A DNA stretch of 64,000 nucleotides from contig JAFGFB010000292.1 of the NCBI GenBank assembly GCA_016931315.1, forward strand, positions 14,699-78,698, in the 5' to 3' direction. The notes beneath the pieces are model-generated. The model ran no database searches. It saw nothing but the letters and a program-made list of their open reading frames with translations, and was not told where the DNA came from. Both the position numbers and the translations under genes were made by a program. This document shows positions 1 to 64,000 of this stretch, one piece after another (within the stretch, counting starts at the first letter, position 1; every line of letters begins with the position of its first letter). The stretch comes from Anaerolineae bacterium (GTDB lineage Bacteria; Chloroflexota; Anaerolineae; B4-G1; SLSP01).

Positions 1-3000
1 CCACCCGGTCACCACGAGTGAGCCCTACGACACGGTAGCCTTGTTTTCCCAAGTAACGCCGGAAGAGGGTAATGACGCCCGCATCATCATCCACGGTCAA
101 CACCAGGCGGCCCTTAGATTCCTCCACATCCGTACGAGAGGTGGTGCGCGATAGCTTCGCGCCAGGCGAAGACTCCTCAGCAGGCGGTTCGGGCGGGGGC
201 CCGGCAATGGGCAAGCGCACAAAGAAGGTGGAACCGGCTCCCAGTTCACTTTCAAACCAGATGGTTCCGCCGTGCGCCTCAACGAATTTCTTGCTGACCG
301 GCAAGCCCAAGCCAGTACCGCCATAGCGCCGCGAGGACGAGGAATCCACTTGTTCGAAAGCGGCGAAGACTGAACCATAACGCTCTTTAGGAATGCCCAC
401 ACCTGAGTCTTGTACCGAAATCGTCACCGCCTCATCGTCCGCCGATGCCGCCAGGGCAATAAAGCCCTGTTCGGTGAACTTTGAGGCATTTCCCATCAAG
501 TTGAGTAACACCTGACGGATGCGCCGTGAGTCCGCAATAATCGTTGGCAGAGTTTCGGGAACATGTTGCTGCAACTCGATGGGTTTGTCCTTAACCAGCG
601 CAATCGAGGTGGACATGATGCCCCGGATGATTTCCATGAGGTCGGTGGGCTCAAAAGCGTATTCCATCTTGCCGGCTTCAATCTTAGAGTGGTCAAGGAT
701 TTCGTTAATCAACTCCAACAAGTGGCGCCCGCTCTGATAGATAGCATCCAGGTCGGTCTTTTGCAAGTCAGTAATGGGACCATCAATTCCCTTGAGAATC
801 ACACGCGAGAAACCGATGATGGAGTTCAAAGGCGTGCGCAACTCATGCGACATATTCGCCAGGAACTCGCTTTTCAACCGGTCAACTTCTTTGAGCTTTT
901 CGGCAGTTTCTTGCGCATCCTGATACAATTGCGCATTTTCCAACGCCACGCCGATGTTGACCGCAGCGTTATGGAAGAAAGCGGTTTCGTTCTCGTCAAT
1001 CGCCGGATGATTGTGTTGCTGTCCCAGAATCAGAACTCCTAAAACCTCATCGCGAATCGTGACGGGCAACACCAAAGCCTCTTCAAGATCCAACTCGGCA
1101 CGGTATACCTCGAAAGGGCTCCATAGCCCCGCAGTAGTAGAGAACTTCCAGCGATAATCCAACCGCGATACCACAGCCTCCGTCAACTCAGGCACATCCT
1201 CGGGCACAAAGCGCTCTTCAGTTTCCTCCAGGAACACCGCAGAGCCATCAAAACGATAGACGGCGAGCGGCCTAATCCTTTCTCGATCAACCTTCCAGTA
1301 AAGCGTCGGCATACCCAGTCGCTGAGCGATCAGTTGAACGCTATCATGCACCAGGTTGTCAGGATCAAGGCTGGCAGATGCGGTGCTCATCACTTCGTTG
1401 AGCAAGGCGCGCCGCTCCGCTTCCTGGCGGGTTGTTTCGAGCAGGAACTGGTTTTCCAGCGCAACCGAGGTATTTTGAGACAAGGTTGTATAAAACCGCA
1501 ATTCCTCAGTTGTGAACTCGTGAGGCTGATGGGTGTAGATCAGGATGGCGCCATAGGGCATCCCGCGGACACGCAGTTGGAAAGCCGCCAGCCCCCGAAC
1601 CGTCAGGTGACGGAACATCCGCCTGACTTCCCCGCTAAACCCTGCTTCCTGTTCAATATCCGTGCAAACATAGGAGCCTTCAGATTCCAATGCAGCGTAA
1701 ATCAATTGCCAGTAGGAAAGCGGATAGGCGCTGCCAGCCTGAACAACCTGACCCTCACGGACCCATCCATCTACAATGCGCAAGTGTGCCGGATCATTCA
1801 GCGGTTCAAATAATCCAGCAATGATGCGATCAGGTTCGGGACGGCGGCTGATACCCTCAATCGCTGCCCGCAAGATCTCCGCATCGCTGTGCGCCTCGCT
1901 GATTTGCTGTCCCACTTCGTACAATGTGGTCGTCTCGGTCAGGACCGAAGTTGTCTGCTCAAACAACAAGCGGTTTTCCAAAGCCATGCCAATCTGCTCT
2001 CGCACAGCCTGGATCAAAGCCAGGTCATCTTCGGACCACTCTTGCCCCAAGACGCTGTGGCTGGATACAGCCCCGGTTTCAGCGGCATTGCTGCCGTTCG
2101 ACGAGGTAGCGGCATCTACGCCCAGAACACCTAGCGGTTCGCCCAAAGGTGAGGTAATAGGCGCCAGGACAAATGCACCATGCTCATCTTGCTGCAATAC
2201 CACCTCACCCCGGGCAAGCTCGCCGATGGCCGCAGTCTCACGCTCCTGCCAGACCTGCCCCACATTCTCAGATATGGCGTCATGGCTGACGGCGTCATTC
2301 ATGACGGTGGCATCCTGCCGTTCGTCATTCATGACGGCGGTAGCAGTTTCCAACAACGGGACCAAACGGTTGGACTCATAGGCATAGCCGACAACAGTAT
2401 GACCACGAGCGAATTTAGACCAGGCTGCACCGGTAAGGTCGCGCTGAATCCGTTGCAGTTCTTCGAAACGCGCCTGAGCCTCAGCAAAGAGCCAGGCATT
2501 GGCAATGGCGTTGGCGATTTGGTCAGCCACCGTTTGTAGCACCAAAATATCGCTATCGGAGAAAGCTTGCGGCTGTCGCGATTGAATGGTAAGCGCTCCA
2601 ATCACATCGCCACGTGAAATCAACGGCAAGGCAATCTCGGAGCGCGTTTCCGGCAACAGTGGATTCTCGAAACGCACTGCCTCAAGCCCCACGTCGAATG
2701 CGATGCGAGCCTCACGGTCTTGCATAGCCGCGCCCACCATCGAATTTCCGCCGATCTGCAAGCGGTGTTCAGCCTGCAACATTTGTTCGCCGGCTGTTCC
2801 AGTTCCAGCACGCAACACCGCCCACTTGCCGGTATCATCTATCAGGAAGACTCCCACGTAATAGACCCCGAATTGCTCACGGATAAGTTCTACCGTCCGG
2901 GGCAGCAATTCCTCCAGTTGAAGCATCGAAGATGTGGCGCGGGAGATATCGGCTGCAGTCTGCAATTGCTGCGTACGATGCTCCAAAGTCGCCAACAGTT

Positions 3001-6000
3001 GTTTACGCGAGGTCATATCGTTAAACACGCCCACGACACCGGTAATCGTGCCCTGAGCGTCGAAGACCGTAGATTTGCTCAAGAGAACGGTATGCGCGGA
3101 GCCATCTGCGTAGGGTATTTGCGCCTCGAAGGATTGCACGCCCGGCTCATGGATAAGACGCATATCGGAGTCATGTTGGGCTTGCGCCACCGCTGGGTCA
3201 ATGGGTGACACGTCACCGGGTGACGCGTCACCCGGTGACGCACCTACCTCAGGCAGCAATTGACGCGCCAATGATTGGCGCGCCAATTCGGGCATAGTCT
3301 GCCCCAAAATTTGCTCGACCGGCAAACCGAGCACTTGTTCAGCGAAAGCTTGGTTTACAATCCGGTGCGCCCCAGTGCGGTCTTTGTAAAACACGGGGTT
3401 GGGAATGGAGTTGATGACGGATTGAAGCAGGATCTGGTTGGATTCGGCGTCCAGCGCGGCATGTCGCGCCCGAGAAAACAGGCGGGCATTGACAATGGCC
3501 GTGGCGAACTGGTCAGCCATGGTCTGCAAGAGAAGAATATCATCCGCGCTAAAAGCCCGGGGGTGCTCCGACTGAATGGTCATGGCCCCGATGGCCTCGT
3601 CGCGTGAGACCAGGGGCAGCGCCATTTCTGACCTGGTGGCGGGCAAAAGCGGATTTTCAAAGCGTACAGCCTCCGCGCCAACATCGAGGGCAATCCGCGC
3701 CTGACGCGAGGCGACACAGGCGCCAATCATGGATTGCCCCCCCACCCGCAAGCGGTGCCCAGAAGCCAACATGTGTTGACCAGCCTCGCCCGTACCGGCG
3801 CGCAGAACAGCCCATTCTCCAGTGTCATCAACCAGGAAGACGCCCACATAGTAGAGTTCGAAACGTTCGCGAATGAGGGCAACGCTTTGCAGAAGGAGCT
3901 CATCCAACTCCAGAATGGAATGGGTGGCGCGTGAAATCTCGGCGCCGGCGCCCAGCAAAAGCGTTCGGCGCTGGGCAGCCTGGAATAATTGCGCGTTGGC
4001 GATGGCGGCAGCAGCCTGATTCACCATAGCGACTAACAAATCCAAATCACTCGCGGTAAAATCAGGCTCCTCGGGCAAATTGATGGCGGTCAGCGTTCCG
4101 ATAACCGCGCCACGGTACATCACCGGCGCCACTATCATGGCGCCACAGTGATGCTCTAAACGATGGCGCTGGGATTCAGCGGATTCGCGGGAATCAGGCT
4201 TGCCCTTGGGAGATAGAGCAGGCTGTACCTCACGCGCGACCCAACCGCTCAAACCCTCCCAGAGGGTCTCAAAGGATATAGCAGGGTCCAAATATGCCTG
4301 CCCCGGACCGCCGCGCGCAAAGTGGGTGATTTGCCGCGCCTCAGCATCGAAGGTGACGAGCGAGACACGGTTAGCCGGCAAGGTCTCCGCCACGCGCGCA
4401 GTAATCTCACGCAGCGCCTCATCCAGGTCCTGGGTGAGCATGACGGAACGCCCGACTTGATAGAGAGCTTGCGTGCGCCTGAGGGATTGCTCAACATCCG
4501 CGAAAAGTTGCGCGTTGGCGACAGCGGCCGCGGCCTGGGTGGCCATAGCCACCATGAGGTCTACATCGTCAGGGGAAAAATCGGGCGCATCCAGACTATT
4601 GAAGGCCGTCATGGTTCCGATGAGTTGGCCACGGTACTGAAGCGGCGCCACAATAATCGCCCCAGTCCGGTTGCGCCGGCGGCGTTCTTGAGCCGCGGAA
4701 CCTTCCCGTGGGTCCACAAAGCCCTTGGGGGAGTACGCGGGTTGCAGGTTTTGGATGACCCAACCGCTCAAACCCTGCTGCAATTCTGCAAAGGAAGGCG
4801 GGCTGTACCCAGCCTGGCGGCTCTCGCGACGCAAACGTCCACCCCACACCGCGTGAGTGATTTCTTCAGTGGTAAAGTTGAAGGTATAGACAATGACCTG
4901 ATCGGCATTGAGCGCCTCAGCCACACCATTCACTACGGTCTGAAGCGTTTCTTCAAGGCTGAGGATAGAGGTCACCGAGCGATTAGCGCGATACAAAGCT
5001 TCGGTGCGCGCCAGGGTCTGACGGGTCTGGCTAAAGAGCTGGGCATTTTGAATAAATACAATGACTTGACTCGCCAACAGCTGCCCGAGGTATTGGTCAT
5101 AAGCCGAAAATGTGCGTTCTTCACGGTCATCCGTTGCTGCCAGGACACCTATGACTTGATCCTGCCACAACAAGGGAATCGCCATAGCGGCTCTAAAAGG
5201 GGCGTCTGTAAATTCCGTAGGGCGTCCCTCCCATTGAGAATAATCGTTGCGCACTTTGAGCTGTTTGGCAGCATAAGCCTGCCCTACCAAGCCTTCACCT
5301 GGAGCGGCACGCGCACCCACTTTAGCGGCATAGCCGCTCTGAAGCGACATGACGAGTTCCAGGCATTGCTCGGCTTCACGCCAGAGCCAGATTCCGCCTC
5401 CTGTGGTATCCAACAAGCGCAGAATGCGACTGCCCACACTTTCAAGCATCGGTTGCAGGTCACGTTGCTGCCGCGCCAGCTCGAGGGAAATCTCATACAT
5501 GGAACTCATCGCCTGATACCGTTGCTGCAGCAGCTCGTAATCTTTTTCAAGGCCCTGGTAGACCGTGTTGGCTTCCAGTGCATCGCTAACCCGCGTCGCT
5601 AACAAATCCATGAGCAATAGACCAAGAGGAGAGAATCCACTCTCCTCACGAGAATATTCACTCTCCTCACCCAAATGCACGGCACAAATCAGAGCTGCCA
5701 ATTGCCCTTCAGCCATTACAGGCGCCAGCAATGCAACCCGGGAGTCTGCTGGCAAGTGCAAGTCTGCCACACAGTCAGCCAGCCGCGTCCCATGCAAGAC
5801 CAGAGGGTGCTCGGAAATACCACAACGTGACAACACCTGCACCGTCAATGGCGCCAGGTCGTGCAGCGCCATACCCACCGCAGCGCATGGCTGCAAGTGG
5901 GAAGCCATAACGCCAGCGGCGCTGGGTACAGCGGCGCTGGGTACAGCGTTGGAACCCGGGTCAATTGTAAAGAACAGCGCCACTGGGCAAGAAAGCAGCT

Positions 6001-6142
6001 TCGTTGCCAGTGCCACAACTTGCTCACCCAATTGCAAGCGCCCTAATACGTGAAACGAAGATCGAGAGAGCGCAGCAATGCCCTCACCTAAAGCGCCTGG
6101 GTGATGCATCACCCATTCAAGTTCCCGTGCCTCAGCATTCAT
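1..6142 (-). CDS. hybrid sensor histidine kinase: multi-GAF + PAS + HisKA + HATPase_c + receiver (3' end runs off the left edge)
   Basis: Absent from the ORF track because no stop lies in the window. My reverse-strand translation from ATG 6142 (MNAEARELEW...) stays open to base 1, and no track ORF shares this frame. Two canonical GAFs (ELYYVGVFLVDDTGEWAVLRAGTGEAG; GVYYVGVFLIDDTGKWAVLRAGTGTAG). PAS-like NPVFYKDRTG...GVFNDMTSRK. Intact H-box FLANMSHELRTPLNSIIGF, N-box LLNLMGNASKFT, G-boxes DSGVGI and GGTGLGL, then receiver start LVLTVDDDAGVITLFRRYL. Confidence 0.9.
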   Translation of the reverse strand, partial: MNAEARELEWVMHHPGALGEGIAALSRSSFHVLGRLQLGEQVVALATKLLSCPVALFFTIDPGSNAVPSAAVPSAAGVMASHLQPCAAVGMALHDLAPLTVQVLSRCGISEHPLVLHGTRLADCVADLHLPADSRVALLAPVMAEGQLAALICAVHLGEESEYSREESGFSPLGLLLMDLLATRVSDALEANTVYQGLEKDYELLQQRYQAMSSMYEISLELARQQRDLQPMLESVGSRILRLLDTTGGGIWLWREAEQCLELVMSLQSGYAAKVGARAAPGEGLVGQAYAAKQLKVRNDYSQWEGRPTEFTDAPFRAAMAIPLLWQDQVIGVLAATDDREERTFSAYDQYLGQLLASQVIVFIQNAQLFSQTRQTLARTEALYRANRSVTSILSLEETLQTVVNGVAEALNADQVIVYTFNFTTEEITHAVWGGRLRRESRQAGYSPPSFAELQQGLSGWVIQNLQPAYSPKGFVDPREGSAAQERRRRNRTGAIIVAPLQYRGQLIGTMTAFNSLDAPDFSPDDVDLMVAMATQAAAAVANAQLFADVEQSLRRTQALYQVGRSVMLTQDLDEALREITARVAETLPANRVSLVTFDAEARQITHFARGGPGQAYLDPAISFETLWEGLSGWVAREVQPALSPKGKPDSRESAESQRHRLEHHCGAMIVAPVMYRGAVIGTLTAINLPEEPDFTASDLDLLVAMVNQAAAAIANAQLFQAAQRRTLLLGAGAEISRATHSILELDELLLQSVALIRERFELYYVGVFLVDDTGEWAVLRAGTGEAGQHMLASGHRLRVGGQSMIGACVASRQARIALDVGAEAVRFENPLLPATRSEMALPLVSRDEAIGAMTIQSEHPRAFSADDILLLQTMADQFATAIVNARLFSRARHAALDAESNQILLQSVINSIPNPVFYKDRTGAHRIVNQAFAEQVLGLPVEQILGQTMPELARQSLARQLLPEVGASPGDASPGDVSPIDPAVAQAQHDSDMRLIHEPGVQSFEAQIPYADGSAHTVLLSKSTVFDAQGTITGVVGVFNDMTSRKQLLATLEHRTQQLQTAADISRATSSMLQLEELLPRTVELIREQFGVYYVGVFLIDDTGKWAVLRAGTGTAGEQMLQAEHRLQIGGNSMVGAAMQDREARIAFDVGLEAVRFENPLLPETRSEIALPLISRGDVIGALTIQSRQPQAFSDSDILVLQTVADQIANAIANAWLFAEAQARFEELQRIQRDLTGAAWSKFARGHTVVGYAYESNRLVPLLETATAVMNDERQDATVMNDAVSHDAISENVGQVWQERETAAIGELARGEVVLQQDEHGAFVLAPITSPLGEPLGVLGVDAATSSNGSNAAETGAVSSHSVLGQEWSEDDLALIQAVREQIGMALENRLLFEQTTSVLTETTTLYEVGQQISEAHSDAEILRAAIEGISRRPEPDRIIAGLFEPLNDPAHLRIVDGWVREGQVVQAGSAYPLSYWQLIYAALESEGSYVCTDIEQEAGFSGEVRRMFRHLTVRGLAAFQLRVRGMPYGAILIYTHQPHEFTTEELRFYTTLSQNTSVALENQFLLETTRQEAERRALLNEVMSTASASLDPDNLVHDSVQLIAQRLGMPTLYWKVDRERIRPLAVYRFDGSAVFLEETEERFVPEDVPELTEAVVSRLDYRWKFSTTAGLWSPFEVYRAELDLEEALVLPVTIRDEVLGVLILGQQHNHPAIDENETAFFHNAAVNIGVALENAQLYQDAQETAEKLKEVDRLKSEFLANMSHELRTPLNSIIGFSRVILKGIDGPITDLQKTDLDAIYQSGRHLLELINEILDHSKIEAGKMEYAFEPTDLMEIIRGIMSTSIALVKDKPIELQQHVPETLPTIIADSRRIRQVLLNLMGNASKFTEQGFIALAASADDEAVTISVQDSGVGIPKERYGSVFAAFEQVDSSSSRRYGGTGLGLPVSKKFVEAHGGTIWFESELGAGSTFFVRLPIAGPPPEPPAEESSPGAKLSRTTSRTDVEESKGRLVLTVDDDAGVITLFRRYLGKQGYRVVGLTRGDRV
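3204..3245. repeat. three tandem copies of the palindromic element GGTGACGCGTCACC
   Basis: ggtgacacgtcacc gggtgacgcgtcaccc ggtgacgcacc. The middle copy is a perfect 16-nt palindrome. It is read in frame on the minus strand as GASPGDASPGDVSP inside the PAS-like segment of the hybrid kinase. Confidence 0.85.
5916..5948. repeat. 15-nt tandem repeat (2.2 units) inside the hybrid kinase
   Basis: gcggcgctgggtaca occurs twice, followed by gcg. It encodes AVPSAAVPSAA on the minus strand. Confidence 0.85.
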
Positions 6143-6177
6143 ACCCTGTTTCTCCCGCTCTCCAAATAAGTCAGGCC

Positions 6178-9100
6178 CTATTCCTCTGTGTCTGCCGCAG
6201 ATTCATGATCTGCTTCCGCATAGGATTGCGGCGACAATTCGCCCGTAGGTTTCTTGCGTCGGGCAGCGCCAACGCCGCCCAAACGCACTACCGCTCTCGA
6301 TGTTCCCAAAGCCCGTCCCAGCTCGCGAGCGGCAGTCTGCAGAACGCTCTGAACATCTGGGGCGGCCTGAATCTGGTCACCAATCTCACGAATCAGTTGT
6401 TCACGGCGAGCGCGTGAAGCTGTCGCTTCCAACTGATAGATGTTCTGGATAGCAACAGCAGCCTGGCCAGTCAAAGTGGTCAACCGGCGTTGCTCTTCTT
6501 CCGTAAGGTGGGTGACCGTGCCATAAGCAGCCATGAAGGTTCCAATAGCCTGTCCACCCACCAGCAAGGGCGTGAAAACCACGGTCCTACCTTGCAATGA
6601 GTTGTGGAAAAGGTCGTAGGCAGGTGCGATTTCATCCACCTCGCGTTCTACATCCGTAATCACCTGGGTGCGGTCGCGTTGCAAGTAAGGTTCGAGTAGG
6701 GCGAGTGTGTTCCCACGCGCCAGCAGCGATAAGTCAATGGGTGACGTTGCCAGGGCGTTGGGTACAACATTGGAGCCTGGCGCTCCCGTAACCCAGCGGG
6801 CTGCCAACATAGCGTTGGTAGGACGTTGACGCTCGGTCCAAGGGCGGTCGTAGAGGAGGATGGCATTGACATGCGCGCTGCCACCCAAGGCAGTGTATTG
6901 ACGCATTACGTCGAGAATCTGGACATAGGTTTGCGCTGCATTGAGGGACCCGCCAGCCTCGTACAGGACCTCGGTCTCAGCCAGGGCGGTTTGCACTTCG
7001 CGGAAGAGTCGTTCGCGCGCGAGGGTGCTCGAGAGTGCCGCGGCGACGGTCTGCACGGAGATGAGCTCCTCCGGCTTCCAATCCCGCTCCCGCAGGTTGT
7101 CACCAAAAGCCAAAAAGTTGGGGGCGCTGGCATCGCTCGGTACGGCAATCAATAACAGTGAACGGAAGTCGAGGGCTTCAAGCGCTTGTTGCTCCGCAGC
7201 ACTGGCGCGACTCGCATCCACGCGCACGAGGCCGTGGCTTCGTAGTGCGGGCAACCACTCGGGGAAGCTATCCAGGCGCCATTTGGAGGCAGCGGGGCTC
7301 TCGTTGGCGGCGGTGGGGGTCCAGTGGGCGCCGACCTCCCAATACATGCCGGCGCCCTCGGAACGTAAATCGCAATACTGCGCGGCGCCAGTCTCCAGGA
7401 CCTCGCCCAAGAGCTGCAGCACCGTGGGCATGGACTCAGTCCCGCGCTCAGCCAGCTGCGCGGTGGCTTGTGCGACGGCGTCACGGTAACGGGATTGAAT
7501 CTCAACCACACCGAGCGTCTGCTGAAGTTGAGCGAACTGCAGCGCATTCTGGGCTGAAGTAGCCAGCTGCGATCCCAGGAACTCCAGAAGGCGGACGTTC
7601 TCTTCAGTAAAATACCCTGCCGTGGTGCTGTTGGCAAACAACACGCCCACGATCTCCGCGCCCAAACGCAACGGCACGGCGACTTGGGCGACCAGGCCCA
7701 AATCCACCAACGGGGAGGCAATGCGCGAATCGGCGGCAAGCTGGTTGATGAGCACCGGGCGCCCAGTGGCACGGACCTCGGCGGTTACGCCATCGGGACG
7801 CGGCGGGGTCAAAGTTTCGGGTGCGGCAAAGCGAGGGTCTGCGGCTGAAAAGCCAGAGAAGGCGGCATGCATGTCGGCTAAGGCGTTGTTCCGCTCCCAG
7901 AAAAAGACCCGAGTGCGTTGCACGCCCAGCAGCCGCATCGCCCATTCAGCGCCGGTATTGAGCACCGCCTCGACTTCGCGCATGCCAATCATACTGAGGC
8001 CAGCCTCGTACAATTGTTGGAGGTCGCGCGCACGCCGAGCGCTTTCCTGATAGAGGCGGGCATTTTCTAGTGCCACGGTTGCCTGTGCGGCGAAAAGTTC
8101 AGCTAAGCGGCTCGCCACCGCATCAAACGGCAAAGCGCCCCGTTGCCGGGCGACGAGCAATACGCCAATGACGCCGCGCGCAGCCATCAAGGGGACCGCC
8201 AGGGCAGGACCCAGGACCGGGGCGGCAGGGTTGCCGGGGGTATGGATGCCGGTTGTATAGGCTTCAGTCTGCACGACGCGCCGCTCCAAGAGTGCCGTAC
8301 CCGGTAAGCCCTCGCCCGGGTTGAAGGAGATTCCCTGATAGGACGCCAGGTCGCCCCAAACGCTCAGACAGTGAAGTGCGGCTTGAGGTTCACTATAACG
8401 CAAGAAGGCGGCCCCATCAGCAACCAACAGTGCTTGAGCCTGGTCTACCACCAGTTGTTCTGTCGCCTCAGGGTCTAGGACTTGCCCAAAGCGCAACGAC
8501 ACTTCATAGAGCAGTTGCAGCTCGGCCGAGCGACGCTGAGTTTCCTCAAGCAAGTGCAGGTTTTCCAGCACCACAGCCACCTGCCCCGCCAGGTTGCGCG
8601 CCAGGGTACGGGTATCGGGGTCTAGCAATACGTCTTGCTGCTGGCGAATCAACGCCAGGAATCCGGCTTGAGCCGTTGCCGTGCGGATAGGGACGTAAAG
8701 AACACGTTCCAGGTCATAATTCTCGGTCAGGGTCTGAACTTCGCCCATGGGCAAAATCTTCCCCAGTTCCGGTTCAGTCAAGCCGTGGAAGAAAATCTGT
8801 AAATCCGCGGGCAGGGTGTAGATAATGCCGGGATCGAGGAGTTTCTCGCCCCCGGGGAGCACAAAGGCTTGTAAACGCACTTCTTGGGATGCGGCAATTG
8901 CCGAAGTAGTCCCAGGGGCGCCGGTCGGGGCACCGCGGAAAGTAAATACCCCAACCGCCATGGCAAGCCCGCGCGCCAGGATTCCGGCAATTTCCTCCAA
9001 AGCCTGGTCCGGGTCAAGGGTCATGGCGGCAGTCTGCAAGACGGCGTTGAGCAGGGCTTGTTGGCGCGCGGTGCGCTGGGTCTCCTCAAAAAGGCGCGCG

Positions 9101-10728
9101 GTCTCCAACGCGGTGGCGACTTGATCGGTGACGCTACGAATCAGGGTCAGTTCCTCTTCTGTCCATACGCGATTGGGGTCGGAGAGGGTGAGCATACCGA
9201 TGGTTTGATCGCGGTATTGCATTGGCTCCATGATGGTGGTGGAGGCGGCGGCATGCGTGCCGGGGACGGCATGCGTGCCGGGGACGGCATGCGTGCCGAA
9301 AGATGCGGGTACCGGCAAAGGTAAAACCGGTTCAACCAGAACGCCATCATACTCATACGCCTGTACTTGCCGGCGGCTCAACACGCGCGCCCAGCCATCG
9401 CGGCGATAATCCTGCTGAATGAATTGGAGTTCCGCCAGGGTTCCCTGAGTTTGTTCAAGCAGCTGGGCATTGCGCAAAGCGACCGAGACCTGGTCGGCAA
9501 GCAACTGGAGGATTTCAATATCAGGCGCAGTGAAAGCGCGCACCTCGGTGCTCTGCACGTCCAAGACGCCTACAACGCGGTTCCCCACGTCAACGAGGGG
9601 CAAGGCTATCTCTGACCTGGTTTCTGGCAAATCGGGGTTATCGAACCAGACAGCATCGTCGCCAACATCGAGGGCAATACGGGGTTGCGCGGTGGCCGCC
9701 ACGGAGCCGACAAGCCCTTGTTGCCCTACGCGCAAACGATGGCCGCGCGCGAGCATCCGCTGCCCACCCTCCGATGAAGCCGCACGCAAGACGGCCCATT
9801 GCGCGGATTGATCAATCCAGAAGATGCCAGCGTGGTAGTAGCCAAACTGACGCGAGATGGCCTTGACGGTGGTTTCCAACAAGGTGGGCAGGTCTTGAAT
9901 GGTTACTGCCTCACGCGCAACCAGGGAGACTGCCTCAAGTTGCTGGTTACGGCGAGCGAGGGCGGCGGTGCGGGATTCGACCTGCTGCTCCAGGGTGGTC
10001 ACCAAATGGCGCAAGCGTCCACCCATATCGTTGAAGGCGCGTGCCAGGAAGCCAATCTCATCCGTGCGACGGCTCTCGATCTCAAAGGCCAAATCGCCAG
10101 CGCCCATGATTGCCGCCCCTTCGGTCAGTTCTTCCAGAGGCTTGAGCACTGCGCGCCGCATAAAGACCTGCAATAGAACGAGCAAGATCAACGCCAAAAC
10201 CAGGGTACCGGCGACCGCCAACCAGGGCAGCCATGGCGGATCAACGATTTGGCTAAAAGCGCCGACTACGCCATAGAGTTGCTGTCCAGAAATATCCCGG
10301 CGCGTCATGCGGCGAATGACGAGCTGCACATCGCCGTATTGTGGCACGGTGAGCTCTTGCACTTGGGTATCGGGGACATCGAACGCTACCAGCGTCTGCC
10401 CGACCATGCCCGGCGTGGAGTGCAGGATGATGGTCCCATCGCCCTGCACAAGGGCGGCAAATGCCAACTCAGGCTGACCGGAGATGCTATCCCGCAGGAA
10501 ACGATCCAAACCCGGGACATCGCGCACGGAGGCGACGAAGGGGGCAACCACGTCAATGTGCTGGCGCAGCTGTTGCGTAATCATGTGCCCTTTACCAAGG
10601 CGCGCCTCACGATATTGGTCACGAAACTCACCCCCTGCCAGAAACAACAGCGGCGTTAGCAGTAGCAATGGCAAGATGACGATGATCAGCACCATCTGCC
10701 AACGCAGGCTCAATCCTTTTCCACGCAT
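6178..10728 (-). CDS. S16: membrane HAMP + multi-GAF sensor protein with no recognisable output domain
   Basis: ATG 10728 has AAGGAG 7 nt upstream. The track ORF reaches GTG 10821 only by translating the tandem repeat as RVRLRVRL. Order: TM (VLIIVILPLLLL), periplasmic segment, TM, HAMP (AFNDMGGRLRHL), GAF (FGYYHAGIFWIDQSAQWAVLRAASSEGGQRMLARGHRLRVG...ETRSEIALPL), AW/GY module, then several more GAF-like repeats. It ends with the stub REQLIREIGDQIQAAPDVQSVLQTAARELGRALGTSRAVVRL. No H-box, GGDEF domain or HTH seen. Confidence 0.85.
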   Translation of the reverse strand: MRGKGLSLRWQMVLIIVILPLLLLTPLLFLAGGEFRDQYREARLGKGHMITQQLRQHIDVVAPFVASVRDVPGLDRFLRDSISGQPELAFAALVQGDGTIILHSTPGMVGQTLVAFDVPDTQVQELTVPQYGDVQLVIRRMTRRDISGQQLYGVVGAFSQIVDPPWLPWLAVAGTLVLALILLVLLQVFMRRAVLKPLEELTEGAAIMGAGDLAFEIESRRTDEIGFLARAFNDMGGRLRHLVTTLEQQVESRTAALARRNQQLEAVSLVAREAVTIQDLPTLLETTVKAISRQFGYYHAGIFWIDQSAQWAVLRAASSEGGQRMLARGHRLRVGQQGLVGSVAATAQPRIALDVGDDAVWFDNPDLPETRSEIALPLVDVGNRVVGVLDVQSTEVRAFTAPDIEILQLLADQVSVALRNAQLLEQTQGTLAELQFIQQDYRRDGWARVLSRRQVQAYEYDGVLVEPVLPLPVPASFGTHAVPGTHAVPGTHAAASTTIMEPMQYRDQTIGMLTLSDPNRVWTEEELTLIRSVTDQVATALETARLFEETQRTARQQALLNAVLQTAAMTLDPDQALEEIAGILARGLAMAVGVFTFRGAPTGAPGTTSAIAASQEVRLQAFVLPGGEKLLDPGIIYTLPADLQIFFHGLTEPELGKILPMGEVQTLTENYDLERVLYVPIRTATAQAGFLALIRQQQDVLLDPDTRTLARNLAGQVAVVLENLHLLEETQRRSAELQLLYEVSLRFGQVLDPEATEQLVVDQAQALLVADGAAFLRYSEPQAALHCLSVWGDLASYQGISFNPGEGLPGTALLERRVVQTEAYTTGIHTPGNPAAPVLGPALAVPLMAARGVIGVLLVARQRGALPFDAVASRLAELFAAQATVALENARLYQESARRARDLQQLYEAGLSMIGMREVEAVLNTGAEWAMRLLGVQRTRVFFWERNNALADMHAAFSGFSAADPRFAAPETLTPPRPDGVTAEVRATGRPVLINQLAADSRIASPLVDLGLVAQVAVPLRLGAEIVGVLFANSTTAGYFTEENVRLLEFLGSQLATSAQNALQFAQLQQTLGVVEIQSRYRDAVAQATAQLAERGTESMPTVLQLLGEVLETGAAQYCDLRSEGAGMYWEVGAHWTPTAANESPAASKWRLDSFPEWLPALRSHGLVRVDASRASAAEQQALEALDFRSLLLIAVPSDASAPNFLAFGDNLRERDWKPEELISVQTVAAALSSTLARERLFREVQTALAETEVLYEAGGSLNAAQTYVQILDVMRQYTALGGSAHVNAILLYDRPWTERQRPTNAMLAARWVTGAPGSNVVPNALATSPIDLSLLARGNTLALLEPYLQRDRTQVITDVEREVDEIAPAYDLFHNSLQGRTVVFTPLLVGGQAIGTFMAAYGTVTHLTEEEQRRLTTLTGQAAVAIQNIYQLEATASRARREQLIREIGDQIQAAPDVQSVLQTAARELGRALGTSRAVVRLGGVGAARRKKPTGELSPQSYAEADHESAADTEE
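9250..9298. repeat. 18-nt tandem repeat (2.7 units) in an S16 linker
   Basis: ggcatgcgtgccggggac occurs twice, followed by 13 nt of a third unit. It encodes GTHAVPGTHAVPGTHA on the minus strand. Confidence 0.9.
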
Positions 10729-10758
10729 AGGCCATTCTCCTTCATCAAAGTCCCGGAT

Positions 10759-10819
10759 GGGCGGGCGGACACGCAGGCGGACACGCAGGCGGACACGCAG
10801 GCGGACACGCAGGTCCGCC
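10759..10819. repeat. expanded REP-like element: GGGCGG + (gcggacacgcag) x4 + GTCCGCC
   Basis: gggcgggcggacacgcaggcggacacgcaggcggacacgcaggcggacacgcaggtccgcc. This is the left arm plus loop of the GGGCGGAC-acgcag-GTCCGCCC hairpin, repeated four times with a 12-nt period. Confidence 0.9.
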
Positions 10820-10820
10820 A

Positions 10821-11966
10821 CTACTCCGGGAAGGTGCCGCCAGAACTGGCGGTCACCAACAAATCAAATGACGGCAAGACTCCCCAATGGCGCGCAGCTG
10901 CCAGGTTAAGCGCCAAAATATTGCGCTCCGGGCGCGCGGGCAGAAGCACTGCGGGGTCGGTCCCTCTGGCAATTTTCAGCAACAGGTTCGCGACCGCCTT
11001 ACCCTGTTCGCCACCGGAAAGGACTAGCCCGGCAACAGCTCCGGCAGTTACGATGTCCTGCCACATGCCAAATACCGGCGCCGTTGAGTTTAGCAACGTC
11101 CAGCGCAACACTTCTTCTGGGGGAATCAGATTACCGGATGCATCACGCACGTGATCAGCCTTGCCCAGGATTACAAAATCCACAGTGTCAGATTCAGCCA
11201 CAAATGCCTGCCACTCATCCCAGTCATCTGTTTGGCGCCAAATGGGCAGCGCAGGATAAGGGGGGTCTTTGAGCAAGGTATCGAAAATCACTTCGGTGGA
11301 CATAGCGTCGGTCGAAGAAACGTCACCGAGTACCATAAATTTGGTTGAATTGGGGACCATGTTCACGGCAAGACGCGCCGTTTGAATAGGATATGGCAAT
11401 TCCAAAACGCCGGCGACATTGGCACGGCTTAAACCACTGGCTAACACATTGCCGCTGAAACTGCAGAACACGATACGCTGGTTGGGGTCAGGATAGGTCT
11501 GAACAATCTGCCGCGTGGCCTGATTTCCCACAGTAATTACGACCGTAGGTGAAAACGCCTGGCTCAGGGCAATCGCTTCGGATATCGCCGTTCGGTCTGG
11601 AGCCACTAAGGTCCCGATATCCGCAGGCAGCTGATACTCCTCTAAAAAGAGGGTCTCGCCAATCCGATATCCCCCACTGCCCACCAGAGTTTCAAGGATG
11701 CCGGTGCGCACCTGCAAAGCCCACACTGATGAGACATCACCGCCATAAATCATGAAGAGCCGCAATGTCTCCAAGCCGGTTTCGGGTGCAGCAGGGTCGC
11801 TGAGGACAGCGCTGGGGGCTACCTGGGTGCCGGGCGGCATGACGGGAGTGGGCAGACAGCCTCCCAACACCGCCAACAGCAACACAATGAGGAGCGCAGC
11901 CGTCCAGCATTTGCGCCATTTATGGCGGCGGCAGATTACCGTCCGGTATCCCAGTCGTGGGTTCAC
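10821..11966 (-). CDS. periplasmic solute-binding-like lipoprotein (ABC_sub_bind/BMP-type fold; family call tentative)
   Basis: GTG 11966 has GGAGG 6 nt upstream. Lipobox LLAVLGGC. Resembles the periplasmic domains of S10/S11 (VVITVGNQATRQIV...KFMVLGDVSS...GKAVANLLLKIARGTDPAVLLPARPERNILALNLAAARHWGV). Its stop overlaps GTG 10821 of the track ORF for S16. Confidence 0.75.
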   Translation of the reverse strand: MNPRLGYRTVICRRHKWRKCWTAALLIVLLLAVLGGCLPTPVMPPGTQVAPSAVLSDPAAPETGLETLRLFMIYGGDVSSVWALQVRTGILETLVGSGGYRIGETLFLEEYQLPADIGTLVAPDRTAISEAIALSQAFSPTVVITVGNQATRQIVQTYPDPNQRIVFCSFSGNVLASGLSRANVAGVLELPYPIQTARLAVNMVPNSTKFMVLGDVSSTDAMSTEVIFDTLLKDPPYPALPIWRQTDDWDEWQAFVAESDTVDFVILGKADHVRDASGNLIPPEEVLRWTLLNSTAPVFGMWQDIVTAGAVAGLVLSGGEQGKAVANLLLKIARGTDPAVLLPARPERNILALNLAAARHWGVLPSFDLLVTASSGGTFPE

Positions 11967-12004
11967 TGTTAACCTCCAGTCTTTGCGCCATTTATGGCGG
12001 CGGC
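11911..12004. repeat. pair of identical 22-nt direct repeats straddling the S15/lipoprotein junction
   Basis: ttgcgccatttatggcggcggc occurs at 11911-11932 and 11983-12004. The two genes read it in different frames (RRHKWRK versus AAAINGAK). Confidence 0.9.
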
Positions 12005-13867
12005 GTCTTGCCGTGCGCCATTCTGCTGTGCGGCTTCCTGCCGTGCAGTTTCCTGCCGTGGGGGCAAGAGTTGAATGCGCGCCCGTTCAACCTGCAACGC
12101 TCGCCCCAGTTCCTCAACCGCACTGCGCAACACGGCGTCTATCTGCACCGAACCGCGCACGCGCCCCACGATCTCACCGCGCGCCCGCTCACGCTGGGCA
12201 CTTAAGCGTGTGTCCTCCAACAAGCGGGCGTTCTCCAAAGCCAGCCCTAATTGGTCCACCACCGTCTCCGCGAGACGGCGTTGGTCTGCGGTCCAGGGGC
12301 GTGGGGATTCGAAAGTCAAGGTCCCGAGCAAGCGCTGCTGCACGCGCAAAGGCGCCATCAACCAGTGCGAACCGGCATATTCAAGCGTCTCCACACGGCT
12401 TGGGGGATGGTCTTCGACCAACTGGCTCAAATCCTCTGGCAAACCGGGTCGGACCACTAGACGATCGTAAGCATAGTCGAGGCGTTGGTTGCGGCGCGCG
12501 AGCGCCATGCGCCAGCCACGCACGACGTCCTCTTCCTCGTATTTTTCCAGGCGAATCAAGGATTCCTGCATTCTGCCGAGCAAGAGGACATTCTCAATAG
12601 CTGCCTCAAGGTTGTTAGCCATCAAACTTAATGCCTCGCGCGCCCCTTGATCAAATGCTTCTACCTGCGCGCTAAGAATATCCAGCACACCCATGATGCG
12701 TCCGCCCGCCTCCAAGGGCAACGCAAGCTCTGAACGAATCTCGACCCACGGCGTGATATTGCCAGACGCCGCATCTGCTTGTCCTTGCCAACGCGCAAAT
12801 TCTGCCGGCGTCGAAGCCAGGCGCGGACGTGCAGTCGCCACGACGCTCTGCAACAAGCCCGGATCTCCCAAGCGCAGGTTTTGCCACCGTTCGAAACGGT
12901 TCGGCGCTGGGACCAACGGCGCAACAGCGCCACCTTCGGTGCCGGGTACGGCGGCAGATGTAGCACGCAACCGCAAGTGCTCATGCACATCATCCACCAG
13001 ATAAATTCCGACATGCGTGACCCCAAAATTGGTACAAATAAGGTCAGCCGCAGCCTGTAACAACTCTTCAAGGTCGGTTATGCCAGTGGTGCCTTGTCCA
13101 ACGCCAACAATGGCGCGGAACTGGGTGGCACGTTCTTGCAAAGCCAGGGTACGGTCTTCAACCCGTTGCTCCAATTCCTGTTGCGAACGTTCCAGATCCT
13201 GAGTGACCACCACCAGGTTGCCCAGGGTAGAATTCAGACTACTCATGTTCAAATAGGTAAGCAATCCCGCCGTGGTAATCAACATGGCGATAACGAGGGC
13301 AAAAATCTGGAAAATTTTCGCCTCAGTCGTCAGTGCAATCGGCGCTGAATACAAGCCGAGTTGTGCAGCTCCCAGAAGCAGCACGTAATAGCCGACTACC
13401 AAAGCCGTTATCAGTAGCGAATAACGTGGGGCAATCAACGTCCCGGCAACTGTGGTCGTCCAAAGGAACAATAGCCATGCCACCGAAGTCGGGCCATCAA
13501 AGATGAAGCAGGCTATTGCAATGCCGACGAAGTTAGCCCACACATACAAAGGCACAACCCGGCGTAAATAACCTCGCTTGGCTGAGACAATAGCCAGCAG
13601 CGAGGCCGGCACAAATGCCAGGGGGAAAGCGGCGGCGATGAGCGCCGTAGACAGGTCCAGATAGCCCAGCAGGTAGCTTATTACAAACACGGCTGAAACA
13701 TAAATCACCAACCCTGTGCTGATGAGCATCAGGATATTGAAGACACGTCCCTGGCGCACAATGTCAGGATCCGAAGATTCAACACGGACCAGGCGTTCCC
13801 ACCAGTTCAAGGGCGCGGCGCCAGGATCGCCGGTTGTGCGCGGCACGACTGCCGTTTGATCTTTCAT
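11969..13867 (-). CDS. S15: polytopic-membrane GAF sensor protein with no recognisable output domain
   Basis: ATG 13867 overlaps the upstream stop (TAATG). About 6 hydrophobic helices, then a coiled coil (QDLERSQQELEQRVEDRT). Divergent GAF (FGVTHVGIYLVDD...SELALPLEAGGRIMGVLDILS). Second module (GWRMALARRNQRLDYAYD...LMAPLRVQQRLLGTLTFESPRPWTADQ). Stub RERARGEIVGRVRGSVQIDAVLRSAVEELGRALQVERARIQLL, then a Q/A-rich tail. Confidence 0.85.
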   Translation of the reverse strand: MKDQTAVVPRTTGDPGAAPLNWWERLVRVESSDPDIVRQGRVFNILMLISTGLVIYVSAVFVISYLLGYLDLSTALIAAAFPLAFVPASLLAIVSAKRGYLRRVVPLYVWANFVGIAIACFIFDGPTSVAWLLFLWTTTVAGTLIAPRYSLLITALVVGYYVLLLGAAQLGLYSAPIALTTEAKIFQIFALVIAMLITTAGLLTYLNMSSLNSTLGNLVVVTQDLERSQQELEQRVEDRTLALQERATQFRAIVGVGQGTTGITDLEELLQAAADLICTNFGVTHVGIYLVDDVHEHLRLRATSAAVPGTEGGAVAPLVPAPNRFERWQNLRLGDPGLLQSVVATARPRLASTPAEFARWQGQADAASGNITPWVEIRSELALPLEAGGRIMGVLDILSAQVEAFDQGAREALSLMANNLEAAIENVLLLGRMQESLIRLEKYEEEDVVRGWRMALARRNQRLDYAYDRLVVRPGLPEDLSQLVEDHPPSRVETLEYAGSHWLMAPLRVQQRLLGTLTFESPRPWTADQRRLAETVVDQLGLALENARLLEDTRLSAQRERARGEIVGRVRGSVQIDAVLRSAVEELGRALQVERARIQLLPPRQETARQEAAQQNGARQDAAAINGAKTGG

Positions 13868-15699
13868 TACGCCTTTGCCTCCCTTTCTTCCACCAGCGCC
13901 AGGCGCACACCAGCGCGCTCGGCATCCAATGCCTGCGCCAGGTCCGCCAATGCCTGCTGCAGAACCGCTTCGATTTCAACTTGCTGCCGGAAACGCGAGG
14001 TCAGTTCGCCGGCGGTCTGTTCCAGCGTCGCGCTGCGGCGAGTAGCCTCCAGCAGGCGGGCGTTCTCCAGAGCCAGACCCAGTTGGCCCGTCACGGCTTC
14101 CACAAGCGCCCGTTCATCTTCACGCCAGGGCTTATCCGATTCAAACATCAACCTGCCGAGGGAGCGATCCCGAACATGCAGCGGCACGAGCAGAACGTGA
14201 GAGCCATCCGAGCGCTCGTGCGATTCGATCTGGGCCGGGGCGCCAGGTAGTGCGGCGGCAGGGCCGTCGTGAGGAACGGCAAAGAGCGCCTCGCTTTCGG
14301 CGGCATCAATTCCGCGCACCTGGATACGATCATATAACAGCCCAATACGTCCTTGACGTCGCTCAAACAGCTGACGCCATTGGTCCAAGAATCCCTGTTC
14401 TTCATACCGCGAAAGCCGTCCCAACAGACCCCGCAATTGTTCCAGATTGCGAGCGTTGAGGATTGCCACCCCGAGCACATTTGCCACCGCGGTCAATACC
14501 TCAACCATTTGCTCGGAAAAGGTATCGCTCGCCTCACTTTCCAATGCCAGAACACCGATCGTCTGATCCTGCACCACAATTGGAAAAGCAGCTGCGGAAA
14601 CGGTGGCGCCCAATTCAGGGAAGCGTTTATAGTAAGGGTCTGCGGTCACGTCGGTTGCCACATAGGGCTGCCCGGTCGAGGCGGCGTGCCCAACAATGCC
14701 CTCCTCGCCCACACGCAATTGCACAGCCACGGCCGACTCGCGGACTGATATTTCCTGGACGAGGCGCTCACCCGTCTCATCAATGAGAAAGACCATCACC
14801 TGATAACTGCCAAAAGCCTCAGACAACAGATGGACAGCCCGCCGTAGCAAGTCCGGCATATCGGCAGCTAAGACAATGATACGGTTCAAATCTTGCAAGA
14901 CCCGCACCTGGTTGGAGAAACGCTCAGCCTCTTGCGTGCGCTGATGTATCTGCGCCTCAAGGGAGCCTTGGGAGTCCTGCAATGCAACTGCGACATCCTC
15001 CAACTCAGCCCGCGTGGAAGATAAATGCCCAAACACATAGACCAGTAAGGTGGCACACATCGCCAGCAAGAAGAGCATGAACAAAGGGATATAGCGCGCC
15101 TGTACTTCAGCGGAAGTGACCACCAGGGGCACATAAATGCCCGATTGTTCTAGCAGGAATGTGCTGACCCACAACGCTACCATGCCCATGAAATAGCCAA
15201 ATGTTGTGAGCGGGGACAGAAAAGCCGCGGAAACGACGATGGGCCAGACAAAGAACACCCACAGGCTTGAACGTGAGCCGCCCGCAGCAATAGCGATGAC
15301 GGCAAAAACTGCAAAGACAAAGCCAACATACGCAGCGGCAACGGCGCGATAGGCATCGCGGGGATAGGCATCGTGGCGCCGAGCACGGCGTTGGTTGAAA
15401 AAGATACTCAAGCCATGCCAAAGCAAACTAATCACTCCCACCACAACAAGCATAGAGGGGGGAATATTGAAGAACCCGCGTGCGTATACCGCCACAAAGA
15501 AAGCCGGCACAAACACGGAAAAGGCAATGCCGATCAAGAGCGCGATATTGAGCAGCGTCGCCATGCGGACTTCATAGCCGTCGCTGTCCCAGACACGCAG
15601 CAGGCGAGCCAGGGCATTCTGGGGATCAGTCTTATGGGTACGCCGCAACTGGTATTGCCGTTTCGATGGGTCCACCGCCGATGTAACTCGCAGCGCCAT
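13867..15699 (-). CDS. S14: polytopic-membrane GAF sensor protein with no recognisable output domain
   Basis: Preferred start is ATG 15699, with GGAGGAG upstream, 1 nt after the S13 stop. The track start 15741 would overlap S13 by 41 nt. About 6 TM helices. GAF (FGSYQVMVFLIDETGERL...AAFPIVVQDQTIGVLALES). Second module (FLDQWRQLFERRQGRIGLLYD...LLVPLHVRDRSLGRLMFESDKPWRED). Stub LEQTAGELTSRFRQQVEIEAVLQQALADLAQALDAERAGVRL. Confidence 0.85.
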   Translation of the reverse strand: MALRVTSAVDPSKRQYQLRRTHKTDPQNALARLLRVWDSDGYEVRMATLLNIALLIGIAFSVFVPAFFVAVYARGFFNIPPSMLVVVGVISLLWHGLSIFFNQRRARRHDAYPRDAYRAVAAAYVGFVFAVFAVIAIAAGGSRSSLWVFFVWPIVVSAAFLSPLTTFGYFMGMVALWVSTFLLEQSGIYVPLVVTSAEVQARYIPLFMLFLLAMCATLLVYVFGHLSSTRAELEDVAVALQDSQGSLEAQIHQRTQEAERFSNQVRVLQDLNRIIVLAADMPDLLRRAVHLLSEAFGSYQVMVFLIDETGERLVQEISVRESAVAVQLRVGEEGIVGHAASTGQPYVATDVTADPYYKRFPELGATVSAAAFPIVVQDQTIGVLALESEASDTFSEQMVEVLTAVANVLGVAILNARNLEQLRGLLGRLSRYEEQGFLDQWRQLFERRQGRIGLLYDRIQVRGIDAAESEALFAVPHDGPAAALPGAPAQIESHERSDGSHVLLVPLHVRDRSLGRLMFESDKPWREDERALVEAVTGQLGLALENARLLEATRRSATLEQTAGELTSRFRQQVEIEAVLQQALADLAQALDAERAGVRLALVEEREAKA

Positions 15700-15700
15700 T

Positions 15701-18700
15701 TTACTCCTCCACTTCCAATTCGACTGCGGCGCGCCGCACACCCAACGCCAAACTCAACTCGCGTAGCGCCCGTTCAAGCAGGGATTCCACCTCAACCTCA
15801 GCGCGGACTCGACCACTAATCGTGCTCGCCAGCTGTTCGCGCGTGGCACGAGCACGCGTATCCTCCAGCAAGCGCGCGGTTTCCAGAGCCTGTCCTAAAC
15901 GCGAGCCGGCTTCTTCGAGTAATGTAAGGGCATCGGGCGCCAGCTCGCCGCCACGCGAGCGCACGTTGAGCACGCCGATGACCTGCTCACGGACTCGAAT
16001 AGGGACAGCCACAGTGGTGACGCCCTCAGCAGGGCTATTTTCGGCATCGGGTGGCGGACCACCGGGTGACGGCTGTAGGGTCACGGAACGACCTTCCCGC
16101 AACGCCTGTTGGGATTCAGCGCTGAGTACAGCGGTGCCGAGTACAGCGGTGACGGCGTTGGGGGCGCTGGCGTTGGGCACAACATTTACGGGTTCAGTTG
16201 CCACTTCGGGTTCAAAACCGCGATATCTATAGCCACGCGCGCGCTGGGTCTTCGCCAGGAATTCACGCCACGACTCCAGGGTGTATGTGCCCATCACGGC
16301 TTCCAACTGGTGCACGTTGCGATCCGCTTCTTGCAAGAGACGGGAGATTTCCAACGCGTTCGCCAACTGGTCTGCCACCGTCTGCAACATCGCCACGTCA
16401 TCTGCGCTGAAGGCATCCGCCGAGGCCGATTGAATGCACAGCGCCCCCAGGGTCTGCGACCCGCGCAGCAAGGGCAAAGCGACCTCGGTTACACCTCCAG
16501 CTTCATCCTGCGGGACGAGAAGCGATATGCTCACAGATTCAGTCAGCTGTGGCTCGCGGCGCATCACACACAGCGCCGCCGAACTTTCCCCCGGCAGCGC
16601 AAGGCGCACATCACCTGCCAGGTGCTCCGCCGCGCGCGCGCCGCCGGCAGCGCGCAACACCAACCAAAGAGGGGCAACCTCTTGTGGGCGGACACTCAGA
16701 TCCGCCCCAACAGAGGGCTCGGTCTGCAAGAAGATTGCCACACCGGGATAACCCAAACGCTCTTGTATTTCCGTTACGGTCTGCGGTAGGAGCTCCGCGG
16801 CATCCAAAAGCGCTGACAGGGTGCGCGAAATGAGCGCTGCCTGCTGGAGTTTTGCCGCGCGCTGTTGCGCCGTATCCTGGATGGATTTTAGTTCAGTCAC
16901 ATCGCTGGATATGCCGACCAGGCCAATGATCTGCCCCTTGGCGTCACGCATAGGGATTTTCGTCGCCGAGAACCAGCGTGACTGACCCTCACGATTGACG
17001 ATATGTTCCAGACGGCCGATGATGGATTGTCCATCGCGAATCACGCGCAGGTCATCTTCCCAAGCGCTTTCGGCACTAGGTCCCACAAAGAAATCCAGGT
17101 CGGTCTTGCCCACGGCTTTCTCTGGGTCGGGTACGCCCAACATCGCAGCCTGAGCGGGATTGACGCGAGTGAAACGCAATTCCATGTCCTTGAAATAGAC
17201 GGTGTCCGGGATGTTGTTGATGAGGGCGCTCTGCTCGACATCCTTACGCGAGATGGCTTCCAGGCGCACCCGGTTTTCCAGCGCGACAGCAGCCTGTCCC
17301 GCCAGGTTCATCAGAATCCGCGCTTCAACCCCCGAGAAAACATGCGGTTGCCGGTAGGCGGCAACCAGCAGACCGATCCACTCGCCGCCGGCGACTAAGG
17401 GAACCAGCGCCAGGGCAGAAGCCTTGAAACGCTCGCTGAAGAAACGGCGGGCGCTGGCTTCCAGCCGATCGTCACGCTTTAAGTCCGGAATTAACGCCGG
17501 AACGTCCGGACGCACTAATTGAGCTGCACTAAACAGCGCCAGGAGGTAATGGGCGTCGAAGGCTTCCGGGTTGAGTACAACCTCCGCAATGTCGTTGGTC
17601 CATCGCGCCAGAGGGGCGAGCGCCGCCGGTGGAGCATCAGGTGTCCAGGGATGATCAAAGCGTTCAACGCTGGCAAAAATATCCGTCTCACCCAAGACCG
17701 TGTATTGCCGTAGGGCTTCGAGGATTGCGGCGTAGTCAGGGCTAGCATTAAGCTCTGAAGCGGCACGATAGAGCAGGTTGACTTCCCTGGCGTCGCGCTG
17801 ACTCTCGGCAAAGAGGCGCGCATTTTCCAGGGCCGTTGCCAGCTGGTCGGCGATCGTCGTCATCAAGATCACGTCGTTCTCGGAAAAAGCGCCACGCGCA
17901 GAGGATTGCACCGTCAACGCGCCGATTGCCTGGTCGCCACGAAGCAGGGGCACTGCCATTTCGGAGTGCGTTTCGGGCAACAGGGGGTTATCGAAGCGTA
18001 CGGCTTCAACGCCGACATCGAGCGCAATGCGCGCCTGCGCATCCCGAATACAGGCGCCAATCATGGAGGCGCCGCCGATCTCCAACCGGTGCCCGGCAGC
18101 TAACATGCGCTGCCCGGCTTCACCCGTACCGGCACGCAGCAGCGCCAGGCGACGGTCCGCGTCGGCAAGGAAAACGCCAACGTAGTAATAGTCGAAGCGG
18201 TCGCGAATGAGTATCACAGAACGCTCAAGGAGTTCCTGCAAATCGAGGATAGAAGAAGTCGCACGCGCGACTTCTGCCGCGGTTTGTAGTTGTACTGCAC
18301 GCTGCTCGACCTCCGCCAGAAGACGATTGGATTCGAGCGCATTGGCTACCTGCAAGGCGATAGTGGAGAGCAAGTCCTGATCAGAAGGGGTAAATAGATT
18401 CTCGGTGTCGTAGCTTTCGATTGCCATAACGCCGACAACCTTGCCTGCGGTCATCAACGGGACGCCCAACCAGGAGAGTGCCTCATCACCGACCAACCCT
18501 AAACCCTGCGACTCCATAAAAGCCCGGTTCTCCTCAAGGTTCGCCAGATGCAATGGACGACGATTGCGAATGATGTACCCGGTTAGCCCTTGCCCCAGCT
18601 TGTGAACGCGTGGGGCTTGTAACTCTCCGTGTGCCACCTGGAAAGCCAGAGTCCACTCGTCACGACCTTCCTGGTAGGTGGCGATGTAGAAATCTTGGGT

Positions 18701-19843
18701 GTCAAACACACGGCTGATCTGCTCATAAGCGCTCTTCAAAATTGTGTCGAGGTCGTGCGCGTCGGCAAAAGCCTGTTGCAGGTCACTGAGCACTGAGAGT
18801 TCTCGAAGGCGTCTTTGAGACTGCTCAGTAAGATAGAAGCTCTCAATGGCCGTTGCAAGCTGGTCAGCTAACATCTGCAACACAGTGACATCCTCATCCG
18901 AAAAAGCGGCGATTTTTTCTGATTGAACCGTCATCGCCCCCAACACCGCGGCATCTTGTCGTTGATGTTGGCGCCCAAGGAGGGGGAACGTCAATTTGCC
19001 AGTATCAGTTGGGCGGACACGTAGGTCCGCCCCAACACGCAGATCCGCCCCTACAACGGGGTATCTTTCCGACAGCTGCGCCACCTCGCCAGCTCCGGCA
19101 CGTAGGACAGCCCACTGCCCGGTGGGGGCCAACAGATACACACCGACGTAGTAAAGAGCCAAACGTTCCTGCACCATCGTCGCTACCTGCGATAACAACG
19201 AATCCAGGTCGGGTTCAGTCGGCATGAATGCCGCGGCAATGATGCGCGCGCCTTCTGCAGCGACCGCCAGGAGTTCAGCCTTGTGATGCACGCCAGCCAA
19301 TAAGCAGGCATTTTGGATAGCCGCCGCAGCCTGGCCGGCTAACATCTCGATCAGCACGATGTCTTCAGCCGTGAAATCAGGTTGCGCCATCGTGTTATGT
19401 ACGCTCAAAAGGCCCAATACTTGCTCGCCATGCAATAGCGGCACCACAACACACGAACCAATGTTCTTTTCCACACGGCGCCGGCGCACTGCGGGGGATT
19501 CGCGTGGGTCGCCAATAACCATAGCTTTCGCGGAAAAGGCAGTCTGGCGTTCATGCATAGCCCAGCCCGGTAAACCTTCTTTCAACGCAGCAAAATCAAG
19601 GGGATCACCGGGTGACGCATCACCATCTGCCCCAGCCCTGGCAATATGAGTTATTTGGGCCGCTTCAATATCCAACACATAGAGCACCACACTGTGGGCT
19701 TGTAACGCCTCAGCAGCGCCGGTCACAATCGCCTCAAACACACCGGGTGACGCGTCACCTTGTAAATCTTGCTGATCAATGACAGAGCGTGTCACACGAT
19801 AGAGCGTGCTAACGTATACTGGGTTAGTTAGTTCTTCACTCAT
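15701..19843 (-). CDS. S13: soluble multi-GAF + PAS protein with no recognisable output domain
   Basis: Preferred start is ATG 19843 (MSEELTNPVY), which overlaps the S12 stop by 8 nt (ATGAGTGA). The track start 19903 translates a REP element out of frame. Several GAFs, including FDYYYVGVFLADADRRLALLRAGTGEAGQRMLAAGHRLEIGGASMIG. PAS (VYFKDMELRFTRVNPAQAAMLG...GLVGISSDVTELK). AW/GY module (ESWREFLAKTQRARGYRYRG...VAVPIRVREQVIGVLNVRS). Stub REQLASTISGRVRAEVEVESLLERALRELSLALGVRRAAVEL. Confidence 0.88.
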   Translation of the reverse strand: MSEELTNPVYVSTLYRVTRSVIDQQDLQGDASPGVFEAIVTGAAEALQAHSVVLYVLDIEAAQITHIARAGADGDASPGDPLDFAALKEGLPGWAMHERQTAFSAKAMVIGDPRESPAVRRRRVEKNIGSCVVVPLLHGEQVLGLLSVHNTMAQPDFTAEDIVLIEMLAGQAAAAIQNACLLAGVHHKAELLAVAAEGARIIAAAFMPTEPDLDSLLSQVATMVQERLALYYVGVYLLAPTGQWAVLRAGAGEVAQLSERYPVVGADLRVGADLRVRPTDTGKLTFPLLGRQHQRQDAAVLGAMTVQSEKIAAFSDEDVTVLQMLADQLATAIESFYLTEQSQRRLRELSVLSDLQQAFADAHDLDTILKSAYEQISRVFDTQDFYIATYQEGRDEWTLAFQVAHGELQAPRVHKLGQGLTGYIIRNRRPLHLANLEENRAFMESQGLGLVGDEALSWLGVPLMTAGKVVGVMAIESYDTENLFTPSDQDLLSTIALQVANALESNRLLAEVEQRAVQLQTAAEVARATSSILDLQELLERSVILIRDRFDYYYVGVFLADADRRLALLRAGTGEAGQRMLAAGHRLEIGGASMIGACIRDAQARIALDVGVEAVRFDNPLLPETHSEMAVPLLRGDQAIGALTVQSSARGAFSENDVILMTTIADQLATALENARLFAESQRDAREVNLLYRAASELNASPDYAAILEALRQYTVLGETDIFASVERFDHPWTPDAPPAALAPLARWTNDIAEVVLNPEAFDAHYLLALFSAAQLVRPDVPALIPDLKRDDRLEASARRFFSERFKASALALVPLVAGGEWIGLLVAAYRQPHVFSGVEARILMNLAGQAAVALENRVRLEAISRKDVEQSALINNIPDTVYFKDMELRFTRVNPAQAAMLGVPDPEKAVGKTDLDFFVGPSAESAWEDDLRVIRDGQSIIGRLEHIVNREGQSRWFSATKIPMRDAKGQIIGLVGISSDVTELKSIQDTAQQRAAKLQQAALISRTLSALLDAAELLPQTVTEIQERLGYPGVAIFLQTEPSVGADLSVRPQEVAPLWLVLRAAGGARAAEHLAGDVRLALPGESSAALCVMRREPQLTESVSISLLVPQDEAGGVTEVALPLLRGSQTLGALCIQSASADAFSADDVAMLQTVADQLANALEISRLLQEADRNVHQLEAVMGTYTLESWREFLAKTQRARGYRYRGFEPEVATEPVNVVPNASAPNAVTAVLGTAVLSAESQQALREGRSVTLQPSPGGPPPDAENSPAEGVTTVAVPIRVREQVIGVLNVRSRGGELAPDALTLLEEAGSRLGQALETARLLEDTRARATREQLASTISGRVRAEVEVESLLERALRELSLALGVRRAAVELEVEE
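16124..16153. repeat. 15-nt tandem repeat (2 units) in an S13 linker
   Basis: gagtacagcggtgcc followed by gagtacagcggtgac. It encodes TAVLGTAVLSA on the minus strand. Confidence 0.85.
16685..16709. repeat. REP-like hairpin element, in frame inside S13
   Basis: tgggcggacactcagatccgcccca. Arms GGGCGGA and TCCGCCC pair. It encodes VGADLSVRPQ on the minus strand. Confidence 0.85.
19009..19054. repeat. REP-like hairpin element with a duplicated half, in frame inside S13
   Basis: ttgggcggacacgtaggtccgccccaacacgcagatccgcccctac. It encodes VVGADLRVGADLRVRPT on the minus strand. Confidence 0.85.
19606..19624. repeat. palindromic GDASPG element (slightly degenerate copy)
   Basis: caccgggtgacgcatcacc. 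It encodes DGDASPGD within the first GAF of S13. Confidence 0.8.
19741..19759. repeat. palindromic GDASPG element
   Basis: caccgggtgacgcgtcacc contains the perfect 14-nt palindrome GGTGACGCGTCACC. It encodes QGDASPGV near the S13 N-terminus. Confidence 0.85.
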
Positions 19844-21368
19844 AGCTCTCACCTTGAGGGGCCTCAGTTGGGCGGACACGCAGGTCCGCCCCCACCGAAC
19901 CAACGGCGGAATCTGCGGGCGCGGATGGTTCCAGGAAGACCATTACTTCATCAAGGTCGAGTAGGCGTCCAAGGTCCACAACCGCTTGTTGTAACAACGC
20001 ATCCACATCAAATGAACGCCCAAAGCGTACGGATAGATCGCCCAATACTTGCTGGCGCTGCGCCTGGCGTTGGGTTTCCTCAACCAGACGCAGGGTTTCC
20101 AGCGTCTGTCCCAACTGATCCATGACCGACTCAAGCAACGCCAACTCTTCAGCCGTCCAGGGATTGCCATCGGAGCGACGAGCACTGATGGCTCCGACGA
20201 CCTCATCACGCACTGCAATGGGAAGGGCCAATTCTCCGGATGCCACCACGGTGCTGCGTTGTCCCAAACGGTGCAACTTCGCCGCCTCCGCCATCAGCGG
20301 AGACCAGGGCGTTGGCGTTGAGTCCGTGGGGTCCAACGCAAGTTGAATCGTGGACACTTCTCCACCGCTGGCGCGAAAACCACGACGCCCCTGCCCGCCC
20401 TCCAAAAACATCGTCCAGGCTTCCTGAAGGTAGCGTTGCTGCACCACCCGCAATTCAGTCAAAGTCGTCACCAAGGTCTCAACCGTCCGGTTCAACCGGG
20501 CGCCCAGAGCAAGCAGCGCCGGACTGACCACACGATTCGCCATCGCTTCCATATCAAGGCGGGCGTCAAAATCGCCCTCCTCCACACGTCCCAGAAAGGC
20601 GGTGTACTCCTGCACACTCTGTTGCAGCTGCTCGACGGTGCTTAACACTTGCTGCCGGGCATCGCTTTCAGCCCGGGCGGCCAACTCTGCACTCTGCAAT
20701 GCTTCAGCCAATTCCTCGCCGCGTTGGTGTGCTGCCAACAAACCTGCTTCCGTCAACCCCACGAAAACCGCCAGCAGTGCTACCGTGACGCCCAAACAAA
20801 TGAGCAACATTCCCATGGTCAACAACCGCCCCACAACAGGGGTCAGAGGGTAAGGAACCAACAAACCAGAACTCTGCAGCGCAACCCACACACCGGCAAG
20901 ACCTAACACTCCCAGAGCCGAACCCAAAGCGGCGCCACGACCACTGATCAATGCGGCAATGATGATCAAAGGCCCAAAAGCCAGGCTCATGGGTCCGGTA
21001 GGCCCACCCAAGAAATAGGAGAGGGTAAGAATAATCAAACCAGTGGTGACCAGATAAATGCGCGAAGCCCACTCCACGGCCCCCCGGGCACGCGCCCACC
21101 GGACCAGAATCACCAACGCTACGTAAACCCCCAGGAGCGGCAATACCGTCAACAGCGGGAAATCCAAAGCCAGTTGCGATGCCAGGAAGGAAAACAAGAT
21201 CAACACAACCACCGCGACGAAGGTGAAACGCGTAACCATCAAAAGCGACTGTGACTTACGGGCAGCAGTCTGCTCCAGAATGGTATGGGCGCTTGCGGCG
21301 CTGGGACCAGGCCTGGTGGAACCAGGGCTTACGGCGTTGTGATCAACGGGATCAACATTGGTGCTCAT
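19836..21368 (-). CDS. S12: minimal family member (polytopic membrane block + HAMP-like linker + AW/GY module + stub, no canonical GAF)
   Basis: Preferred start is ATG 21368, overlapping the S11 stop (TGATG), with GGAGGAGG upstream. The track uses TTG 21371. About 6 TM helices. Linker FLGRVEEGDFDARLDMEAM...LGARLNRTVETL. Module YLQEAWTMFLEGGQGRRGFRASGG...LALPIAVRDEVVGAISARRSDGNPWTAEE. Stub RQQVLGDLSVRFGRSFDVDALLQQAVVDLGRLLDLDEVMVFL. Confidence 0.85.
   Translation of the reverse strand: MSTNVDPVDHNAVSPGSTRPGPSAASAHTILEQTAARKSQSLLMVTRFTFVAVVVLILFSFLASQLALDFPLLTVLPLLGVYVALVILVRWARARGAVEWASRIYLVTTGLIILTLSYFLGGPTGPMSLAFGPLIIIAALISGRGAALGSALGVLGLAGVWVALQSSGLLVPYPLTPVVGRLLTMGMLLICLGVTVALLAVFVGLTEAGLLAAHQRGEELAEALQSAELAARAESDARQQVLSTVEQLQQSVQEYTAFLGRVEEGDFDARLDMEAMANRVVSPALLALGARLNRTVETLVTTLTELRVVQQRYLQEAWTMFLEGGQGRRGFRASGGEVSTIQLALDPTDSTPTPWSPLMAEAAKLHRLGQRSTVVASGELALPIAVRDEVVGAISARRSDGNPWTAEELALLESVMDQLGQTLETLRLVEETQRQAQRQQVLGDLSVRFGRSFDVDALLQQAVVDLGRLLDLDEVMVFLEPSAPADSAVGSVGADLRVRPTEAPQGESYE
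19868..19895. repeat. REP-like hairpin element, in frame in the S12 C-terminal tail
   Basis: gttgggcggacacgcaggtccgccccca. It has an 8-bp stem (GGGCGGAC/GTCCGCCC) and a 6-nt loop. It encodes VGADLRVRPT on the minus strand. Confidence 0.9.
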
Positions 21369-23689
21369 CAAACCTCCTCCCCCACCGACGGCGGCGCCGG
21401 AAACGGCGCTTGGACCAACGGGCCCAACTGCGCCACCAACTCAGCCGCACCGAGTACACGGCTCATATCGCTTAGCGCACGCTGCAGTGCCTGCTCAACA
21501 GATGCAGAGGCACGAATGTTATCTACGATTTGGCCCACCAGGCGCTCGCGTTCACTGCGGCGGAGGGTATCCTCAAAGAGCCGCGCGTTATCCAACGCCA
21601 ACGCTGCCTGCTCGGTGAGCGTTTGCACCAGTTCCAACTCCTCTTGAGTCCAGGGACGCTCAGGAGAACGTTCCAGTTCCAGCGTGGCCAAGACCTGATC
21701 GCGCAGGGTGATATTGGCCGCAACAGCGTTGGGTAGAACGGTGTTGGGGGCGCTAACGGCGCTTACGGGTATAGGCGAGACGGTTTGCCCCTCAAAGCGG
21801 TAAGCCGACAAGCCGCGGCGTTTGCGTTCCGCCCACGCTGTTCGCGTTTCCTGGCCAAAGGCACGCTCCATGCGAGACAGCGCCGCCTCACTTTCCTCCA
21901 GGAGGCGAACATTGTCCAGCGCCAGCGCCAGTTGCTCAGCCATGGTCTGCAATACGGTGACGTCCTCTTCAGAAAAAGCCTCAGGCTCAGTGGATTGCAC
22001 ATCCAAAACACCGATAACCTGCCCCCGCGCACGCAGAGGCAACCCCAGCTCCGATCTTGTATTGGGCAAATCGGGGTTGTTGAACCACACTGCATCCGCT
22101 CCAACATCAAGGGCAATTCGCGGTCGCCCAGTGACCAAAACCGAACCCACAATGCCCACGCCCGCATCCAGACGGTGCCCGCGCGCCAACATGCGCTGCC
22201 CGCCCTCGGAAGAGGCTGCGCGCAGTTGAGCGTAAGTTCCCGCAGCATTTGCCAGAAAAATGCCCGCATGATAGTAGCCAAAGCGATCGGAGATGAGGTT
22301 GACCATGGAATCCAGCAAGGCATCCTCGTCGTGAATCGAAGCGACATCCCGCGCCACTTCTGCCGCCAGCTGCAACTGCTGCGTGCGTTTGCTGAGATCA
22401 CGTGTGCGGGCATCAACCCGCTCCTCCAAAGAGGCGCGGGTCTCCAGCAATTCCGCATTGCTGACCCGCAACGCAGCCTCGATGCGACGACGGCGGGCAG
22501 CGCTGATGGACTGCGCGACAACCGTACCCACAAGGACAAGACCTACCGCTGACAGGGGCCAGATCACAGCCCCATATTGCTCGATGAAGGCAAGCGGACG
22601 GTTAATGATCTCACTATTCACGGGCAGCGTGGCCGTATCAATGTTGAATTTCTGCAACTGGTCATAGTCAAACATATAACGGTTGGGGCTTTCCCATTGA
22701 ATGGGAATATCGCCGGCGGCGCTGCCTTCCAGAATCCGCTGCGCTTTGAAGGCTGCGGCTTCGCCCTGAGAGAAGGCGTTGGTCAATTTGCCGCCGACCA
22801 TGCCACGCCCGAGGTAGAAATCCCACAAGCCGTAAATGGGCGCCTTGGTGTTGGCGTAGATCAGGTCAATAGCCTGCTCATAGGTGTAGAAACGTTGGGA
22901 GCGGTCGCGATTGAAGAGAATCAAGAGGACCAGGTTATCTTCAGTAAGGTTGCGCAAGGCGACCTCAAGGGCGCGCACATCGGTGTTCTCGTAGTAGACG
23001 AAGTTGACGCGATCCTCATAATCCTGAGCTACCTCGCGGAAGAGGCGGGAGTAGACCAAACCGGTGGTGGTGCCATCATTGACGACGAGAATCTCGCGAG
23101 TTTGGGGCCGCTGGGCGAGCGCGACATCCAGAGTGGCGCGAACATCCACGCTCTCTACCACGCCGGTGAACTGCGTGCGCTTACCCTCCAACATAACATC
23201 TTCAAAGAGATTGACACCGCAAAAGACCACGGGCACATCGGGGAAAAGCCGGTCGTGATATTCGAGCATGAAATTGAAGGCGTCATTATCGGCAACAATG
23301 ATGACATCGAATTTCACACCGTGATATTTCTGCTTATAGAGCTCGTAGAGGCGTTCATAATACGCAGCATCCGGCACAAGGCGCTTGGTATCCATATACT
23401 CCAGGTAGAGTTCAACTGCTGCGGCGCCACTGGGTGGCGCGGCCCCTTCGGAGGCAGCTGGATTGAGGACGGAGGTAATGCCACGGACAATATTATCACT
23501 CCAACTCAAACCCTGGTTGTAAGCATTGAGCACCAGGATATTCTTGGGCAGCTCATCCGTGGCTGTCTGGGCGGAGGCGCCGGAGGGCTGTGTGGACCAC
23601 ACAGAAGCCAACAGCAGCAAGCACAAAGCCAACGCTGGCCCTAGACGCAGCTTGCGCCTGTGCAAGAGCAAGTATTTTTTATCTACCAT
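21368..23689 (-). CDS. S11: periplasmic binding-fold (ABC_sub_bind-like) + TM + GAF sensor protein with no recognisable output domain
   Basis: ATG 23689 has TAGGAGAG upstream. Signal/TM LALCLLLLASVW. Periplasmic domain NILVLNAYNQGLSWSDNIVRGI...GGKLTNAFSQGEAAAFKAQRILEG, then a TM. GAF FGYYHAGIFLANAAGTYAQLRAASSEGGQRMLARGHRLDAG. Second module (TAWAERKRRGLSAYRFEG...NITLRDQVLATLELERSPERPWTQEE). Stub RERLVGQIVDNIRASASVEQALQRALSDMSRVLGAAELVAQL. Confidence 0.88.
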   Translation of the reverse strand: MVDKKYLLLHRRKLRLGPALALCLLLLASVWSTQPSGASAQTATDELPKNILVLNAYNQGLSWSDNIVRGITSVLNPAASEGAAPPSGAAAVELYLEYMDTKRLVPDAAYYERLYELYKQKYHGVKFDVIIVADNDAFNFMLEYHDRLFPDVPVVFCGVNLFEDVMLEGKRTQFTGVVESVDVRATLDVALAQRPQTREILVVNDGTTTGLVYSRLFREVAQDYEDRVNFVYYENTDVRALEVALRNLTEDNLVLLILFNRDRSQRFYTYEQAIDLIYANTKAPIYGLWDFYLGRGMVGGKLTNAFSQGEAAAFKAQRILEGSAAGDIPIQWESPNRYMFDYDQLQKFNIDTATLPVNSEIINRPLAFIEQYGAVIWPLSAVGLVLVGTVVAQSISAARRRRIEAALRVSNAELLETRASLEERVDARTRDLSKRTQQLQLAAEVARDVASIHDEDALLDSMVNLISDRFGYYHAGIFLANAAGTYAQLRAASSEGGQRMLARGHRLDAGVGIVGSVLVTGRPRIALDVGADAVWFNNPDLPNTRSELGLPLRARGQVIGVLDVQSTEPEAFSEEDVTVLQTMAEQLALALDNVRLLEESEAALSRMERAFGQETRTAWAERKRRGLSAYRFEGQTVSPIPVSAVSAPNTVLPNAVAANITLRDQVLATLELERSPERPWTQEELELVQTLTEQAALALDNARLFEDTLRRSERERLVGQIVDNIRASASVEQALQRALSDMSRVLGAAELVAQLGPLVQAPFPAPPSVGEEV

Positions 23690-23727
23690 GGACGCTCTCC
23701 TAAGAGTTGACTCAACTCACGCATCTC

Positions 23728-26046
23728 TTAATGCCTGGGTCCACGCTGAAGCGTGGCGCTCCCCGCCGGTCCCACCGCCGGTCCCACCGCCGGTCCCACC
23801 GCCTCATCCGCAGCCAATGGCGTCATGCGAATGGTCGCTGCTGCGCCAAGCGCTTGCCCCAGCTCTCGAATCGTTGCCTGCAAGACGGTTTCCACATCCC
23901 GAGAAGCACGCAAGCGACCTGAAACTTCGGAAACCAGTCGCTCACGCATAGCACGACGTTGGGATTCTTCGTATAGGCGAGCGCTTTCCACAGCCACATT
24001 CAACTGGTCCACCAGAGATTGTAACAAGGTGATTTCTTCTGGTAGCCACGCCGACCCATCTTTCTTGCGCCCATCAATGACGCCAACGGCTTGCTCACGT
24101 ACAAGAATGGGAATAGCGAGGGTGACTCCGGACTCGCCCGCCACGATTTTGCCAGACTCCAAAGCGGTCTGCATCTCGGGACGCCACTCGTCGCCAACAC
24201 GGCGCGTCGCGCGCCGATCGCTGACATAGCCCAGATTGGATGACGCCAGAAGTAACTGCTGCCAAGCCGCATAGGTCATTTCGCCATAGGCACGTCGCTC
24301 TGCCGCCAAACCCTCCTGCACTTGCGCAAACAAGCGCGCGTTAGTAATCACCGCGGCTACCTGATCGGCTACGGTCTGCATGGTCCGAATATCATCTTGC
24401 TCAAACGCGGCCATGCGCTGGCTTTGAATCGTCATCGCGCCGATAACCTCGCCACGCACACGTAAAGGAAGCGCCATTTCGGAACGTGTCTCAGGGAGGT
24501 GGGGATTATCAAAGTGCACTGGCGCGTCACCCGGTCTCACCGCCACATCCAGCTGGATATCAGCTTTTCCAGTGGCAACACAGCGCCCAATCATGGATTG
24601 CCCGCCAACTCGCAGCTCCCAACCCTGCGCCAACATCGCGCGGCCAGCATCGCCGGTTCCCGCACGCAACACCGCAAACTCGCGCGACTCATCGAGCAAG
24701 AACAAGCCCGCGTAGTACAAGTCGAAGCGCTGCTGCACCAGTTCCACCACAGTTGGAAGGAGGACGTCCAAATCAACGATTTCAGTAGTGGCGCGTGAAA
24801 CCTCAGCTGCCGCTTCCAGCAAAGTAGCCCGTTGGCGCAACGCTTCGGTACGCTCTTGAACACGCTCTTCCAACAAAGCGCTAGTATTCTGCAACTCAGT
24901 CAAACTTTGAGCGAGCTGCGCCTCTACCCGGCGGCGGCGGAAAATGTTGAATACCAGAATAGCAATTGCCACTGCTAACACCAGGAAACTGGCGCCGACA
25001 ATCCACACAATCTGAGCATACTGCTCGAAAAACGAGAAAGGTTTGTTGAGCACAAAGCTGTCGTCTGGCAAAGCGGATTCAGCAATACCCCAGCGTTGCA
25101 ACTGCTCATAATCGAACATATAACGCGCTGCGGGTTCCTGCACCACCGGAATATTCTGCGGAGACTCGCCGTTCAAAACCCGCACGGCAAGTTGCGCCGC
25201 CCGCTCACCTTCAGTTGCACCACTGGTTAGTTCGCCTCCAACAATGCCATAGCCCAGGCTAAAGTCCCAGAGGCCATACACCGGCACCGTACTACTTTTG
25301 GAGACCAGGGGCGTGAAAACATCATACTCAAAGAAACCACCAGCATTATCGCGGAAGAAAATTGTCAACAATACCAGGCTATCGGATGATAGTTGGCTCA
25401 GCTGCAAACGCAGATTATCCATGGAGATATCCTCAAGATAGGTAAATGCGATCTCCGGATAATCCCCTTCTAGAACAGCCAGGCGCTCGTGTACACGTTG
25501 CCCGGTTACAGTTGTATCATTGACCACTACAATTCGACGAGTCTGTGGATGCAATTCCAACGCCAGGTCAATTGTGCCCTGTGCGTCAGCCAGCTCGCTC
25601 ACACCGGTGAAATTTGGATAACCTTCCAGGCGTGTCACATCGAAGTAATTCGCCCCAGAAAAGACTACGGGAACATCCGGAAACAAATCTTGGGCATATT
25701 CGAACAGGAAATTCAGTGCAGCATCGTCAGATGATATCACCAAATCGGGTGGTCTTGAACCATATTTGACCTTGTATAGCTGGTAGAGTTCTTCCATATA
25801 CTCAGGGCTATCCAACCGTTTGGTGTCCATGTATTCAACCAACAGATCAACATTCTGCCCGGGTTCCTTGAACACGGTTTCGAGGCCCTGGGTGATATCA
25901 TCCGAGAACTTGTAGCCGCGATGATAGGAGTTCAGGTATAGTACTCGCCGACGTGGCGCATCTTCGGCTTGCGACAATCCTGCCACCGGAATCAGCACCA
26001 AACTAAATACCATGCCGATAATTGCAAGTTTAACCAGTGCCCTCAT
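23728..26046 (-). CDS. S10: periplasmic binding-fold (ABC_sub_bind-like) + TM + GAF sensor protein with no recognisable output domain
   Basis: ATG 26046 has GGAGGAA upstream. Same architecture as S11 (RVLYLNSYHRGYKFSDDITQGL...GGELTSGATEGERAAQLAVRVLNG). GAF FDLYYAGLFLLDESREFAVLRAGTGDAGRAMLAQGWELRVGGQSMIG. Module YAAWQQLLLASSNLGYVSD...LAIPILVREQAVGVIDGRKKDGSAWLPEE. Stub RERLVSEVSGRLRASRDVETVLQATIRELGQALGAAATIRM. Confidence 0.88.
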   Translation of the reverse strand: MRALVKLAIIGMVFSLVLIPVAGLSQAEDAPRRRVLYLNSYHRGYKFSDDITQGLETVFKEPGQNVDLLVEYMDTKRLDSPEYMEELYQLYKVKYGSRPPDLVISSDDAALNFLFEYAQDLFPDVPVVFSGANYFDVTRLEGYPNFTGVSELADAQGTIDLALELHPQTRRIVVVNDTTVTGQRVHERLAVLEGDYPEIAFTYLEDISMDNLRLQLSQLSSDSLVLLTIFFRDNAGGFFEYDVFTPLVSKSSTVPVYGLWDFSLGYGIVGGELTSGATEGERAAQLAVRVLNGESPQNIPVVQEPAARYMFDYEQLQRWGIAESALPDDSFVLNKPFSFFEQYAQIVWIVGASFLVLAVAIAILVFNIFRRRRVEAQLAQSLTELQNTSALLEERVQERTEALRQRATLLEAAAEVSRATTEIVDLDVLLPTVVELVQQRFDLYYAGLFLLDESREFAVLRAGTGDAGRAMLAQGWELRVGGQSMIGRCVATGKADIQLDVAVRPGDAPVHFDNPHLPETRSEMALPLRVRGEVIGAMTIQSQRMAAFEQDDIRTMQTVADQVAAVITNARLFAQVQEGLAAERRAYGEMTYAAWQQLLLASSNLGYVSDRRATRRVGDEWRPEMQTALESGKIVAGESGVTLAIPILVREQAVGVIDGRKKDGSAWLPEEITLLQSLVDQLNVAVESARLYEESQRRAMRERLVSEVSGRLRASRDVETVLQATIRELGQALGAAATIRMTPLAADEAVGPAVGPAVGPAGSATLQRGPRH
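23773..23813. repeat. 12-nt tandem repeat (3.4 units) in the S10 C-terminal tail
   Basis: ccgccggtccca occurs three times, followed by ccgcc. It encodes AVGPAVGPAVGPAG on the minus strand. Confidence 0.9.
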
Positions 26047-26070
26047 TCAATTCCTCCATCGGTGGTTGGA

Positions 26071-26099
26071 CCGCCGGTCATGCCGCCGGTCATGCCGCC
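26071..26099. repeat. 12-nt tandem repeat (2.4 units) spanning the S9 stop and the S9/S10 spacer
   Basis: ccgccggtcatg occurs twice, followed by ccgcc. It shares the ccgccggtc core with the S10 tail repeat at 23773-23813. Confidence 0.85.
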
Positions 26100-27844
26100 G
26101 CATCTTGCGCCGCATCCTCGCCACCCGACTGCAACTGCGCGCCCGGAACCAGGCGCACGATCAAATCCTCCAAGTCGAGAGCTTGACGCATTTGCTCTGC
26201 CGCCGTGCGCAGCATGGTCTCCAAATCCAGCGTCTCGCGAATACGCCCACTGACCTCACCCACAAGACGCTCGCGCGCGGCGCGGAGCTGCGTATCGCGA
26301 TACAACCGTCCACTCTCAAGCGCCACGCTCAACTGCTCTGCCAAAACCTGCAACAGCGCCAGTTCTGATTCCGTCCATGCCACGCCGGAAGGTTTGCGAC
26401 CATCCAGCACCCCAATCACCTGATCCCGCACTTTGAGAGGCACAGCAACCGCGCCCTGTTCCGCCTCCAAATGTACTGGCGCCCCAGTTTGCGCAGCAGC
26501 TTGCATGCGGGGTTCCCAAACATCAAAAGGATTGGTCCCCTTTGCATCACTTACATAGGATAGTTCCAGATTCTGACGCAAGAACAATTGCCAGGCTTCG
26601 CGCGATCTTTCAGCATAAAGACGGCGCTCAGCCTCCACACTTTCAGCCACCTGGCGCAGCAAATCGGCATTGGTGATCGCCACGGCTACTTGATCGGCGA
26701 TGGCTTGCAAAACGGTCACATCTTCCGCGGCGAAAGCCAGCGATTCCTGACTCTGCACATCCAAAACGCCAATCACTTTGTTACGCGCGCGTAGTGGTAG
26801 CGCAATCTCCGAACGCGTCTTCGGCAAGTCGGGATTGTTGAAAAAAACTGCATCCTGTCCGACATCCTGAGCAAGACGCACCTCGCCGCGAGCTGCCACC
26901 GTGCCCACGATGCCCTCTGCACCCACACGCAACCGGTGACCGCGTACCATCATGCGCTTGCCACCCTCGCTAGAGACGGCTTGTAACACAGCCCAGGTCT
27001 CCGTAGGATCTAGCAAAAACAATCCGGTATGATAAAAACCAAACTGCTCACTAATGACTGTCACAACTCGCGCCAGCAAGGATTGGGTGTCCTGCTGCAC
27101 GGTGGACATTGCCCCGCCGACAGCGCCGCCGGCCGCGGATGCAATCGCTGTGGTGGCGCCGAGATAGCTGGTACGGCGAGACAACTCGGCTGTGCGGGTC
27201 GCTATCGCAACTTCAAGCTCCTGACGACGCGCTTCTAATTCCTGGTTAGCATGACGTGTGCGCTCCAGAGATTCTTGCAGTCCACGCAATGCCTGAAGCA
27301 GAGGACCCCCGACAAGCACCAACCCCATCGTCAACACCACCCACGTAGAGATATTCGTAATCGGGAATACCGCCGGTGTGGATACTCCCTGCCCTCTAAG
27401 TATCGCCAGAAGCAGATAAAAGATGCTGCTTGCCGCCAACATGATTAGCGCAGGTCCACGTCCCAAAAGCAATCCCGCCAACACCACCAGGCTGACAGTG
27501 ACCGCTACAAAAGGATTTCCATCCACACTCACCACACCGGCTCCGGATGCCACGACCCACAATGCCACCAGCAGCAATGAACTGCCCTCGCGTACACGCC
27601 CACGCTGCAAAAGCAGTTTGGCGGCCAACGTCACCAGGAACAAGAAGCCCAATAGGATACCGGCGGCAAGTTTTGCCGTAAAGAAGAGCAATGCCGCAAC
27701 GACGCCAAAAATAACCGTGATGAAACTCCCCAACAGCAATGGGTTCAATAAGCCGGCAATACGGTTTTTCTCTTCATCCCCCGCAAAAATCGGCGCTCTC
27801 AAAAACGCTCTCAGCCGATCTATGAGCTTTCCTTCTTCCTTCAT
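26090..27844 (-). CDS. S9: polytopic-membrane GAF sensor protein with no recognisable output domain
   Basis: ATG 27844 overlaps the S8 stop (ATGA), with CAGGAGG upstream. About 6 TM helices. GAF FGFYHTGLFLLDPTETWAVLQAVSSEGGKRMMVRGHRLRVG...KTRSEIALPLRARNKVIGVLDVQS. Module EAWQLFLRQNLELSYVSD...VAVPLKVRDQVIGVLDGRKPSGVAWTESE. Stub RERLVGEVSGRIRETLDLETMLRTAAEQMRQALDLEDLIVRL. Confidence 0.88.
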   Translation of the reverse strand: MKEEGKLIDRLRAFLRAPIFAGDEEKNRIAGLLNPLLLGSFITVIFGVVAALLFFTAKLAAGILLGFLFLVTLAAKLLLQRGRVREGSSLLLVALWVVASGAGVVSVDGNPFVAVTVSLVVLAGLLLGRGPALIMLAASSIFYLLLAILRGQGVSTPAVFPITNISTWVVLTMGLVLVGGPLLQALRGLQESLERTRHANQELEARRQELEVAIATRTAELSRRTSYLGATTAIASAAGGAVGGAMSTVQQDTQSLLARVVTVISEQFGFYHTGLFLLDPTETWAVLQAVSSEGGKRMMVRGHRLRVGAEGIVGTVAARGEVRLAQDVGQDAVFFNNPDLPKTRSEIALPLRARNKVIGVLDVQSQESLAFAAEDVTVLQAIADQVAVAITNADLLRQVAESVEAERRLYAERSREAWQLFLRQNLELSYVSDAKGTNPFDVWEPRMQAAAQTGAPVHLEAEQGAVAVPLKVRDQVIGVLDGRKPSGVAWTESELALLQVLAEQLSVALESGRLYRDTQLRAARERLVGEVSGRIRETLDLETMLRTAAEQMRQALDLEDLIVRLVPGAQLQSGGEDAAQDAAA

Positions 27845-30279
27845 TCCGTCGCCTCCTGGTCCTCTGGAACACCCAGGCGCACAACCAAACGCTCCAATCC
27901 CAGGCGGGTGCGCAGCTCGTCAGCCGCTATGCGTACCATCCGTTCGATATCCAGTGTCTCGCGAATCCGTGATGTGACCTCGCCAACCAGGCGCTCCTGC
28001 TGCGCACGGTTCTGCGACTCCTGATACAAACGTGCGCTCTCCAAAGCCACACTCATCTGCTCAACCACCGAGGATATCAACGTCAGTTCCTCATCACTCC
28101 AACCCTCAGACTCCGGCGCTTGGGGGCGCTTGGGTTTCTGCAATCGAACCAGACCGATCACTTGCTCGCGAATCCGGAGCGGCAACACCACCGTAGTATG
28201 GTCCTCCTGATAGGATTCGGCTGCAAGCAAGCGGGTCGCAGCCGGACCTTGGGGCAATACCGGCGGCGCAATCAAAGGGCGAACACCCTCACTATCGCAC
28301 CGGTAACCGCGCTCGGCGCGCGCACGGAGCGTTGCCAACCATGCCTGCTGCGTCAGATCGCCATAAGCGCGGTGCTCCGCTTCCAACGCCTGTTGTGCGC
28401 TGGAAAAGAGCCGCGCGTTATCCAAAGCCACCGCCACCTGATCCGCCATGGTCTGCAACACCGCCATAGCGCTCTCATCAAAAGCCGCAGGCTGATCACT
28501 CTGGACGGATAACGCCCCCAACACCCGTCCACGCGAGCGCAAGGGCAGCGCTGCCTCTGAACGCGTATTCGGCAATTCAGAGGACGCCAACCGCACAGCA
28601 TCCTCCCCGACCTCCGAAGCAATACGCGGCTGTGCGTGCGCCACACTCCAGCCAATCATGCCCTCACCGACCCGAATACGGTGCTGTCGAGACAGCATTT
28701 TCCGCCCCGCTTCACCTGTGCCAGCGCGCAAAACTGCCCACTCGCGCTCCTCATCTGCCAGGAACAGCCCTACATAATACAAGCCAAAGCTGTCCCGAAT
28801 CAGCTCCACCACCTGGTCGAGCAACGCCTCCACATCCAAAATCTGCGTTACCGCACGCCCGACCTCTGCCGAACCCGCCAGATAAGCCGAGCGCCGGGTC
28901 AAATCCTGGGTGCGTTCAGCAACCTGCGATTCCAACGAGGCAACCAAAGCCCGCAAGCGCGCCGTCATTTGATTAAAGGCTCGTGCCAGTAAGCCCGCCT
29001 CGTCGCCACGGTCCACAGGCACTTCCAGGTTCAAGTTGCCACCCGCGATCTCCTGAGCGGCCAGCGCCAAACGGTTAATGGGAACGGCAATCGAACGCGA
29101 CAACAGAATGCTGAGGGCGATCATGGGCACCAGAATCAACGCGCTTACAATCCCCAGCGTGCGTAGCATATCCGCACGACCGCTTTGTAAGGCTTCCTGA
29201 TATGCCAGAATTTCGTTCTCGTAAGCGGTCACAACGATGACCCAATCCCAGGGTTCGTAGTAGGTAAGGCGACTAATGCGCGCTTGAGACTCAGTTTCAT
29301 CCGGGTTTTGCCAGCGATAGCGCAGGGTAGCCAGTCCTCTCGGCTCCAAATCCAGCGCCGCATCCACGATTTCGCGCGCCACGTAACGCTCGTCAACATT
29401 CGCCGTATTCCAAACACTGACGCCATCCAGTTGTGCGTCTTCGGAAATCAGGTAAACCCCCTGCTGATCTCCCTGAGCGCCCAGCACAAAGGTGTAGCCC
29501 GACTGCCCCACCTGGGTGTCCAAAATCGCCTGACGCAGAGATTCCACACCTTCACGCTTGATACCCACATAAAGCATCCCAATCACGTCGCCAACCATGT
29601 CGTAGATGGGTTCATAGGCGGTGAGGTACCAATCCGTAACCACGTAGGCGCTGCCCTGAAAAGTCTCGCCGCGCAATACGGTAGCCACCACAGGATTGGG
29701 AGTCCCATCGGGATTAATCGCTGGAATATAGGTTCCAATGGCGCGCCGCCCGTCTGCCGTCAAAACATTGGTAGCCACGCGCAACATATCCCCTTGCTCA
29801 TTCATGCGCTGGAAAATGGTGGCTGTGCCCCCTACCAGCTCCACGATTTCGTCCACTACGGGTGTGACCTCATCCGGGTTGGTATTCTCGCCCAACCACT
29901 GCCCGTCCACCAACATCTGAGGCAAACGCACGGGCACCGCTTGGAGTGTGAGCTGATTTGCGGCAGTCCAGGAAACCGTCCGCTCGGTGGAGAGCTCGGC
30001 CACACCGCTCTGCTCGAGAACATACCGTGCGGTCTTCAAATTATAATTCACCTGCTGCTGCACAGTCTCATCCTGTGCGCGAACCATGTTATAGATGCCT
30101 AGCGCAATATCGCCCAAATCGTTTAGCGCCAATACCTCAGCTTCTTGTGCGGCACGCTGGCTGAACAAATTACTCTGCCAGGAGGAGATGGCCCACAAAA
30201 CCAATGCGGTTATGAGCACCCCGTTCACGGTCAGGAACCCGATTTTGACAAGGATATTCAAGTTACGCCATCTGAACAT
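27841..30279 (-). CDS. S8: double-Cache + HAMP + GAF sensor protein with no recognisable output domain
   Basis: N-terminal TM, then a Cache-type periplasmic region (VGGTATIFQRMNEQGDMLRVATNVLTADGRRAIGTYIP...YLTAYEPIYDMVGDVIGMLYVGI), a TM and HAMP (LARAFNQMTARLRAL). GAF FGLYYVGLFLADEEREWAVLRAGTGEAGRKMLSRQHRIRVGEGMIGW. Module QQAWLATLRARAERGYRCD...VVLPLRIREQVIGLVRL. Stub ERLVGEVTSRIRETLDIERMVRIAADELRTRLGLERLVVRL. Confidence 0.9.
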   Translation of the reverse strand: MFRWRNLNILVKIGFLTVNGVLITALVLWAISSWQSNLFSQRAAQEAEVLALNDLGDIALGIYNMVRAQDETVQQQVNYNLKTARYVLEQSGVAELSTERTVSWTAANQLTLQAVPVRLPQMLVDGQWLGENTNPDEVTPVVDEIVELVGGTATIFQRMNEQGDMLRVATNVLTADGRRAIGTYIPAINPDGTPNPVVATVLRGETFQGSAYVVTDWYLTAYEPIYDMVGDVIGMLYVGIKREGVESLRQAILDTQVGQSGYTFVLGAQGDQQGVYLISEDAQLDGVSVWNTANVDERYVAREIVDAALDLEPRGLATLRYRWQNPDETESQARISRLTYYEPWDWVIVVTAYENEILAYQEALQSGRADMLRTLGIVSALILVPMIALSILLSRSIAVPINRLALAAQEIAGGNLNLEVPVDRGDEAGLLARAFNQMTARLRALVASLESQVAERTQDLTRRSAYLAGSAEVGRAVTQILDVEALLDQVVELIRDSFGLYYVGLFLADEEREWAVLRAGTGEAGRKMLSRQHRIRVGEGMIGWSVAHAQPRIASEVGEDAVRLASSELPNTRSEAALPLRSRGRVLGALSVQSDQPAAFDESAMAVLQTMADQVAVALDNARLFSSAQQALEAEHRAYGDLTQQAWLATLRARAERGYRCDSEGVRPLIAPPVLPQGPAATRLLAAESYQEDHTTVVLPLRIREQVIGLVRLQKPKRPQAPESEGWSDEELTLISSVVEQMSVALESARLYQESQNRAQQERLVGEVTSRIRETLDIERMVRIAADELRTRLGLERLVVRLGVPEDQEATE

Positions 30280-30293
30280 GGATCATCTCCTTC

Positions 30294-30317
30294 GGCAATC
30301 TTGTCGGCAAGATTGCC
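30294..30317 (-). other. intercistronic hairpin directly upstream of the S8 ribosome-binding site
   Basis: ggcaatctt gtcggc aagattgcc has a 9-bp perfect stem and a 6-nt loop. On the minus strand GAAGGAGATGATCC-ATG of S8 follows immediately. There is no U-run. Confidence 0.5.
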
Positions 30318-30335
30318 GCATTGCGCTCTGTGTAA

Positions 30336-32237
30336 CTATTGGCGTCCATCAGAAGCCCCATCAAACAAGTCGGGTCCCATGTAAATTTCAGCCGCATCCA
30401 ACACCAACAACCGGCGCAATTCCTGAACCGCAGTGCGCAACACCCCATCTACATCCAGCGTGCTGCGGATTCGTGAGGTCACATCCGCCAACAACCGTTC
30501 AGTAGCAGCGCGCCGCTGCGTGTCTTCATAGAGTCGCGCGCTCTCGAGCGTCACACCCAAGCGATCCACCAACACATTCACCATCGCCAACTCTTGAGCC
30601 GTCCAGGCGCCGCCTTTGGCGGCGGCGGCGCTGGGTACAGCGCCTGGCCCTTCGCCCTCGCTTTCTGGCTTGCTGAGACGTAGCACACCAATGACTGCAT
30701 CGCGCGATTTAATCGGAACGGCCAAATCGTGGTCGTCCACCTGGACCATCTCACCTGTGTTCACAGCACGCAGCAACTCCGGTTGCCAATCCGCTTCCAG
30801 TGCCATAACTCCGCCATCGCTTGCCCCAGCGAAGCCCTTTCCCCGGGAGAGCTTCTCCCAAGCCGCACGGGTCATCTCGCCAGAAGCGCTACGCAGGGCT
30901 TCCAATGTAGATTGGCTCTCGGCATACAGGCGAGCGTTATCAATCGCCACAGCCAGCTGGTCCGCCATCACCTGCAACACGGCCACAGCCGCTTCATCAA
31001 ACGCATTGACTTCATCATCCTGAACCGTGAGCGCCCCGATAACGCGACCACGAGAGCGCAAGGGGACAGCCGCCTCAGACCGTGTCTCGGGCAATTCCGC
31101 CGTAACCCTGCGGACCTCATCAGAAGCAGCTTGTGCCGCAATACGCGCTTGCACATTCGCAATAGACCAGCCAATCATGCCCTCACCAACACGAATTCGG
31201 TGCCCGCGTGCCGACATGATTCGCCCCGCCTCACCAGTACCCGCGCGCAACACAGCCCATTCACCACTCTCATCCACAAGGAACAGGCCCACATAATACA
31301 GCCGGAACCGGTCACGGATGATTTCCACCGACTGCTCGATCAACCGATCAGCATTCAGAATTGCAGTAGCCGCACGGCTGACATCCGCCGCCGCCAGCAA
31401 GTAGGCTGACCGGCGCTCTAGGTCACGCGTACGTTGCTCCACACGCTCTTCCAGTTCTCCATAAGAAGTTGCCAGATCTCCCGCCATGCGATTAAAGGTC
31501 TGAGCTAACAGACTCAATTCATCCGAACCGGCCACTGGAATGACTGTCTGCAAGTTACCCCGAGCAAAAGCCTCTGCGCCTACACGCAACTCCATCACAG
31601 GCCGCGAAATGCTTCGCTCTACCAGCAACGCCAACAACACCGAGATGACCAGCGCGCCAGCCATAACGCCAATGATCAAAAACAGCCGTCGTTGCGACTG
31701 CTCAGTCAGTGCAGCATTAGCCGCAGCCACCCGCTGCTGGCTCTGAACAACAACGCGCTCAATTTGCACGCCAATATCATTGCCCAGACGCTGCGATTGC
31801 AATTCTAGCGCTGCCACACGCGTCGCATCCCCCGAGGCGCGAATAATCTGAATATCGTCAATCAAGGTTGCGTATTGATTCAGATTCTCGATCAGCTGAC
31901 GTACCCGCTGTTGTTGCGCCGGGTCATCGAGCAGCACTTGCGCCTGCGTCAGATAATCCAAGGCGCGCACCACATCATCGGCAGCTTCATAAGGGCTAGG
32001 CACTGTATCGCGCAAATAACGCAGCAAATTCGCGCGCGAGGCTGCTACACGCACCGCTGCACTTAACAACAAACGCTCAGCCTGCGCATCAACATCCACC
32101 ACTTGTTGCAACTGCGCATTCAAGCTATTGTGGTCGAAGATAAAAACCGGCAGCGATGCCGCAGTCAGCAGGATCAATAACAGAAACCCGCCAAAGATCC
32201 GTTGGCGTACCGACAAGCGGCGCAAAAAATCGGTCAT
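30336..32237 (-). CDS. S7: four-helix-bundle-like periplasmic domain + HAMP + GAF sensor protein with no recognisable output domain
   Basis: TM (FGGFLLLILLTAASLPVFIF), a helical periplasmic region of ~150 aa, a TM, then HAMP (LAQTFNRMAGDLATS). GAF FRLYYVGLFLVDESGEWAVLRAGTGEAGRIMSARGHRIRVGEGMIGW. Module RAAWEKLSRGKGFAG...LAVPIKSRDAVIGVLRLSKPE. Stub TERLLADVTSRIRSTLDVDGVLRTAVQELRRLLVLDAAEIYM. Confidence 0.88.
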   Translation of the reverse strand: MTDFLRRLSVRQRIFGGFLLLILLTAASLPVFIFDHNSLNAQLQQVVDVDAQAERLLLSAAVRVAASRANLLRYLRDTVPSPYEAADDVVRALDYLTQAQVLLDDPAQQQRVRQLIENLNQYATLIDDIQIIRASGDATRVAALELQSQRLGNDIGVQIERVVVQSQQRVAAANAALTEQSQRRLFLIIGVMAGALVISVLLALLVERSISRPVMELRVGAEAFARGNLQTVIPVAGSDELSLLAQTFNRMAGDLATSYGELEERVEQRTRDLERRSAYLLAAADVSRAATAILNADRLIEQSVEIIRDRFRLYYVGLFLVDESGEWAVLRAGTGEAGRIMSARGHRIRVGEGMIGWSIANVQARIAAQAASDEVRRVTAELPETRSEAAVPLRSRGRVIGALTVQDDEVNAFDEAAVAVLQVMADQLAVAIDNARLYAESQSTLEALRSASGEMTRAAWEKLSRGKGFAGASDGGVMALEADWQPELLRAVNTGEMVQVDDHDLAVPIKSRDAVIGVLRLSKPESEGEGPGAVPSAAAAKGGAWTAQELAMVNVLVDRLGVTLESARLYEDTQRRAATERLLADVTSRIRSTLDVDGVLRTAVQELRRLLVLDAAEIYMGPDLFDGASDGRQ

Positions 32238-32250
32238 GGTCGTACCCCCA

Positions 32251-32297
32251 GTTGGGCGGACACCAGGTCCGCCGGGCGGACACCAGGTCTGCCCCTA
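32251..32297. repeat. two tandem REP-like hairpin elements in the S7-upstream spacer
   Basis: gttgggcggacaccaggtccgcc gggcggacaccaggtctgcccctac. This is the only fully intergenic copy of the family in the window. It lies between the SBP stop (32298) and the S7 start (32237). Confidence 0.85.
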
Positions 32298-33314
32298 CTA
32301 GTCAGATGTTGCCGACTCCCAAATCGTGTTGGTATAGACTTCTTCGGGTTGGACAGGGCTTGCCAGCACGCCATAGCGCTGCAGCGTATCCACTACACGC
32401 AAGACATCAGCCCGATCCGTATATCCAATGGGACGAATATCGGAGCTCTTCACCAACAACGCAATCTCACGCATCATTGACAGTTGGTGCTCAAGAGTCT
32501 GCGTCCCGGTGACATCATATTTGAGCACGATATCGGCGGCTTCCTCAGGATTTGCCACCGCATATTCCCAACCCCGCAACGAAGCCCGCAGCATGCGCTC
32601 GCAGAGATCGGGATTCTGTTCCACCAAAGCCTTAGTCGTGAACAGCGTATCGCCGGGGAAATCCAGACCGTAATCCGCATAGTCAATGATGCTCAGCTCG
32701 TTGGCCGCCACACCGCTTTCCAGGACCACATGGTACTCGTTGTAAATCATCGCCGAAGCGACATCGAGATCCCCCGCGAGGAAAGCCTCCATACTAAAGC
32801 CCTGTGAAACCAGCTGATATTGATTATCAGCAATGGATTGTTGGGTCATAAGGGCGCGAAATTGCGCATCCCAACTCCCCAACCACACGCCCACACGCTT
32901 GCCCAGAAAATCGGTAGGGTCGTCAATTCCGGAGCTCTGAAATGCCAGCAACAATAAGCCATTCTGCTGTTGTATCTGCGCAATGCTGATAAGAGGTTGT
33001 CCCTCCTGCACGGCGGATGCCAAATCGGCAAGCATGTAGGTGCCGAAGTCCGCATTACCTCCGGCAACGGCGGTTGCGGGGGAAATGTCGGGACCCCCGG
33101 CGCGGATCGTGACATCCAGCCCCTCTTCGGCATACCAGCCCTTTTCCAAAGCTACATAGTAACCAGCGAACTGCGCTTGTGGGAACCACTGCAGTTGCAG
33201 GATGACCGACTGTGTCTCATCGGGCGTTTCTACAGGCTTGGCTGGAGTACACGCCGCCAACATTCCCACCGTTAACGCCAACAGCAAAACTCCGAAAGAT
33301 ATCTTGTGTCTCAT
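32298..33314 (-). CDS. NMT1/THI5-like (SsuA/TauA-type) periplasmic solute-binding lipoprotein
   Basis: Preferred start is ATG 33314, with GGAGGAG upstream. Lipobox LTVGMLAAC. Family-typical LQLQWFPQAQFAGYYVALEKGWYAEEGLDVTIRAGGP. No ABC permease or ATPase gene anywhere in the window. Confidence 0.85.
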   Translation of the reverse strand: MRHKISFGVLLLALTVGMLAACTPAKPVETPDETQSVILQLQWFPQAQFAGYYVALEKGWYAEEGLDVTIRAGGPDISPATAVAGGNADFGTYMLADLASAVQEGQPLISIAQIQQQNGLLLLAFQSSGIDDPTDFLGKRVGVWLGSWDAQFRALMTQQSIADNQYQLVSQGFSMEAFLAGDLDVASAMIYNEYHVVLESGVAANELSIIDYADYGLDFPGDTLFTTKALVEQNPDLCERMLRASLRGWEYAVANPEEAADIVLKYDVTGTQTLEHQLSMMREIALLVKSSDIRPIGYTDRADVLRVVDTLQRYGVLASPVQPEEVYTNTIWESATSD

Positions 33315-33426
33315 TTCCACTCCTCCACCCACACTATAGGTAATTGTCATTCCAACGTTAACTACTTCACAGAGCTTTCAAACTCGCCACTACCGTCCGG
33401 CAAACCGGCTTCAAGACCACTATTCG

Positions 33427-36400
33427 TTATTCCGACAGTTTTTCTGGCGCCGGCAGTTCATCTGCCGCAAGCGCTCCCATGCGTGATGCGCCCATGCGCA
33501 CCTCGACGCGCCTCAACCCCAATACCTGCTGCAATTCTCGCACTGCCGTCTGCAATACCGCGTCGACATCCATCCGTTCGCGCATTCGAGATGTCGCTTC
33601 ACTGATTAAACGTTCTTGAGCTGCCTGCTGTTGCGTGGCTTGGTATAGCCGCGCGCTCTCTAAGGCTTGCGTCAGCTGTTCGGCAACCTGCTCGAGCAGT
33701 TCCATAGTTTCCGGTGGCACATGCTCGTCCTCAAAGCGCACATTGAGTGCCCCAATCGTTTGCTCGCGTAAACGCAATGGCAAGGCGACGGCGGCGCGTG
33801 AAGCAACTGCCCCTGTGTTTAATGACGAAATTGCCGACGGCAGATTTGCCGCATCCTCTGGAGCAACATAGCGCGTCACAACAGGCTGCTGTTGCTCTAA
33901 TGCGGCTTGTTCCTCTGACGATAGGTCCGGCGCCGATTCGAGGCCCAAACGATACCGGTATCCCAATTGTTTCCCCACGGTTTCCAGATAAGCACGCCAT
34001 GATTCCTGAGTATAGGTCCCCTGAGCCGCTTCCAACGCATGCACCGTCTTTTCCGTCTCACCCAAAAGCCGTACGGTCTCGATAGCATTGCCCAGCTGAT
34101 CCGCCACCGTTTGAAGGACGGCAATATCCTCCTCTGAGAAAGCCATCCGCTCAACCGACTGAATCGTCATGGCGCCAATCGCTCGACCGCGACTGCGAAG
34201 TGGCACTGCCAGCTCCGAGCGGGTCTCCGGAAGCAAGGGGTTATCGAATCGGACCGCTTCTGCACCCACATCCAGCGCAATGCGCGCCGCGTTCTCAGCC
34301 ACACACTGCCCAATCATGGAGGCGCCGCCCACTTCCAGCCTGTGACTGCGCCCGAGCATCACCTCACCCGCCTCACCCGTACCAGCCCGCAACACCGCCC
34401 AACGCCCAGTAGAATCCACCAGGAACAAGCCTACATAATAATAGCCAAAGCGATCGCGCAGTAGATTCACCGATTGATCTTCCAGCACCTCCAGACTAAG
34501 AATCGAGGAGGTAATCTGAGCAATCTCCGTCGCGGTGCGTAACTGCGCCGCACGATGACGCGTCTCTGTTACCAGACGCTGCGTCTCTAAGGCGCGCGCG
34601 GTTTGCTCTAGCACACCCTCAATCAGCGTAATCTGCTCAGCCGTCCATGGTTGCTCGCCCTCACGCTCAAGCCCCAAAACGCCGATGACCTCACCATATA
34701 GCATCAACGGCATGGCCAGGCCAGAGCCTGATGCTAGCGTGTGTTGCGCTGGCTTTGCTGATTCAACTGCCGAAGTCATCGCTGGCAACCAGTAAATTGC
34801 GGCAGTCTTGCCGCCCGTTGAGTCTGCGAATTCAGCGAGAGCACCATCCACATAGGTATAACCAGAGATTCCCGCGGCGTGGCTTTCCCACGCCTCACGG
34901 ACGTAGCGTCGCTGCAAGACCAACAGATCACGCAATGCCGTTTCCGCACTTTGACGAGATTCCTCAAGCGCCGACTGCACCTCAGCTTGCTGTTGCAACA
35001 ATAGCATTCTAAAAATGCTACCGCTGAACTGCTCTCCCAGACGATCATAAATGGCGCCCTCACGCGGCCCAAACTCGAAGAGCATGAATCCTAAACGTGA
35101 ATCACGCATCACCAACGACGACAGGATTGCAGTATAACGCTGCGCTTCCAGAGCCATACCCTCGGGGAACAACTGCCGTGAGGGAAACAAGACTTCTGGT
35201 TCCCACACCCGCGGTCCCTGCTCAGGCTCATAAGAGAAAATCAGACGCGCGCGATCCTGCGTTCCAGTCCCGTCAGCATAGAGCGCCAGATAGCTATTGC
35301 CAATACCGAGGACCGGAAAGGTATTCGCCACAGGCGCTTTCAAATCTTCAAAAGCCAGAGCCGCAGCAAGAGCACGATCGAACTCCTGAATATTGGTTTC
35401 TTGGCGTCTGAGTAACAATTCACGATAACCCTCAAGACGCTGTGATGCGGCGCCCGCCAATACCCGCGCCTGCTGTAATAGAGTCTCAGCATGGAGCAAT
35501 GGTGCGCGTTCAACCAAATTCGGCAAAACAGCACGGCGCAGATCAGAAATGACCTTAGTCCAGGCATCCAACTCAGCGGTGTGCGTAGAAACCGCCGATT
35601 GCAGTCCCGGTTGAATACGCCGCAGTTCTGATTCGAGAGCTGGCAAAAAATGTCTAGATTCTCCTGCGTTGACATCCGCCCAGAAGGCGCCCCACAGCGA
35701 TTCCGGCACGGTTTCAGGCGCAGGGAGCGTTCCCCAGGCAGACGGCGCAGCAGAAGGCGCACTCAAAGGTACCGCGGCTTGCGTCACGCTTTCGAGTTGG
35801 CAACCACAGGAACGCCGTAATACCAACCGGGTTGGAATGTGCACCACAGCTGGAGTTTCTTCGCCGCGGATAAGCGCGAGCAGCGTTTCGGTTGCCATCC
35901 GCGCAGCTTCGGCGAAGGATTGCCGAACAGTGGTCAGCGGTGTTTCCAGATGCTGTGCAGCGTCCACATCATCAAAACCCACCAGGGCAATGTCCTCAGG
36001 CACACGCAAGCCGTGCGCCCGAAGAACATCAAAAGCGCCAAAAGCCATGTCATCATTGGCGGTCACAACAGCATCTATAGGCACATGGCGGGCTAAAAGC
36101 TCTTCCATCGCCGCCTCTCCGGTCACCCGGCGATAGTCACCGGCAGCGATTAACGCTGGATCCAACGGCAAACTCTGTCGCTCCAGAACCTCCGTATAAG
36201 CGCGGAAACGATCCTCAGCCTCAACCTGACCCGCCGGTCCTTGAATGAAAGCAATGTGTCGGCAACCATGCACTGTGACCAGGTGCTCAACAGCTTCACG
36301 CATACCACTAAAGCTATCCGGCAGAACTTGTACCACGCCAGGCACAGGTAACGCGCCGCCCACCAATGGCAACGGTGCAAAACGCGCGCAGAACTCCTGC

Positions 36401-36675
36401 AGCTTCTCCGGACTGATAGCGTGTCCTAATGTTCCGCTGATAATCAAACCATCAAATTTCTCGGGGGTGAGCAAATCAAAAACCACATTTTGGGGGGCTT
36501 CCCAACGCAATTCCCCCCCCACAAAACAGATCAGATTGGCATCCAGAGCGGCGGCAGCATCAGCCACCCCTAACATGAAGCCATTCTCATAGCCATCACG
36601 TAACCACGTCACCAACAGCCCAATAGTAGGCCGGTGTTTCTGCTCTCGGATACCGTATTTGCTCTGTGCCTTCAT
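33427..36675 (-). CDS. S6: LacI-type ligand-binding domain (no HTH) + GAFs with no recognisable output domain
   Basis: Preferred start is ATG 36675, with GAGGG upstream, 10 nt after the S5 stop. N-terminus IGLLVTWLRDGYENGFMLGV...IAFIQGPAGQVEAEDRFRAY...VVTANDDMAFGAFDVLRAHGLRVPEDIALVGFDDV matches a periplasmic-binding type I fold, but no helix-turn-helix precedes it. Later GAF FGYYYVGLFLVDSTGRWAVLRAGTGEAGEVMLGRSHRLEVGGASMIG. Module ESWRAYLETVGKQLGYRYR...VALPLRLREQTIGALNVRF. Stub ERLISEATSRMRERMDVDAVLQTAVRELQQVLGLRRVEVRM. Confidence 0.88.
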   Translation of the reverse strand: MKAQSKYGIREQKHRPTIGLLVTWLRDGYENGFMLGVADAAAALDANLICFVGGELRWEAPQNVVFDLLTPEKFDGLIISGTLGHAISPEKLQEFCARFAPLPLVGGALPVPGVVQVLPDSFSGMREAVEHLVTVHGCRHIAFIQGPAGQVEAEDRFRAYTEVLERQSLPLDPALIAAGDYRRVTGEAAMEELLARHVPIDAVVTANDDMAFGAFDVLRAHGLRVPEDIALVGFDDVDAAQHLETPLTTVRQSFAEAARMATETLLALIRGEETPAVVHIPTRLVLRRSCGCQLESVTQAAVPLSAPSAAPSAWGTLPAPETVPESLWGAFWADVNAGESRHFLPALESELRRIQPGLQSAVSTHTAELDAWTKVISDLRRAVLPNLVERAPLLHAETLLQQARVLAGAASQRLEGYRELLLRRQETNIQEFDRALAAALAFEDLKAPVANTFPVLGIGNSYLALYADGTGTQDRARLIFSYEPEQGPRVWEPEVLFPSRQLFPEGMALEAQRYTAILSSLVMRDSRLGFMLFEFGPREGAIYDRLGEQFSGSIFRMLLLQQQAEVQSALEESRQSAETALRDLLVLQRRYVREAWESHAAGISGYTYVDGALAEFADSTGGKTAAIYWLPAMTSAVESAKPAQHTLASGSGLAMPLMLYGEVIGVLGLEREGEQPWTAEQITLIEGVLEQTARALETQRLVTETRHRAAQLRTATEIAQITSSILSLEVLEDQSVNLLRDRFGYYYVGLFLVDSTGRWAVLRAGTGEAGEVMLGRSHRLEVGGASMIGQCVAENAARIALDVGAEAVRFDNPLLPETRSELAVPLRSRGRAIGAMTIQSVERMAFSEEDIAVLQTVADQLGNAIETVRLLGETEKTVHALEAAQGTYTQESWRAYLETVGKQLGYRYRLGLESAPDLSSEEQAALEQQQPVVTRYVAPEDAANLPSAISSLNTGAVASRAAVALPLRLREQTIGALNVRFEDEHVPPETMELLEQVAEQLTQALESARLYQATQQQAAQERLISEATSRMRERMDVDAVLQTAVRELQQVLGLRRVEVRMGASRMGALAADELPAPEKLSE

Positions 36676-36685
36676 ACACCCACCC

Positions 36686-38035
36686 TCATTCCACGTGCGC
36701 AACCGTAGCGCTGGCAGTATTGATAAGCCCACCGGCGGCATCCTGTGATGTCGCAGCGTCCTGTGACGCCGCGCTCGGTGAGGCTGATAACAATTGTGCT
36801 TGCGTTCCTAAGCGCATGACCGCAGTTTTAGCGCTCAACAATTTTGCCAATTCCTCTGTTACAATGCGCAAAACAGCTTGGGTATCGGCAGCCCCGATAA
36901 TCCGTTCAGTCAGCGTGCGCACCTGCTGCTCCTGAAACGCTTGCTTCTGAAGGCGTCCAAATAGCTGCGCGTTGTATACCGCATTCGCCACCGGAATCGC
37001 GAATGCCTGAATCAACGCCTGATCGTGCTCATCGAAGGCATAAGCCTCCGTATAACTCTCAATCGCCAGAACTCCCACCACACGATTCAACGCCAGCAAG
37101 GGTGTCCCCATCCAGGAATTGGCCTGCTGTCCCACATGCTCAAAACCATGCTCGCGGCAAAAAGCGATTTCCTCGTTAGGGTTACGGAACAACAAGGAGC
37201 GCCGTTCCTGAATGATATATCCGGTGAGACCCTCATCCAGCGGATATTCCTGACTGGGCAGGCGTTCACCATTCTGAATATCAAAGTCCGAAGTCCAGAT
37301 GCCCCGCTCTTCATCCACCAACGCAATGTAGAAACTGGAAGCATCGAAAAGTCGCCCCAGCTGTGTATGCGCAGTCTGAAATATGTCTTCAAAATCACGA
37401 GTCGCTGCGAGGGCTTGCCCAACCTCGTTGAGCACCGTCATCTCCTGAATGCGGCGGGCTTGCTGCGTTGACAGACGGGCATTCTCTAGCGCCGCCGCAG
37501 CCTGGTTGGCAACGGTCACCAACAAGTCACGTTCCCGCTCGCCAAACAAGTTCTGCGTGGTGTAACTCTGTACAGTCATCACCCCGATGACGCGGTCGCC
37601 AATCATCAAAGGTGCCCCCAGCCATGATTTGGCTCCCGACACACCCAGAATGCGCACCCCCAACTCAACTATGTGATCCATGACGCCATCCGCCAATAGT
37701 AATGGCGCTCGTGTCTGAATAACGTATTCAGTCAGACCGCCGCTCAATTTGCGATAGGTGCGTTCACCTCGTTCAACACGTTGACCCTCGGTAATATCCA
37801 AACAGAAGAACAGTTCTTGTTTGAGCTCGTCATAAAGGGCAATGTAGAGATTCGTTGTGTCCATCAAACGCGACACGGCTCGATAGACGCCCTCAACGAC
37901 CCCATCAATTCCCAGACCAGCAGCAGTCAATGCTGCCATATCCTGGATGACAGATAACGCAGCAAATGCCGCGGCATTTGCCGCTGTGTCAGCCATCGTT
38001 TCAGCCGTCTGTGAACGCAACCCTTCGTTCGTCAT
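36686..38035 (-). CDS. S5: soluble tandem-GAF protein ending in the family stub
   Basis: ATG 38035 overlaps the S4 stop (ATGA), with GAGGAGG upstream. No hydrophobic segments. Two GAFs (TNLYIALYDELKQELFF...WLGAPLMIGDRVIGVMTVQS; SSFYIALVDEERGIWTS...WMGTPLLALNRVVGVLAIES). Stub QEQQVRTLTERIIGAADTQAVLRIVTEELAKLLSAKTAVMRL. Confidence 0.88.
   Translation of the reverse strand: MTNEGLRSQTAETMADTAANAAAFAALSVIQDMAALTAAGLGIDGVVEGVYRAVSRLMDTTNLYIALYDELKQELFFCLDITEGQRVERGERTYRKLSGGLTEYVIQTRAPLLLADGVMDHIVELGVRILGVSGAKSWLGAPLMIGDRVIGVMTVQSYTTQNLFGERERDLLVTVANQAAAALENARLSTQQARRIQEMTVLNEVGQALAATRDFEDIFQTAHTQLGRLFDASSFYIALVDEERGIWTSDFDIQNGERLPSQEYPLDEGLTGYIIQERRSLLFRNPNEEIAFCREHGFEHVGQQANSWMGTPLLALNRVVGVLAIESYTEAYAFDEHDQALIQAFAIPVANAVYNAQLFGRLQKQAFQEQQVRTLTERIIGAADTQAVLRIVTEELAKLLSAKTAVMRLGTQAQLLSASPSAASQDAATSQDAAGGLINTASATVAHVE
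36738..36770. repeat. imperfect 15/18-nt tandem repeat in the S5 C-terminal tail
   Basis: gcatcctgtgatgtc followed by gcagcgtcctgtgacgcc. It encodes AASQDAATSQDAA on the minus strand. Confidence 0.7.
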
Positions 38036-40947
38036 AAATGCACCTCCTCAGCAGCAACCGCTGCCTCAGCCGCAGCCGCTGCCGGGGACTCAGGTAGGGT
38101 GACATGAACTGTGGCTTCCGCAACCCCAGGCAAACGTCCCAATTGTGTCACCGCGGTTTGCAACACGGTCGTCACATCCAGAGACTGCCGCAGTTGTGAC
38201 GCAATTTCACCAATCAAGCGTTCATTGGCTGCCCGACTCTGGGTCTCCTGATAGAGTTGTGCGCTTTCCAGTGCCTGCCCCAGTTCCGCAACCACGGCTT
38301 CCAACAACAAACGCTCATCATCCAGCCACACCGCTTCGGCGCCAGATTTACGAAAATCAAGCACGCCGACAATCCGCTCCCGAACGCGAAGGGGAATCAC
38401 CAACGTGCTACGCCACACATCACCCACAGTCAAAGGCTCGCGCTCACGGTAAATAACACTGCGTCCCGCTTGTAGCGCTTCGGTCATTCCCGAAGACCAG
38501 GAATCCTCAACCGCGCTGAAAGTGCGGTAAGCATAGCGATAGCCGCCCCCGCGACCTGAGAGGACTCTTTGCCAACCGAGCTCGCTCTTTTCGCCATAGG
38601 CTCTGCGAGTAGCGTCCAATGCTTCTTGGGTAGCGGCGATCAGTTCAGCATTATCCAATGCAACCGCGAGTTGATCCACCATCGTCTGCAATACGGCTAT
38701 GGCCGAGGCATCAAAAACATCTTCTCGTGTATGCTGTACAGTCAAAGCGCCCAACACACGCCCACGCGACCGCAACGGCAACGCCGCCTCGGAGCGCGTC
38801 TCAGGCAACTCCGCAGTTGCCTGCCGCACCGCGTCCTCCCCCGCATGCAAGGCAATGCGCGCCTCAGAATTTTCGATACACCAACTAATCATGGAGCGCG
38901 ATCCGATGCGGAGACGGTGTCCGCGCGCCATCATTGCCCGCCCGGCTTCTCCGGTGCCGGCCCGCAACACTGCCCACTCGCCCGCCGCATCTAGCAGGAA
39001 CAGACCTACATAGTAAAGGCCAAAGTGGTCGCGAATCAGATTGACGGTCTGCGAGAGCAAAGATTCCGTATCCAGAATGGATGTTGCCGCCTGGCTCACC
39101 GTGGAAGCCGCCTCCAGATATGCAGCGCGCTGTTCCAGATCACGGGTGCGATCGGCAACCTGCGTCTCCAAACCGGCAATCAGTGAACGCAAGCGAGCCG
39201 TCATTTGATTAAAAGCATCCGCCAAAAATCCCAACTCATCTTCGGAAAGTACCGGGGCTTCCCGGTCAATATTGCCGGCACTGATATCCAAAACTGCCGC
39301 GGTGAGTTCTTCAACGGGGCGGAATGCCTGGCGGAAAGCCAACCAGGAAAGGCCCATCAGGATGAGAGCGCTGACGAAAACACCCGCTATGGAGAGAATC
39401 CGCAATGAACGTACTTGAGCCAGCAACTCCTGTTCGTTCACCTGAATAATCAAGCCCCAGTCGTTTTCCAATTCCGCAATATAAGCCTGCCAACGCACAG
39501 CATTAGCATCGTCAAAGCGATAGATACCCCTGGCGCCGCCCATCAACGCCGCCGCCGGAGGATAGTCCAGAATCGTCGTTTGTTGTGCGGTGAAGAATTC
39601 CAGGTCCGAAGCCAGAATCAAGCCTTGAGGTCCCACCAGGTAAGCCAGGCCCGTATCGCCAACACGATAGCGCGCCAGCAAATCAGAAATATCGGTCAAA
39701 GTGCTGGCAAACATACTCACGCCAACAACCTCGCCCGAGCCATCGCGAATTGGCTCCGACATGATCAAGGCTGGCACACCGCTTGTGCGCCCAATTACCG
39801 TCTGCAAGCCCGGCTGACCTGCCACGGCTTGTTGATACCATTGCCGGTCACTGTAATCGAGCAAATCACTCTCGTCGTTGCGAGCGACATTGAAGCCCGC
39901 CAAATCCGTCGTGCTGACCAGATACATGTAGGGATAGGTCACGGCAAAATCCTGCAAGACGGGCCGCTGAAAGTTTGGATTCATACTGGTGATTTCCGGA
40001 CGGGATGCCAAAAGCGCCAGGGATTTGCGGTTAAAGTCCATCCAAGAGGTGATGTTATAAGCCAGCAACTCACTATTCGATTCCAACTGCCCCAACGCAC
40101 TCTGGCGTAACAATGCGTTTACGTTGACACTGATCAGAGCAATACTGCCGACCAACAAAGGGGCGCTGATAACGAGCACCATTGCGGTCAACCGGGGGCG
40201 TAATCGTCCCCCCTGCAAGCCGCCTTCGGAAACCAGCGCCTGGAATGCCACATAGGCGTAAATCACGATAAATTGCCCAATCGTCAACAATGCCGGAATG
40301 CCAGGCGGCAACAACCGTGGGAGAATCACCTGGAGCAGGAAAGCGAGGAATTGCGCCACAAGCAACAGGCGCGCCAAACGCCGGCGCAAAACAGAGATCC
40401 CTCGATCAACAAAAGCCAGATAGATCAAGGTCAACATCACCAGTACGGGCACAATCCGCATATTCACCAGGCGCACAACGTTACCCAATGCCCCACCCGT
40501 GAATTCGGGAACGTCAACAAACCCGCCCATATAACGGAGCGGATTCAGGCCGGTGTAATAGAGGTTCAGCCCCGTCAGGAAGTCCAACCCAACCAGCAAC
40601 GCCGGCAGCAACACCAGCCCATAGCCCACGTACAATGGGTAACGCATCCGGGTTTTGAACCACTCGGGCTTCACAAACGCAACCGCAACAATGCCTAGCA
40701 ACGGCAACACAGCCGGCGAAGTCATTGCGACCAGCGGCGCAGCCCAAGACACCTCATCAGCACGCTGAGCGCCCCAGAACACGCCCAAAACCAGGGTATT
40801 GACCGCAAAGACCAGCATCAAAACTGTCAGGTGTGCATTACCACGGTTGCGGATGTTTAGCACAGACACATAGAGCGCCAGAATCAACGCCAGAATCGCT
40901 AACGACCAGGCAAATAGTTGTTCCACAGAAAACGCCTGAGGCGTCAT
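38032..40947 (-). CDS. S4: multi-TM block + Cache-like + HAMP + GAF sensor protein with no recognisable output domain
   Basis: ATG 40947 overlaps the S3 stop (ATGA). About 8 N-terminal TM helices. Cache-like region (YSDRQWYQQAVAGQPGLQTVIGRTSGVPALIMSEPIRDGSGEVVGV). HAMP (LADAFNQMTARLRSL). GAF FGLYYVGLFLLDAAGEWAVLRAGTGEAGRAMMARGHRLRIG. Module LGWQRVLSGRGGGYRYAYR...LVIPLRVRERIVGVLDFRK. Stub NERLIGEIASQLRQSLDVTTVLQTAVTQLGRLPGVAEATVHV. Confidence 0.88.
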   Translation of the reverse strand: MTPQAFSVEQLFAWSLAILALILALYVSVLNIRNRGNAHLTVLMLVFAVNTLVLGVFWGAQRADEVSWAAPLVAMTSPAVLPLLGIVAVAFVKPEWFKTRMRYPLYVGYGLVLLPALLVGLDFLTGLNLYYTGLNPLRYMGGFVDVPEFTGGALGNVVRLVNMRIVPVLVMLTLIYLAFVDRGISVLRRRLARLLLVAQFLAFLLQVILPRLLPPGIPALLTIGQFIVIYAYVAFQALVSEGGLQGGRLRPRLTAMVLVISAPLLVGSIALISVNVNALLRQSALGQLESNSELLAYNITSWMDFNRKSLALLASRPEITSMNPNFQRPVLQDFAVTYPYMYLVSTTDLAGFNVARNDESDLLDYSDRQWYQQAVAGQPGLQTVIGRTSGVPALIMSEPIRDGSGEVVGVSMFASTLTDISDLLARYRVGDTGLAYLVGPQGLILASDLEFFTAQQTTILDYPPAAALMGGARGIYRFDDANAVRWQAYIAELENDWGLIIQVNEQELLAQVRSLRILSIAGVFVSALILMGLSWLAFRQAFRPVEELTAAVLDISAGNIDREAPVLSEDELGFLADAFNQMTARLRSLIAGLETQVADRTRDLEQRAAYLEAASTVSQAATSILDTESLLSQTVNLIRDHFGLYYVGLFLLDAAGEWAVLRAGTGEAGRAMMARGHRLRIGSRSMISWCIENSEARIALHAGEDAVRQATAELPETRSEAALPLRSRGRVLGALTVQHTREDVFDASAIAVLQTMVDQLAVALDNAELIAATQEALDATRRAYGEKSELGWQRVLSGRGGGYRYAYRTFSAVEDSWSSGMTEALQAGRSVIYREREPLTVGDVWRSTLVIPLRVRERIVGVLDFRKSGAEAVWLDDERLLLEAVVAELGQALESAQLYQETQSRAANERLIGEIASQLRQSLDVTTVLQTAVTQLGRLPGVAEATVHVTLPESPAAAAAEAAVAAEEVHL

Positions 40948-42962
40948 GCTGCCACCTCCTCGCCCGTTGGTGCACCAACCGTTGGCGTGCCAACCGTTGG
41001 CGCGCCAACCATTGGCGTCGCTCCAGCTTGTGGCGAGGTAAACCGGACTTCAGCCTCAGCCAGCCCTAAGACATCACCGACTTCACGAAGCACCGTGCGC
41101 AACATCGTTTCCACATCCAGCGTTTCTCGCATGCGCGTCGTAATCTCTCCGGTTAGCTGCTCGCGAGCCGCCTGGCGCTGGCTGGCTTGATAAAGTCGAG
41201 CGCTTTCTAGAGCCTGCGCCAACTCCTGTGCCGCGCGTGAGGCGAACGTGATCTCCTCTTCTACCCAGGGACGCGCAGCGGGGCGTCGAATTTGGAGTAC
41301 ACCCAGGTCTAAACCGGAAAACGTCAACGGCAAAAGCAAGGTATTATCCTCGGCAACCTGTGGCTGCTTTAACTCACCTGTCGCGTCCTCAATCTTTGTC
41401 TCACCACTAAGCGCCTCCAGAGTGCGTGGTGTATAAAGATAGCCACGCAGCCCTAACTGCGCCATGAACTCAAACCAGGAGCGCCGCGCATCCGCACGAT
41501 ACGTTCGCTGCAGTTCCTGAATGGCCTGTTGACGTTGCGAAAAAACGAGTGCATTGGCAATGGCAATAGAGATTTGATCCGCCAAAATACGAAGGGTATT
41601 GATATCCTCGTTTTTGAAAGCACCAGTCGCCTGACTTTGTACATCCAACGCACCCATCACCTGCCCACCCACAATAAGTGGCAGTGCCATCTCAGAGTGG
41701 GTCTCCGGCAAATCAGGATTATCGAACCACACCATGTCATCACCCACATCCAAAGCAATGCGGGGACGCCCGGTCTGCGTCACATAACCCACAATACCTT
41801 GCGCTCCGACTCCCAAACGGTGACCACGGGCAACCATCCGCTGCCCCCCAGCTGACGAAGCAGCCCGCAATACCGCCCACTCGCGGGTGTCATCTAAAAG
41901 GAAAATACCGGCATGGTAGAATCCAAACTGCTCAGAGATCAACGCCGCCACCTGCGCCAGGAGCTCATCCAAATCCAGAATCGAGGCGGCAACGCGGCTT
42001 ACCTCACCCGTAGCGCGCAAATAAGCAGCCTGACGTTCCAGGTCGTGCGTGCGTGAAGTCACGCGCTCTTCCAGGCCACTCACCGTTTCACGGAGGCGTC
42101 GGGTCATCTCATTAAATGCTGCCGCCAATTGCGCGGATTCCTCTTCTTCAGGTAACGGCGCCTCGTAGTTCAAATCGCCAGCGCGAACGCGCTCAACCGC
42201 AGACACCAAAGTTCCCAGGTGAGCCGTAAGGCGGCGCCCCAACGCCAACCCCGCCAACACAGTCAAGGGCGCCGCGACCAACAGGGCAATGGCGCCAATC
42301 TGAACAAAAGCCAGCTCTTGCCGGCGCACATCCGTCGCCTCAAGATCAACGCCCAAAACCGCTACCAGTGTGCCATCCGCCGCACGAAGAGGCGCATAAC
42401 CTGATAGCCAAACCCCCCACTGATCCTCGTAAAAATCCTCTTCAACAGCGGCGCTCGCCAGCGTGCCAATAGACTGCGCCAACAACGGACCCGGATCATC
42501 ATATACGCTGCCAGGCAGAGCCGCGTCTTCCGGAATTTCTTCAGCATCAGCCACGAAATAGATTTTTCCGTCGGCTCCCTGACGCATGAGATACGCAAAA
42601 CGGGCTCCACTGATGCGGTCGCGGGCAACACGCAATTGTGCAATCACAGCATCCAGGGTTGCTGAAGGTCCCGGTTCTGCCTCAACCAGTTGGGCCACAG
42701 CATCCGTGTCCAGACTTAAGGCAGCCAGGGAGACCGCATCTTGATGCCGTGACCGGATTTCCTGGCGCAAATACGGGCGCAACACGAACAGCGCAACCAC
42801 GATAATAAACGCCAGCAACGTCAACAGATTCAGGGCAACCAAAGCGGTCGTCACCCTTGTACGCAAGCGTGGGCGCACCTTTGACGCCCCGGCCCCTGGC
42901 GCCGCAGTTACCCGGGTCAGTATCCCGCTTGGCGGTGGCGCGAAATCCTGCTTCACGCTCAT
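40944..42962 (-). CDS. S3: TM + periplasmic sensor + HAMP + GAF sensor protein with no recognisable output domain
   Basis: ATG 42962 overlaps the S2 stop (ATGA), with GGAGGAAG upstream. TM, periplasmic region of ~190 aa (fold not assigned), TM, HAMP (AAAFNEMTRRLRETV). GAF FGFYHAGIFLLDDTREWAVLRAASSAGGQRMVARGHRLGVG. Module RSWFEFMAQLGLRGYLYTP...LLLPLTFSGLDLGVLQIRRPAARPWVEEE. Stub REQLTGEITTRMRETLDVETMLRTVLREVGDVLGLAEAEVRF. Confidence 0.88.
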   Translation of the reverse strand: MSVKQDFAPPPSGILTRVTAAPGAGASKVRPRLRTRVTTALVALNLLTLLAFIIVVALFVLRPYLRQEIRSRHQDAVSLAALSLDTDAVAQLVEAEPGPSATLDAVIAQLRVARDRISGARFAYLMRQGADGKIYFVADAEEIPEDAALPGSVYDDPGPLLAQSIGTLASAAVEEDFYEDQWGVWLSGYAPLRAADGTLVAVLGVDLEATDVRRQELAFVQIGAIALLVAAPLTVLAGLALGRRLTAHLGTLVSAVERVRAGDLNYEAPLPEEEESAQLAAAFNEMTRRLRETVSGLEERVTSRTHDLERQAAYLRATGEVSRVAASILDLDELLAQVAALISEQFGFYHAGIFLLDDTREWAVLRAASSAGGQRMVARGHRLGVGAQGIVGYVTQTGRPRIALDVGDDMVWFDNPDLPETHSEMALPLIVGGQVMGALDVQSQATGAFKNEDINTLRILADQISIAIANALVFSQRQQAIQELQRTYRADARRSWFEFMAQLGLRGYLYTPRTLEALSGETKIEDATGELKQPQVAEDNTLLLPLTFSGLDLGVLQIRRPAARPWVEEEITFASRAAQELAQALESARLYQASQRQAAREQLTGEITTRMRETLDVETMLRTVLREVGDVLGLAEAEVRFTSPQAGATPMVGAPTVGTPTVGAPTGEEVAA
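40964..41021. repeat. 15-nt tandem repeat (~3.9 units) in the S3 C-terminal tail
   Basis: ccgttggtgcaccaa ccgttggcgtgccaa ccgttggcgcgccaa ccattggcgtcgc. It encodes ATPMVGAPTVGTPTVGAPTG on the minus strand. Confidence 0.9.
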
Positions 42963-44698
42963 TGATCTTCCTCCACAGACTCCACCGGTGGCAATGGTCC
43001 CGTTCCAGGGGGTTTACCGGCTTGTTGCGCTGGCGAGGTTAACGCTAGCACCACCTCATTCGCATCAAGTGCGGTGCCGATTTCTCGCACACCATGGCGT
43101 AGTATCGTTTCCACATCGAAACTAGACCAAATCAAATCTCCCACATGCGCAAGCTGCTCCTGATAGAGCGCCTTGCGACGGCTATCGCGCAGAAGGCGAA
43201 CTGTATCGAAAGCCCCGGCCAGGCGCTCAACAGCAGTCGTGGCCAGAAGTAAAGCTTCAGTCTCCCACGGAGCTGCCTGCTCGCCCGGAAGCGTCCCGCT
43301 CGCCTGGCGCGTAAAAGCCACATAGCCCAAATTGGTTTCGCGCCAGGTAAGCGGCGTTAATAGTAACCATCCCCCCACACCACCCGGCAGCCCCACAACA
43401 TGAGGTTTCCCATCGCGCAACATCTCGGTAGCTAAAAGGTGAATACTCTCAGCCGGCGATTCTCCCACTTGCACCTGATGCGATATTCCCTCAGAACTTA
43501 ACAACGACCGCCATGAGGTACCCGCGACCTGTGCATAAAGCGTGCGCAGCTCTTGCGCTCGTGCCGAAGTTTCCTCGAGCAGGCGCAAAATATTCAAAGC
43601 CGCAGAGACCTGATCGCTCAACACCCGGAAGATGCGCACATCTTCTTCGGCAAAAGGCTTCCGGCTGCCATAAATTCCCAGAACCCCTAGCAGCTCGCCG
43701 CCGAAGATCAAAGGTAAAGCGACCTCCGCGCGGCGCAAGGGGAAGCGCTCATCACCCGCAGGGATTGCAGTCTCAGCCGTCCCAAGTTGCGCCACCCGTC
43801 CCGGCAATGATTCACCGCCCACAGCCAACGACCAACCAGCATCCACCAGAGCTTGACCCTGCGCACCGGCAGCAGCCGCCAGGTTCAGTTGCTCCCCGCG
43901 CACATCGAGCAGGAAAACATTAGCCTGGTACAATCCGAAAGCACTCACAAGTTCTTCAACCAAACGGTGCAATAGACCATCGCGGTCGCGCATTCGCGCC
44001 AGGTTACGCGAGAGCATAGCCACACGGTCAATGCGATCAGCCTGCCTGCGTGCCCGTTGCGCCTCTTCTTGTGACTGAAGCCGGAGTTTCTGCGCCACGT
44101 CGGCGTTGCTCTGTAACTCCTCAATGGATTTTGATAAAAATTTCCGGTACTCGCTAATCGTCAACCCTAGAACCAGAATGACCGTGATGGGTACGAAAGC
44201 CTCAATCGCCCATGATCCCAAATCCAGAGGATTCTGAGCCTGCAACGGGACCAGACGGCCTTGCGCATATCCCCAAGCCACTAACGCATAGCCACCCAAG
44301 GCTAAGGCGCTCCAAAGCCACAAGCCGCGTCGCCCCAATAACAAAGTTGCCAGTAATGGCACCAGCAACAGCCAGAAACGACCTGCCCCCACCAATCCAT
44401 TTTGCGCTAAAATATACAACCCGCTACCCAAAGCAATCAGCAAAAAACCGCTAATACGCACCACTGGGGACCAGGTTTTGACAAAGGCTAGAACCAGGAA
44501 GAAACCATATAAACCCAGGAAGATCACAATCTGCCAATACAGAGCACGGCTAATCGCGGTTGGGATCCAAAACAACAACAATAACATGCCCGCAACGACC
44601 GAAAATGCCAGCAAGCGCGCGAGCAACCAATCGCGAAACTGCATTTCCTGGTGGGAAAGGTTCTCACCATGTGGAGAAGTCACATCATGAGGATTCAT
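42959..44698 (-). CDS. S2: polytopic-membrane GAF sensor protein with no recognisable output domain
   Basis: ATG 44698 has GGAGTGA upstream and overlaps S1 by 14 nt. About 6 TM helices. GAF FGLYQANVFLLDVRGEQLNL...AEVALPLIFGGELLGVLGIYGS. Second module (TSWRSLLSSEGISHQ...LLLTPLTWRETNLGYVAFTRQ). Stub QEQLAHVGDLIWSSFDVETILRHGVREIGTALDANEVVLAL. Confidence 0.85.
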   Translation of the reverse strand: MNPHDVTSPHGENLSHQEMQFRDWLLARLLAFSVVAGMLLLLFWIPTAISRALYWQIVIFLGLYGFFLVLAFVKTWSPVVRISGFLLIALGSGLYILAQNGLVGAGRFWLLLVPLLATLLLGRRGLWLWSALALGGYALVAWGYAQGRLVPLQAQNPLDLGSWAIEAFVPITVILVLGLTISEYRKFLSKSIEELQSNADVAQKLRLQSQEEAQRARRQADRIDRVAMLSRNLARMRDRDGLLHRLVEELVSAFGLYQANVFLLDVRGEQLNLAAAAGAQGQALVDAGWSLAVGGESLPGRVAQLGTAETAIPAGDERFPLRRAEVALPLIFGGELLGVLGIYGSRKPFAEEDVRIFRVLSDQVSAALNILRLLEETSARAQELRTLYAQVAGTSWRSLLSSEGISHQVQVGESPAESIHLLATEMLRDGKPHVVGLPGGVGGWLLLTPLTWRETNLGYVAFTRQASGTLPGEQAAPWETEALLLATTAVERLAGAFDTVRLLRDSRRKALYQEQLAHVGDLIWSSFDVETILRHGVREIGTALDANEVVLALTSPAQQAGKPPGTGPLPPVESVEEDQ

Positions 44699-46682
44699 AA
44701 TTCACTCCTTCTCCCGAGGGCGCTAACGGAGTCAGGCTCACGAGCACACCATCCGCATCCACCAACGTCTGTAACGCACTCGCCGCGCTCGAAGCCAACA
44801 GCTGCAGGTCAAAGATATCCGCCAATTGATCGGAGAAACCGCGCAACTGCTGTTCCATTTCCACCCGGCGGCGTGCGCTACGCATCAGCTGCAAACGCTG
44901 GAGCGCAGCCCCAGAAAACTCCATTAACAAGCCAAACAGAGTCTCTTCTGCAGCGGTGAATCCATGCAAGGTATGGAAAACAATTCCCAGTATGCCCATC
45001 AGGTGGCCCTCGGCATGGAATGGCACTAATGCCAAACTGCGTAAGGAACCGCGTACAGCGAGTTGCCTCAATGACTCCCACTCGGCGCCGTCTAAAGACG
45101 CGCCCACAAACGTCAACGGAGGGTTCGCCACATCGGGGATAAGTAAGGGCTGCTGCGCTCGCAAAACAGCCGGAATCAGCGCCTCTTCAGCAAACCAATG
45201 TGCCATGGAATGCTGCAAGTCAGGGAAACGCAGGCGCTCGCCACGCAGCTCCGCCACTAACGTCGCCCGCCCAGCCGCCCGCTCCGACTGCCCAGGCGCC
45301 TGCTCCAGCCGCCCAGCCTCTTCAGCAAGGGTCATAATGAAAGCGCGTTGCGGAGAATACTCCCGAACCGAGTCAAGAATGGCGGTATAGACCTCCTGGT
45401 CGGTCCAGGCTTTTGCGAAACGCTGCGCCAGGCGATAGAGCGGACTGGTAGCTTCAAGCAGAGCCGCTTCTTCATTCACGCGGCGGGCATTCATAAGTGC
45501 TACTGCCAATTGCCTTGCCGAAAGTTCCAGCACACGGAGGTCATCCGCATCAAAAGCTTCATCCTCCAGACTTTGCAGATCCAACACACCCAAAATCTGA
45601 TCCTCATACAGCAATGGCAGAAGTGCCGCGGAGCGCGCCTCACGCAAACGCCAGAGATCTTGAGGATCCTTGGGGGTCAGAATCTGGGGCTGCCGCTTCT
45701 GCCACACACGCCCAACCATCGTCTCACTCACAGGGACCCGAAAACCTTCCTGCAAGCGCTGCTGACCCGCCTCAGATGTGGCAGCGTGCAAAACCAGCAT
45801 TGCGCCATCAGGACGCTCTTCGGGCAAGTAGAGACCTACATGATGCAAGTCGAAAATCCTCGCAAAAGCCTGCACAGCACGGCTCAGCAACGGCGTGAGA
45901 GCCAACAGTGAGCCAGTCTCAGCGCTAAAGGCAGCCGTGCCCTCCAACAAGAACACCCGTCGCTGTAGCGAGGTATTTACCTGTTGGATGCTCCGTGCGC
46001 GTGTGTCTACCTCCGCCTGTTGCGCCTCCAGCACGGCAATACGTTGACGGCTTTCTGCCACGGCAGCGAGAAACCGGGGCACAAGATAACGCTGCACAAT
46101 GATTAACATGGTACTCAGCAACGCCAGGGATACGGTATCACTCACCAGAGATACCGGCGCAACCCCAATCAAAAAAGGCTCGGTGAGCGGTGGCAATTCC
46201 AGCACACCGGTTACACCGAGCATACCCACAGTCAAAATGGTCAACATGGAGAGCCCCAAAGCCAAAAAGCCTTGGTACACACCGTAAAACAGTGAGGTCA
46301 ACAAAGAGAGTGAGAGAAAGAAAAGCCGCGCATCTTCCTTCCAACCAAAAACCAAAAGATCAGCCAGGCCCATGAGATACAGGAGCGCCAAGACACCTGA
46401 GACTTGGATGGTATAGGGCACTTTGCGCCAGAAGGTAAAGACCAGCACCACCAAATATGCCAAAGCATAACCCATCACCAATGCGATGTGTCCGCGCAGA
46501 TAAGCGCCATAGGCGCTAAAAGCGAGAGCGAACGGACCGGCAATCACCACGGCGAGCAGAAGACCGTGCACTAGCTGCGTGCGCCAAAGCTGCGCTTCGC
46601 GCAAAGCCGCATCCGCAGTCGGCAAATGCGCGCCCGCCCAATCATCACGAAGCCATGATTTCAGCTGTCCCCAAATCTGCAT
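44685..46682 (-). CDS. S1: polytopic-membrane GAF sensor protein with no recognisable output domain
   Basis: ATG 46682 has GAGGAGG upstream. About 7 TM helices. GAF FDLHHVGLYLPEERPDGAMLVLHAATSEAGQQRLQEGFRV...AALLPLLYEDQILGVLDLQS, then a second GAF-like region. Divergent stub MEQQLRGFSDQLADIFDLQLLASSAASALQTLVDADGVLVSL. Confidence 0.85.
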   Translation of the reverse strand: MQIWGQLKSWLRDDWAGAHLPTADAALREAQLWRTQLVHGLLLAVVIAGPFALAFSAYGAYLRGHIALVMGYALAYLVVLVFTFWRKVPYTIQVSGVLALLYLMGLADLLVFGWKEDARLFFLSLSLLTSLFYGVYQGFLALGLSMLTILTVGMLGVTGVLELPPLTEPFLIGVAPVSLVSDTVSLALLSTMLIIVQRYLVPRFLAAVAESRQRIAVLEAQQAEVDTRARSIQQVNTSLQRRVFLLEGTAAFSAETGSLLALTPLLSRAVQAFARIFDLHHVGLYLPEERPDGAMLVLHAATSEAGQQRLQEGFRVPVSETMVGRVWQKRQPQILTPKDPQDLWRLREARSAALLPLLYEDQILGVLDLQSLEDEAFDADDLRVLELSARQLAVALMNARRVNEEAALLEATSPLYRLAQRFAKAWTDQEVYTAILDSVREYSPQRAFIMTLAEEAGRLEQAPGQSERAAGRATLVAELRGERLRFPDLQHSMAHWFAEEALIPAVLRAQQPLLIPDVANPPLTFVGASLDGAEWESLRQLAVRGSLRSLALVPFHAEGHLMGILGIVFHTLHGFTAAEETLFGLLMEFSGAALQRLQLMRSARRRVEMEQQLRGFSDQLADIFDLQLLASSAASALQTLVDADGVLVSLTPLAPSGEGVNYESS

Positions 46683-46792
46683 TTGGCCTCCTCAACACCC
46701 CCAAGCCTCAATCGCCCCCGGGCGTAGGTCTACACCCCACCGCCCTCAATTCCAAGCACCTGAGCACACGACGTTATAAATCAGATTCTCTT

Positions 46793-46815
46793 GTCAGGTA
46801 TAAACCGTCAGGTAT
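46793..46815 (-). promoter_or_regulatory. direct repeat ATACCTGAC x2 immediately after the kinase stop (function unknown)
   Basis: The minus strand reads TGATACCTGACGGTTTATACCTGACAAG. It sits in the only gap over 120 nt inside the signalling gene train (46683-46814). I could not fit a convincing -35/-10 pair. Confidence 0.3.
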
Positions 46816-49280
46816 CAACCTTCTTTGGTGCTGGCAATGGGAATAGAGAAAGTGAAGGTGCTTCCCTTTCCCAAATCACTATCTAACCAGAGCTGCCCGC
46901 CATGCAGCTCGACAAACTCCTTGCACAATGCCAGACCCACACCTACCCCAGATGGCGCCCCATCCGAAGGCGCAGCCTCAACAGAGCCATCCACACAACT
47001 CTCCCATTCCCGAAACGGCAGTCGCTCCGGCGGGCACACTTTCTCAAAACCGGCTAAAATTCGCTCACGATCTTTCGGATCAATCCCCACACCCGTATCC
47101 CGCACACTCACATACGCCATTTCATCATCAGACCACGCGCGGATGGCGATTTCACCCCGCTCCGTGAATTTAGCGGCATTGGTCAGCAAGTTAATCAACA
47201 CCTGCCGAATACGATCAGGGTCGCCCTGAACGGAGGCCAGGTCTTGTGCAATATCCTGTGTCAACTGCACATCCTTACCTCGAACCAAAGCGCTGGCTGT
47301 CGGCAGTACACTTGTGATCACATCCCGCAAATTCACCACCTGAGATTTCAAATCCAGTAACCCCGCCTGGATCTCCGAAATCGCCAGGATATCATTGATC
47401 AAATCCAAAAGATGTTCACTGTTACCATGAATCCGCTGCACGTCAGCTGCTTGCTCTTCAGAAAGCGGGCCATCAAAACCCTTGAGCATCAGCCGCGAAA
47501 AGCCCAAAATGGAATTCAAAGGCCCCCGCAGTTCCTGCGACATATTCGCCAAAAAGCGCGCCTTGAAGGCCTCATTATCCTCAAATTGCTGCGCCGCCTG
47601 TCGTTCACGCTCATACGCACGAGCATTTACCAAAGCAATCGCCACCTGATTTGCCAAATGCTCCAACACCTTAACGTCATCCACCTGCAAGCCTTCATGC
47701 TCCGCGCTACGAACCGCCAGCACCCCCAATGCCTGCTGTTCCATGCGCATCGGTATCCCCACATGGGATAGAATTCGGCGATACCATTCAGGTACCTCTT
47801 CATCCAATAGCTCATTGATAACCTGAGAGTTGCCTTTGCGCAGGGCTTTCCCCACCACAGTGCCATCACCTGTAACCGCCACTTGGGGCCAGGAGGCAGC
47901 TTCCGGGCTAGCCGCATGCAGCCGCGCCTCAGCGCCGCCAGGATTCACCAGATACACCGCCACAGCAACGTAGGAGAAGCGCTCCCGAATACGCTCCGCT
48001 ACCCGCTCCAATAAAGCTTCCGGGTCGCGAATGGACGTGACTGCCTGACTGACTTCCAGGCTCGCTTCCAATTGAATCGCACGGCGCTGAATCTGGTAAT
48101 TAGCCTTCTGTAACAACTGCGTACGCGCAACGACTTTGGCCTCCAGGTCTTCATACAGCGATTTTAACTCGCCCGCCATCTGATTAAAGACGTAGGTAAG
48201 AATGCCAATTTCGTCCCGAGAGACCACGGGGACATGCTGCTCCATATTGCCTTCCGCCATTTCCAACGCCGATTCGGTCAGTCGAATCACAGGTCGGGTA
48301 ATCTGGCGGATCACGAATGCGGAAATCACCGTAGTAAGCAACGCTACGGAGAGCAAGCCCCCTATCAAGGTAGCGGCGATGAGCTCAGTGGACGCCAAAA
48401 CCTCCCGTTGTTCCTGCTCAACCAATATTCCAACATCCAACTCCGAAAGTGGGAAATAGGCCCCCACAACGGGAGTGCTTGTTGCATTACTGTACCAGGC
48501 GCTTGAGGGACTCTGGTCTGCCAGCGTCATACAGGCGCCCTTTGGCAATACCGATGAAGTGCTTTGAGAATCAGCCGTCAGCCAGACCCGTCCGTCGCGA
48601 ACCAGGTAAACGTTTGGTCCAGTATTCCCCATCATCAAATCATGTTGCAGGTTCTGCATCAACACCACAGGATCAAAACACAGCACCAAAGTCTCGGCAT
48701 CAGCGACGCCGGGGAAAACAATGGGAACGGAGGATGGTGCAGCAGCCGAGACGCTAGCTGCGCGCGTTTCCGCTAAAGGCTGCTCACAAGGCAAAGTCGC
48801 CTGTGGCGCCGGCAACGCACACTCCCCCCAAACCTGCTGTGACCTTCCCCGCAACCAGACGACACCATGCAATTCAGGAATCTTACCCTGCACCGCAACC
48901 CAAAGAGCGCCCTCATCTGCATCTTCAGCTAGCGCCGCTGCTTCCGGAATCGCTTCAACCACCGCACGGAACAGGTCAGCGCGATCCAACAACCAGGATT
49001 CCAAATTTTCGGCTTTTAAGGTCGCCATCAGTTGCAGTTTACTCGTGGCTTCAACCTGCAAGTTGCTACGATTCTGCACCACAACATACCATCCAATTAA
49101 AGCAAAAGGCATGATGGTCAGCGCCAAAAAAGCCGTCAGGAGCGTACGCCCCAGCCCGCCGCGCATACCCGTAGTTGGCAGGGTTCGCGCATTGGCTGAA
49201 GCAGCTGCCGCCTGAGATGGTAACGCCGTCGAAGGCGGGGATGCTTGCGGCGACCTTAACGCCTTTACTCCGGTTCCCAT
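46815..49280 (-). CDS. sensor histidine-kinase homolog (TM + periplasmic + HAMP + GAF + HisKA + HATPase_c) with Gln in place of the H-box His
   Basis: H-box region FLANMSQELRGPLNSILGF; the Gln codon CAG is at 47535-47537. The hybrid kinase has FLANMSHELRTPLNSIIGF. N-box LINLLTNAAKFT, G1 RDTGVGI, and G2 GVGVGLALCKEFV after an insertion of ~30 aa. HAMP VFNQMAGELKSL. The start is uncertain: ATG 49280 is only 2 nt after GGAGG, and the alternative is ATG 49166. Confidence 0.88.
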   Translation of the reverse strand: MGTGVKALRSPQASPPSTALPSQAAAASANARTLPTTGMRGGLGRTLLTAFLALTIMPFALIGWYVVVQNRSNLQVEATSKLQLMATLKAENLESWLLDRADLFRAVVEAIPEAAALAEDADEGALWVAVQGKIPELHGVVWLRGRSQQVWGECALPAPQATLPCEQPLAETRAASVSAAAPSSVPIVFPGVADAETLVLCFDPVVLMQNLQHDLMMGNTGPNVYLVRDGRVWLTADSQSTSSVLPKGACMTLADQSPSSAWYSNATSTPVVGAYFPLSELDVGILVEQEQREVLASTELIAATLIGGLLSVALLTTVISAFVIRQITRPVIRLTESALEMAEGNMEQHVPVVSRDEIGILTYVFNQMAGELKSLYEDLEAKVVARTQLLQKANYQIQRRAIQLEASLEVSQAVTSIRDPEALLERVAERIRERFSYVAVAVYLVNPGGAEARLHAASPEAASWPQVAVTGDGTVVGKALRKGNSQVINELLDEEVPEWYRRILSHVGIPMRMEQQALGVLAVRSAEHEGLQVDDVKVLEHLANQVAIALVNARAYERERQAAQQFEDNEAFKARFLANMSQELRGPLNSILGFSRLMLKGFDGPLSEEQAADVQRIHGNSEHLLDLINDILAISEIQAGLLDLKSQVVNLRDVITSVLPTASALVRGKDVQLTQDIAQDLASVQGDPDRIRQVLINLLTNAAKFTERGEIAIRAWSDDEMAYVSVRDTGVGIDPKDRERILAGFEKVCPPERLPFREWESCVDGSVEAAPSDGAPSGVGVGLALCKEFVELHGGQLWLDSDLGKGSTFTFSIPIASTKEG

Positions 49281-49684
49281 ACCTCCTCGCCCGCAAGAAT
49301 GCGGCGAATCTGTTCAGGAAAACGATCGGGATCCAAAGGTTTACCAATAAAGCCGTCAAAACCCACCTGGCGTGCCCGTTCCACAAAAGGCTGAGCGATG
49401 TTGGCAGTTACCGCAACAATCGGCACATCCTTGATTTGCGGATGCGAGCGCAAAGACTCCAACGATTCAAAGCCATCCGCATCGGGGAGCATCAAATCCA
49501 TCAAAATGAGGTCAATTTCGCCCAGCGTCTCCGCAAATTCCAGCACCTTCCACCCAGAAGCTTTCCATTCGCATTTTTTGACCCCCAGGAAAGCCAATAA
49601 ACGCGTCATCAACAAGAAATTGTTAAAATTGTCCTCGACAATGAGAATCACCGCATCCCAAGGTTGTTTTGGCTTAGCCTTCAT
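49265..49684 (-). CDS. single-domain response regulator (CheY-like receiver)
   Basis: VILIVEDNFNNFLL...IDLILMDLMLPDADG...VPIVAVTANI...GFIGKPLD. The acidic pocket, phospho-acceptor Asp, Thr and Lys are all present. There is no output domain. ATG 49684 (the track uses GTG 49687) overlaps both neighbours. Confidence 0.9.
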   Translation of the reverse strand: MKAKPKQPWDAVILIVEDNFNNFLLMTRLLAFLGVKKCEWKASGWKVLEFAETLGEIDLILMDLMLPDADGFESLESLRSHPQIKDVPIVAVTANIAQPFVERARQVGFDGFIGKPLDPDRFPEQIRRILAGEEVWEPE

Positions 49685-50060
49685 CACGTCCCCCCCGTTG
49701 CAAAAAGCGCGCTACCTGCTCTGGCAACAAATCCACATCAATCGGCTTGGGAATATAGCCATCACAACCGGCTTCGATGCTCTTCTCACGATCGCCGTGC
49801 ATCACATTCGCCGTCATTGCCACAATGGGTATATTGCGCAACTCGGGAATATCACGCAAACGCCGCGTTAGCGTATAGCCATCCATCTCGGGCAAGTTCA
49901 TATCCATGAGGATCAAATCGGGGAGCTCACGCTGGGCCGCAGCAATTCCCTGGGCAGCATCAAAAGCTTCCACCACGATATAACCTTCTACCATCAAAAT
50001 GCGGCGCACCAGCAGCCGATTATCCGGATTGTCTTCCACATACAAAATCTTCGCGCCCAT
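49674..50060 (-). CDS. single-domain response regulator (CheY-like receiver), first gene of the train
   Basis: KILYVEDNPDNRLLV...PDLILMDMNLPEMDG...IPIVAMTANV...GYIPKPID. All receiver signature residues are present. GAGGGA lies 7 nt upstream of ATG 50060. Confidence 0.92.
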   Translation of the reverse strand: MGAKILYVEDNPDNRLLVRRILMVEGYIVVEAFDAAQGIAAAQRELPDLILMDMNLPEMDGYTLTRRLRDIPELRNIPIVAMTANVMHGDREKSIEAGCDGYIPKPIDVDLLPEQVARFLQRGGRDEG

Positions 50061-50092
50061 AGCTCATCCCTCAGTCATCGGAAGTTATTCCG

Positions 50093-50130
50093 ATTATACA
50101 TGATAACAGTTTTCTTACCAAATTATACCA
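50093..50130 (-). promoter_or_regulatory. candidate sigma-70-type promoter(s) for the signalling gene train
   Basis: On the minus strand: TTGGTA (50121-50116), 17 nt, TATAAT (50098-50093), about 33 nt before the start codon. A second perfect box with TG extension, TGGTATAAT, is at 50130-50122. The surrounding 170 nt are visibly AT-rich compared with the flanks. Confidence 0.45.
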
Positions 50131-50228
50131 CGGAAAGCACCATAAAATACCATAACTATTGTGTTAAAAGCGTGTGACACTTACCAAAAACCGATTCCAA
50201 GACGGTTTGAATCTGAAATCTGCCCTTT

Positions 50229-50269
50229 GAGGGATTATGCGCGCGGCAATGCCGCGCGCATAATCCCTC
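50229..50269 (-). terminator. 41-nt perfect palindrome downstream of the molybdoenzyme large-subunit gene (probable terminator/insulator)
   Basis: gagggattatgcgcgcggca a tgccgcgcgcataatccctc has 20-nt arms and starts 20 nt after the stop at 50290. There is no clean U-run on the minus strand, so intrinsic termination is plausible but not certain. Confidence 0.55.
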
Positions 50270-50289
50270 ACTTCTTCTGAGAGCAGCCC

Positions 50290-52662
50290 TCAAGCCTTAC
50301 AGATCAGCTCTTCGCCCTCATGTGTTGCCAGATAGATCTTCTCTGCAGAAAGTGGCAAGTCATTAAAGCGCACACCCAGGGCGTTGTACAGCGCATTGGC
50401 GATCGCCGGTGCGGTCTGCACCATCACATGCTCACCAACCCCGCGGGCACCCCAGGGACCATCCTCCAACGGCGTCTCGACAATATCACCATGAATTTCG
50501 CGCGGCGCATCCAGTGAAGTGACAATCTTGTAATCCACAAAACTGGGGTTGCGTAATCGTCCCCGGTCATCGAAGAGCATACACTCGAAAGCCGAGCTCA
50601 ACCCGTGAACTGCACCGCCCTCAATTTGAGTCAACACCAGATCGGGATTGATAGCCTTTCCAACGTCGTAAGCACTGGCAATCTTGAGCACCTCGATCTG
50701 TCCAGTTTCCGTATCAACTTCCAGGTCCACAGCTTGTGCCCCCACCGTGTAGTGGACCACAGCACGTGCTCCCTGACCGGTCTCTGGATCAAGCCCAGTC
50801 ACATAAGTGGGCATGAATTTTCCACTGCCCACTATGGGACCGCCCTGCCAGCCCTCAAAGTTCTCATTAGGCAGGCCGTAGATTACCATCTTCTTGAGCG
50901 TTTGCTCACGTTCCGACTTGTACGAGATGACTACCCCATCCTTGATATCCAGGTCAGCAGGGTTTTCGTTCCAGTATTTGGCTACAATTTCCAAAATCTG
51001 CCCGCGTGCATGTTCCGCAGCAGCTTTCACCGCATTACCCATGGACCAGGTCACGCGACTGGCTACCGTTTGCCACTCATAGGGGCTGTACTTGGTATCC
51101 ACTGGGTTTGCCGAAACACGCACCCACTCGTAGGGGATACCCAAGGCTTCCGCCGCCATCTGCGCAGCCACCGTGAAGGCGCCTTGCCCAAGTTCCTGCC
51201 CGGAGACGTAGACATTAAGGGTCGCATCCTCATTGAAACGAACGATAGCCGAGCTGCCAGGATTGGGCGGCATGGCAGGGGCCTTCCACATAATCGCTAT
51301 TCCCTTACCCCGACGCTTATGCGGCGCTGAAGGCTTACTCTCGCGCCCCCATTCAATCGCCTCCTTGACCTTGTCGATACACTTGGGTAAATCAACCTCA
51401 GGCATCGTCATGCCGGTGAGGATGATGTCGCCTGAGCGCACGCAGTTTTGGCGCTTGAAATCCGCCGCGTCCATACCGATGGCTTCCGCCAAACGATCCA
51501 TGATCTGCTCCAACCCCCAATGAATCTCTGGCATCCCAAAGCCGCGCATCGCAGAACCAATGGGGTGGTTAGTGTAAACGCAATAGGAATCCCCCTTAAC
51601 GTTGGGGACATCATACGGACCGGTGCAGGAATAGCCAGCGGCGCGAGCGATATTCACACCATAATCATTGTAAGCGCCGCCGCCAAAGTAATACGCCAGA
51701 TCCATGGCCAACAGATTACCCGCCTCATCACAACCAATCTTGAATTTCGCTACCAGACTTTGGCGGACATTGGTAGCCACGAATTCTTCCTCACGAGTCA
51801 TGCGCACCTTAACGGGATGTCCGGGCACAGCCTTCGCCATCAACACCACATTAGCCTCAATCGAAATACCAGCCTTGCCGCCAAAGCCACCGCCAATGTA
51901 AGGCGAGATCACACGCATATTACCATGGGGAATACCGAGACTCTGCGCGAGGAGGTCGCGCTGCGCAAAAGGCGACTGCGATGCCGCCCACAAAGTCACC
52001 TGCCCATCAGCGTTCCACTGCGCTACAGCGATGTGCGTCTCGAGGGGAGCATGTTGAATCTGCGGCAGTGTGTACTGGTCCTCCACAACCGCCGCGCACT
52101 GCGCCCAAACCTCCTCAGATACCCCAGCATCACTCACATTGCCCTTTCGAAGCTTGAAATGCTCCGAGATGTTGGTCCCTGGCTTCGGAAAAATGAAGTT
52201 GACCACCTCGTATTTCCCCAAGTCGGGATGCAAGAGCGGCGCGTCGGGTTTCGCCCCCTCATAGGGATCGAAGACAGGTGGAAGCAGTTCATACTCCACC
52301 TCAACGAGCTTAGCCGCTTGCTCAGCAATCTCTTCACTAATCGACACCACGCCAGCTACAGATTCGCCCACATAGCGCACACGGTCATAGGCATAGATGT
52401 ACCGGTCTTTCAAGTACAGGCCCAGCAGCGTAGGGTTATCCTGTCCTGTCACCACCGCCTTAACCCCTGGAAGCGCCAAAGCCTTACTAACATCAATCTT
52501 TTTGATCAGGGCATGCGCCACTGGGCTATGAACAATCTTGCCATGAAGCAACGTTGGGCCAAAAGCCATATCATCCACATACTTCGCCGCGCCGGTGACT
52601 TTCTCGAATGCATCCACGCGCGGAACACTTTTACCGACGGGATTCGATGTCTGTTCTTTCAT
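50290..52662 (-). CDS. xanthine dehydrogenase/aldehyde oxidase family molybdopterin-binding large subunit
   Basis: 790 aa; GGAGGAA upstream of ATG 52662. N-terminus PRVDAFEKVTGAAKYVDD, followed by GSAMRGFGMPEIHWGLEQ and GVGEHVMVQTAPAIANALYNALG, typical of the family. It follows the FAD and 2Fe-2S subunit genes. Confidence 0.9.
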   Translation of the reverse strand: MKEQTSNPVGKSVPRVDAFEKVTGAAKYVDDMAFGPTLLHGKIVHSPVAHALIKKIDVSKALALPGVKAVVTGQDNPTLLGLYLKDRYIYAYDRVRYVGESVAGVVSISEEIAEQAAKLVEVEYELLPPVFDPYEGAKPDAPLLHPDLGKYEVVNFIFPKPGTNISEHFKLRKGNVSDAGVSEEVWAQCAAVVEDQYTLPQIQHAPLETHIAVAQWNADGQVTLWAASQSPFAQRDLLAQSLGIPHGNMRVISPYIGGGFGGKAGISIEANVVLMAKAVPGHPVKVRMTREEEFVATNVRQSLVAKFKIGCDEAGNLLAMDLAYYFGGGAYNDYGVNIARAAGYSCTGPYDVPNVKGDSYCVYTNHPIGSAMRGFGMPEIHWGLEQIMDRLAEAIGMDAADFKRQNCVRSGDIILTGMTMPEVDLPKCIDKVKEAIEWGRESKPSAPHKRRGKGIAIMWKAPAMPPNPGSSAIVRFNEDATLNVYVSGQELGQGAFTVAAQMAAEALGIPYEWVRVSANPVDTKYSPYEWQTVASRVTWSMGNAVKAAAEHARGQILEIVAKYWNENPADLDIKDGVVISYKSEREQTLKKMVIYGLPNENFEGWQGGPIVGSGKFMPTYVTGLDPETGQGARAVVHYTVGAQAVDLEVDTETGQIEVLKIASAYDVGKAINPDLVLTQIEGGAVHGLSSAFECMLFDDRGRLRNPSFVDYKIVTSLDAPREIHGDIVETPLEDGPWGARGVGEHVMVQTAPAIANALYNALGVRFNDLPLSAEKIYLATHEGEELICKA

Positions 52663-52758
52663 AATTTCCTCCAGATCATGGGAACTTACTGAAGGTCGCT
52701 GGTTACTAATCGGGCGATGCCTTTGTCACGGCGCATTTATAGCAACCAGCCCCAGCAA

Positions 52759-53226
52759 CTAGTCCCCAGCCTCCGCCACATCCAATACAGCATCCACAAT
52801 CCGTATATAGCCAGTGCAGCGACAGAGATTGCCTACCAGGGCTTCACGCACCTCTTGCTCCGTGGGATGGGGGTTGCGCTCCAGCAACGCCTTTGCCGAC
52901 ATCAACATGCCCGAAGTACAGAAACCACACTGGACTGCATTATGCTCAACAAAGGCTTTCTGCAACGGGTGCAAATCCCCCCCCTTGCTCAGCCCCTCCA
53001 CTGTCTCGATGCAATGCCCTTGTGCTTCTACCGCCAGCACCATACACGAATTGACTGGCGCCCCATCGAACAACACCGTACAGGCGCCACATTCACCGTT
53101 CTCGCATCCAATCTTTGTGCCAGTCAGTCCCAATTGCTCCCGCAACACCCGCAAAAGCGTATCTTGCGATTTGACAACAACAGGGTAGGTTTCACCGTTG
53201 ATGTTTAACGTAATTTCATGTAGCAT
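52759..53226 (-). CDS. (2Fe-2S)-binding small subunit of the molybdoenzyme
   Basis: Preferred start is ATG 53226 (MLHEITLNINGE), with GAGGAG upstream. Cys clusters CENGECGACTV and CGFCTSGM...CRCTGY. Confidence 0.9.
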   Translation of the reverse strand: MLHEITLNINGETYPVVVKSQDTLLRVLREQLGLTGTKIGCENGECGACTVLFDGAPVNSCMVLAVEAQGHCIETVEGLSKGGDLHPLQKAFVEHNAVQCGFCTSGMLMSAKALLERNPHPTEQEVREALVGNLCRCTGYIRIVDAVLDVAEAGD

Positions 53227-53302
53227 AGTTTGCTCCTCTAGTCCAGACTTCACCATGCATTATACGTGTCCGGAAAAGCCATTCTTCCGGTCGCATTGTG
53301 CC

Positions 53303-54160
53303 CTACGGCAATTTATCCAGCACACCCTCGATCGCGCGCCGTGCGATTCGGCTCACCATCGCCTTACGATACTCAGCACTGGCGCGAATATCATCAATCG
53401 GGCAACAGGCGTCAAAAGCACACTTAGTGGCATGCTCAATTGCTGCCTCATCATGTCCGGCATTAAGCGTGACCTCCGCCTCGGGCGCGCGAATCGGTGT
53501 GGGAGCCACAGCCCCCAGCGCCAGACGCCAGGCATAACCACCGTTATGAGGATACGCGAGCGCCGCCACACCCACAATCGCGAGATCGCCAGCCTTGCGG
53601 CGGCTCAACTTCACATAGGTTCCAACTGTACCTTCAGACGGAACGGGAATGCACACACCCACCAACAATTCGCCTTTCTGAAGCGCGGTTTTACGAGGCC
53701 CGAGAAAGAACTCAGCGATAGGCACGCGCCGCTCGCCAGCTGTACCACGAATGATGGCGATAGCCTCCAAAGCCAACAGCGCGGGCGCCGAATCCGCCGC
53801 GGGAGACGCGGTACAGAGATTTCCACCCAACGTAGCGCGGTTACGAACTTGTTCATTGCCCATCGCTGCCGCCGCCTGAGCCAACAAATTCCAACGCGGG
53901 CTGTTCACTAACGGATGGTGAACCAGATCAGCCATCCGTACTGCCGCACCCACAAGCAAGCCTTCTGGCGTCTCCACAATATCGCACAAGCCCGGCAAGC
54001 CCTTCACGTCCACGACCACATCCGGCTGCCAGTGCTCATCACGCACCATCGGGATCAAATCCGTTGCACCAGCCAGCGGCATGACCTTCTTGTCCGGCAA
54101 TGAGAGCAACCGGAATGCTTCCTCGAAGGTTTCTGGTTTGAAATAATCGAATGGTCGCAT
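53303..54160 (-). CDS. FAD-binding medium subunit of the molybdoenzyme (CoxM/XdhB-like)
   Basis: Preferred start is ATG 54160 (MRPFDYFKPETFEEA), with AAGGAG upstream. LAGATDLIP, ATLGGNLCTASPAADSAPALLAL and IRASAEYRKAM are typical of the FAD-binding subunit. Confidence 0.88.
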   Translation of the reverse strand: MRPFDYFKPETFEEAFRLLSLPDKKVMPLAGATDLIPMVRDEHWQPDVVVDVKGLPGLCDIVETPEGLLVGAAVRMADLVHHPLVNSPRWNLLAQAAAAMGNEQVRNRATLGGNLCTASPAADSAPALLALEAIAIIRGTAGERRVPIAEFFLGPRKTALQKGELLVGVCIPVPSEGTVGTYVKLSRRKAGDLAIVGVAALAYPHNGGYAWRLALGAVAPTPIRAPEAEVTLNAGHDEAAIEHATKCAFDACCPIDDIRASAEYRKAMVSRIARRAIEGVLDKLP

Positions 54161-54200
54161 AAAACACTCCTTTGATATGCACACGATAATAAAGACACCA

Positions 54201-54253
54201 CAAAAACTAAAGAGTGTTTTTCGTGAGCAAGTGACCTGCTCACGAAAAACACT
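54201..54253 (-). terminator. intrinsic-terminator-like hairpin after the permease gene
   Basis: On the minus strand: AGTGTTTTTCGTGAGCA ggtcact TGCTCACGAAAAACACT, a 17-bp perfect stem, followed by CTTTAGTTTTTG. It starts 20 nt after the stop at 54273. Confidence 0.6.
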
Positions 54254-54272
54254 TCCTATAGTTTTGCGGTGC

Positions 54273-55661
54273 TTAGAACTCGATGTTCTCGCGTTCCTTT
54301 ACACCAAACATCGAGGGCGGAAGAACAAGGAACAAAACGTTGAGAAGAATGCCCACGATAGCGGCAAACACAATCGCCGGAATCCCATCCGGGAACAGCA
54401 CCGGGACCTTGAACGGGAACAAACCGTTCGGCAACCCCAGGTTTCCACCAATGCCCAGTACCAGGATCACTGCGCCGATAGCGAGGTTCTTGGGATCGAA
54501 GAGGTTGACCTTCTCACTCTGAATCAGCGCAATACCCTGCTTCCCGATAACGCCGAACAGATAGATGGCCAACCCACCCGTTACAGCGACGGGGATTGTG
54601 TTCACGAGCGCGGCCAGTTTGCCAATGAAGCCCAGGAGCATCGCAATACCGCCAGCAGCCATCAACACCGCCACCGAATAGTTGCGCGTGATTGCCATCA
54701 ACGAGTTATTCTCACCGTAGTTGGTACCGGCACAGCCACCCAGGAAACCATTGATCGCGTCATTGCAACCATCCGCTACCAGGTTCAAGCCAATGAGCTT
54801 CTTGATTTCAAGAGGTTTACGCTTAAGATCCTTTGCCAGCTGGTCAATATAGAGGCTCATCTGATACAAATGCGCGGTGGATTCCGGGATCGTGGCAATA
54901 GCAATCAACGCGACACTAATCGCCATACCCCAGGCGCGCCCATCGCCAAAAGCCGGAAAGGTGAAATTGGGCATGCGCAGCCAGGCCGCCTCACCCACAG
55001 GCGTGAAATCCACGATGCCAAAAATGAGTGAGACGATGTAACCTGCCAAAGCGCCCAATAGAATGGGGAGCATACCCAACAGCCCTTTACCTTGCAGATA
55101 GACGGAGAAGACAATGGTAAGGATCAAGGTGATAAAGGCCACGCCCCAATGCGCCGAAGCCATGTTAAGCGCAGTGCCGGCGAGGGCGATACCGATGACA
55201 ATCGCAACACTGCCGGTAACGATGGGCGGCAAGACCTTATCCAGGCGCGCCTTACCAATCCGCTGAATCAGCAAGCCAAAGAGGATGTTAAACAAACCAG
55301 TGCAGAGAATGCCAATTTGTGCGATGCGTACCCCATCTGGACAATACACCATGGTGGGATCATTGAAGCAGTCTCCGGCATACTTCGACATCACTGTGAT
55401 AATGACCGTGATGTAGCTGAAGGAAGAGCCATAATACAGAGGGATCTGACGCTTGGCGACCAATAACGCAATGATCGTGCCCAGACCAGAGGCAAATAGC
55501 GTAACGCCAATGTCGAACTTGGTAAGAATGGCAACGAGCACAGTAGCAGGGAACATCGTCAGCACCTGCTGGAAGCCCAAGCTGAGCATGGGACCCCAGC
55601 CCGGGACATCTTGGGGCATGTACCCCATGATCGTCGAATTCGTATCCGGTTTCTTAGCCAT
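54273..55661 (-). CDS. NCS2-family nucleobase:cation symporter (xanthine/uracil permease type)
   Basis: 462 aa, about 12-14 hydrophobic helices. GFQQVLTMFPATVLV near the N-terminus and NYGENNSLMAITR are typical of uracil/xanthine permeases. AAGGAG upstream of ATG 55661. Confidence 0.85.
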   Translation of the reverse strand: MAKKPDTNSTIMGYMPQDVPGWGPMLSLGFQQVLTMFPATVLVAILTKFDIGVTLFASGLGTIIALLVAKRQIPLYYGSSFSYITVIITVMSKYAGDCFNDPTMVYCPDGVRIAQIGILCTGLFNILFGLLIQRIGKARLDKVLPPIVTGSVAIVIGIALAGTALNMASAHWGVAFITLILTIVFSVYLQGKGLLGMLPILLGALAGYIVSLIFGIVDFTPVGEAAWLRMPNFTFPAFGDGRAWGMAISVALIAIATIPESTAHLYQMSLYIDQLAKDLKRKPLEIKKLIGLNLVADGCNDAINGFLGGCAGTNYGENNSLMAITRNYSVAVLMAAGGIAMLLGFIGKLAALVNTIPVAVTGGLAIYLFGVIGKQGIALIQSEKVNLFDPKNLAIGAVILVLGIGGNLGLPNGLFPFKVPVLFPDGIPAIVFAAIVGILLNVLFLVLPPSMFGVKERENIEF

Positions 55662-55851
55662 GCGAGTCTCTCCTTAATGAAATGTTCAACTAAAGGACCA
55701 AAAATCTTGATTACAAACTTCAATATGTGTCTAAAAAGATCGTGCTCACCTCCTCCTGAAAAGCGGTGAGAAGTGCGCGTTAAGCACTAAACGGCCGCTG
55801 ATTGACCACAAGTGTTCTCTTTCACACACTTCTCATCGCAACCCACTAACT

Positions 55852-56199
55852 TTAACCCAATGGCTTAAGTTTCAACCCATACACTGGCTCGTCAAAGACA
55901 GTGCGCACTGGTTCCCACTCAGCTTTGAGCGTCATCCCCAGCCGCAAATCTGCCCCATCCGGCGCGTCAATCTGCCCCATTGCCTTGACGCCATTCGCAA
56001 ACTGCACAACACCAATATAGAGGAAACGCTCATCGAATCCCCACGGCAGATTGAATATCTGCGTAAAGGTCAACAATTTAACATTTCCTTCCGGATGAAT
56101 AGGCTCAAACTCCCGGTGCTTGCAGGTCAAGCAGCGTTCGTGCTTGGGATAGTGAATCCGACCGCATTTCTTGCATTTATAAGCGGTAATCTCTTTCAT
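55852..56199 (-). CDS. Zn-ribbon/OB-fold protein (DUF35 family), thiolase partner
   Basis: Preferred start is ATG 56199 (MKEITAYKCKKCGRIHYPKHERCLTCKH), 1 nt after the thiolase stop. CxxC...CxxC zinc ribbon followed by an OB-like region. The track ORF is extended by 28 codons into the thiolase gene. Confidence 0.8.
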   Translation of the reverse strand: MKEITAYKCKKCGRIHYPKHERCLTCKHREFEPIHPEGNVKLLTFTQIFNLPWGFDERFLYIGVVQFANGVKAMGQIDAPDGADLRLGMTLKAEWEPVRTVFDEPVYGLKLKPLG

Positions 56200-56200
56200 A

Positions 56201-57388
56201 TTATTTCTCTCCCCGTTTGAGGACAAAGGCCACGACGTTGTTGCCGAAGCCGCCGAAATTGATGCTGAACCCGGCCTTTGCACCCTTTACCTGGCGCTCT
56301 TTGGGCAGTTCATGCCGCAATTGCCAGGTCAATTCCACAATCTGCGCCACACCGGTTGCACCAACAGGATGCCCGCGTGCCTTGAGACCACCCGAGACAT
56401 TGATCGGTAACTGCCCGCCGAGCCGGGTTTTGCCTTCTAACACCGCCTTGCCACCCTCGCCCTTCTTGAAGAAGCCCACATGCTCGCTTTCGGCAATTTC
56501 AAGAATGGTGAAAGCATCATGCAACTCTGCCACGCTGATCTCTTCGGGTTTCATCTTCGCCCGTTCAAAGGCTTGCTGCGCTGCCAGGGTCACCGCCTTA
56601 AGATCGGTGGGGTCTTCGCGTTCAGCCAACGTATGCGTATCCGTTGCTTGACCAAAACCGGCCACGACAACTGGCAGGTTTTTGGTCAGTTCTTTGACAC
56701 GGTTTAGCGGGCAGAGGATGACTGCCGCCGCGCCATCACTTACAGGGCACATATCGTAGAGATGCAGAGGTGTTGCAGCCGGTGGATTGTTAACCACCGA
56801 ATGCGGACTGTCCATAACACCCTCTTTGGTAATCATCATCTCGACGTGGGCATAGGGGTTGAGCGCCCCCATTGTCTGGTTCTTGATGGCGATCTGCACC
56901 AACATTTCGCGCGTAACGCCGTATTTTTCCATGTAGAGTCGGGTGAACATCCCTGCCATACCGGGCAACGTAATGCCATAGGGATATTCCGTTTCCGGGT
57001 GCGTGAGCGTGGCAACAAAGTCCGTGGCGCGCCAACCGGTCACTTCGCGCATCTTCTCGCCACCAGCAACCAACACCACGTCATAGTAACCAGAGGCTAC
57101 CGCGAGTACACCATTCTTAACGGCTGAGCCACCAGAAGCAGGCCCATTCTCTACCAGGTCGGCTGCAGCAGGAAGCAAGCTCAAACGATCCACCAACGCA
57201 CTGGCGATAGCTGTCTGACGTTGAATCACACCGCCGCCCATATTGGCGACATATAGCGCATCCACGGCGTCCACGCCGGCATCATCCAATGCCTTCATGG
57301 AGGCATAAGCCAGCATGTCCACCAACGTATCCTCGTCTCGGCGTCCAAAGGGAATCATCCCGACACCGATAATGGCTACATCACGCAT
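56201..57388 (-). CDS. thiolase-fold protein (SCP-x/lipid-transfer-type thiolase)
   Basis: MRDVAIIGVGMIPFGRR, NMGGG, the C-terminal NVSGGLKARGHPVGATG and NFGGFGNN match the thiolase fold. GGGGAGG upstream of ATG 57388. Confidence 0.85.
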   Translation of the reverse strand: MRDVAIIGVGMIPFGRRDEDTLVDMLAYASMKALDDAGVDAVDALYVANMGGGVIQRQTAIASALVDRLSLLPAAADLVENGPASGGSAVKNGVLAVASGYYDVVLVAGGEKMREVTGWRATDFVATLTHPETEYPYGITLPGMAGMFTRLYMEKYGVTREMLVQIAIKNQTMGALNPYAHVEMMITKEGVMDSPHSVVNNPPAATPLHLYDMCPVSDGAAAVILCPLNRVKELTKNLPVVVAGFGQATDTHTLAEREDPTDLKAVTLAAQQAFERAKMKPEEISVAELHDAFTILEIAESEHVGFFKKGEGGKAVLEGKTRLGGQLPINVSGGLKARGHPVGATGVAQIVELTWQLRHELPKERQVKGAKAGFSINFGGFGNNVVAFVLKRGEK

Positions 57389-57391
57389 TTC

Positions 57392-58081
57392 CTACCTCCC
57401 CTTCAGCCCGGCGATTTTCTCGCGGATGTCTGCTTCGCTGGCGATGACGATCTCGCGCTGCGCTACTTCGAGCAATTCCTGCGGTACGGGTCGGTCACCG
57501 GCTACCAGACGTGATTTCGTCTCAAAGTACAGCTGGCGGGTCAAACGGAACGAGAGCGCACCACCCAGCTCGTGTGGGATATCCGTTGGCTCTAGACCGT
57601 ATTCAATCATCCACCGGCGGAAACCAATTGGGCTTTCTGCCACAATGAGCACTTCCTCTTGACCTAAATACTCAATATGATGCTCCATCTTGGCAGCAAA
57701 GAGATGCGCTCCCACACGCAACCCTCGATCAATAGCAAGCGTGTGGAGGCTCATGCCCGTTTTGGCACTGTACATCCGGCTGTTGACCATACCCACAAGA
57801 AAACCATCAATTTGCCCAACCAGACAGAACTCGTTTGCGGTGCGGTGGGTATACATTCCAACCAGTTCTGAGTAAAGCCGCGATCCAACAATATCATAGA
57901 AGTCTTTGTGAATAAAAATCGTAGGATGCACAGCTTTTAACAATGTGGGGATATCCTCCCGCTGCACTTCGCGGACCACCATTTTCTTGCCATTTGCCAG
58001 AGTAATCACCTTTGAGGGATATGGCGCCATTGGCAAGGCGGGTGGGCGCAACATCAATTCCAATTCCATATCTACTGCCAT
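57392..58081 (-). CDS. hypothetical protein (possibly a GNAT-like acyltransferase fold; weak)
   Basis: Preferred start is ATG 58081, with AAAGGAG upstream. VREVQREDIPTLL...LHTLAIDRGLRVGAHLFAAKMEH loosely resembles an acetyltransferase core. I cannot confirm a family. Confidence 0.6.
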   Translation of the reverse strand: MAVDMELELMLRPPALPMAPYPSKVITLANGKKMVVREVQREDIPTLLKAVHPTIFIHKDFYDIVGSRLYSELVGMYTHRTANEFCLVGQIDGFLVGMVNSRMYSAKTGMSLHTLAIDRGLRVGAHLFAAKMEHHIEYLGQEEVLIVAESPIGFRRWMIEYGLEPTDIPHELGGALSFRLTRQLYFETKSRLVAGDRPVPQELLEVAQREIVIASEADIREKIAGLKGR

Positions 58082-58156
58082 ACAAATCTCCTTTTGCAAA
58101 TTTTGAGCTAAGAGTTGCGAGCACAGGTCAAGCCCAGCTCGCAACTCATCACTGTT

Positions 58157-59032
58157 TTACCGGGCCTTGACCTGTGCATTCAGGTTTTCAACATGCTGTG
58201 GGTTATAGGCGTCGCCGAACTTGGTCTTGGGCATCTCAGCCTTCTTCGCCATCAGCTCTTCGTATTCATCATCATCCACAAAGGCAACACAGCGTCCAAT
58301 GCTCGATTCACCATCCACAAAGCGCCAGGGGAAGAAACCAATCTGAACGCGCCGGTTGACGATCAGATCAAGGTCGCCACCCAGACATTCCGCATGGATG
58401 ATACCAGCAGGGAACATCTCGATATGCATCAGCTGGTACTTGGTATCATCAAAGACATCCTCCAAGCCGCCGCCATATTTCTTCCGGAAGTGCAAGTCGG
58501 CTTGCTTGGCCTGACGCGGCATCCACTGGCGGATGATGGTATTCATCGGGTGGTCAGCGCTGCCGCAATCCACGCCAATCCAACGCAATTGCTTTCGCTT
58601 CGCCCACTCGGCAAACTCGCGATCCGGACCGGGATGCTGAACCATGTAACGAATTTCATCCGCATACGGCTGATCCCAACCAAAGTGATGGAAACCGGTG
58701 TGGATGATGAGAATATCACCAGGCCTGACCTCCACTTTGTCCTCAATCATCTCCGAAGTATAGATATCATAATCGGCAACCACATCCGAGAGGTCCACAA
58801 TCGCTGCATCGTGGACGAGGAAATCCAGTTGCAGGTCAGCCATGTCTTTGCCGGCAGTATAAAAGTGAATCTCACCATCGAGATGTGTGCCCAAATGATT
58901 CGAGTGGGTCAACAATTGCCCATTCGCCCCATTGGGTGCCAGCCGCTTGAAATACTTCACCTGAAGCGGCTCATAGGTCGGCCACGCGGGCGTTCCAATA
59001 CCGAGAGGAATTGTCAAATCCAGTAACTTCAT
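58157..59032 (-). CDS. cyclase-family protein (kynurenine formamidase/isatin hydrolase-like metal hydrolase)
   Basis: Preferred start is ATG 59032 (MKLLDLTIPL), with AGGAGG upstream. HLGTHLDGEIHF and GVDCGSADHP match the putative-cyclase (arylformamidase-type) family. Confidence 0.8.
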   Translation of the reverse strand: MKLLDLTIPLGIGTPAWPTYEPLQVKYFKRLAPNGANGQLLTHSNHLGTHLDGEIHFYTAGKDMADLQLDFLVHDAAIVDLSDVVADYDIYTSEMIEDKVEVRPGDILIIHTGFHHFGWDQPYADEIRYMVQHPGPDREFAEWAKRKQLRWIGVDCGSADHPMNTIIRQWMPRQAKQADLHFRKKYGGGLEDVFDDTKYQLMHIEMFPAGIIHAECLGGDLDLIVNRRVQIGFFPWRFVDGESSIGRCVAFVDDDEYEELMAKKAEMPKTKFGDAYNPQHVENLNAQVKAR

Positions 59033-59166
59033 CCGAAAACCTCCTGTGAATATGATTGTTGAGCAGCGAGTAGACAAGATTACCGGTTACGGACGATGAT
59101 GCAATCATCTTACAGATATCTTCTCTACACTCTGCTCTCTACTACCTGCCAATTTGATTGATGACG

Positions 59167-60648
59167 CTACGCAACCCGCCAAACATGCACCACCGGTTTA
59201 GCGCCATCAGCATAGAGCTCGAGCACATAGAGCAAACCGTTTATGTTATCGAAGGCCACATCCCCAATGCGATACCGGCGCTGCTCGCCCCACCCTAGCG
59301 TGACGGCGTCCCACTCCGGCGGATTGAAGTAGAGGTGCTCATCGAGGTCAAGGACGGCGTAGGGCTGGGGTTGCCAGGGCTCTAGAGCTCCCACGGCAAC
59401 TTGCGCCAGTTGCGCCGGATCATAGAGGATAAACTGCGCCTCGAAACGGCTGCTCCACCAACCGCGCCCGCTAATACAATTGACACCCTCCTCGCAACAG
59501 CCGGTCATGTCCTCGGGCGGGCAAGGTGAGCCATTCGCCAAACGGCAAGCTGTAAAGTCGGCGTGCGGGTCTATACACGGGAACCGCGGACCATCGGGGT
59601 GAATAAAACCGTACCAGTATTTATCGCCTGTTCCCTTGGTGCCGGCAAACAGCACCGCCGCTTTACCTGTGGCAGTAGCCAGCCACGCGCCACCTTCCCA
59701 CTCATCAGGATGCTGGTAATTCGCCAGTGCGCGCTCGATATTTGGTGTCTGGGTAGAACTCTCGTAACGCAATAGCACAGTTTCTGCCAGTACCGTCCCC
59801 TGTGCAGGGGCCTTCCCATCAGCCAACCAGGGGGTGTAGGCATAGAGCGATGGGCCCATCCCTCCCCATCCACCATCGCGGAATCGCCCCGTGGCCAGAT
59901 AGCGGCCCTGTGTAGTCGCATCCGCCCAGGCGGTGGGGAGACTAAACACATAGCCATTCACACTGTTAAAATCCTGACTACCCAAATACCATTCGCCCTG
60001 GAAGCTTGGGGTAGCAAGATCAGTGCTGAACCAGGCATGTGTGGCTGGCCAGACTTCAGGAGGCATGTGCTGCCCCCACGCCAGATGGAGCAGAGGTCCC
60101 GTTGCGGGGTGGTTCAGATAAGCCAATCCTACACGTGGAATCTCATCCAGGCCCGCAAAATGTCCGGCAGCCACATCGTGGAAGTCCTGCAAGAAAACAG
60201 CATAGGGCAACGCCTCAATGTCGCGCGCCTTGACCGGCGCAGGCACGCTCACCTCCGCGACCTGCGTGCCATCGGGAAGCTCGCCCCAGGGCATCCGATC
60301 ATGACCCGTGATATAAAGCGAATTCCTATCCGGATTGAAAGTCATCGCATTGCCGCCGTAAGCGAATGTTTGAGGGCGATCATCGCCGCCTGGAAGGCGA
60401 AATGCCCCCAGATAAGCGAAATCATCGGGCTGCACCAGCGTTGCCGGTTCGCTCAACGTCACCAGTGGCAGATCAGCGGTGGGTGCCGCGTCAGAAGGCA
60501 ATGTCGCTGCAACAGGCTCAGTTGCAGGATCAGCACCCATTCCCTGGCACGCAGATAGCAACGGCAACAACAGCATCACACCTGGCAGTATCCGAAAAAA
60601 CCGCCCACACAATCTCGCCACAGGACCGCCTCGCTCAACTAATGGCAT
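59167..60648 (-). CDS. secreted lipoprotein of unknown function
   Basis: Long ORF with lipobox LLPLLSAC. Cys-rich patch PCPPEDMTGCCEEGVNC. No family recognised. Start uncertain (ATG 60648 or 60699). Confidence 0.7.
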   Translation of the reverse strand: MPLVERGGPVARLCGRFFRILPGVMLLLPLLSACQGMGADPATEPVAATLPSDAAPTADLPLVTLSEPATLVQPDDFAYLGAFRLPGGDDRPQTFAYGGNAMTFNPDRNSLYITGHDRMPWGELPDGTQVAEVSVPAPVKARDIEALPYAVFLQDFHDVAAGHFAGLDEIPRVGLAYLNHPATGPLLHLAWGQHMPPEVWPATHAWFSTDLATPSFQGEWYLGSQDFNSVNGYVFSLPTAWADATTQGRYLATGRFRDGGWGGMGPSLYAYTPWLADGKAPAQGTVLAETVLLRYESSTQTPNIERALANYQHPDEWEGGAWLATATGKAAVLFAGTKGTGDKYWYGFIHPDGPRFPCIDPHADFTACRLANGSPCPPEDMTGCCEEGVNCISGRGWWSSRFEAQFILYDPAQLAQVAVGALEPWQPQPYAVLDLDEHLYFNPPEWDAVTLGWGEQRRYRIGDVAFDNINGLLYVLELYADGAKPVVHVWRVA

Positions 60649-61055
60649 GGGTAATCCCCGTAGTAAATTTCGAGCTCCTGACCGCCGGTTTTGAACCATA
60701 GCCCGAAACTTGCGCCGATAGGTGTACGATAGAACTCCACAACCAACTTCCCCTCTCCATCTGGACCTGTGAGCCTGGTTGAGAAGCGACCTTGCCGCGT
60801 TGCAACACCGCTCTCAAGGTACGTTATCCAGGCAAATAGCCCAGGGGTGATGGGTTCACCGGTGATAGCAACCAGCTGTTGGTGTTGCTCTGCAATTTGC
60901 AACGCACAGGCGTATTCTTCCGTAGTTTTGGCGGAAAAACCCAAAACATATACCAGGATCAGCGGCACAACAGCTACCAACAGCAACACCCAGGCAAAAC
61001 GCCATCCGGCGCGCAACATCGAAGCCAGCCGACCGCTAAAACCCTCTTCGGTCAT
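60639..61055 (-). CDS. small single-pass membrane protein of unknown function
   Basis: 138 aa with one TM (FAWVLLLVAVVPLILVYVLGF) and a ~90-aa extracytoplasmic domain. No motif recognised. Confidence 0.6.
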   Translation of the reverse strand: MTEEGFSGRLASMLRAGWRFAWVLLLVAVVPLILVYVLGFSAKTTEEYACALQIAEQHQQLVAITGEPITPGLFAWITYLESGVATRQGRFSTRLTGPDGEGKLVVEFYRTPIGASFGLWFKTGGQELEIYYGDYPCH

Positions 61056-61080
61056 AGCGCTCCCGGTCGGAGTAAGCTAA

Positions 61081-62478
61081 TCATTGATATGCGAGTTCCC
61101 TCAAAGCCTTGAAGGCATCCTCGAAACACTTCTTGGGAGCACGAACCAGACCCGCACCCACCATGCCCACTCCAGGCTCCTTGTGTGCAATACCGGTGTT
61201 GATGAAGGGCAAAATCCCGGTTGCCATGACCTTACGCACATCAATGCCTAAGGGCGTTCCCCGAAAATTGAGCACCGGCGCCGTGAAGAATTCATGCTCA
61301 CCTGCCGTGATTTGGTACATCTCCTGGGTCACGCTCAACGCCAACGACGAATCGCCACCAACGAACTTGACGATCGCAGGAGCCGCAGCCATGGCAAAGC
61401 CCCCCACTCCCCCCGTCTCCGTGATAGCAGAATCGCCGATATCCGGATTTGCATCCTTCTCGCTGAAACCGGGTAACCATAGCCCCTGCACAATGGGCGC
61501 AGGCGCAATAAACCACCGGTCAGGCATCGAAGCCACACGAATGCCGAAATCGGTGCCGTTGCGCGCCATCACTGTGAGCAAAGTGCAGCCTTCCGTACCT
61601 TCAGCCACTTCCAACATGGATTTCACTGCCGGCATTGAAAGATTCAGGAAGAAGTGGTCATTGCTATCAATAAACTTTAACACCTTCAGAGCGATTTCGT
61701 TACTCGAAGTCTGGAGAATAGCGGGCGCCAACTGCCGAAAGAGCAATGACGTCGCAGCGCGGTTGCGATTATGGACCTCGTCGCCCATGTGCAGCGCCTG
61801 TGCAATGAGACTCCGCAGATCAATAGGACCGGTCAGTTTCAACGCGCGCACCAATGCCGGATAGAGATCCTGCTCCATCCATTTCAAGTGTGCCAACACC
61901 GCATCACCATAGGCGCCATAACGCAGCACCTTTCCAAGCCCTTCGTTCTGTGTAGCGTAGGTCACATTGCCAAAGGTTTCGTTGCGAACCATGAACACCG
62001 GCATCGAAGGCGAAATAATCCCCGCCATCGGTCCGACGGCATGATGGTGATGGCAAGGATCAAACTCGAATGCACCCGCAGCGGCCATTTCCGCCGCCTC
62101 TGTGTAATTCGCGGCCCAACCCTCATAGACTGCCGCGCCCATCACAGCGCCGCGCATCGGCCCGCACATTCGATCCCATCCAATGGGAGGACCGGCGTGT
62201 AAAATCATCCGTTCACCCATTCCAGGGATGACGTCACGGGCGATGCCCATCCCAACCAACAATGGTCGCCCTTTACAGATACGCTCGATAGCACCAATAT
62301 TCACAGACTCAATGTCCACGCCAGAGCGGGTATGCGTGAGTTCCACATACCCCTCCAGGGGTGGGCGCCAATCCACATGGGCGACCGCTATGCCCTGATC
62401 TTCCAAACTCACCGCGAAACTCTCCAAGCCGACATTCACCGCCTTCAGTGGTTGACCAAATAGCTCTTGTACAGGCAT
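61081..62478 (-). CDS. DUF1116-family protein (YlbE-like partner of FdrA)
   Basis: Preferred start is ATG 62478 (MPVQELFGQPLKAVNVGLESF), 4 nt after the FdrA-like stop. The gene pairing and CHHHHAVGPMAGIISPSMPVF are as I remember for YlbE-type proteins. The family call is from memory, not a search. Confidence 0.7.
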   Translation of the reverse strand: MPVQELFGQPLKAVNVGLESFAVSLEDQGIAVAHVDWRPPLEGYVELTHTRSGVDIESVNIGAIERICKGRPLLVGMGIARDVIPGMGERMILHAGPPIGWDRMCGPMRGAVMGAAVYEGWAANYTEAAEMAAAGAFEFDPCHHHHAVGPMAGIISPSMPVFMVRNETFGNVTYATQNEGLGKVLRYGAYGDAVLAHLKWMEQDLYPALVRALKLTGPIDLRSLIAQALHMGDEVHNRNRAATSLLFRQLAPAILQTSSNEIALKVLKFIDSNDHFFLNLSMPAVKSMLEVAEGTEGCTLLTVMARNGTDFGIRVASMPDRWFIAPAPIVQGLWLPGFSEKDANPDIGDSAITETGGVGGFAMAAAPAIVKFVGGDSSLALSVTQEMYQITAGEHEFFTAPVLNFRGTPLGIDVRKVMATGILPFINTGIAHKEPGVGMVGAGLVRAPKKCFEDAFKALRELAYQ

Positions 62479-62482
62479 AGAA

Positions 62483-64000
62483 TTACCCCTTTCCAAAATC
62501 CAGAATGTGACCTGCCAGACGCGTCGCAGCGGCATTGGTGGGCAACACCATGACGCCCGCTGCCTCAAGTTTGGCTTCCTGGGTGCTCAAATCCTGTGGA
62601 TCATCCGCCGTTCCACAAACCGAAGCAACGAAAACGACTTCTCTGCCATCGCCACGCGCAACAGCCTGTGCCTCTTTGATGGCTTTTACCGCCTCACCTG
62701 CCGGATCCTCATGCGAACCATAGCCAATCACAACATCGAGGAAAATGACGGCGGTTTCTGGATCTTTTGCCTCTTGCACAATGCGACGGTTACGTAAGGT
62801 GGGATCAATCATCGGATGCAAGCGTCCCACCGTGAATTCATCTTCGCCCAAATCTACCGCAACATGACCGACGCTCTTATTGGAATCCACCATCCGCAGC
62901 TGTTTCGCTACCGGGGCATTGGATTGTACTACAATCCCCATATCTCTCAGAATCAGCTGCGTCTCATAGCAAAAAGTTCCGCCGCTGAACAAACCCCGGA
63001 AATACCGCTGCCCCGGCGCCAGGCGCTTGCGCAATTCAGCAGCGCGCTTCTTGTACGACATTTCGCGCTGACGCAAATTGATCCGGGCATCAGCAGGATT
63101 CTTACCCAACGCAACCGCAGCCGCTACTGCGGCCGCCTCCTCCATATCCGCCGCAGGAATTGCCCCAGATTGAGCAATTACCGCGGGATCGCCGCCCAAG
63201 AACAACACCACCGTTGGTTTTGTGCTCAGCCGAACTTGCGCCAACACCTTTTCAGCCACATCCGGGCTGGGCGGTTTGGAAACGAGCAAGATGACATGCG
63301 TTGCCGGGTCAGCCTGCAACGCCCTCAAACCCTCAAGCATCATGATGCCACCGACCTCGGATTTCAAATCCCGTCCACCAACCCCAATGGCTTGGGTGAT
63401 ACCCACCTCCTCACGTGGCATATAGCAGGTCACCGCCTGAAGACCCGTGCCGCTTGCAGCGACCACACCGACCGGTCCATGGGGAACCACATTGGCAAAA
63501 CCGAGCGCCACATTGTTGATGATTGCTGTCCCCGCGTCCGGACCCATCACGAGCAATCCTTTCTCACGCGCCAACGTCTTGAGAGCAATTTCATCCTCCA
63601 CCGCGACGTTGTCACTAAAGAGAAAAACATGCAAGCCGCGCTGGAGCGCCTCACGGGCAACACCAGCTGCATAGCGCCCTGCCACGGAAATCAATACAAT
63701 GTTCGCCGCACCGCCAAGCCTCTCCACCGCAGCAGCAACCGTTTTGGGCGGCGCAGCCATGCCACTGCTTCCCGCTGGCGCCTGTCGTGACGCCTTCATC
63801 AAGGCCTCAGCCTCGGTCAATGCAGCAGCTGCGGCTGTCGCATCTACAGCGCGCACAGCAATGATGAGATCATCCGGTGAGGCGGCTTCAGCCTCTGGCG
63901 TAAGCAAATTTCCCGTTTCAAGTAAGCCTTTATTGGCAGGTGTACCCATAACAACCGCGGCATCCTTGACGCCTGTTAGTTCTAGCAGCCCCTGTGCCAC
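62483..64000 (-). CDS. fdrA: FdrA-family acyl-CoA synthetase-like protein (5' end probably outside the window)
   Basis: VVMGTPANKGLLE, LISVAGRYAAGVAREAL, LLVMGPDAGTAIINNVALGFANVV, ASGTGLQ and VGRLHPMIDPTLR match the FdrA/succinyl-CoA-ligase-alpha-like family. The ORF reaches the window edge. Confidence 0.85.
   Translation of the reverse strand: MAQGLLELTGVKDAAVVMGTPANKGLLETGNLLTPEAEAASPDDLIIAVRAVDATAAAAALTEAEALMKASRQAPAGSSGMAAPPKTVAAAVERLGGAANIVLISVAGRYAAGVAREALQRGLHVFLFSDNVAVEDEIALKTLAREKGLLVMGPDAGTAIINNVALGFANVVPHGPVGVVAASGTGLQAVTCYMPREEVGITQAIGVGGRDLKSEVGGIMMLEGLRALQADPATHVILLVSKPPSPDVAEKVLAQVRLSTKPTVVLFLGGDPAVIAQSGAIPAADMEEAAAVAAAVALGKNPADARINLRQREMSYKKRAAELRKRLAPGQRYFRGLFSGGTFCYETQLILRDMGIVVQSNAPVAKQLRMVDSNKSVGHVAVDLGEDEFTVGRLHPMIDPTLRNRRIVQEAKDPETAVIFLDVVIGYGSHEDPAGEAVKAIKEAQAVARGDGREVVFVASVCGTADDPQDLSTQEAKLEAAGVMVLPTNAAATRLAGHILDFGKG

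Follow-up and report, generated by a model that had tools for sequence, protein, structure and literature searches.

Sixteen receptor-like GAF proteins with a common C-terminal ending in a one-strand gene train of an Anaerolineae bacterium

A one-strand train of 22 genes

The window analyzed here is a stretch of 64,000 nucleotides from an uncultured Anaerolineae bacterium. An ORF listing with translation gives 22 genes from position 50060 down to base 1, all of them on the minus strand, just as an earlier note on this DNA had described, and on the plus strand of this region no long ORF has a Pfam match. Read 5′ to 3′, the order of the train is REC1 and REC2 (response regulators), HKQ (a histidine kinase), the sensor proteins S1–S6, the solute-binding protein SBP, S7–S15, the lipoprotein LIPO, S16, and finally the hybrid histidine kinase HHK. 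The genes are closely packed. When recomputed from the ORFs using plausible start codons, 13 of the 21 junctions are either overlaps (1–16 nt) or gaps of at most 10 nt, and the widest gap, the one between HKQ and S1, is 132 nt; both values reproduce the earlier counts. The sixteen S genes sum to 38,184 nt, for which about 40 kb of coding DNA had been claimed.

Judging by their spacing, the tight or overlapping junctions suggest that the genes of the train are co-expressed, and we treat the train as a putative single operon. The 14 kb upstream of the train (50290–64000) are also coded on the minus strand throughout, so a shared strand does not in itself set the train apart. The AT-rich region ahead of REC1 holds a promoter-like site on the minus strand (TTGGTA-17-TATAAT, 50093–50121), which is a consensus match only, scoring 10/12, and such a site was seen upstream of REC1 only. 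A second TATAAT lies near it. No terminator made of a hairpin and a run of Ts was found in the gaps between the train genes. The upstream boundary of the train has a perfect 20-bp hairpin (50228–50270, no strand assigned), which is probably the terminator of an upstream xanthine-dehydrogenase-like operon.

The two-component genes

REC1 (49674–50060, 128 aa) and REC2 (49265–49687, 140 aa) are minus-strand genes, as are all those given below, for single-domain response regulators. Response_reg is their only Pfam domain (94 and 73 bits, respectively), and the acidic pocket, the acceptor Asp, the Thr and the Lys of a receiver can all be read in their sequences.

HKQ (46815–49280) is a membrane kinase for which Pfam reports a HAMP-GAF-HisKA-HATPase arrangement. 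Its H-box reads FLANMSQELRGP, which confirms the observation that Gln replaces the phospho-acceptor His, and the N, G1 and G2 boxes are kept. Compared with a classical HisKA kinase, HKQ departs at the H-box His and HHK does not depart. The Gln is fixed in five clusters at 80% identity or above. Overall, about 15% of the HKQ orthologs have lost the acceptor His (to Gln, Arg or Gly), in a recurrent, lineage-specific way and retaining the ATP-binding motifs. The orthologs at 65–73% identity, as well as the majority of the distant ones, have the His. A kinase without its His had been proposed as a defining part of the layout; since most HKQ orthologs keep it, the Gln form was rejected as a hallmark.

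HHK (2–6142) starts at 6142 and is cut by the window edge at base 1. It is a multi-GAF and PAS hybrid histidine kinase with HisKA (66 bits), HATPase_c (95 bits) and an intact H-box, SHELRTP, so that its earlier reading as an intact multi-GAF hybrid kinase is correct. Its REC domain begins at the window edge, and the orthologs at 85% identity found at two related loci (L068, L069) have 2164 aa with both the kinase and the REC. Hydrophobic segments in HHK are at most weak.

Sixteen proteins with different inputs

The Pfam content of S1–S16 consists of MASE11, HAMP, dCache, Cache3-Cache2, Peripla_BP, ABC_sub_bind, PAS and GAF, with GAF, GAF_2 or GAF_3 above cutoff in each of the sixteen. All sixteen ORFs are intact, and most of the proteins are membrane-bound. 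In what follows, each gene is given with the position of its C-terminal stub and the score of a terminal-stub profile at that C-terminus.

A MASE11 membrane input is found in S1 (44685–46682; stub 44730–44906, 56 bits), which continues with two GAFs before the stub, and in S2 (42959–44698; stub 43037–43213, 76 bits), with a GAF and a short GAF. S9 (26090–27844; stub 26150–26323, 80 bits) has a MASE11-like membrane input followed by GAF_2 and a short GAF, and it is the one that we modelled with AlphaFold2. A HAMP domain, GAF_2 and a short GAF precede the stub in S3 (a TM sensor, 40944–42962; stub 41037–41213, 82 bits), S4 (multi-TM with dCache, 38032–40947; stub 38101–38274, 81 bits), S7 (a TM, 4HB-like input, 30336–32237; stub 30375–30551, 80 bits) and S8 (Cache3-Cache2, 27841–30279; stub 27871–28047, 81 bits). 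S16 (6178–10821; stub 6277–6453, 77 bits) is a TM sensor with HAMP, GAF_2 and several short and full GAFs; it probably starts at 10728, and we reject the N-terminus of its longest ORF, which is an artefact created by a tandem repeat between the genes.

Binding-protein folds serve as inputs in S6 (33427–36741, likely start 36675; stub 33490–33666, 81 bits), where a LacI-type Peripla_BP is followed by GAFs, GAF_2 and a short GAF, and in S10 (23728–26046; stub 23821–23994, 77 bits) and S11 (21368–23689; stub 21422–21598, 71 bits), both with an ABC_sub_bind-like periplasmic domain, TM, GAF_2 and a short GAF. S12 (19836–21371; stub 19932–20105, 74 bits) has a six-TM input and a short GAF, and S14 (13867–15741, likely start 15699; stub 13900–14073, 70 bits) and S15 (11969–13867; stub 12068–12241, 71 bits) have a multi-TM input, a GAF and a short GAF. 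Finally, S5 (36686–38035, 449 aa; stub 36806–36982, 67 bits) is a cytoplasmic protein of two GAFs and the minimal member, and S13 (15701–19903, likely start 19843; stub 15716–15889, 65 bits) is cytoplasmic with seven GAFs and a PAS.

Two solute-binding lipoproteins lie within the array. SBP (32298–33350) is NMT1/THI5-like (Pfam NMT1, 174 bits), with a signal sequence and a lipobox; LIPO (10821–11966) has an ABC_sub_bind-like binding fold (PF04392, 26.7 bits, just over the cutoff) and the lipobox LGGC.

A common ending without a known output domain

None of the S proteins has a HisKA, HATPase, GGDEF, EAL, HD, cyclase, PP2C, STAS or HTH domain in Pfam (E ≤ 0.01 for HisKA/DHp and HATPase_c), so the earlier description of sixteen sensors with no known transmitter or effector domain stands in that respect. 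But all sixteen have a conserved ending in common: a GAF_2, a short degenerate GAF and a linker helix, followed by no more than helix α1 and strand β1 of yet another GAF, where the protein stops. This terminal module is the obvious candidate for a transmitter, and to call these proteins "output-less" is misleading.

The stub scores 56–82 bits at every S C-terminus and at most 34 bits at internal GAF junctions. All sixteen also carry the C-terminal motif ALESARLY...RERL...LDVE..VL...VRL followed by an acidic tail of no more than 60 residues (median 13). Of the 120 S–S pairs, 99 are alike over the C-terminal 110 residues and only 16 in their input parts, which bears out the idea of a common C-terminal core behind differing inputs. 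Overall, 552 proteins from dozens of genomes carry the motif with the same truncation point. The stub is the best conserved part, with internal co-variation. We propose that receptors terminated by GAF_2, short GAF and stub are a new family. A profile search with the 16 tails against 1.84 billion representatives produced about 135,000 matches, which are dominated by giant multi-GAF proteins and thus do not measure the size of the family. Many of those giants share the S-tail ending.

The ending is homologous to part of the hybrid kinase. The tails of S4, S7, S8, S9 and S10 align collinearly to HHK residues 1060–1447 across 320–385 columns, the GAF_2 of S6 is 69.6% identical to HHK 752–889, and the S C-termini fall exactly where the next HHK domain starts.

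The AlphaFold2 models predict long helices, which are typical of dimeric signalling spines, and in them the stub is not free but packed back against the short GAF, a position read from DSSP states only. In the model of the S9 tail, two GAF-like domains are joined by long helices, and the second is cut to four strands and followed by the helix-strand stub. The best Foldseek matches to this model are tandem-GAF structures (PDE2A/PDE5A, CyaB2) and phytochrome GAF-PHY, with E-values from 4e-8 to 1e-6; taken by themselves, the short GAF and the stub gave no significant structural match (best E 0.09). The stub and linker resemble the N-terminus of cyanobacteriochrome (CBCR) GAFs (2lb5, 6ozb, 8k9o). 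The S9 GAF_2 sequence holds no Cys, and thus not the bilin-binding Cys of a cyanobacteriochrome or phytochrome.

Mean-field DCA on 520 tails reports strong couplings within the stub and within the short GAF, and pairs between the stub and α5 are weakly enriched; it reports no clear strand ladder between the stub and the short GAF, and so gives the predicted fold-back no confirmation and fits packing in cis and in trans alike. Within the stub strand, positions 4–8 residues apart are also coupled, which could reflect antiparallel pairing of the strand with itself in a dimer or, just as well, an artefact of the alignment edge.

Two simple explanations for such a stub were tried and rejected. If it were one half of a split GAF, completing a partner GAF that has no α1-β1 of its own, there should be an acceptor, and none was found, because neither HKQ nor HHK has a GAF that lacks its N-terminal part. 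Nor can simple circular permutation be the universal explanation, since S1, S5 and S16 have a full GAF ahead of the stub.

Recurrence in related genomes

The same ending is present in 397 genes at 66 related loci, nearly all of them from Anaerolineae or Thermoflexales MAGs. These 397 strong stub matches lie within 60 aa of the stop codon (median 13 aa), and one match is clearly internal. At each locus the S genes are all on the same strand, at about 6–10 per 20 kb, and an array has from 3 to at least 16 receptor genes. Where a 5′ end is visible, it has REC-REC-HK or HK (L027, L038, L043, L045, L057, L060, L063), with the REC-REC pair conserved in L027, L043, L060 and L063; where a 3′ end is visible, it has a GAF hybrid kinase (L028, L036, L039, L060, L068–L076). 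Framed arrays are therefore found in dozens of these MAGs, and the S genes are clustered in relatives rather than scattered.

The order S5–S12 is collinear in relatives at 58–86% identity, from which we take it that the paralogs, which are 20–45% identical to each other, are old and individually retained. In many lineages, the related clusters also include a threonine-synthase-like PLP enzyme that has a receiver domain joined to it. The layout thus recurs across a bacterial class. It appears to be undescribed: our literature search found no published description of it, in agreement with the earlier note, which knew of none.

What the array may do

We think that the train is best explained as one member of a conserved Anaerolineae/Thermoflexales signalling supercluster. 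The gene order, the domain content, the conservation and end point of the terminal module, the synteny, and the homology to the kinase are observed; S–kinase contact, signal integration and co-transcription are what we infer. The S proteins would be co-receptors that act on shared kinases by protein contact, with many inputs converging on REC1 and REC2, a proposal to which we give slightly less than an even chance. The frame consists of a pair of single-domain response regulators, a membrane kinase of HAMP-GAF type and the giant multi-GAF hybrid kinase, with the receptors in between. Each receptor is probably a dimer with its own input, which may be a Cache, MASE11 or PAS domain, a binding-protein fold or a bare membrane domain, and HAMP often comes next. 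The common cytoplasmic end (GAF_2, short GAF, long helix and helix-strand stub) would be a transmitter without enzymatic activity. Through direct GAF/helix contacts, made in mixed dimers or by packing side by side, it would report the ligand state of the receptor to the shared kinases. Numerous inputs would thereby result in one phosphorylation output to REC1 and REC2, with a logic like that of chemoreceptors feeding CheA, or of RsbR paralogs in the stressosome.

The overlaps of 1–16 nt at nine junctions, the location of the one promoter-like site, and the presence of two solute-binding lipoproteins within the array all count in favor of this model. Several observations count against it. The GAF of HKQ bears no more than a distant likeness to the S GAF_2 (77 bits vs. 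200–240 bits); Pfam finds no Hpt domain and no DNA-binding regulator among the 22 proteins; HKQ and HHK each have their own sensor region and could act alone; and tandem duplication alone can yield arrays. In addition, at two related loci (L036, L050) the first S gene detected has no two-component gene directly before it.

Those last two loci would fit a rival reading in which the S proteins are independent receptors, with partners encoded elsewhere or with small-ligand binding by GAF_2 as their output, in an array that resulted from tandem duplication and that sits next to kinases for purely historical, not functional, reasons, S being derived from the hybrid kinase. The homology between the S tail and a segment of HHK fits such an origin by duplication and truncation, and the high conservation of the GAF_2 subtype is as expected of a common ligand pocket. 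On the other hand, the frame of REC-REC-HK and hybrid HK is kept over class-level divergence even as arrays differ in how many S genes they have, the junctions suggest co-expression, and paralogs this divergent, with orthologs kept in order, are not recent duplicates. We consider independent receptors rather unlikely. A further rival is decay, with the S genes as pseudogene-like truncations of histidine kinases that lost DHp and CA; in its favor, the proteins end inside a would-be GAF domain, and HKQ has lost its His. With sixteen intact ORFs, an identical truncation point in all 552 proteins, a stub that is conserved and co-varies internally, and orthologs retained in order, decay is extremely improbable, and we take it as effectively refuted by the conservation of truncation point, stub and gene order.

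The S proteins may also be ligand-controlled decoys or anti-kinases that form mixed dimers with HHK protomers and bring the kinase to an off or phosphatase mode. They have the GAF_2 and short-GAF spine in common with HHK and are without DHp and CA, their tails are collinear with it and stop exactly where its next domain begins, and the recurrent loss of His in HKQ with the ATP-binding motifs kept suggests non-catalytic, contact-based roles. Yet a parallel mixed dimer would be geometrically awkward, because most S proteins are membrane-bound and HHK has weak hydrophobic segments at best, and the predicted models leave no free stub. Decoys seem to us quite improbable, and they are a sub-case of the contact model more than an exclusive alternative to it.

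Taking the co-receptor model further, there may be an unrecognised GAF receptor-array system in Anaerolineae/Thermoflexales, with up to 16 or more co-expressed receptors whose common non-enzymatic transmitter docks on the homologous GAF spine of the giant hybrid kinase and on an often His-less partner kinase. Their many inputs would be integrated into a single phosphorelay that serves CheY-like regulators and, in many lineages, also the receiver-fused threonine-synthase-like PLP enzyme. This full version is tentative, and we would sooner bet against it than for it. The recurrent loss of the acceptor His and the PLP enzyme point to unusual contact-based and metabolic outputs.

Comparison with known systems

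In the usual description of bacterial sensing, each sensor feeds a pathway of its own, and the known exceptions in which many receptors share one kinase are the chemotaxis arrays and the stressosome. If our model is true, this would be a third, unrelated many-receptor solution, widespread in a major and poorly studied phylum, and it would enlarge the repertoire of signal integration. It would also define a new non-enzymatic transmitter module, and thousands of proteins whose annotation goes no further than "GAF domain-containing protein" would gain a name and a role that can be tested.

Several systems have parts in common with this one. In the NreA-NreB system of Staphylococcus, a histidine kinase is modulated through contact with a GAF protein that has no enzymatic output. 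NreA, however, is a single soluble GAF with one partner, and here there are up to 16 multi-domain, mostly membrane receptors with a distinct tail. In PDE2A/PDE5A, CyaB2 and phytochrome GAF-PHY, the modules regulate a fused catalytic domain, and the S proteins have none. In the DivL-DivK-CckA system of Caulobacter, a His-less pseudokinase relays the state of a response regulator to a hybrid kinase by contact. Similarly, HKQ has no acceptor His, has an intact ATPase domain, and is encoded with single-domain regulators and a large hybrid kinase, a likeness drawn at the level of the generic kinase core. DivL has Tyr at the acceptor position rather than Gln or Arg, and among the HKQ orthologs no more than about 15% have lost the His.

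In the stressosome (RsbR paralogs, RsbS, RsbT), paralogous sensors that differ in their N-terminal input and share a C-terminal domain assemble with one another and together control a single kinase. The S paralogs likewise have different inputs and a common C-terminal module; unlike stressosome sensors, most of them are membrane proteins, and Pfam finds neither STAS nor an RsbT-type serine kinase in the train. The chemoreceptor (MCP)-CheA-CheW-CheY arrays are also alike: many membrane receptors, whose inputs range over Cache, 4HB, PAS and HAMP, have in common a single conserved cytoplasmic module that is not an enzyme, and their genes go together with those for one common kinase and for response regulators of a single domain. 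They differ in that the S module is GAF-derived and the kinases of the train are of HisKA type with their own inputs; MCPsignal, CheW, CheA P1/P5 (Hpt), CheR and CheB are absent from all 22 proteins in Pfam. If the model holds, the array would be a functional analogue of the chemoreceptor arrays or of the stressosome, built from unrelated parts.

Gene content and boundaries of the train

Our ORF listing and translation bear out the earlier note's reading of 22 successive genes on the minus strand, between 50060 and base 1. In transcription order, the train opens with two single-domain response regulators, REC1 (49674-50060) and REC2 (49265-49687), both bare receiver domains, and a HAMP-GAF-HisKA-HATPase kinase, HKQ (46815-49280). 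There follow six of the sixteen GAF receptor-like proteins (S1-S6), an NMT1/THI5-like solute-binding lipoprotein (32298-33350), S7-S15, an ABC_sub_bind-like lipoprotein (10821-11966), S16 (6178-10821), and finally HHK, a multi-GAF hybrid kinase that starts at 6142 and is cut by the window edge. The coding total of S1-S16 is 38.2 kb. The packing also stands as first described: with sensible start codons, neighbouring genes overlap by 1-16 nt or lie no more than 10 nt apart at 13 of the 21 junctions, and the widest gap measures 132 nt.

Upstream of REC1 lies a perfect 20-bp hairpin (50228-50270) at which the xanthine-dehydrogenase-like operon before the train probably terminates, and the AT-rich stretch between hairpin and REC1 includes a TTGGTA-17-TATAAT match (50121-50093). 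A hairpin with a T-run is absent from every internal gap of the train. Strand bias alone does not make the train special, because the 14 kb upstream are likewise all minus strand. This upstream region (50290-64000) carries catabolic genes, among them xanthine-dehydrogenase-like MoCo, 2Fe-2S and FAD subunits, a xanthine/uracil permease, a thiolase, a ChsH2-like protein, a cyclase, AllG and a CoA-ligase-like gene, which suggest purine or allantoin breakdown and have no relation to the train.

The S7/S8 gap (30280-30335) contains an 11-bp perfect hairpin, GGCAATCTTGCC...GGCAAGATTGCC, immediately before the S8 ribosome-binding site; it has no T-run after it and may serve in RNA processing or stability. 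A 20-nt palindrome, GGCGGAC-ACGCAG-GTCCGCC, occurs five times in the window, where none is expected by chance (10800-10819, 16687-16706, 19012-19031, 19871-19890 and 32255-32273). The copies occupy two intergenic gaps, the S12/S13 junction, and two sites within the S13 coding sequence, where they encode ADLRVRP or ADLSVRP. Four tandem half-units (10729-10820) give the longest S16 ORF a false N-terminus. Since it is missing from all 147 related loci, an 86% relative included, the palindrome resembles a small hairpin element that has spread recently.

Receptors without a known output domain

By Pfam, the S proteins carry MASE11, HAMP, dCache, Cache3-Cache2, Peripla_BP, ABC_sub_bind, PAS and GAF domains. 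The earlier note had found no output motif in any of them and asked for an HMM check; the Pfam search likewise finds no known transmitter or effector domain in S1-S16. Hydrophobic membrane segments are present in 13 of the 16; S5, S6 and S13 lack them and appear cytoplasmic. REC1 and REC2 consist of a receiver domain only, with the acceptor residues present. HHK has at least seven GAFs, a PAS, a HisKA with SHELRTP, a HATPase_c and the beginning of a receiver. Neither an Hpt domain nor a DNA-binding regulator is encoded in the cluster.

What the S proteins share is their ending, and they are more than mere truncations. The last ~110 residues align in all sixteen, with the motif "...L.vPL.VR.q.iGvL...W..EE..Ll......QL..ALEsARLYe.tQrrA.RERL.gE...R.R..lDVE.VL.tA..EL...LG...a.VRL", followed by 4-40 residues rich in Glu/Asp/Gly/Pro. 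For the C-terminal end piece (the stub), a 59-position HMM gives 56-82 bits at the C-terminus of every S protein, against at most 34 bits at GAF-GAF junctions inside S13, S16 and HHK. In PDB profile searches, the stub aligns to approximately residues 10-55 of cyanobacteriochrome-type GAFs (2lb5, 6ozb, 8k9o, 6uv8, 3oov), and also to the GAF-GAF and GAF-PHY junctions of 6oap and 8w26. By these alignments, each S protein runs through the last helix of a GAF and a linker helix and stops after helix alpha1 and strand beta1 of a further GAF. Before the stub, most S proteins have a short, degenerate GAF-like domain (the short GAF), itself preceded by a single, strongly conserved subtype of GAF_2 (198-242 bits against a family HMM) that is also present twice in HHK.

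Beyond the stub, 552 stub-ending proteins have a Glu/Asp/Gly/Pro-rich tail (median 13 aa, net negative charge in 78%), with no fixed terminal motif in their C-termini. Among homologs there are also mega-GAF proteins without known output (P0016-P0165), giants of 1,400-3,900 residues with up to 21 GAF-like repeats; many share the S tail at their end, the best match stopping 5-20 residues from the C-terminus.

An AlphaFold2 model of S9 residues 236-584 (109-sequence alignment, pLDDT 82.8) runs from a canonical six-stranded GAF through a 52-residue helix, a four-stranded short GAF, a 38-residue helix and a disordered loop to the stub, a helix plus strand. Foldseek groups it with tandem-GAF modules (PDE5A, CyaB2, PDE2A) and phytochrome GAF-PHY. 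The short GAF and stub modelled alone (pLDDT 80.2, pTM 0.72) have no significant PDB match. Because the stub strand keeps its strand state there, with pLDDT near 90, it must in the model be paired with the short-GAF sheet, as judged from DSSP states only. Direct-coupling analysis of 520 tails finds strong couplings inside the stub and inside the short GAF, and weak enrichment between them, mainly to the long helix. Given these weak couplings, the fold-back is a model prediction that they do not independently confirm; a swap of the stub between dimer protomers is equally possible.

Related arrays

A one-genome-per-species scan with the pattern ES[AG][RQ]LY... gave 282 relatives, and the 66 loci retained are, nearly without exception, from Anaerolineae, Thermoflexales or unclassified Chloroflexota MAGs. 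These contain 397 strong stub matches within 60 residues of the stop codon (median 13) and a single clearly internal one. The earlier note had named scattering among relatives as counting against its reading; the S genes are clearly clustered instead, sharing one strand within any locus, at ~6-10 per 20 kb and 3 to at least 16 per array. Where 5' ends are visible, they are REC-REC-HK (L027, L043, L063), REC-REC (L060) or HK (L038, L045, L057), and visible 3' ends are a GAF hybrid kinase (L028, L036, L039 and L060, plus L068-L076 out of a metagenome scan). From S5 to S12, gene order is collinear among relatives at 58-86% identity; the paralogs, 20-45% identical to one another, are therefore old and each individually retained.

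In a single case (L060:13438-14199), a ParA/MinD-like ATPase (AAA_31) comes after the last S gene and ahead of the hybrid kinase; chemoreceptor clusters are positioned by ParA-like proteins, of which this one is reminiscent.

Downstream of the hybrid kinase, nine more distant arrays have a threonine-synthase-like PLP enzyme with a fused C-terminal receiver (PF00291 + PF00072; L028:16795-18546, L039:18757-20292, L036:18791-20294 and L071-L076), an unusual kind of response-regulator output. Its best NCBIfam match is threonine synthase PRK08197, at 255 bits under a model cutoff of 303 bits. In two of the nine, a REC-HisKA-HATPase gene comes next. In the window's lineage this fusion is not adjacent, since the array of the closest relative (L069, 85%) stops at HHK and unrelated genes follow.

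The S tail and the flanking kinases

The tails of S4, S7, S8, S9 and S10 align end to end with HHK 1060-1447 (320-385 columns, 33-36% identity), and the S6 GAF_2 is 69.6% identical to HHK 752-889. By these alignments, the S tail is the module that HHK continues, via more short GAFs, into DHp-CA-REC, whereas the S proteins end just past strand beta1 of what is HHK's next domain.

HKQ does lack its phospho-acceptor His, as first reported, the H-box being FLANMSQELRGP. Gln is stable: five clusters (made at 90% identity) that are at least 80% identical to HKQ have it. Orthologs at 65-73% have His, and among more distant ones Arg takes its place in twelve and Gly in one. Every His-less ortholog checked has intact N, G1 and G2 motifs for ATP binding; the L027 ortholog has a degenerate ATPase domain instead. 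The replacements fall in separate lineages (P0286-P0405), a recurrent pseudokinase conversion. His is missing in ~18 of 118 orthologs in total, so the His-less state is a recurrent option and not a defining feature. The comparison suggests a first kinase able to act by contact, pseudokinase-like.

Interpretation and comparison with known systems

The most economical reading, which we hold tentatively, is that GAF_2, short GAF and stub jointly make up a transmitter with no enzymatic activity. On this view the S proteins would be co-receptors acting on the flanking kinases through direct contact, and many inputs would therefore converge on REC1 and REC2. As a variant of this contact model, the S proteins could be decoys or anti-kinases, which seems improbable. 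That they are independent receptors, their nearness to the kinases merely historical, is unlikely. Gene decay would account for proteins that stop just inside a domain; the conservation of the S ending excludes it, and we give it practically no weight. We prefer the co-receptor reading.

For all S homologs, annotation goes no further than "GAF domain-containing protein" or the like, no NCBIfam model covers them, and a full-text literature search found no published description of this array system. Chemoreceptor arrays and the stressosome have a similar logic, but the defining domains of both are absent from the 22 proteins by Pfam. The system belongs with two-component signalling having accessory receptors, and there is a substantial chance that it is a new type of receptor array.

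Follow-up and report, generated by a model that had tools for sequence, protein, structure and literature searches.

A family of sensor proteins without output domains (S proteins), encoded in an array within the window (the whole stretch of 64,000 nucleotides analysed here), shares a C-terminal segment of about 47 amino acids, termed the stub and homologous to the part of bilin-type GAF domains made up of alpha1(RIT), alpha2 and beta1. About 220 relatives from other Chloroflexota genomes end alike, and the stub is therefore a real, selected feature. Most likely it serves for pairing and contact at the protein's tip. We give roughly even chances to the more specific functional prediction, namely a retained dimerisation hairpin that would cap the signalling helix and offer a shared contact surface.

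Sensor array and shared C terminus

The S-gene cluster (6178..46682, minus strand) comprises 16 co-directional, tightly packed sensor genes, with many junctions overlapping by 1-4 nt, and two interleaved substrate-binding-protein genes (10821-11966 and 32298-33350, minus strand). The products of the 16 tandem minus-strand ORFs are built from Cache, MASE11, PBP or HAMP together with GAF domains. Domain searches placed an output domain in none of the 16; S proteins also have no MCPsignal domain, and the window contains no Che genes. The upstream neighbour (46815..49280, minus strand) encodes a TM-HAMP-GAF-HisKA-HATPase protein whose H-box, FLANMSQELRGPL, carries Gln at the position of the phospho-acceptor His. 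The downstream neighbour (2..6202, minus strand) encodes a giant hybrid histidine kinase that is at least 2067 aa long and runs off the left end of the window. It carries at least eight GAFs, a PAS, HisKA (with the canonical SHELRTPL), HATPase and the first part of a receiver domain.

Alignment of the S-protein C-termini places the stub, with the consensus RAarErL..E.T.R.RE.LD.e.vL.TA..E....L.l....VrL, after the last GAF-type helix ('ALEsARLYqdtq') and before a short acidic/Gly/Ala/Pro tail. An HMM of the 47-aa segment, from which all bit scores given here derive, was run on the S proteins and matched 14 C-termini at 40-70 bits (i-E 1e-13 to 1e-22). In order along the window, and all on the minus strand, these stubs lie at 6274..6414 in o6178_10821 (aa 1470-1516 of 1547; 61.0 bits; RARREQLIREIGDQIQAAPDVQSVLQTAARELGRALGTSRAVVRLGG), 12062..12202 in o11969_13867 (aa 556-602 of 632; 51.0 bits), 13894..14034 in o13867_15741 (aa 570-616 of 624; 45.7 bits), 15710..15850 in o15701_19903 (aa 1352-1398 of 1400, leaving only 2 aa to the protein end; 40.7 bits), 19926..20066 in o19836_21371 (aa 436-482 of 511; 50.6 bits), 21419..21559 in o21368_23689 (aa 711-757 of 773; 52.4 bits), 23818..23955 in o23728_26046 (aa 698-743 of 772, the alpha2-beta1 loop being one residue shorter; 57.0 bits), 26144..26284 in o26090_27844 (aa 521-567 of 584; 70.2 bits; RAARERLVGEVSGRIRETLDLETMLRTAAEQMRQALDLEDLIVRLVP), 27868..28008 in o27841_30279 (aa 758-804 of 812; 60.5 bits), 30372..30512 in o30336_32237 (aa 576-622 of 633; 63.3 bits), 33487..33627 in o33427_36741 (aa 1039-1085 of 1104; 63.9 bits), 38095..38235 in o38032_40947 (aa 905-951 of 971; 56.4 bits), 41034..41174 in o40944_42962 (aa 597-643 of 672; 68.2 bits) and 43034..43174 in o42959_44698 (aa 509-555 of 579; 47.7 bits). 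The stub of o36686_38035 (36803..36943, minus strand; aa 365-411 of 449) scored 23.0 bits (6e-8). In o44685_46682 the stub is divergent (44727..44867, minus strand; aa 606-652 of 665; RVEMEQQLRGFSDQLADIFDLQLLASSAASALQTLVDADGVLVSLTP); its position was taken from the C-terminal alignment, the HMM match being marginal and partial (-1.8 bits), and the pattern is nevertheless discernible by eye. The shared segment is thus far above chance level, and the initial annotation, which had ascribed it to every S protein, was right for 15 clear cases (23-70 bits) and less so for this divergent one.

The C-terminal module is exemplified by o26090_27844 (aa 391-584; 26093..26674, minus strand), in which a linker helix with an invariant Trp is followed by a mini-GAF, the junction, the stub and the tail. 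The mini-GAF is reduced to a short hairpin, one helix, beta5-beta6 and alpha5'. The sole S protein with a stub directly after a full GAF, and without a mini-GAF, is o36686_38035. The GAF plus mini-GAF module also occurs in the downstream hybrid kinase, where it leads into full GAFs and the kinase.

Kinship of the stub to GAF domains

A Pfam search matched no family to the stub alone and gave no sign of a known independent non-GAF domain. Pfam and local GAF models match the stub at positions 1-30/46, and in the mini-GAF they cover no more than the final third (model positions ~80-139). By hhalign, stub positions 20-45 align, at a probability of 83%, to positions 2-27 of the full GAFs found in the window itself. 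The second-best matches of the stub HMM within S proteins are the starts of internal full GAFs, at weak scores (i-E 2e-5 to 0.1); the likeness to these starts noted initially therefore holds loosely, the closer class being the N-termini of phytochrome and cyanobacteriochrome ('RIT-helix') GAFs. A stub profile of 78 sequences and 47 positions matched PDB entries at E = 3e-12 to 3e-2, always at the GAF N-terminus of the chain: SyB-Cph1 (8W26, 2LB5), 6OAP, NpR6012g4 (6BHN), 8K9O, 6OZA/B, 3OOV, 6UV8, 6XHG and AnPixJg2 (3W2Z). The matched residues form the alpha1(RIT)-alpha2-beta1 segment. The earlier identification of the stub as a GAF N-terminus is borne out by the hhalign and profile matches, with the correction that it comprises two helices (alpha1, alpha2) and the strand-1 sequence, not one helix. 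The C-terminal module as a whole runs colinear with SyB-Cph1, from the last third of its GAF through the spine helix into the beginning of PHY (i-E 5e-13).

A 78-position profile of alpha5, junction and stub matched 28,503 representative proteins, and the top matches carry 7-21 copies per protein at a spacing of ~160-180 aa. The junction motif of the stub is an ordinary full-GAF start in thousands of multi-GAF kinases.

Conservation among homologues

In many multi-GAF proteins, among them the adjoining hybrid kinase, the same junction leads on into full GAFs and kinases, as would be expected if the stub were a non-functional relic of truncated kinase genes or a frameshift or assembly artefact. 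We consider this scarcely credible. We found 222 independent stub-bearing homologues in 75 loci of Chloroflexota MAGs (about 60 assemblies). Of these, 220 end in a stop codon, which in 214 is no more than 40 aa away from the stub and usually has the next gene directly after it; no S-type homologue reads through into a GAF. The stub is therefore not a product of frameshift or decay. The stub is always terminal in the S family, and its sequence and nearly invariant length are kept although the DNA of the paralogues is only about 60-79% identical even where it matches best; we saw no recent gene conversion among S paralogues in DNA comparisons. The homologue stops, length invariance and paralogue conservation effectively refute the relic or artefact reading of the present state, and it is because the same junction leads into full GAFs in multi-GAF kinases that truncation of kinases remains a suitable account of origin. 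That the stub is conserved and therefore functional, as first proposed, is upheld.

Among paralogues, identity is 0.36-0.40 in the stub, 0.38 in the folded GAF core and 0.17-0.24 in variable regions; being no higher than in the GAF core, stub conservation does not by itself mark a key interface. From the conserved Trp to L45 (76 residues), 274 of 287 unique sequences have no indel, and the only long deletion, in two sequences, removes exactly 7 residues, i.e. one heptad. Gly and Pro are absent from the junction between mini-GAF and stub, the length of which is almost invariant.

The tails are disordered in the AlphaFold models, 80% of them are net negative, and in 5-6 related loci the stub-bearing genes have a gene for a ParA/MinD-like ATPase close downstream. 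This could suggest that a positioning ATPase or a protease recognises the stub and acidic tail and thereby sets the place or number of the sensors. Such a localisation or turnover tag is very improbable, as the window holds no ParA-like gene, comparison of the tails found no conserved motif, and known degrons or tethering peptides do not resemble a structured helical segment of 47 aa with an invariant length.

Predicted structure and function

Monomer AlphaFold models of o26090_27844 (model 1) and o36686_38035 (model 2) both predict a continuous 46-residue helix (H249-294 in one, H336-381 in the other) that runs into stub helix 1, followed by a 3-residue turn, a 15-residue second helix and a non-strand segment. 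The pLDDT of the stub is ~85-90, so it is not a low-confidence, disordered end. In neither model is pairing predicted for the terminal 'strand', in whose beta1 sequence the hydrophobic residues V43 and L45 are conserved. Stub helix 2 has a broad a/d/e-type hydrophobic face (positions 21, 24, 25, 28, 29, 32, 35 and 36), as expected for a helix buried on two sides. For the modelled GAF-helix-mini-GAF-helix arrangement, the best Foldseek matches are tandem GAF modules (E 6e-10 to 2e-9).

Because the 46-residue helix into the stub is unbroken in both models, the initial suggestion that the stub packs back onto the preceding module is disfavoured. A rival reading is a circular permutation in cis, in which duplication and then truncation would have left a stub that folds back and gives its helix and strand 1 to the upstream mini-GAF, the two together making one complete permuted GAF. 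The order, mini-GAF then stub, is that expected of a permutant, and every beta5-beta6-alpha5 unit in the family has a stub after it. We regard this as improbable: alpha5' and stub alpha1 are a single helix and the terminal strand is unpaired; the junction resembles the connecting helices of tandem GAFs in its near-constant length and lack of Gly/Pro; the mini-GAF already owns a short beta-hairpin ('lgY..d..G') and a Trp-bearing N-terminal helix; and the o36686_38035 stub follows a complete GAF. A coevolution test of this question gave no usable signal.

A helix continuous with an upstream coiled coil and a helix folding back is also the topology of the dimerisation/histidine-phosphotransfer (DHp) hairpin of histidine kinases. 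The stub might thus mimic a His-less DHp that response regulators or kinase catalytic domains would meet as a decoy or docking site; 'LVGEVTSRIRETL' aligns by eye with the H-box 'FLANMSHELRTPL', and the NCBIfam MadS kinase model spans the end of the mini-GAF and the stub (residues 459-555, profile positions 124-221). However, Pfam HisKA matches no stub even at E <= 10, the stub HMM has no match around the H-box in the two neighbouring kinases, helix 2 has only 15 residues, and the relatives with strong statistics are N-termini of GAFs and not DHp domains. We therefore think it slightly less probable still than a permutation.

More plausible, though unlikely, is that the stub is half a GAF completed in trans by a partner in which the remainder (beta2/beta5-beta6-alpha5) is joined to an output, for example a kinase; a single transmitter could in that case serve many different sensors. 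The alpha2/beta1 residues that face the beta-sheet in a complete GAF are still hydrophobic and conserved in the stub, which lacks the sheet, and the stub is conserved, not diversified, across 16 co-resident paralogues. There are relatives in which a stub is directly followed by beta5-beta6-alpha5 alone (P0140) or by mini-GAF units (P0224), and a stub with such a remnant is therefore a viable unit. The output-less S proteins are, moreover, encoded between two kinase genes. Against this, searches of the window and of 600 kb of related loci gave no partner with an N-terminally truncated GAF, the GAFs of both flanking kinases are complete, and the local AlphaFold confidence of the terminal segment is high without a partner.

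The dimerisation hairpin, which we prefer, draws on the homologous SyB-Cph1. In its crystal structure, the residues aligned to the stub form alpha1(RIT) and alpha2, which together with alpha6 make a three-helix bundle in each protomer and a six-helix dimer interface; removal of residues 2-29 (alpha1) converts the dimer into a monomer (PMC11264168). Because these homologous helices form a dimer interface, the docking or oligomerisation role considered in the initial annotation is favoured. We propose that a phytochrome-class GAF would have lost its body, its N-terminal third (alpha1, alpha2 and the beta1 sequence) being retained at the C-terminal end of sensors that form an output-less family. 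On the models, the last mini-GAF helix would continue unbroken into stub helix 1, and helix 2 would fold back at the conserved 'LD' turn. The resulting helical hairpin would sit on a long helical spine, at its membrane-distal tip. Judging from secondary structure and homology, the two hairpins of a sensor dimer would pack as a four-helix bundle that would close and stabilise the signalling coiled coil. As S proteins lack an enzymatic output, this bundle may also be the conserved readout surface for ligand-induced helix movements, probably read by a shared partner or by other members of the family.

Speaking against the hairpin, GAF alpha1 and alpha2 normally pack on the C-terminal helix and the beta-sheet of their domain, neither of which is present in the stub; a hairpin of two helices may be unstable by itself. 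A pure helical-bundle model also leaves the conserved V43 and L45 unexplained. The analysis turned up no partner, and kinase genes, which flank the array in the window, are almost absent from the 75 related loci (one fragment).

Comparison with known systems

The GAF N-termini of phytochromes and cyanobacteriochromes (8W26/2LB5, 6BHN, 3W2Z) resemble the stub over ~40 residues (E to 3e-12). These GAFs, including those of PAS-less phytochromes, share with it the helix-turn('sLD')-helix-strand pattern and an (R/E)-(I/V)-T motif at the same place, and with S proteins the preceding 'A.L(Y/L)...Q.A..ER' junction helix. By contrast, the S-protein chain stops after beta1, without the GAF body; its stub stands at the protein C terminus instead of at a domain start, and has no bilin-binding Cys, DIP motif or alpha6 for a three-helix bundle. 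Inter-GAF junctions of giant multi-GAF histidine kinases match the same 78-position profile, but there a full GAF follows each junction copy and a kinase forms the end of the protein, whereas S proteins end with the stub and lack a transmitter. The tandem GAF modules of PDE2A (1MC0) and CyaB2 (1YKD), which Foldseek finds most similar to the AlphaFold model, have long connecting helices that form a dimer spine. In S proteins the second GAF is strongly reduced and is followed by the stub, with no catalytic domain.

NreA is a stand-alone GAF protein, an accessory sensor without a transmitter that acts on the kinase NreB by contact. Like accessory sensors of this type, S proteins sense ligands, have no enzymatic output and must signal through protein-protein contact. 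Unlike NreA, a single complete GAF without a terminal half-domain, they are large, membrane-anchored, multidomain proteins encoded in arrays, with a putative partner in place of NreB. Methyl-accepting chemotaxis proteins are comparable by analogy only: although S proteins have no MCPsignal domain and their helical hairpin has ~35 residues compared with ~300, both groups lack an enzymatic domain, occur as many paralogues per genome, and combine a single conserved helical module at the C terminus with varied N-terminal sensors (Cache, 4HB, HAMP).

Results

A sensor array without output domains

Eighteen densely packed, co-directional ORFs occupy the minus strand at 6178-46682, with overlaps of 1-4 nt at many of their junctions, and 16 of them encode large sensor-like proteins, here called S proteins. 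Based on Pfam, their input modules are Cache_3-Cache_2, dCache_1, MASE11, Peripla_BP, ABC_sub_bind, and 4HB-like, usually followed by HAMP and then by one to seven GAF domains. HisKA, HATPase, GGDEF, EAL, MCPsignal, and other output domains were absent from all 16 in Pfam and NCBIfam scans. The S proteins thus have neither the HisKA plus HATPase_c pair that marks a sensor histidine kinase nor the MCPsignal domain of an MCP, and their similarities to MCP models are at the level of HAMP or Cache only. A HisKA plus HATPase_c transmitter is present in both flanking genes, but in none of the 16 S proteins.

Upstream of the array lies the gene for a TM-HAMP-GAF-HisKA-HATPase protein (46815-49280, minus strand). 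Its H-box (residues ~585-597, FLANMSQELRGPL) has Gln at the position of the phospho-acceptor His, and by this sequence it may be a pseudokinase or kinase-like regulator. Downstream lies a hybrid histidine kinase of at least 2067 aa (2-6202, minus strand) with at least eight GAFs, a PAS domain, HisKA, HATPase, the start of a receiver, and a canonical H-box (FLANMSHELRTPL); its frame is open over 2-6202 (2067 codons) and continues past the left edge of the window. No Pfam domain was found in the plus-strand ORFs opposite the hybrid kinase, which resemble antisense shadows. An apparent purine-catabolism cluster at 49398-64000, upstream of the array, comprises xanthine dehydrogenase-type MoCo, FAD, and 2Fe-2S subunits, a xanthine/uracil permease, AllG, an FdrA-like CoA ligase, a cyclase, and a thiolase, with no obvious tie to the sensors.

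Two genes for lipoprotein-type substrate-binding proteins (ABC_sub_bind, NMT1/THI5-like; 10821-11966 and 32298-33350, both on the minus strand) lie among the sensor genes. Many related arrays show the same arrangement, and such a domain is fused N-terminally in several S proteins; the interleaving and the fusions suggest paired binding-protein/sensor units. A 32-nt palindromic element, TCAGTTGGGCGGACACGTAGGTCCGCCCCAAC, with the stem GGGCGGAC/GTCCGCCC, is present in four copies of 75-94% identity (10793-10824, 16680-16711, 19005-19036, and 19864-19895). The copies sit within or at the ends of S-protein ORFs and encode peptides resembling GADLRVRP, for example in the tail of the S protein o19836 (ORFs are named by window coordinates) and in the odd N terminus of o6178 (MADLRVRLRVRLRV). 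We regard it as a possible REP/MITE-like element that coding sequence tolerates.

A common C-terminal ending

A common ending is directly visible in the 16 translated S proteins, and their alignment delimits a conserved C-terminal module of ~190-210 aa. A linker helix ending with an invariant Trp is followed by a variable stretch of 40-60 aa, by a beta-hairpin and helix (W..eE..ll...QL..ALEsARLYqdtq) that fits just the last third of GAF models, by a segment of ~47 aa (RAarErL..E.T.R.RE.LD.e.vL.TA..E....L.l....VrL), which we call the stub, and by a short tail. The reduced GAF directly before the stub is referred to as the mini-GAF. An HMM built from 69 stubs scored 14 of the window C termini at 40-70 bits and that of o36686 at 23 bits; the stub of o44685 gave only a marginal partial match. 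Alignment and HMM, with 15 C termini scored and o44685 divergent, confirm the statement of the initial annotation that every S protein ends in the same segment. The window proteins end 2-38 aa past the beta1 sequence. Pairwise identity among the paralogues is 0.36-0.40 in the stub, 0.38 in the folded GAF core, and 0.17-0.24 in the variable parts of the module. Because the paralogue DNA is just 60-79% identical even in its best-matching stretches, the conservation is at the protein level, and DNA-level conservation or gene conversion at the gene ends was ruled out.

The stub is terminal in other genomes

A protein search with the module identified 87 relatives, which come from Anaerolineae/Chloroflexi metagenomes. 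Of these, 25 sequences were inspected, and every one terminates soon after the stub. A scan of one genome per species gave 240 matching stretches, and 76 loci were kept. These derive from Chloroflexota MAGs labelled Anaerolineae, Thermoflexales, or Chloroflexia, and from one MAG labelled Phycisphaerae (JAGPEO010000064.1, locus L009), whose match at 88% identity could reflect a binning error or horizontal transfer. Three to five co-oriented stub-bearing genes are found per 8-kb locus. Among the 222 unique stub-bearing ORFs of these loci, none contains two stubs and 220 have a stop codon, located no more than 40 aa beyond the stub in 214 of the 220 (median 12, maximum 98); read-through into a GAF was seen in 0 of the 220. 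With stops so placed, and with identity in the stub equal to that in the GAF core, the stub is not an artifact and, as the initial annotation had argued from the sequence, not a product of decay. The alternative of a relic or artifact is effectively excluded, its probability being very low.

A kinase as an obligate neighbor was rejected: just one kinase fragment was present in 75 related loci (within 4 kb), so that kinase adjacency is not general. The tails are variable, extend a median of 11 aa past the stub, and are net negative in 80% of cases. No conserved motif was found in them, and a conserved C-terminal peptide resembling the MCP pentapeptide was rejected for this reason. A gene for a ParA/MinD-like ATPase (IAISNQKGGVAKTTTCLSLGA...) is located just downstream of stub-bearing sensor genes in five to six related loci: L051, L054, L062, L063, L067 (~7.1-8.1 kb), L066 (3-455). 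Such a neighbor could be taken to mark the stub as a localization or turnover tag, which we consider extremely unlikely given that the window contains no ParA/MinD-like gene and that the tails are devoid of a motif.

Homology to the N terminus of phytochrome-type GAF domains

For the stub alone, no Pfam match was obtained at E <= 10, GAF included (four stubs scanned), and neither NCBIfam nor Pfam holds a stub model. The stub spans approximately the first 30-46 positions of GAF models of 133-139 positions and stays below the gathering scores of PF01590, PF13185, and PF13492. A complete GAF fold is a five- to six-stranded antiparallel sheet with flanking helices, ~130-160 aa in length; the S proteins end after beta1, and AlphaFold gives two helices and no strand for the stub.

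The initial annotation had described the stub as an amputated GAF N terminus of one helix plus a strand, and had proposed comparing an HMM of the stubs with GAF models and with the starts of internal GAFs. This comparison supports the assignment. Stub positions 20-45 aligned with positions 2-27 of the window's own full GAFs at a probability of 83% (hhalign), and secondary matches of the stub HMM, although weak, fell on the starts of internal GAFs. The decisive evidence came from a profile search of the PDB, in which ten distinct GAF chains matched at E values of 3e-12 to 5e-4, in each at the N terminus. The best matches were SyB-Cph1 (8W26, 3e-12; 2LB5, 4e-9), 6OAP (6e-12), and NpR6012g4 (6BHN, 4e-8); further matches were 8K9O, 6OZA/B, 3OOV, 6UV8, 6XHG, and AnPixJg2. 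Stub positions ~4-43 align in every case with the initial 40 residues of phytochrome-/cyanobacteriochrome-type GAFs, a significant profile similarity in the register of an N-terminal GAF segment. The module as a whole is colinear with SyB-Cph1 residues 150-244 (i-E 5e-13), which run from the final strands and final helix of the GAF through the connecting spine helix to the opening helices of PHY. Based on the position of these profile matches and on this colinearity, we identify the stub as the alpha1-alpha2-beta1 segment of a phytochrome-/cyanobacteriochrome-type GAF. The earlier description therefore stands with respect to the GAF N terminus, but the single helix is replaced by two helices plus a strand-1 sequence.

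PAS-less phytochromes possess a RIT motif, 15 residues with an invariant Arg-Ile-Thr just before the GAF that form a dimerization helix. At the R-I-T position the stub reads E (68%)-V/I (92%)-T (77%), and AlphaFold predicts a helix there. The hallmark of photosensory GAFs is a bilin pocket with a conserved Cys and a DIP/Asp motif; the S chain stops before the Cys/DIP region, and the mini-GAF is without the central pocket region. That the stub is a pseudo-DHp, as its similar topology, an H-box resemblance seen by eye, and a weak match to NCBIfam MadS might indicate, is highly improbable, because neither Pfam profiles nor the stub HMM support it: there is no match to HisKA/DHp (PF00512) at E <= 10, the His-equivalent position is occupied by Ser, Gly, Ala, or Thr, and the stub HMM does not match the H-boxes of the two neighboring kinases.

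The same segment inside multi-GAF proteins

We searched 1.84 billion representative proteins with a 78-position profile comprising the last helix, the junction, and the stub, and obtained 28,503 matching proteins at E <= 1e-3 and 12,211 at E <= 1e-10. The best-scoring multi-GAF proteins are very large (1,100-3,900 aa) and match the profile 7-21 times each; in them, stub-like starts recur every ~160-180 aa and run on into full GAFs. Given this recurrence, the stub sequence is how the GAFs of a widespread subfamily normally begin. A kinase is present in 83 of the best 150 of the 28,503 matches, and 22 of the best 150 are kinase-less and have a terminal mini-GAF plus stub, like the 1400-aa and 1547-aa S proteins of the window. 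The hybrid kinase beside the array itself contains a GAF plus mini-GAF module, followed by full GAFs and the transmitter. The junction recurs in multi-GAF kinases, in kinase-less proteins that end with it, and in the hybrid kinase, and these data fit a scenario in which multi-GAF kinases gave rise to the S family when they were truncated within the GAF after the mini-GAF. Of the earlier suggestion of a relic of truncated kinase ancestors, the truncation thus fits the multi-GAF and hybrid kinases, but a non-functional relic is contradicted by a segment that is conserved and always terminal.

Two rare relatives from the profile search repeat the terminal unit. P0224 has mini-GAF plus stub three times, and in P0140 a stub and 14 further residues precede a bare beta5-beta6-alpha5 unit, after which comes another stub that ends the protein. 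They imply a minimal three-strand GAF core, alpha1-alpha2-beta1-beta5-beta6-alpha5.

Predicted structure and length constraint

AlphaFold models were obtained for aa 244-584 of o26090 (GAF, mini-GAF, stub; mean pLDDT 89) and for the whole of o36686 (449 aa; GAF, GAF, stub; mean pLDDT 78). In both, the last helix of the preceding domain and stub helix 1 form a single helix of 46 residues (H249-294 and H336-381), a three-residue turn follows at the conserved LD, and helix 2 has 15 residues (H298-312 in the first model, H385-399 in the second). Neither model pairs the hydrophobic "strand" segment (DSSP coil, pLDDT ~70-89), and the tail is disordered. By Foldseek, the folds closest to the o26090 model are the tandem-GAF modules of CyaB2 and PDE2A and the GAF-PHY region of phytochromes. 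At the end of a straight 46-residue helix (~69 Å), the stub would lie far from the mini-GAF sheet, and the earlier idea that it packs back onto the preceding module is disfavored.

A circular permutation in cis, with the stub completing the mini-GAF, would account for the order of the local GAF-model matches. It is nevertheless quite improbable in view of the continuous alpha5'-alpha1 helix and the unpaired terminal segment in both models, the short hairpin that the mini-GAF already possesses, and the properties of the junction. Coevolution analyses aimed at the contacts of the stub (mean-field DCA, ~280 sequences, Meff ~225-243) were discarded as unreliable: gap artifacts prevailed in the first two runs, and a gap-free run ranked several mini-GAF/stub pairs highly, but their contingency tables held no real covariation.

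Between the conserved Trp and L45, 274 of 287 unique sequences have the same length. Eleven of the exceptions have one residue fewer and two have exactly seven fewer, corresponding to one heptad, a pattern as expected for a register-sensitive signaling helix. In the stub alignment, a broad face of helix 2 is hydrophobic and beta1 has kept its hydrophobic character, and both must therefore be covered by something, either a symmetry mate or a partner.

Discussion

The analysis establishes the stub as a conserved, always terminal, length-invariant fragment homologous to the dimerization helices of a phytochrome-class GAF, and the same sequence is an ordinary domain start in thousands of multi-GAF kinases. 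From this robust observation we infer a function, and we put at about even chances a model in which the hairpin bundle of the stub caps the spine and serves as a shared contact surface. The stub, predicted to prolong the upstream helix without a break and to form a helical hairpin, would meet its counterpart in the sensor dimer to form a four-helix bundle, and this bundle would close the coiled-coil spine. Because the S proteins are without an output domain, the bundle could be the conserved surface where a partner or other family members sense helix movements.

Alternatively, the stub could be a half-domain completed in trans by a partner, a reading favored by its retained sheet-facing hydrophobic residues and by the architectures of P0140 and P0224. 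We think this unlikely; a candidate partner was not found in the window or in related loci. It also appears distinctly unlikely that the stub is a "plug", half a GAF fold at the sensor tip that is completed by a "socket" supplying the missing part and the output, or that is paired with the equivalent helices of a multi-GAF kinase. If this were true, dozens of differing co-expressed sensors would feed one transmitter through split-domain fragment complementation.

Anaerolineae and Thermoflexales Chloroflexota possess large tandem arrays of membrane sensors with recognizable inputs and no transmitter, and the 47-residue terminal fragment provides a concrete handle on how such sensors signal. The stub is also a clean natural case of a domain fragment under selection after loss of the remaining domain, and it is relevant to how domain boundaries are defined and to the engineering of GAF and phytochrome tools that are split or truncated. 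In literature searches we found no earlier description of the S-protein family or of proteins with a conserved GAF fragment at their end, and we rate the stub as a domain fragment co-opted as the terminal element of an abundant, uncharacterized class of output-less sensors.

In SyB-Cph1, alpha1 (RIT), alpha2, and alpha6 form a three-helix bundle in each protomer, and two such bundles make up a six-helix dimer interface (PMC11264168). SyB-Cph1 without residues 2-29 retains bilin binding and photoconversion and changes from a dimer of 124 kDa to a monomer of 58 kDa (PMC11264168). By the comparisons above, the stub does not qualify as a GAF domain, as a photosensory GAF, as a DHp, or as an MCP signaling domain; it is homologous both to the RIT-type alpha1-alpha2 start of bilin-class GAFs and to the standard inter-GAF junction.

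Follow-up and report, generated by a model that had tools for sequence, protein, structure and literature searches.

Five hairpins in a sensor-gene train of an Anaerolineae bacterium as probable GTAG-type REPs, with in-frame copies in host genes

Short hairpins of nearly the same sequence recur along a train of paralogous S genes in an Anaerolineae bacterium, three of them inside open reading frames, which raises the question of whether they serve the host operon or are copies of a mobile repeat. The window analysed here is a 64,000-nt stretch of contig JAFGFB010000292.1 (assembly GCA_016931315.1, positions 14,699 to 78,698). A sequence-only reading had reported five hairpin loci in it; all five exist, share one orientation, and none is expected by chance. 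The strict motif GGGCGGAC-N4-7-GTCCGCCC, which as written lies on the plus strand, the window genes being on the minus strand, matched exactly only at 19011-19032 and 19870-19891 (expected 0.00, 100 shuffles), and 10799-10820 and 16686-16707 were added with up to three mismatches (expected 0.00). The locus extents used below were corrected to take in a conserved CCCCTAC tail. Two loci, not one as first proposed, are purely intergenic: 10759..10824 (minus strand), where the 12-nt partial unit GGACACGCAGGC occurs about four times and is followed by one full hairpin, and 32254..32298 (minus strand), a tandem pair of copies with a 5-nt loop. The other three had been described as sharing orientation and phase, and they indeed all encode VGADL[RS]VRP.

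The family consensus is GGGC-NN-ACAC-RY-AGGT-NN-GCCCCTAC, a 26-nt GC-rich palindrome with an 8-bp stem and a loop of 5-6 nt, the opposite strand of which shows the signature of GTAG-type repetitive extragenic palindromes (REPs), namely a GTAG head and an 8-bp GC stem. The stem foot GGGC...GCCC, with three consecutive G-C pairs, is present in every copy. In the window the GTAG head is exact at three loci and degenerate (GTTG, GTGG) at two, and its complement, the CCCCTAC tail, gave 15 matches genome-wide within one mismatch. The stem variants GG/CC, GC/GC, AG/CT and GA/TC all occur in the host genome (G000), and the two free stem positions were perfectly complementary in 158 of 168 copies (94%) on 120 contigs from many phyla, with eight dinucleotide types; on this sequence comparison, the stem is maintained by compensatory changes. 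An additional palindrome common to the flanks was sought and found at two loci, not generally. A rho-independent terminator was ruled out, as the mRNA strand shows no T-run after any of the five.

Genome-wide counting, which the sequence-only reading had proposed, returned just four matches to the strict form. Such rarity was considered as an argument against a repeat family and rejected, since relaxing the middle two stem positions exposed about 19 loci in the 4.35-Mb genome. The REP occurs as lone units, as inverted dimers (REPINs) and as partial units in tandem. These loci are spread over at least nine contigs; six are intragenic, and the rest are intergenic or at contig ends.

Two of the in-frame window copies lie in S13 (15701..19843, minus strand), a 1381-aa multi-GAF and PAS sensor protein in which Pfam recognised seven GAF stretches and one PAS domain; the sister genomes G001-G004 have intact orthologs of 1357-1375 aa, and the region is broken by N runs in G005. 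The single REP at 16686..16711 (minus strand; two mismatches, GTTG head) encodes SVGADLSVRPQE in frame (residues 1044-1055) and sits in the beta-hairpin loop of a C-terminal GAF domain, taking the place of a hypervariable loop without gain in length; in the orthologs this loop is acidic, unrelated in sequence and either about as long or shorter. At 19011..19054 (minus strand), a half copy upstream of a full copy on the coding strand encodes VVGADLRVGADLRVRPTD in frame (residues 263-280) and replaces about 50 GAF2 core residues, where G001, G002, G003 and G005 keep HHRLEVGG...SEMALPL and G004 carries an inverted REP dimer. The third copy, at 19870..19895 (minus strand), is a lone REP that is perfect apart from its degenerate head, GTGG; it encodes VGADLRVRP from residue 492 in the variable C-terminal tail of S12 (19836..21368, minus strand), a 511-aa membrane/GAF protein, 27 nt upstream of the S13 ATG. 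With this REP the ancestral TGA stop is out of frame, and S12 gains 11 codons and overlaps the S13 start. The copies had been assigned to inter-domain linkers, a placement that fails for both S13 copies, which lie within GAF domains, and for the S12 copy in its tail.

Alignment with S12 and S13 orthologs, also suggested beforehand, showed the REP copies to be insertions or replacements. An ancestral, conserved S-protein peptide GADLRVRP with an incidental DNA palindrome would explain its threefold presence in two adjacent paralogs, but was rejected as hardly credible, given that the peptide is lacking at all three sites in G001-G003 and G005 and at two in G004, and that it is the nucleotide sequence that is conserved, with stem changes that compensate each other. 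The intragenic copies might also be artefacts of assembly or binning of this metagenome-assembled genome, such as chimeric joins induced by repeats; several contigs (C308, C317) do end in REP arrays, and G005 has N runs at these sites. Against this very improbable explanation, the flanks of every site are collinear with the orthologs on both sides, the ORFs stay open, and the independent assembly G004 has its REP dimer at the same S13 site.

The two intergenic loci in the window adjoin gene ends. The S-train ORF 10821..11966 (minus strand) takes its TAG stop codon from the GTAG head of the REP array (10821-10824, minus strand), where G004 has CAATAA and an unrelated 45-nt spacer. The TAG stop of ORF 32298..33350 (minus strand) directly adjoins the head of the REP pair and its G completes GTAG; the pair sits 16 nt before the ATG at 32237, and G004 has the clean empty site GACTAG-CTGA-TGAGGTAACGACC-ATG. 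Elsewhere in the host genome, in-frame copies are found in AnmK and LysA, and at the murF-murD junction a REP joins the two genes into one MurF-REP-MurD ORF of 980 aa; the orthologous sites of all three are empty or different in sequence.

Insertion in only one tolerated frame had been proposed, yet three frames are used genome-wide: the LysA copy is read as GAHVGAP, the AnmK copy as GADTQVC, and four copies as VGADLRVRP. A stop is unavoidable in just one of the six frames, where the GTAG head contributes its TAG; the other five are stop-free, or four of six where the loop is ACRTAG, and the persistence of copies in coding DNA can be ascribed to this property. The G-rich strand is the GTAG-first strand at 16 of 19 loci, which are not independent, as nine of them are on two contigs; REP orientation apparently tracks the replication strand and is not the product of a frame filter.

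The family occurs in three of the six genomes of the genus, i.e., G000 and two of its five sister genomes (G004 and G005); it was not found in G001-G003, and 35 further relatives had almost none of it. At the orthologous G004 sites, the REP is missing for four of the five window loci. By this comparison of orthologous sites, the copies reached the G000 lineage after or around its split from the sister species. REPs with the same 26-nt sequence were found in many phyla and in genes for RayT, the REP-associated tyrosine transposase. The earlier suggestion of a small mobile palindromic element thus holds up, considering the roughly 19 loci, the patchy presence in the genus, the G004 sites without REP, the cognate RayT in sister genomes and the finding that GADLRVRP is no ancestral peptide.

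Host-selected hairpins of the 50-kb S-gene operon, acting in 3'-end protection, processing or translational coupling and kept for differential expression of the S paralogs, would account for part of this picture. Three of the five window copies are at gene junctions, all five share the mRNA orientation, their mRNA-strand RNA folds are stable (-23 to -40 kcal/mol, z-scores -1.5 to -4.5), and E. coli REPs are established to stabilise upstream mRNA (PMC3733652). This explanation is nonetheless unlikely, since G004 has the same operon yet lacks four of the copies, the element is also present in unrelated genes (AnmK, LysA, murF-murD) and other phyla, the T-run is missing throughout, and two copies lie deep within S13. 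Local spread without a transposase, by slippage, hairpin-stimulated deletion and gene conversion among the S paralogs, would make the copies recombination scars, in keeping with the common tandem arrays of partial units, the loss of host sequence at several replacement sites, the clustering of five copies within 22 kb of one paralog train and the failure to find RayT in the G000 assembly. It too is improbable: copies occur in unrelated contexts on at least nine contigs, 32254 is a clean insertion beside TAG, and slippage cannot create a 26-nt sequence common to REPs of many phyla and to RayT genes. Taken as a whole, the hairpins are very likely GTAG-type REPs, and their cognate enzyme a RayT/TnpA_REP tyrosine transposase of the clade named TnpA_Y1 subclass 2.4 by Quentin et al. 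2018, a putative placement made by REP features and in-frame arrays.

The candidate transposase was found on contig C204 of G004, where it matched NCBIfam NF047646 at 7e-16 and 58 bits, below the curated cut-off of 80 bits, and scored 20-27 bits with Pfam Y1_Tnp. Both the HUH motif (MPNHFHGI) and the catalytic Tyr motif (WQRNYYEH) are present. An AF2 model of a homolog (pLDDT 82) had as top Foldseek matches the TnpA proteins of ISDra2 and IS608 and the TnpA_REP structure 4ER8 (E 3e-7 to 1e-6, TM-score on target 0.53-0.71), and RayT thus has the motifs and the predicted fold of an HUH Y1 transposase (IS200/IS605 / TnpA_REP). Sequence matches of the array-bearing RayT in the PDB, such as circumsporozoite protein, reflected low complexity only and were discarded as meaningless. 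A fourfold tandem REP array begins 5 nt past the stop of the G004 gene, and an in-frame array of about 360 nt lies within it; on the 5' side there is no REP before the contig end. Such a combination of downstream and in-frame arrays is the hallmark of TnpA_Y1 subclass 2.4 in the published account (PMC6006769).

In-frame REPs are a recurrent feature of RayT genes. A RayT homolog was present on five of the 120 contigs scanned, and in all five a REP lies within its ORF (L058, L080, L104, L125, L136); the RayT genes of G062, G086, G089, G131 and G181 have in-frame REPs as well. Of the 120 best homologs, 110 encode VGADLxVxP and 96 encode GxHxGxPL in the segment from the HUH motif to the IVQWFK helix. 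These source copies in relatives are in frame and make up a disordered loop that joins the HUH strand to the helix after it and that is unstructured, with low pLDDT, in the AF2 model.

No RayT was found in G000 by Pfam Y1_Tnp search or by tblastn with the G004 protein; its absence is not established, because the assembly is 89% complete and also lacks the RecJ-like gene that neighbours RayT in G004. In the class sample, G146 (with 64 REPs) and G106 likewise had no RayT at E<=1e-10. RayT is interrupted in G004 and truncated in G005, and judged from these disrupted genes it is decaying in this genus, so that most G000 copies are probably relics that can no longer move, and whose influence would be limited to side effects on mRNA structure, if any.

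A mechanism can be proposed by analogy with the IS200/IS605 and TnpA_REP paradigm. Where the lagging-strand template is single-stranded, the folded hairpin together with the GTAG at its foot would be recognised by the HUH enzyme, which would cut and rejoin the DNA there and so give rise to copies elsewhere; slippage of the replication machinery on the hairpin could then generate arrays of partial units. The copies seen here came to lie at the ends of genes, where GTAG may turn into a TAG stop, as well as in variable loops and tails. Most events are replacements and not clean insertions, as with the lost GAF core and the replacement of a stop codon and ribosome-binding site, and therefore recombination or gene conversion could have contributed.

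A more tentative proposal, which may well be wrong, is that the REP is adapted to being translated, with its source copies in frame in RayT, one arm encoding VGADLxVxP and the other GxHxGxPL. Selection on the transposase would then keep the frames of both arms stop-free and structurally harmless. If so, and with strand-specific insertion beside (G)TAG, the REP would be exceptionally good at reshaping coding DNA. It would replace or donate stops and fuse or extend genes (MurF-REP-MurD, S12 over the S13 start), overwrite domain cores (S13 GAF2), and leave loops that come to look like normal sequence as they decay (AnmK and LysA in G004/G005). The frame bias would in that case stem from replication-relative orientation and pre-adaptation, not from post-insertion filtering alone.

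Much of this has precedents. Intragenic GTAG REPs and TAG stops supplied by REPs were described by Di Nocera 2013 (PMC3733652), and in-frame REPs within subclass 2.4 tnpA_REP genes by Quentin, Siguier, Chandler and Fichant 2018 (PMC6006769). The present family shares with GTAG REPs/REPINs and their RAYTs (Nunvar 2010, PMC2817692; Bertels & Rainey 2011, PMC3116915; PMC3733652) the 26-nt GC-rich palindrome with its GTAG foot, the occurrence as singles, inverted dimers and clusters, compensatory stem variants, TAG stops from the GTAG head, occasional in-frame copies in genes of known function and a patchy distribution across related genomes. Unlike the REPs of Pseudomonas or E. coli, which number hundreds, there are only about 19 loci here; unlike known GTAG REPs/REPINs, about one-third of these are intragenic and the G000 assembly yielded no RayT. 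The encoded peptides differ from those listed for GTAG-23 of Roseiflexus, so the family is probably none of the Chloroflexi families of PMC3733652. With the subclass 2.4 REPtrons (PMC6006769) it has in common long REPs, a stem foot of three G-C pairs, 'double-foot' GTAG...CTAC palindromes in related genes and a scattered occurrence over many phyla; the passages of that paper used here do not deal with this Anaerolineae genus, RayT decay or the consequences for host genes seen here.

Rickettsia palindromic elements (Ogata et al. 2000, via PMC3733652) are likewise in-frame palindromes in functional-looking genes, typically in surface loops. In-frame residence is all that they share with the present REPs; RPE-1 measures about 100-150 bp, and the elements (RPE-1 to RPE-8) belong to other sequence families and do not require a RayT link. 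The present host, unlike theirs, is free-living with a 4-Mb genome. Mycobacterial interspersed repetitive units (MIRUs) are tandem short repeats at intercistronic operon junctions that keep the phase of the neighbouring genes and overlap start and stop codons, and the S12/S13 and murF/murD junctions behave similarly. MIRUs are, however, 40-100 bp in length and not GTAG hairpins, and no transposase is known for them.

The hairpins are thus a fresh example of the documented REP/RayT phenomenon, not a new one. The general REP/RAYT picture is unchanged, and a Chloroflexota case with unusually clear before-and-after comparisons is added to it. For annotation, 26-nt palindromes explain recurring odd peptides (VGADLRVRP, GRTHRSAPT-like, GAHxGAPL) in many phyla, and they cause contig breaks in metagenome assemblies. 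The case supplies dated, ortholog-controlled REP effects: stop codons donated or displaced, two essential cell-wall genes fused, and the core of a sensor domain deleted with the frame kept. In this genus, the REPs seem to persist for longer than their transposase, which is decaying.

The hairpin repeated across the window is a GTAG-type REP, a class defined by a GTAG foot followed by a GC palindrome (PMC3733652). Genes here are encoded on the minus strand, where the element reads GTAG (or GTTG/GTGG) and then GGGCGGAC-loop-GTCCGCCC. The sequence-only reading had recognized five loci of one hairpin family, which was confirmed with identical orientation at all five. The strict motif as first noted matched twice in the window and the consensus with up to three mismatches four times, against a shuffle expectation of 0 in both cases, and the fifth locus, 32254-32298, holds two copies with a 5-nt loop. 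The single phase proposed for the intragenic copies of the window also held, as all three translate as VGADL[RS]VRP, at residues 263-280 and 1044-1055 of the multi-GAF/PAS sensor S13 (15701..19843, minus strand) and from residue 492 of the adjacent membrane/GAF gene S12 (19836..21368, minus strand). The RNA hairpins of the window copies are stable, and no U-tract was found at them.

In the 4.35-Mb host assembly G000 (330 contigs, 56.5% GC), of which the window is C57:14699-78698, the strict form occurs just four times, and about 19 loci emerge once the two middle stem positions are freed. The consensus of these loci is GGGC-NN-ACAC-RY-AGGT-NN-GCCCCTAC, with complementary bases at the two NN positions (GG/CC, GC/GC, AG/CT, GA/TC). 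At many loci, partial units (12, 13, 16, 18, 21 or 25 nt) repeat in tandem and close with one complete hairpin, and such arrays, which would be produced by slippage, terminate two contigs. A distinct family of perfect palindromes about 34 bp long, GTATTTTGGGGACGCGC-TTC-GCGCGTCCCCAAAATAC, occupies 16 loci of G000 (e.g., C83:8476, C177:8477 and C330:8425), with A/T runs on both sides resembling bidirectional terminators or a MITE hairpin core.

A DNA search recovered the S12-S13 region from all five same-genus sister genomes (G001-G005), and comparison showed that REPs have recently arrived or been rearranged at the window sites. Four of the five loci are absent from G004, whose flanks there are 80–84% identical, in keeping with the proposed insertions, whereas the sites at 10759, 16686 and 19011 proved to be replacements. 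At 19011-19054, in the second GAF domain of S13, the core HHRLEVGG...SEMALPL is intact in G001, G002, G003 and G005, whereas about 25 REP-derived residues stand in its place in G000 and G004, arranged as 1.5 tandem copies in the former and as an inverted dimer GTAG...CTAC in the latter; G004 S13 carries an additional 12-residue REP insert downstream. In a later GAF domain, the REP at 16686-16711 has taken the place of a hypervariable acidic loop that joins two strands, with no gain in length. The REP at 19870-19895 falls in the variable S12 tail, where the ancestral TGA is retained but out of frame, which extends S12 by 11 codons into the start of S13. Locus 32254-32298 is a clean insertion immediately 3' of a TAG stop, and at 10759-10824 an array stands in place of both the native TAA and the spacer, so that the GTAG head now serves as the stop, a role of the REP head noted by Di Nocera et al. 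(PMC3733652).

Complementary host flanks lie just outside the REPs at 16676-16716 (CCTCT...AGAGG) and 10750-10830 (CCCGGA...TCCGGG), recalling the GTAG-23 REPs located within small target palindromes (Di Nocera et al., PMC3733652); none were seen at the remaining loci. S13 of G000 also contains a 22-residue insertion, EPVNVVPNASAPNAVTAVLGTAVL (window ~16127-16192), which is not REP-like and is missing in all five orthologs, as well as smaller G000-specific insertions near the N-terminus and at DIAEVVLNPEAF. The G005 assembly is unreliable at the REP and variable segments of S13 because N runs fall exactly there (L036, G005:C222:35900-42300).

REPs also have consequences for open reading frames elsewhere in G000. 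An in-frame array of 126 nt (C221:21792-21917, peptide GADTQVC) occupies a variable loop of AnmK, where G004 has seven residues resembling a decayed single copy, and a degenerate copy (C221:16223-16237, peptide GAHVGAP) lies in a LysA loop that, compared with G001-G003, has 6–8 extra residues in G000, G004 and G005. The AnmK and LysA loops of G004 and G005 resemble decayed REP relics, and judging from these sequences, loop residues of ordinary appearance may be remnants of old REPs. The C-terminal part of AnmK in G004 and G005 (L001/L002) carries tandem GLPSAA-like hexapeptide repeats that are missing in G000-G003, another in-frame repeat expansion. At the murF-murD junction of G004 and G005, 8 nt separate a TAG stop from the ATG, and the gap measures ~1–1.5 kb in G001-G003, G006 and G007. 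In G000, 62 nt of REP (copies at C146:11122-11169, outside the window) replace 14 nt that include the murF stop and the murD Shine-Dalgarno, giving one 980-codon ORF, MurF-VGADLGVRPLEADLGVRP-MurD.

The idea of one tolerated frame had to be abandoned, as the intragenic copies of G000 use three frames. Just one frame is invariably closed, by the TAG in the head, and an ACRTAG loop closes a second. The GTAG-first strand is the G-rich strand, which is the lagging-strand template, at 16 of 19 loci, although these counts are non-independent and confounded by gene orientation; the orientation holds on C221 too, though the host genes there lie on the opposite strand. This bias fits the mode known for IS200/IS605, in which single-stranded DNA transposes at the replication fork. 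REPs would spread through ssDNA cut-and-join mediated by RayT (TnpA_REP), the cognate HUH tyrosine transposase, and we infer that the copies are near-neutral.

Among 40 relatives scanned with at most one mismatch, REPs occur in quantity only in G000 and two of its five sister genomes, G004 and G005. A cross-phylum scan of one genome per species, using the exact pattern with two stem positions left free, found the REP in at least 120 contigs, with Firmicutes, Bacteroidota, Cyanobacteria, Desulfobacterota, Acidobacteriota, Nitrospirota, Campylobacterota and Chloroflexota among the phyla represented. Selection acts on the hairpin itself, because the free positions are perfectly complementary in 158 of 168 copies with eight dinucleotides used. 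The class-sample Anaerolineae genome G146 has at least 64 exact REPs, mostly in a fixed 57-nt inverted dimer (e.g., C55:795-851) with two different stems and a 5-nt spacer, which is a proliferating REPIN; no RayT matched there at E≤1e-10.

The window REP is linked to RayT in the sister genomes. G004 encodes a RayT of 308 codons (G004:C204, L048 1851-2774) with the hallmarks HHRRSIRLEGYDY, the HUH motif MPNHFHGII and WQRNYYEHIIRD, an in-frame REP array of ~360 nt (~130 residues) between the HUH and Tyr motifs, and four tandem REPs 5 nt 3' of its stop. Without the array it matched the NCBIfam 'REP-associated tyrosine transposase' at 7e-16 with 58 bits, below the 80-bit cut-off. A second repeat of ~80–170 nt, unrelated to REP, adjoins this gene (L048 2842-3008) and recurs, with 75–86% identity, at more than 50 sites in G000, many of them at the ends of contigs. 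In G005 (L180, G005:C92), the N-terminal half and REPs persist and the C-terminal half is lost between REP arrays. Neither a Pfam Y1_Tnp search nor tblastn found RayT in G000, where its absence is unproven because the assembly also lacks the RecJ-like gene that neighbours RayT in G004. By sequence, RayT appears to be decaying in the genus.

REPs within RayT genes are widespread. All five scanned contigs with a homolog of G004 RayT carry a REP within the ORF at the same position, and among the best 120 of at least 8000 homologs, which range from 179 to 320 aa via tandem arrays, VGADLxVxP is encoded there in 110 and GxHxGxPL in 96. Each peptide is the in-frame translation of one arm of an inverted REP dimer, and residue pairs co-vary as the stem dictates: (A,A), (T,V), (E,S), (G,P) and (K,L). 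Distant RayT paralogs carry different GTAG...CTAC palindromes at the same site. Across a class sample of 151 genomes, RayT was present in 72 and the exact REP in 17, 13 of which have both; in several genomes the sole REP copies are those within the RayT gene. The modelled fold (AF2, pLDDT 82) matches ISDra2 TnpA, IS608 TnpA and E. coli TnpA_REP 4ER8, with the REP segment as a low-confidence unstructured loop that links the HUH strand to the following helix; E. coli TnpA_REP lacks ~20 residues at this position. PMC6006769 already describes this whole picture for TnpA_Y1 subclass 2.4.

The literature (PMC3733652, PMC6006769) already covers intragenic GTAG REPs, TAG stops supplied by REPs, Chloroflexi REP clusters, and subclass 2.4 RayT genes with internal REPs. 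The useful details added here are a murF-murD fusion mediated by REP, an in-frame loss of a GAF core associated with REP, and a genus with an apparently decaying transposase yet persisting REPs.
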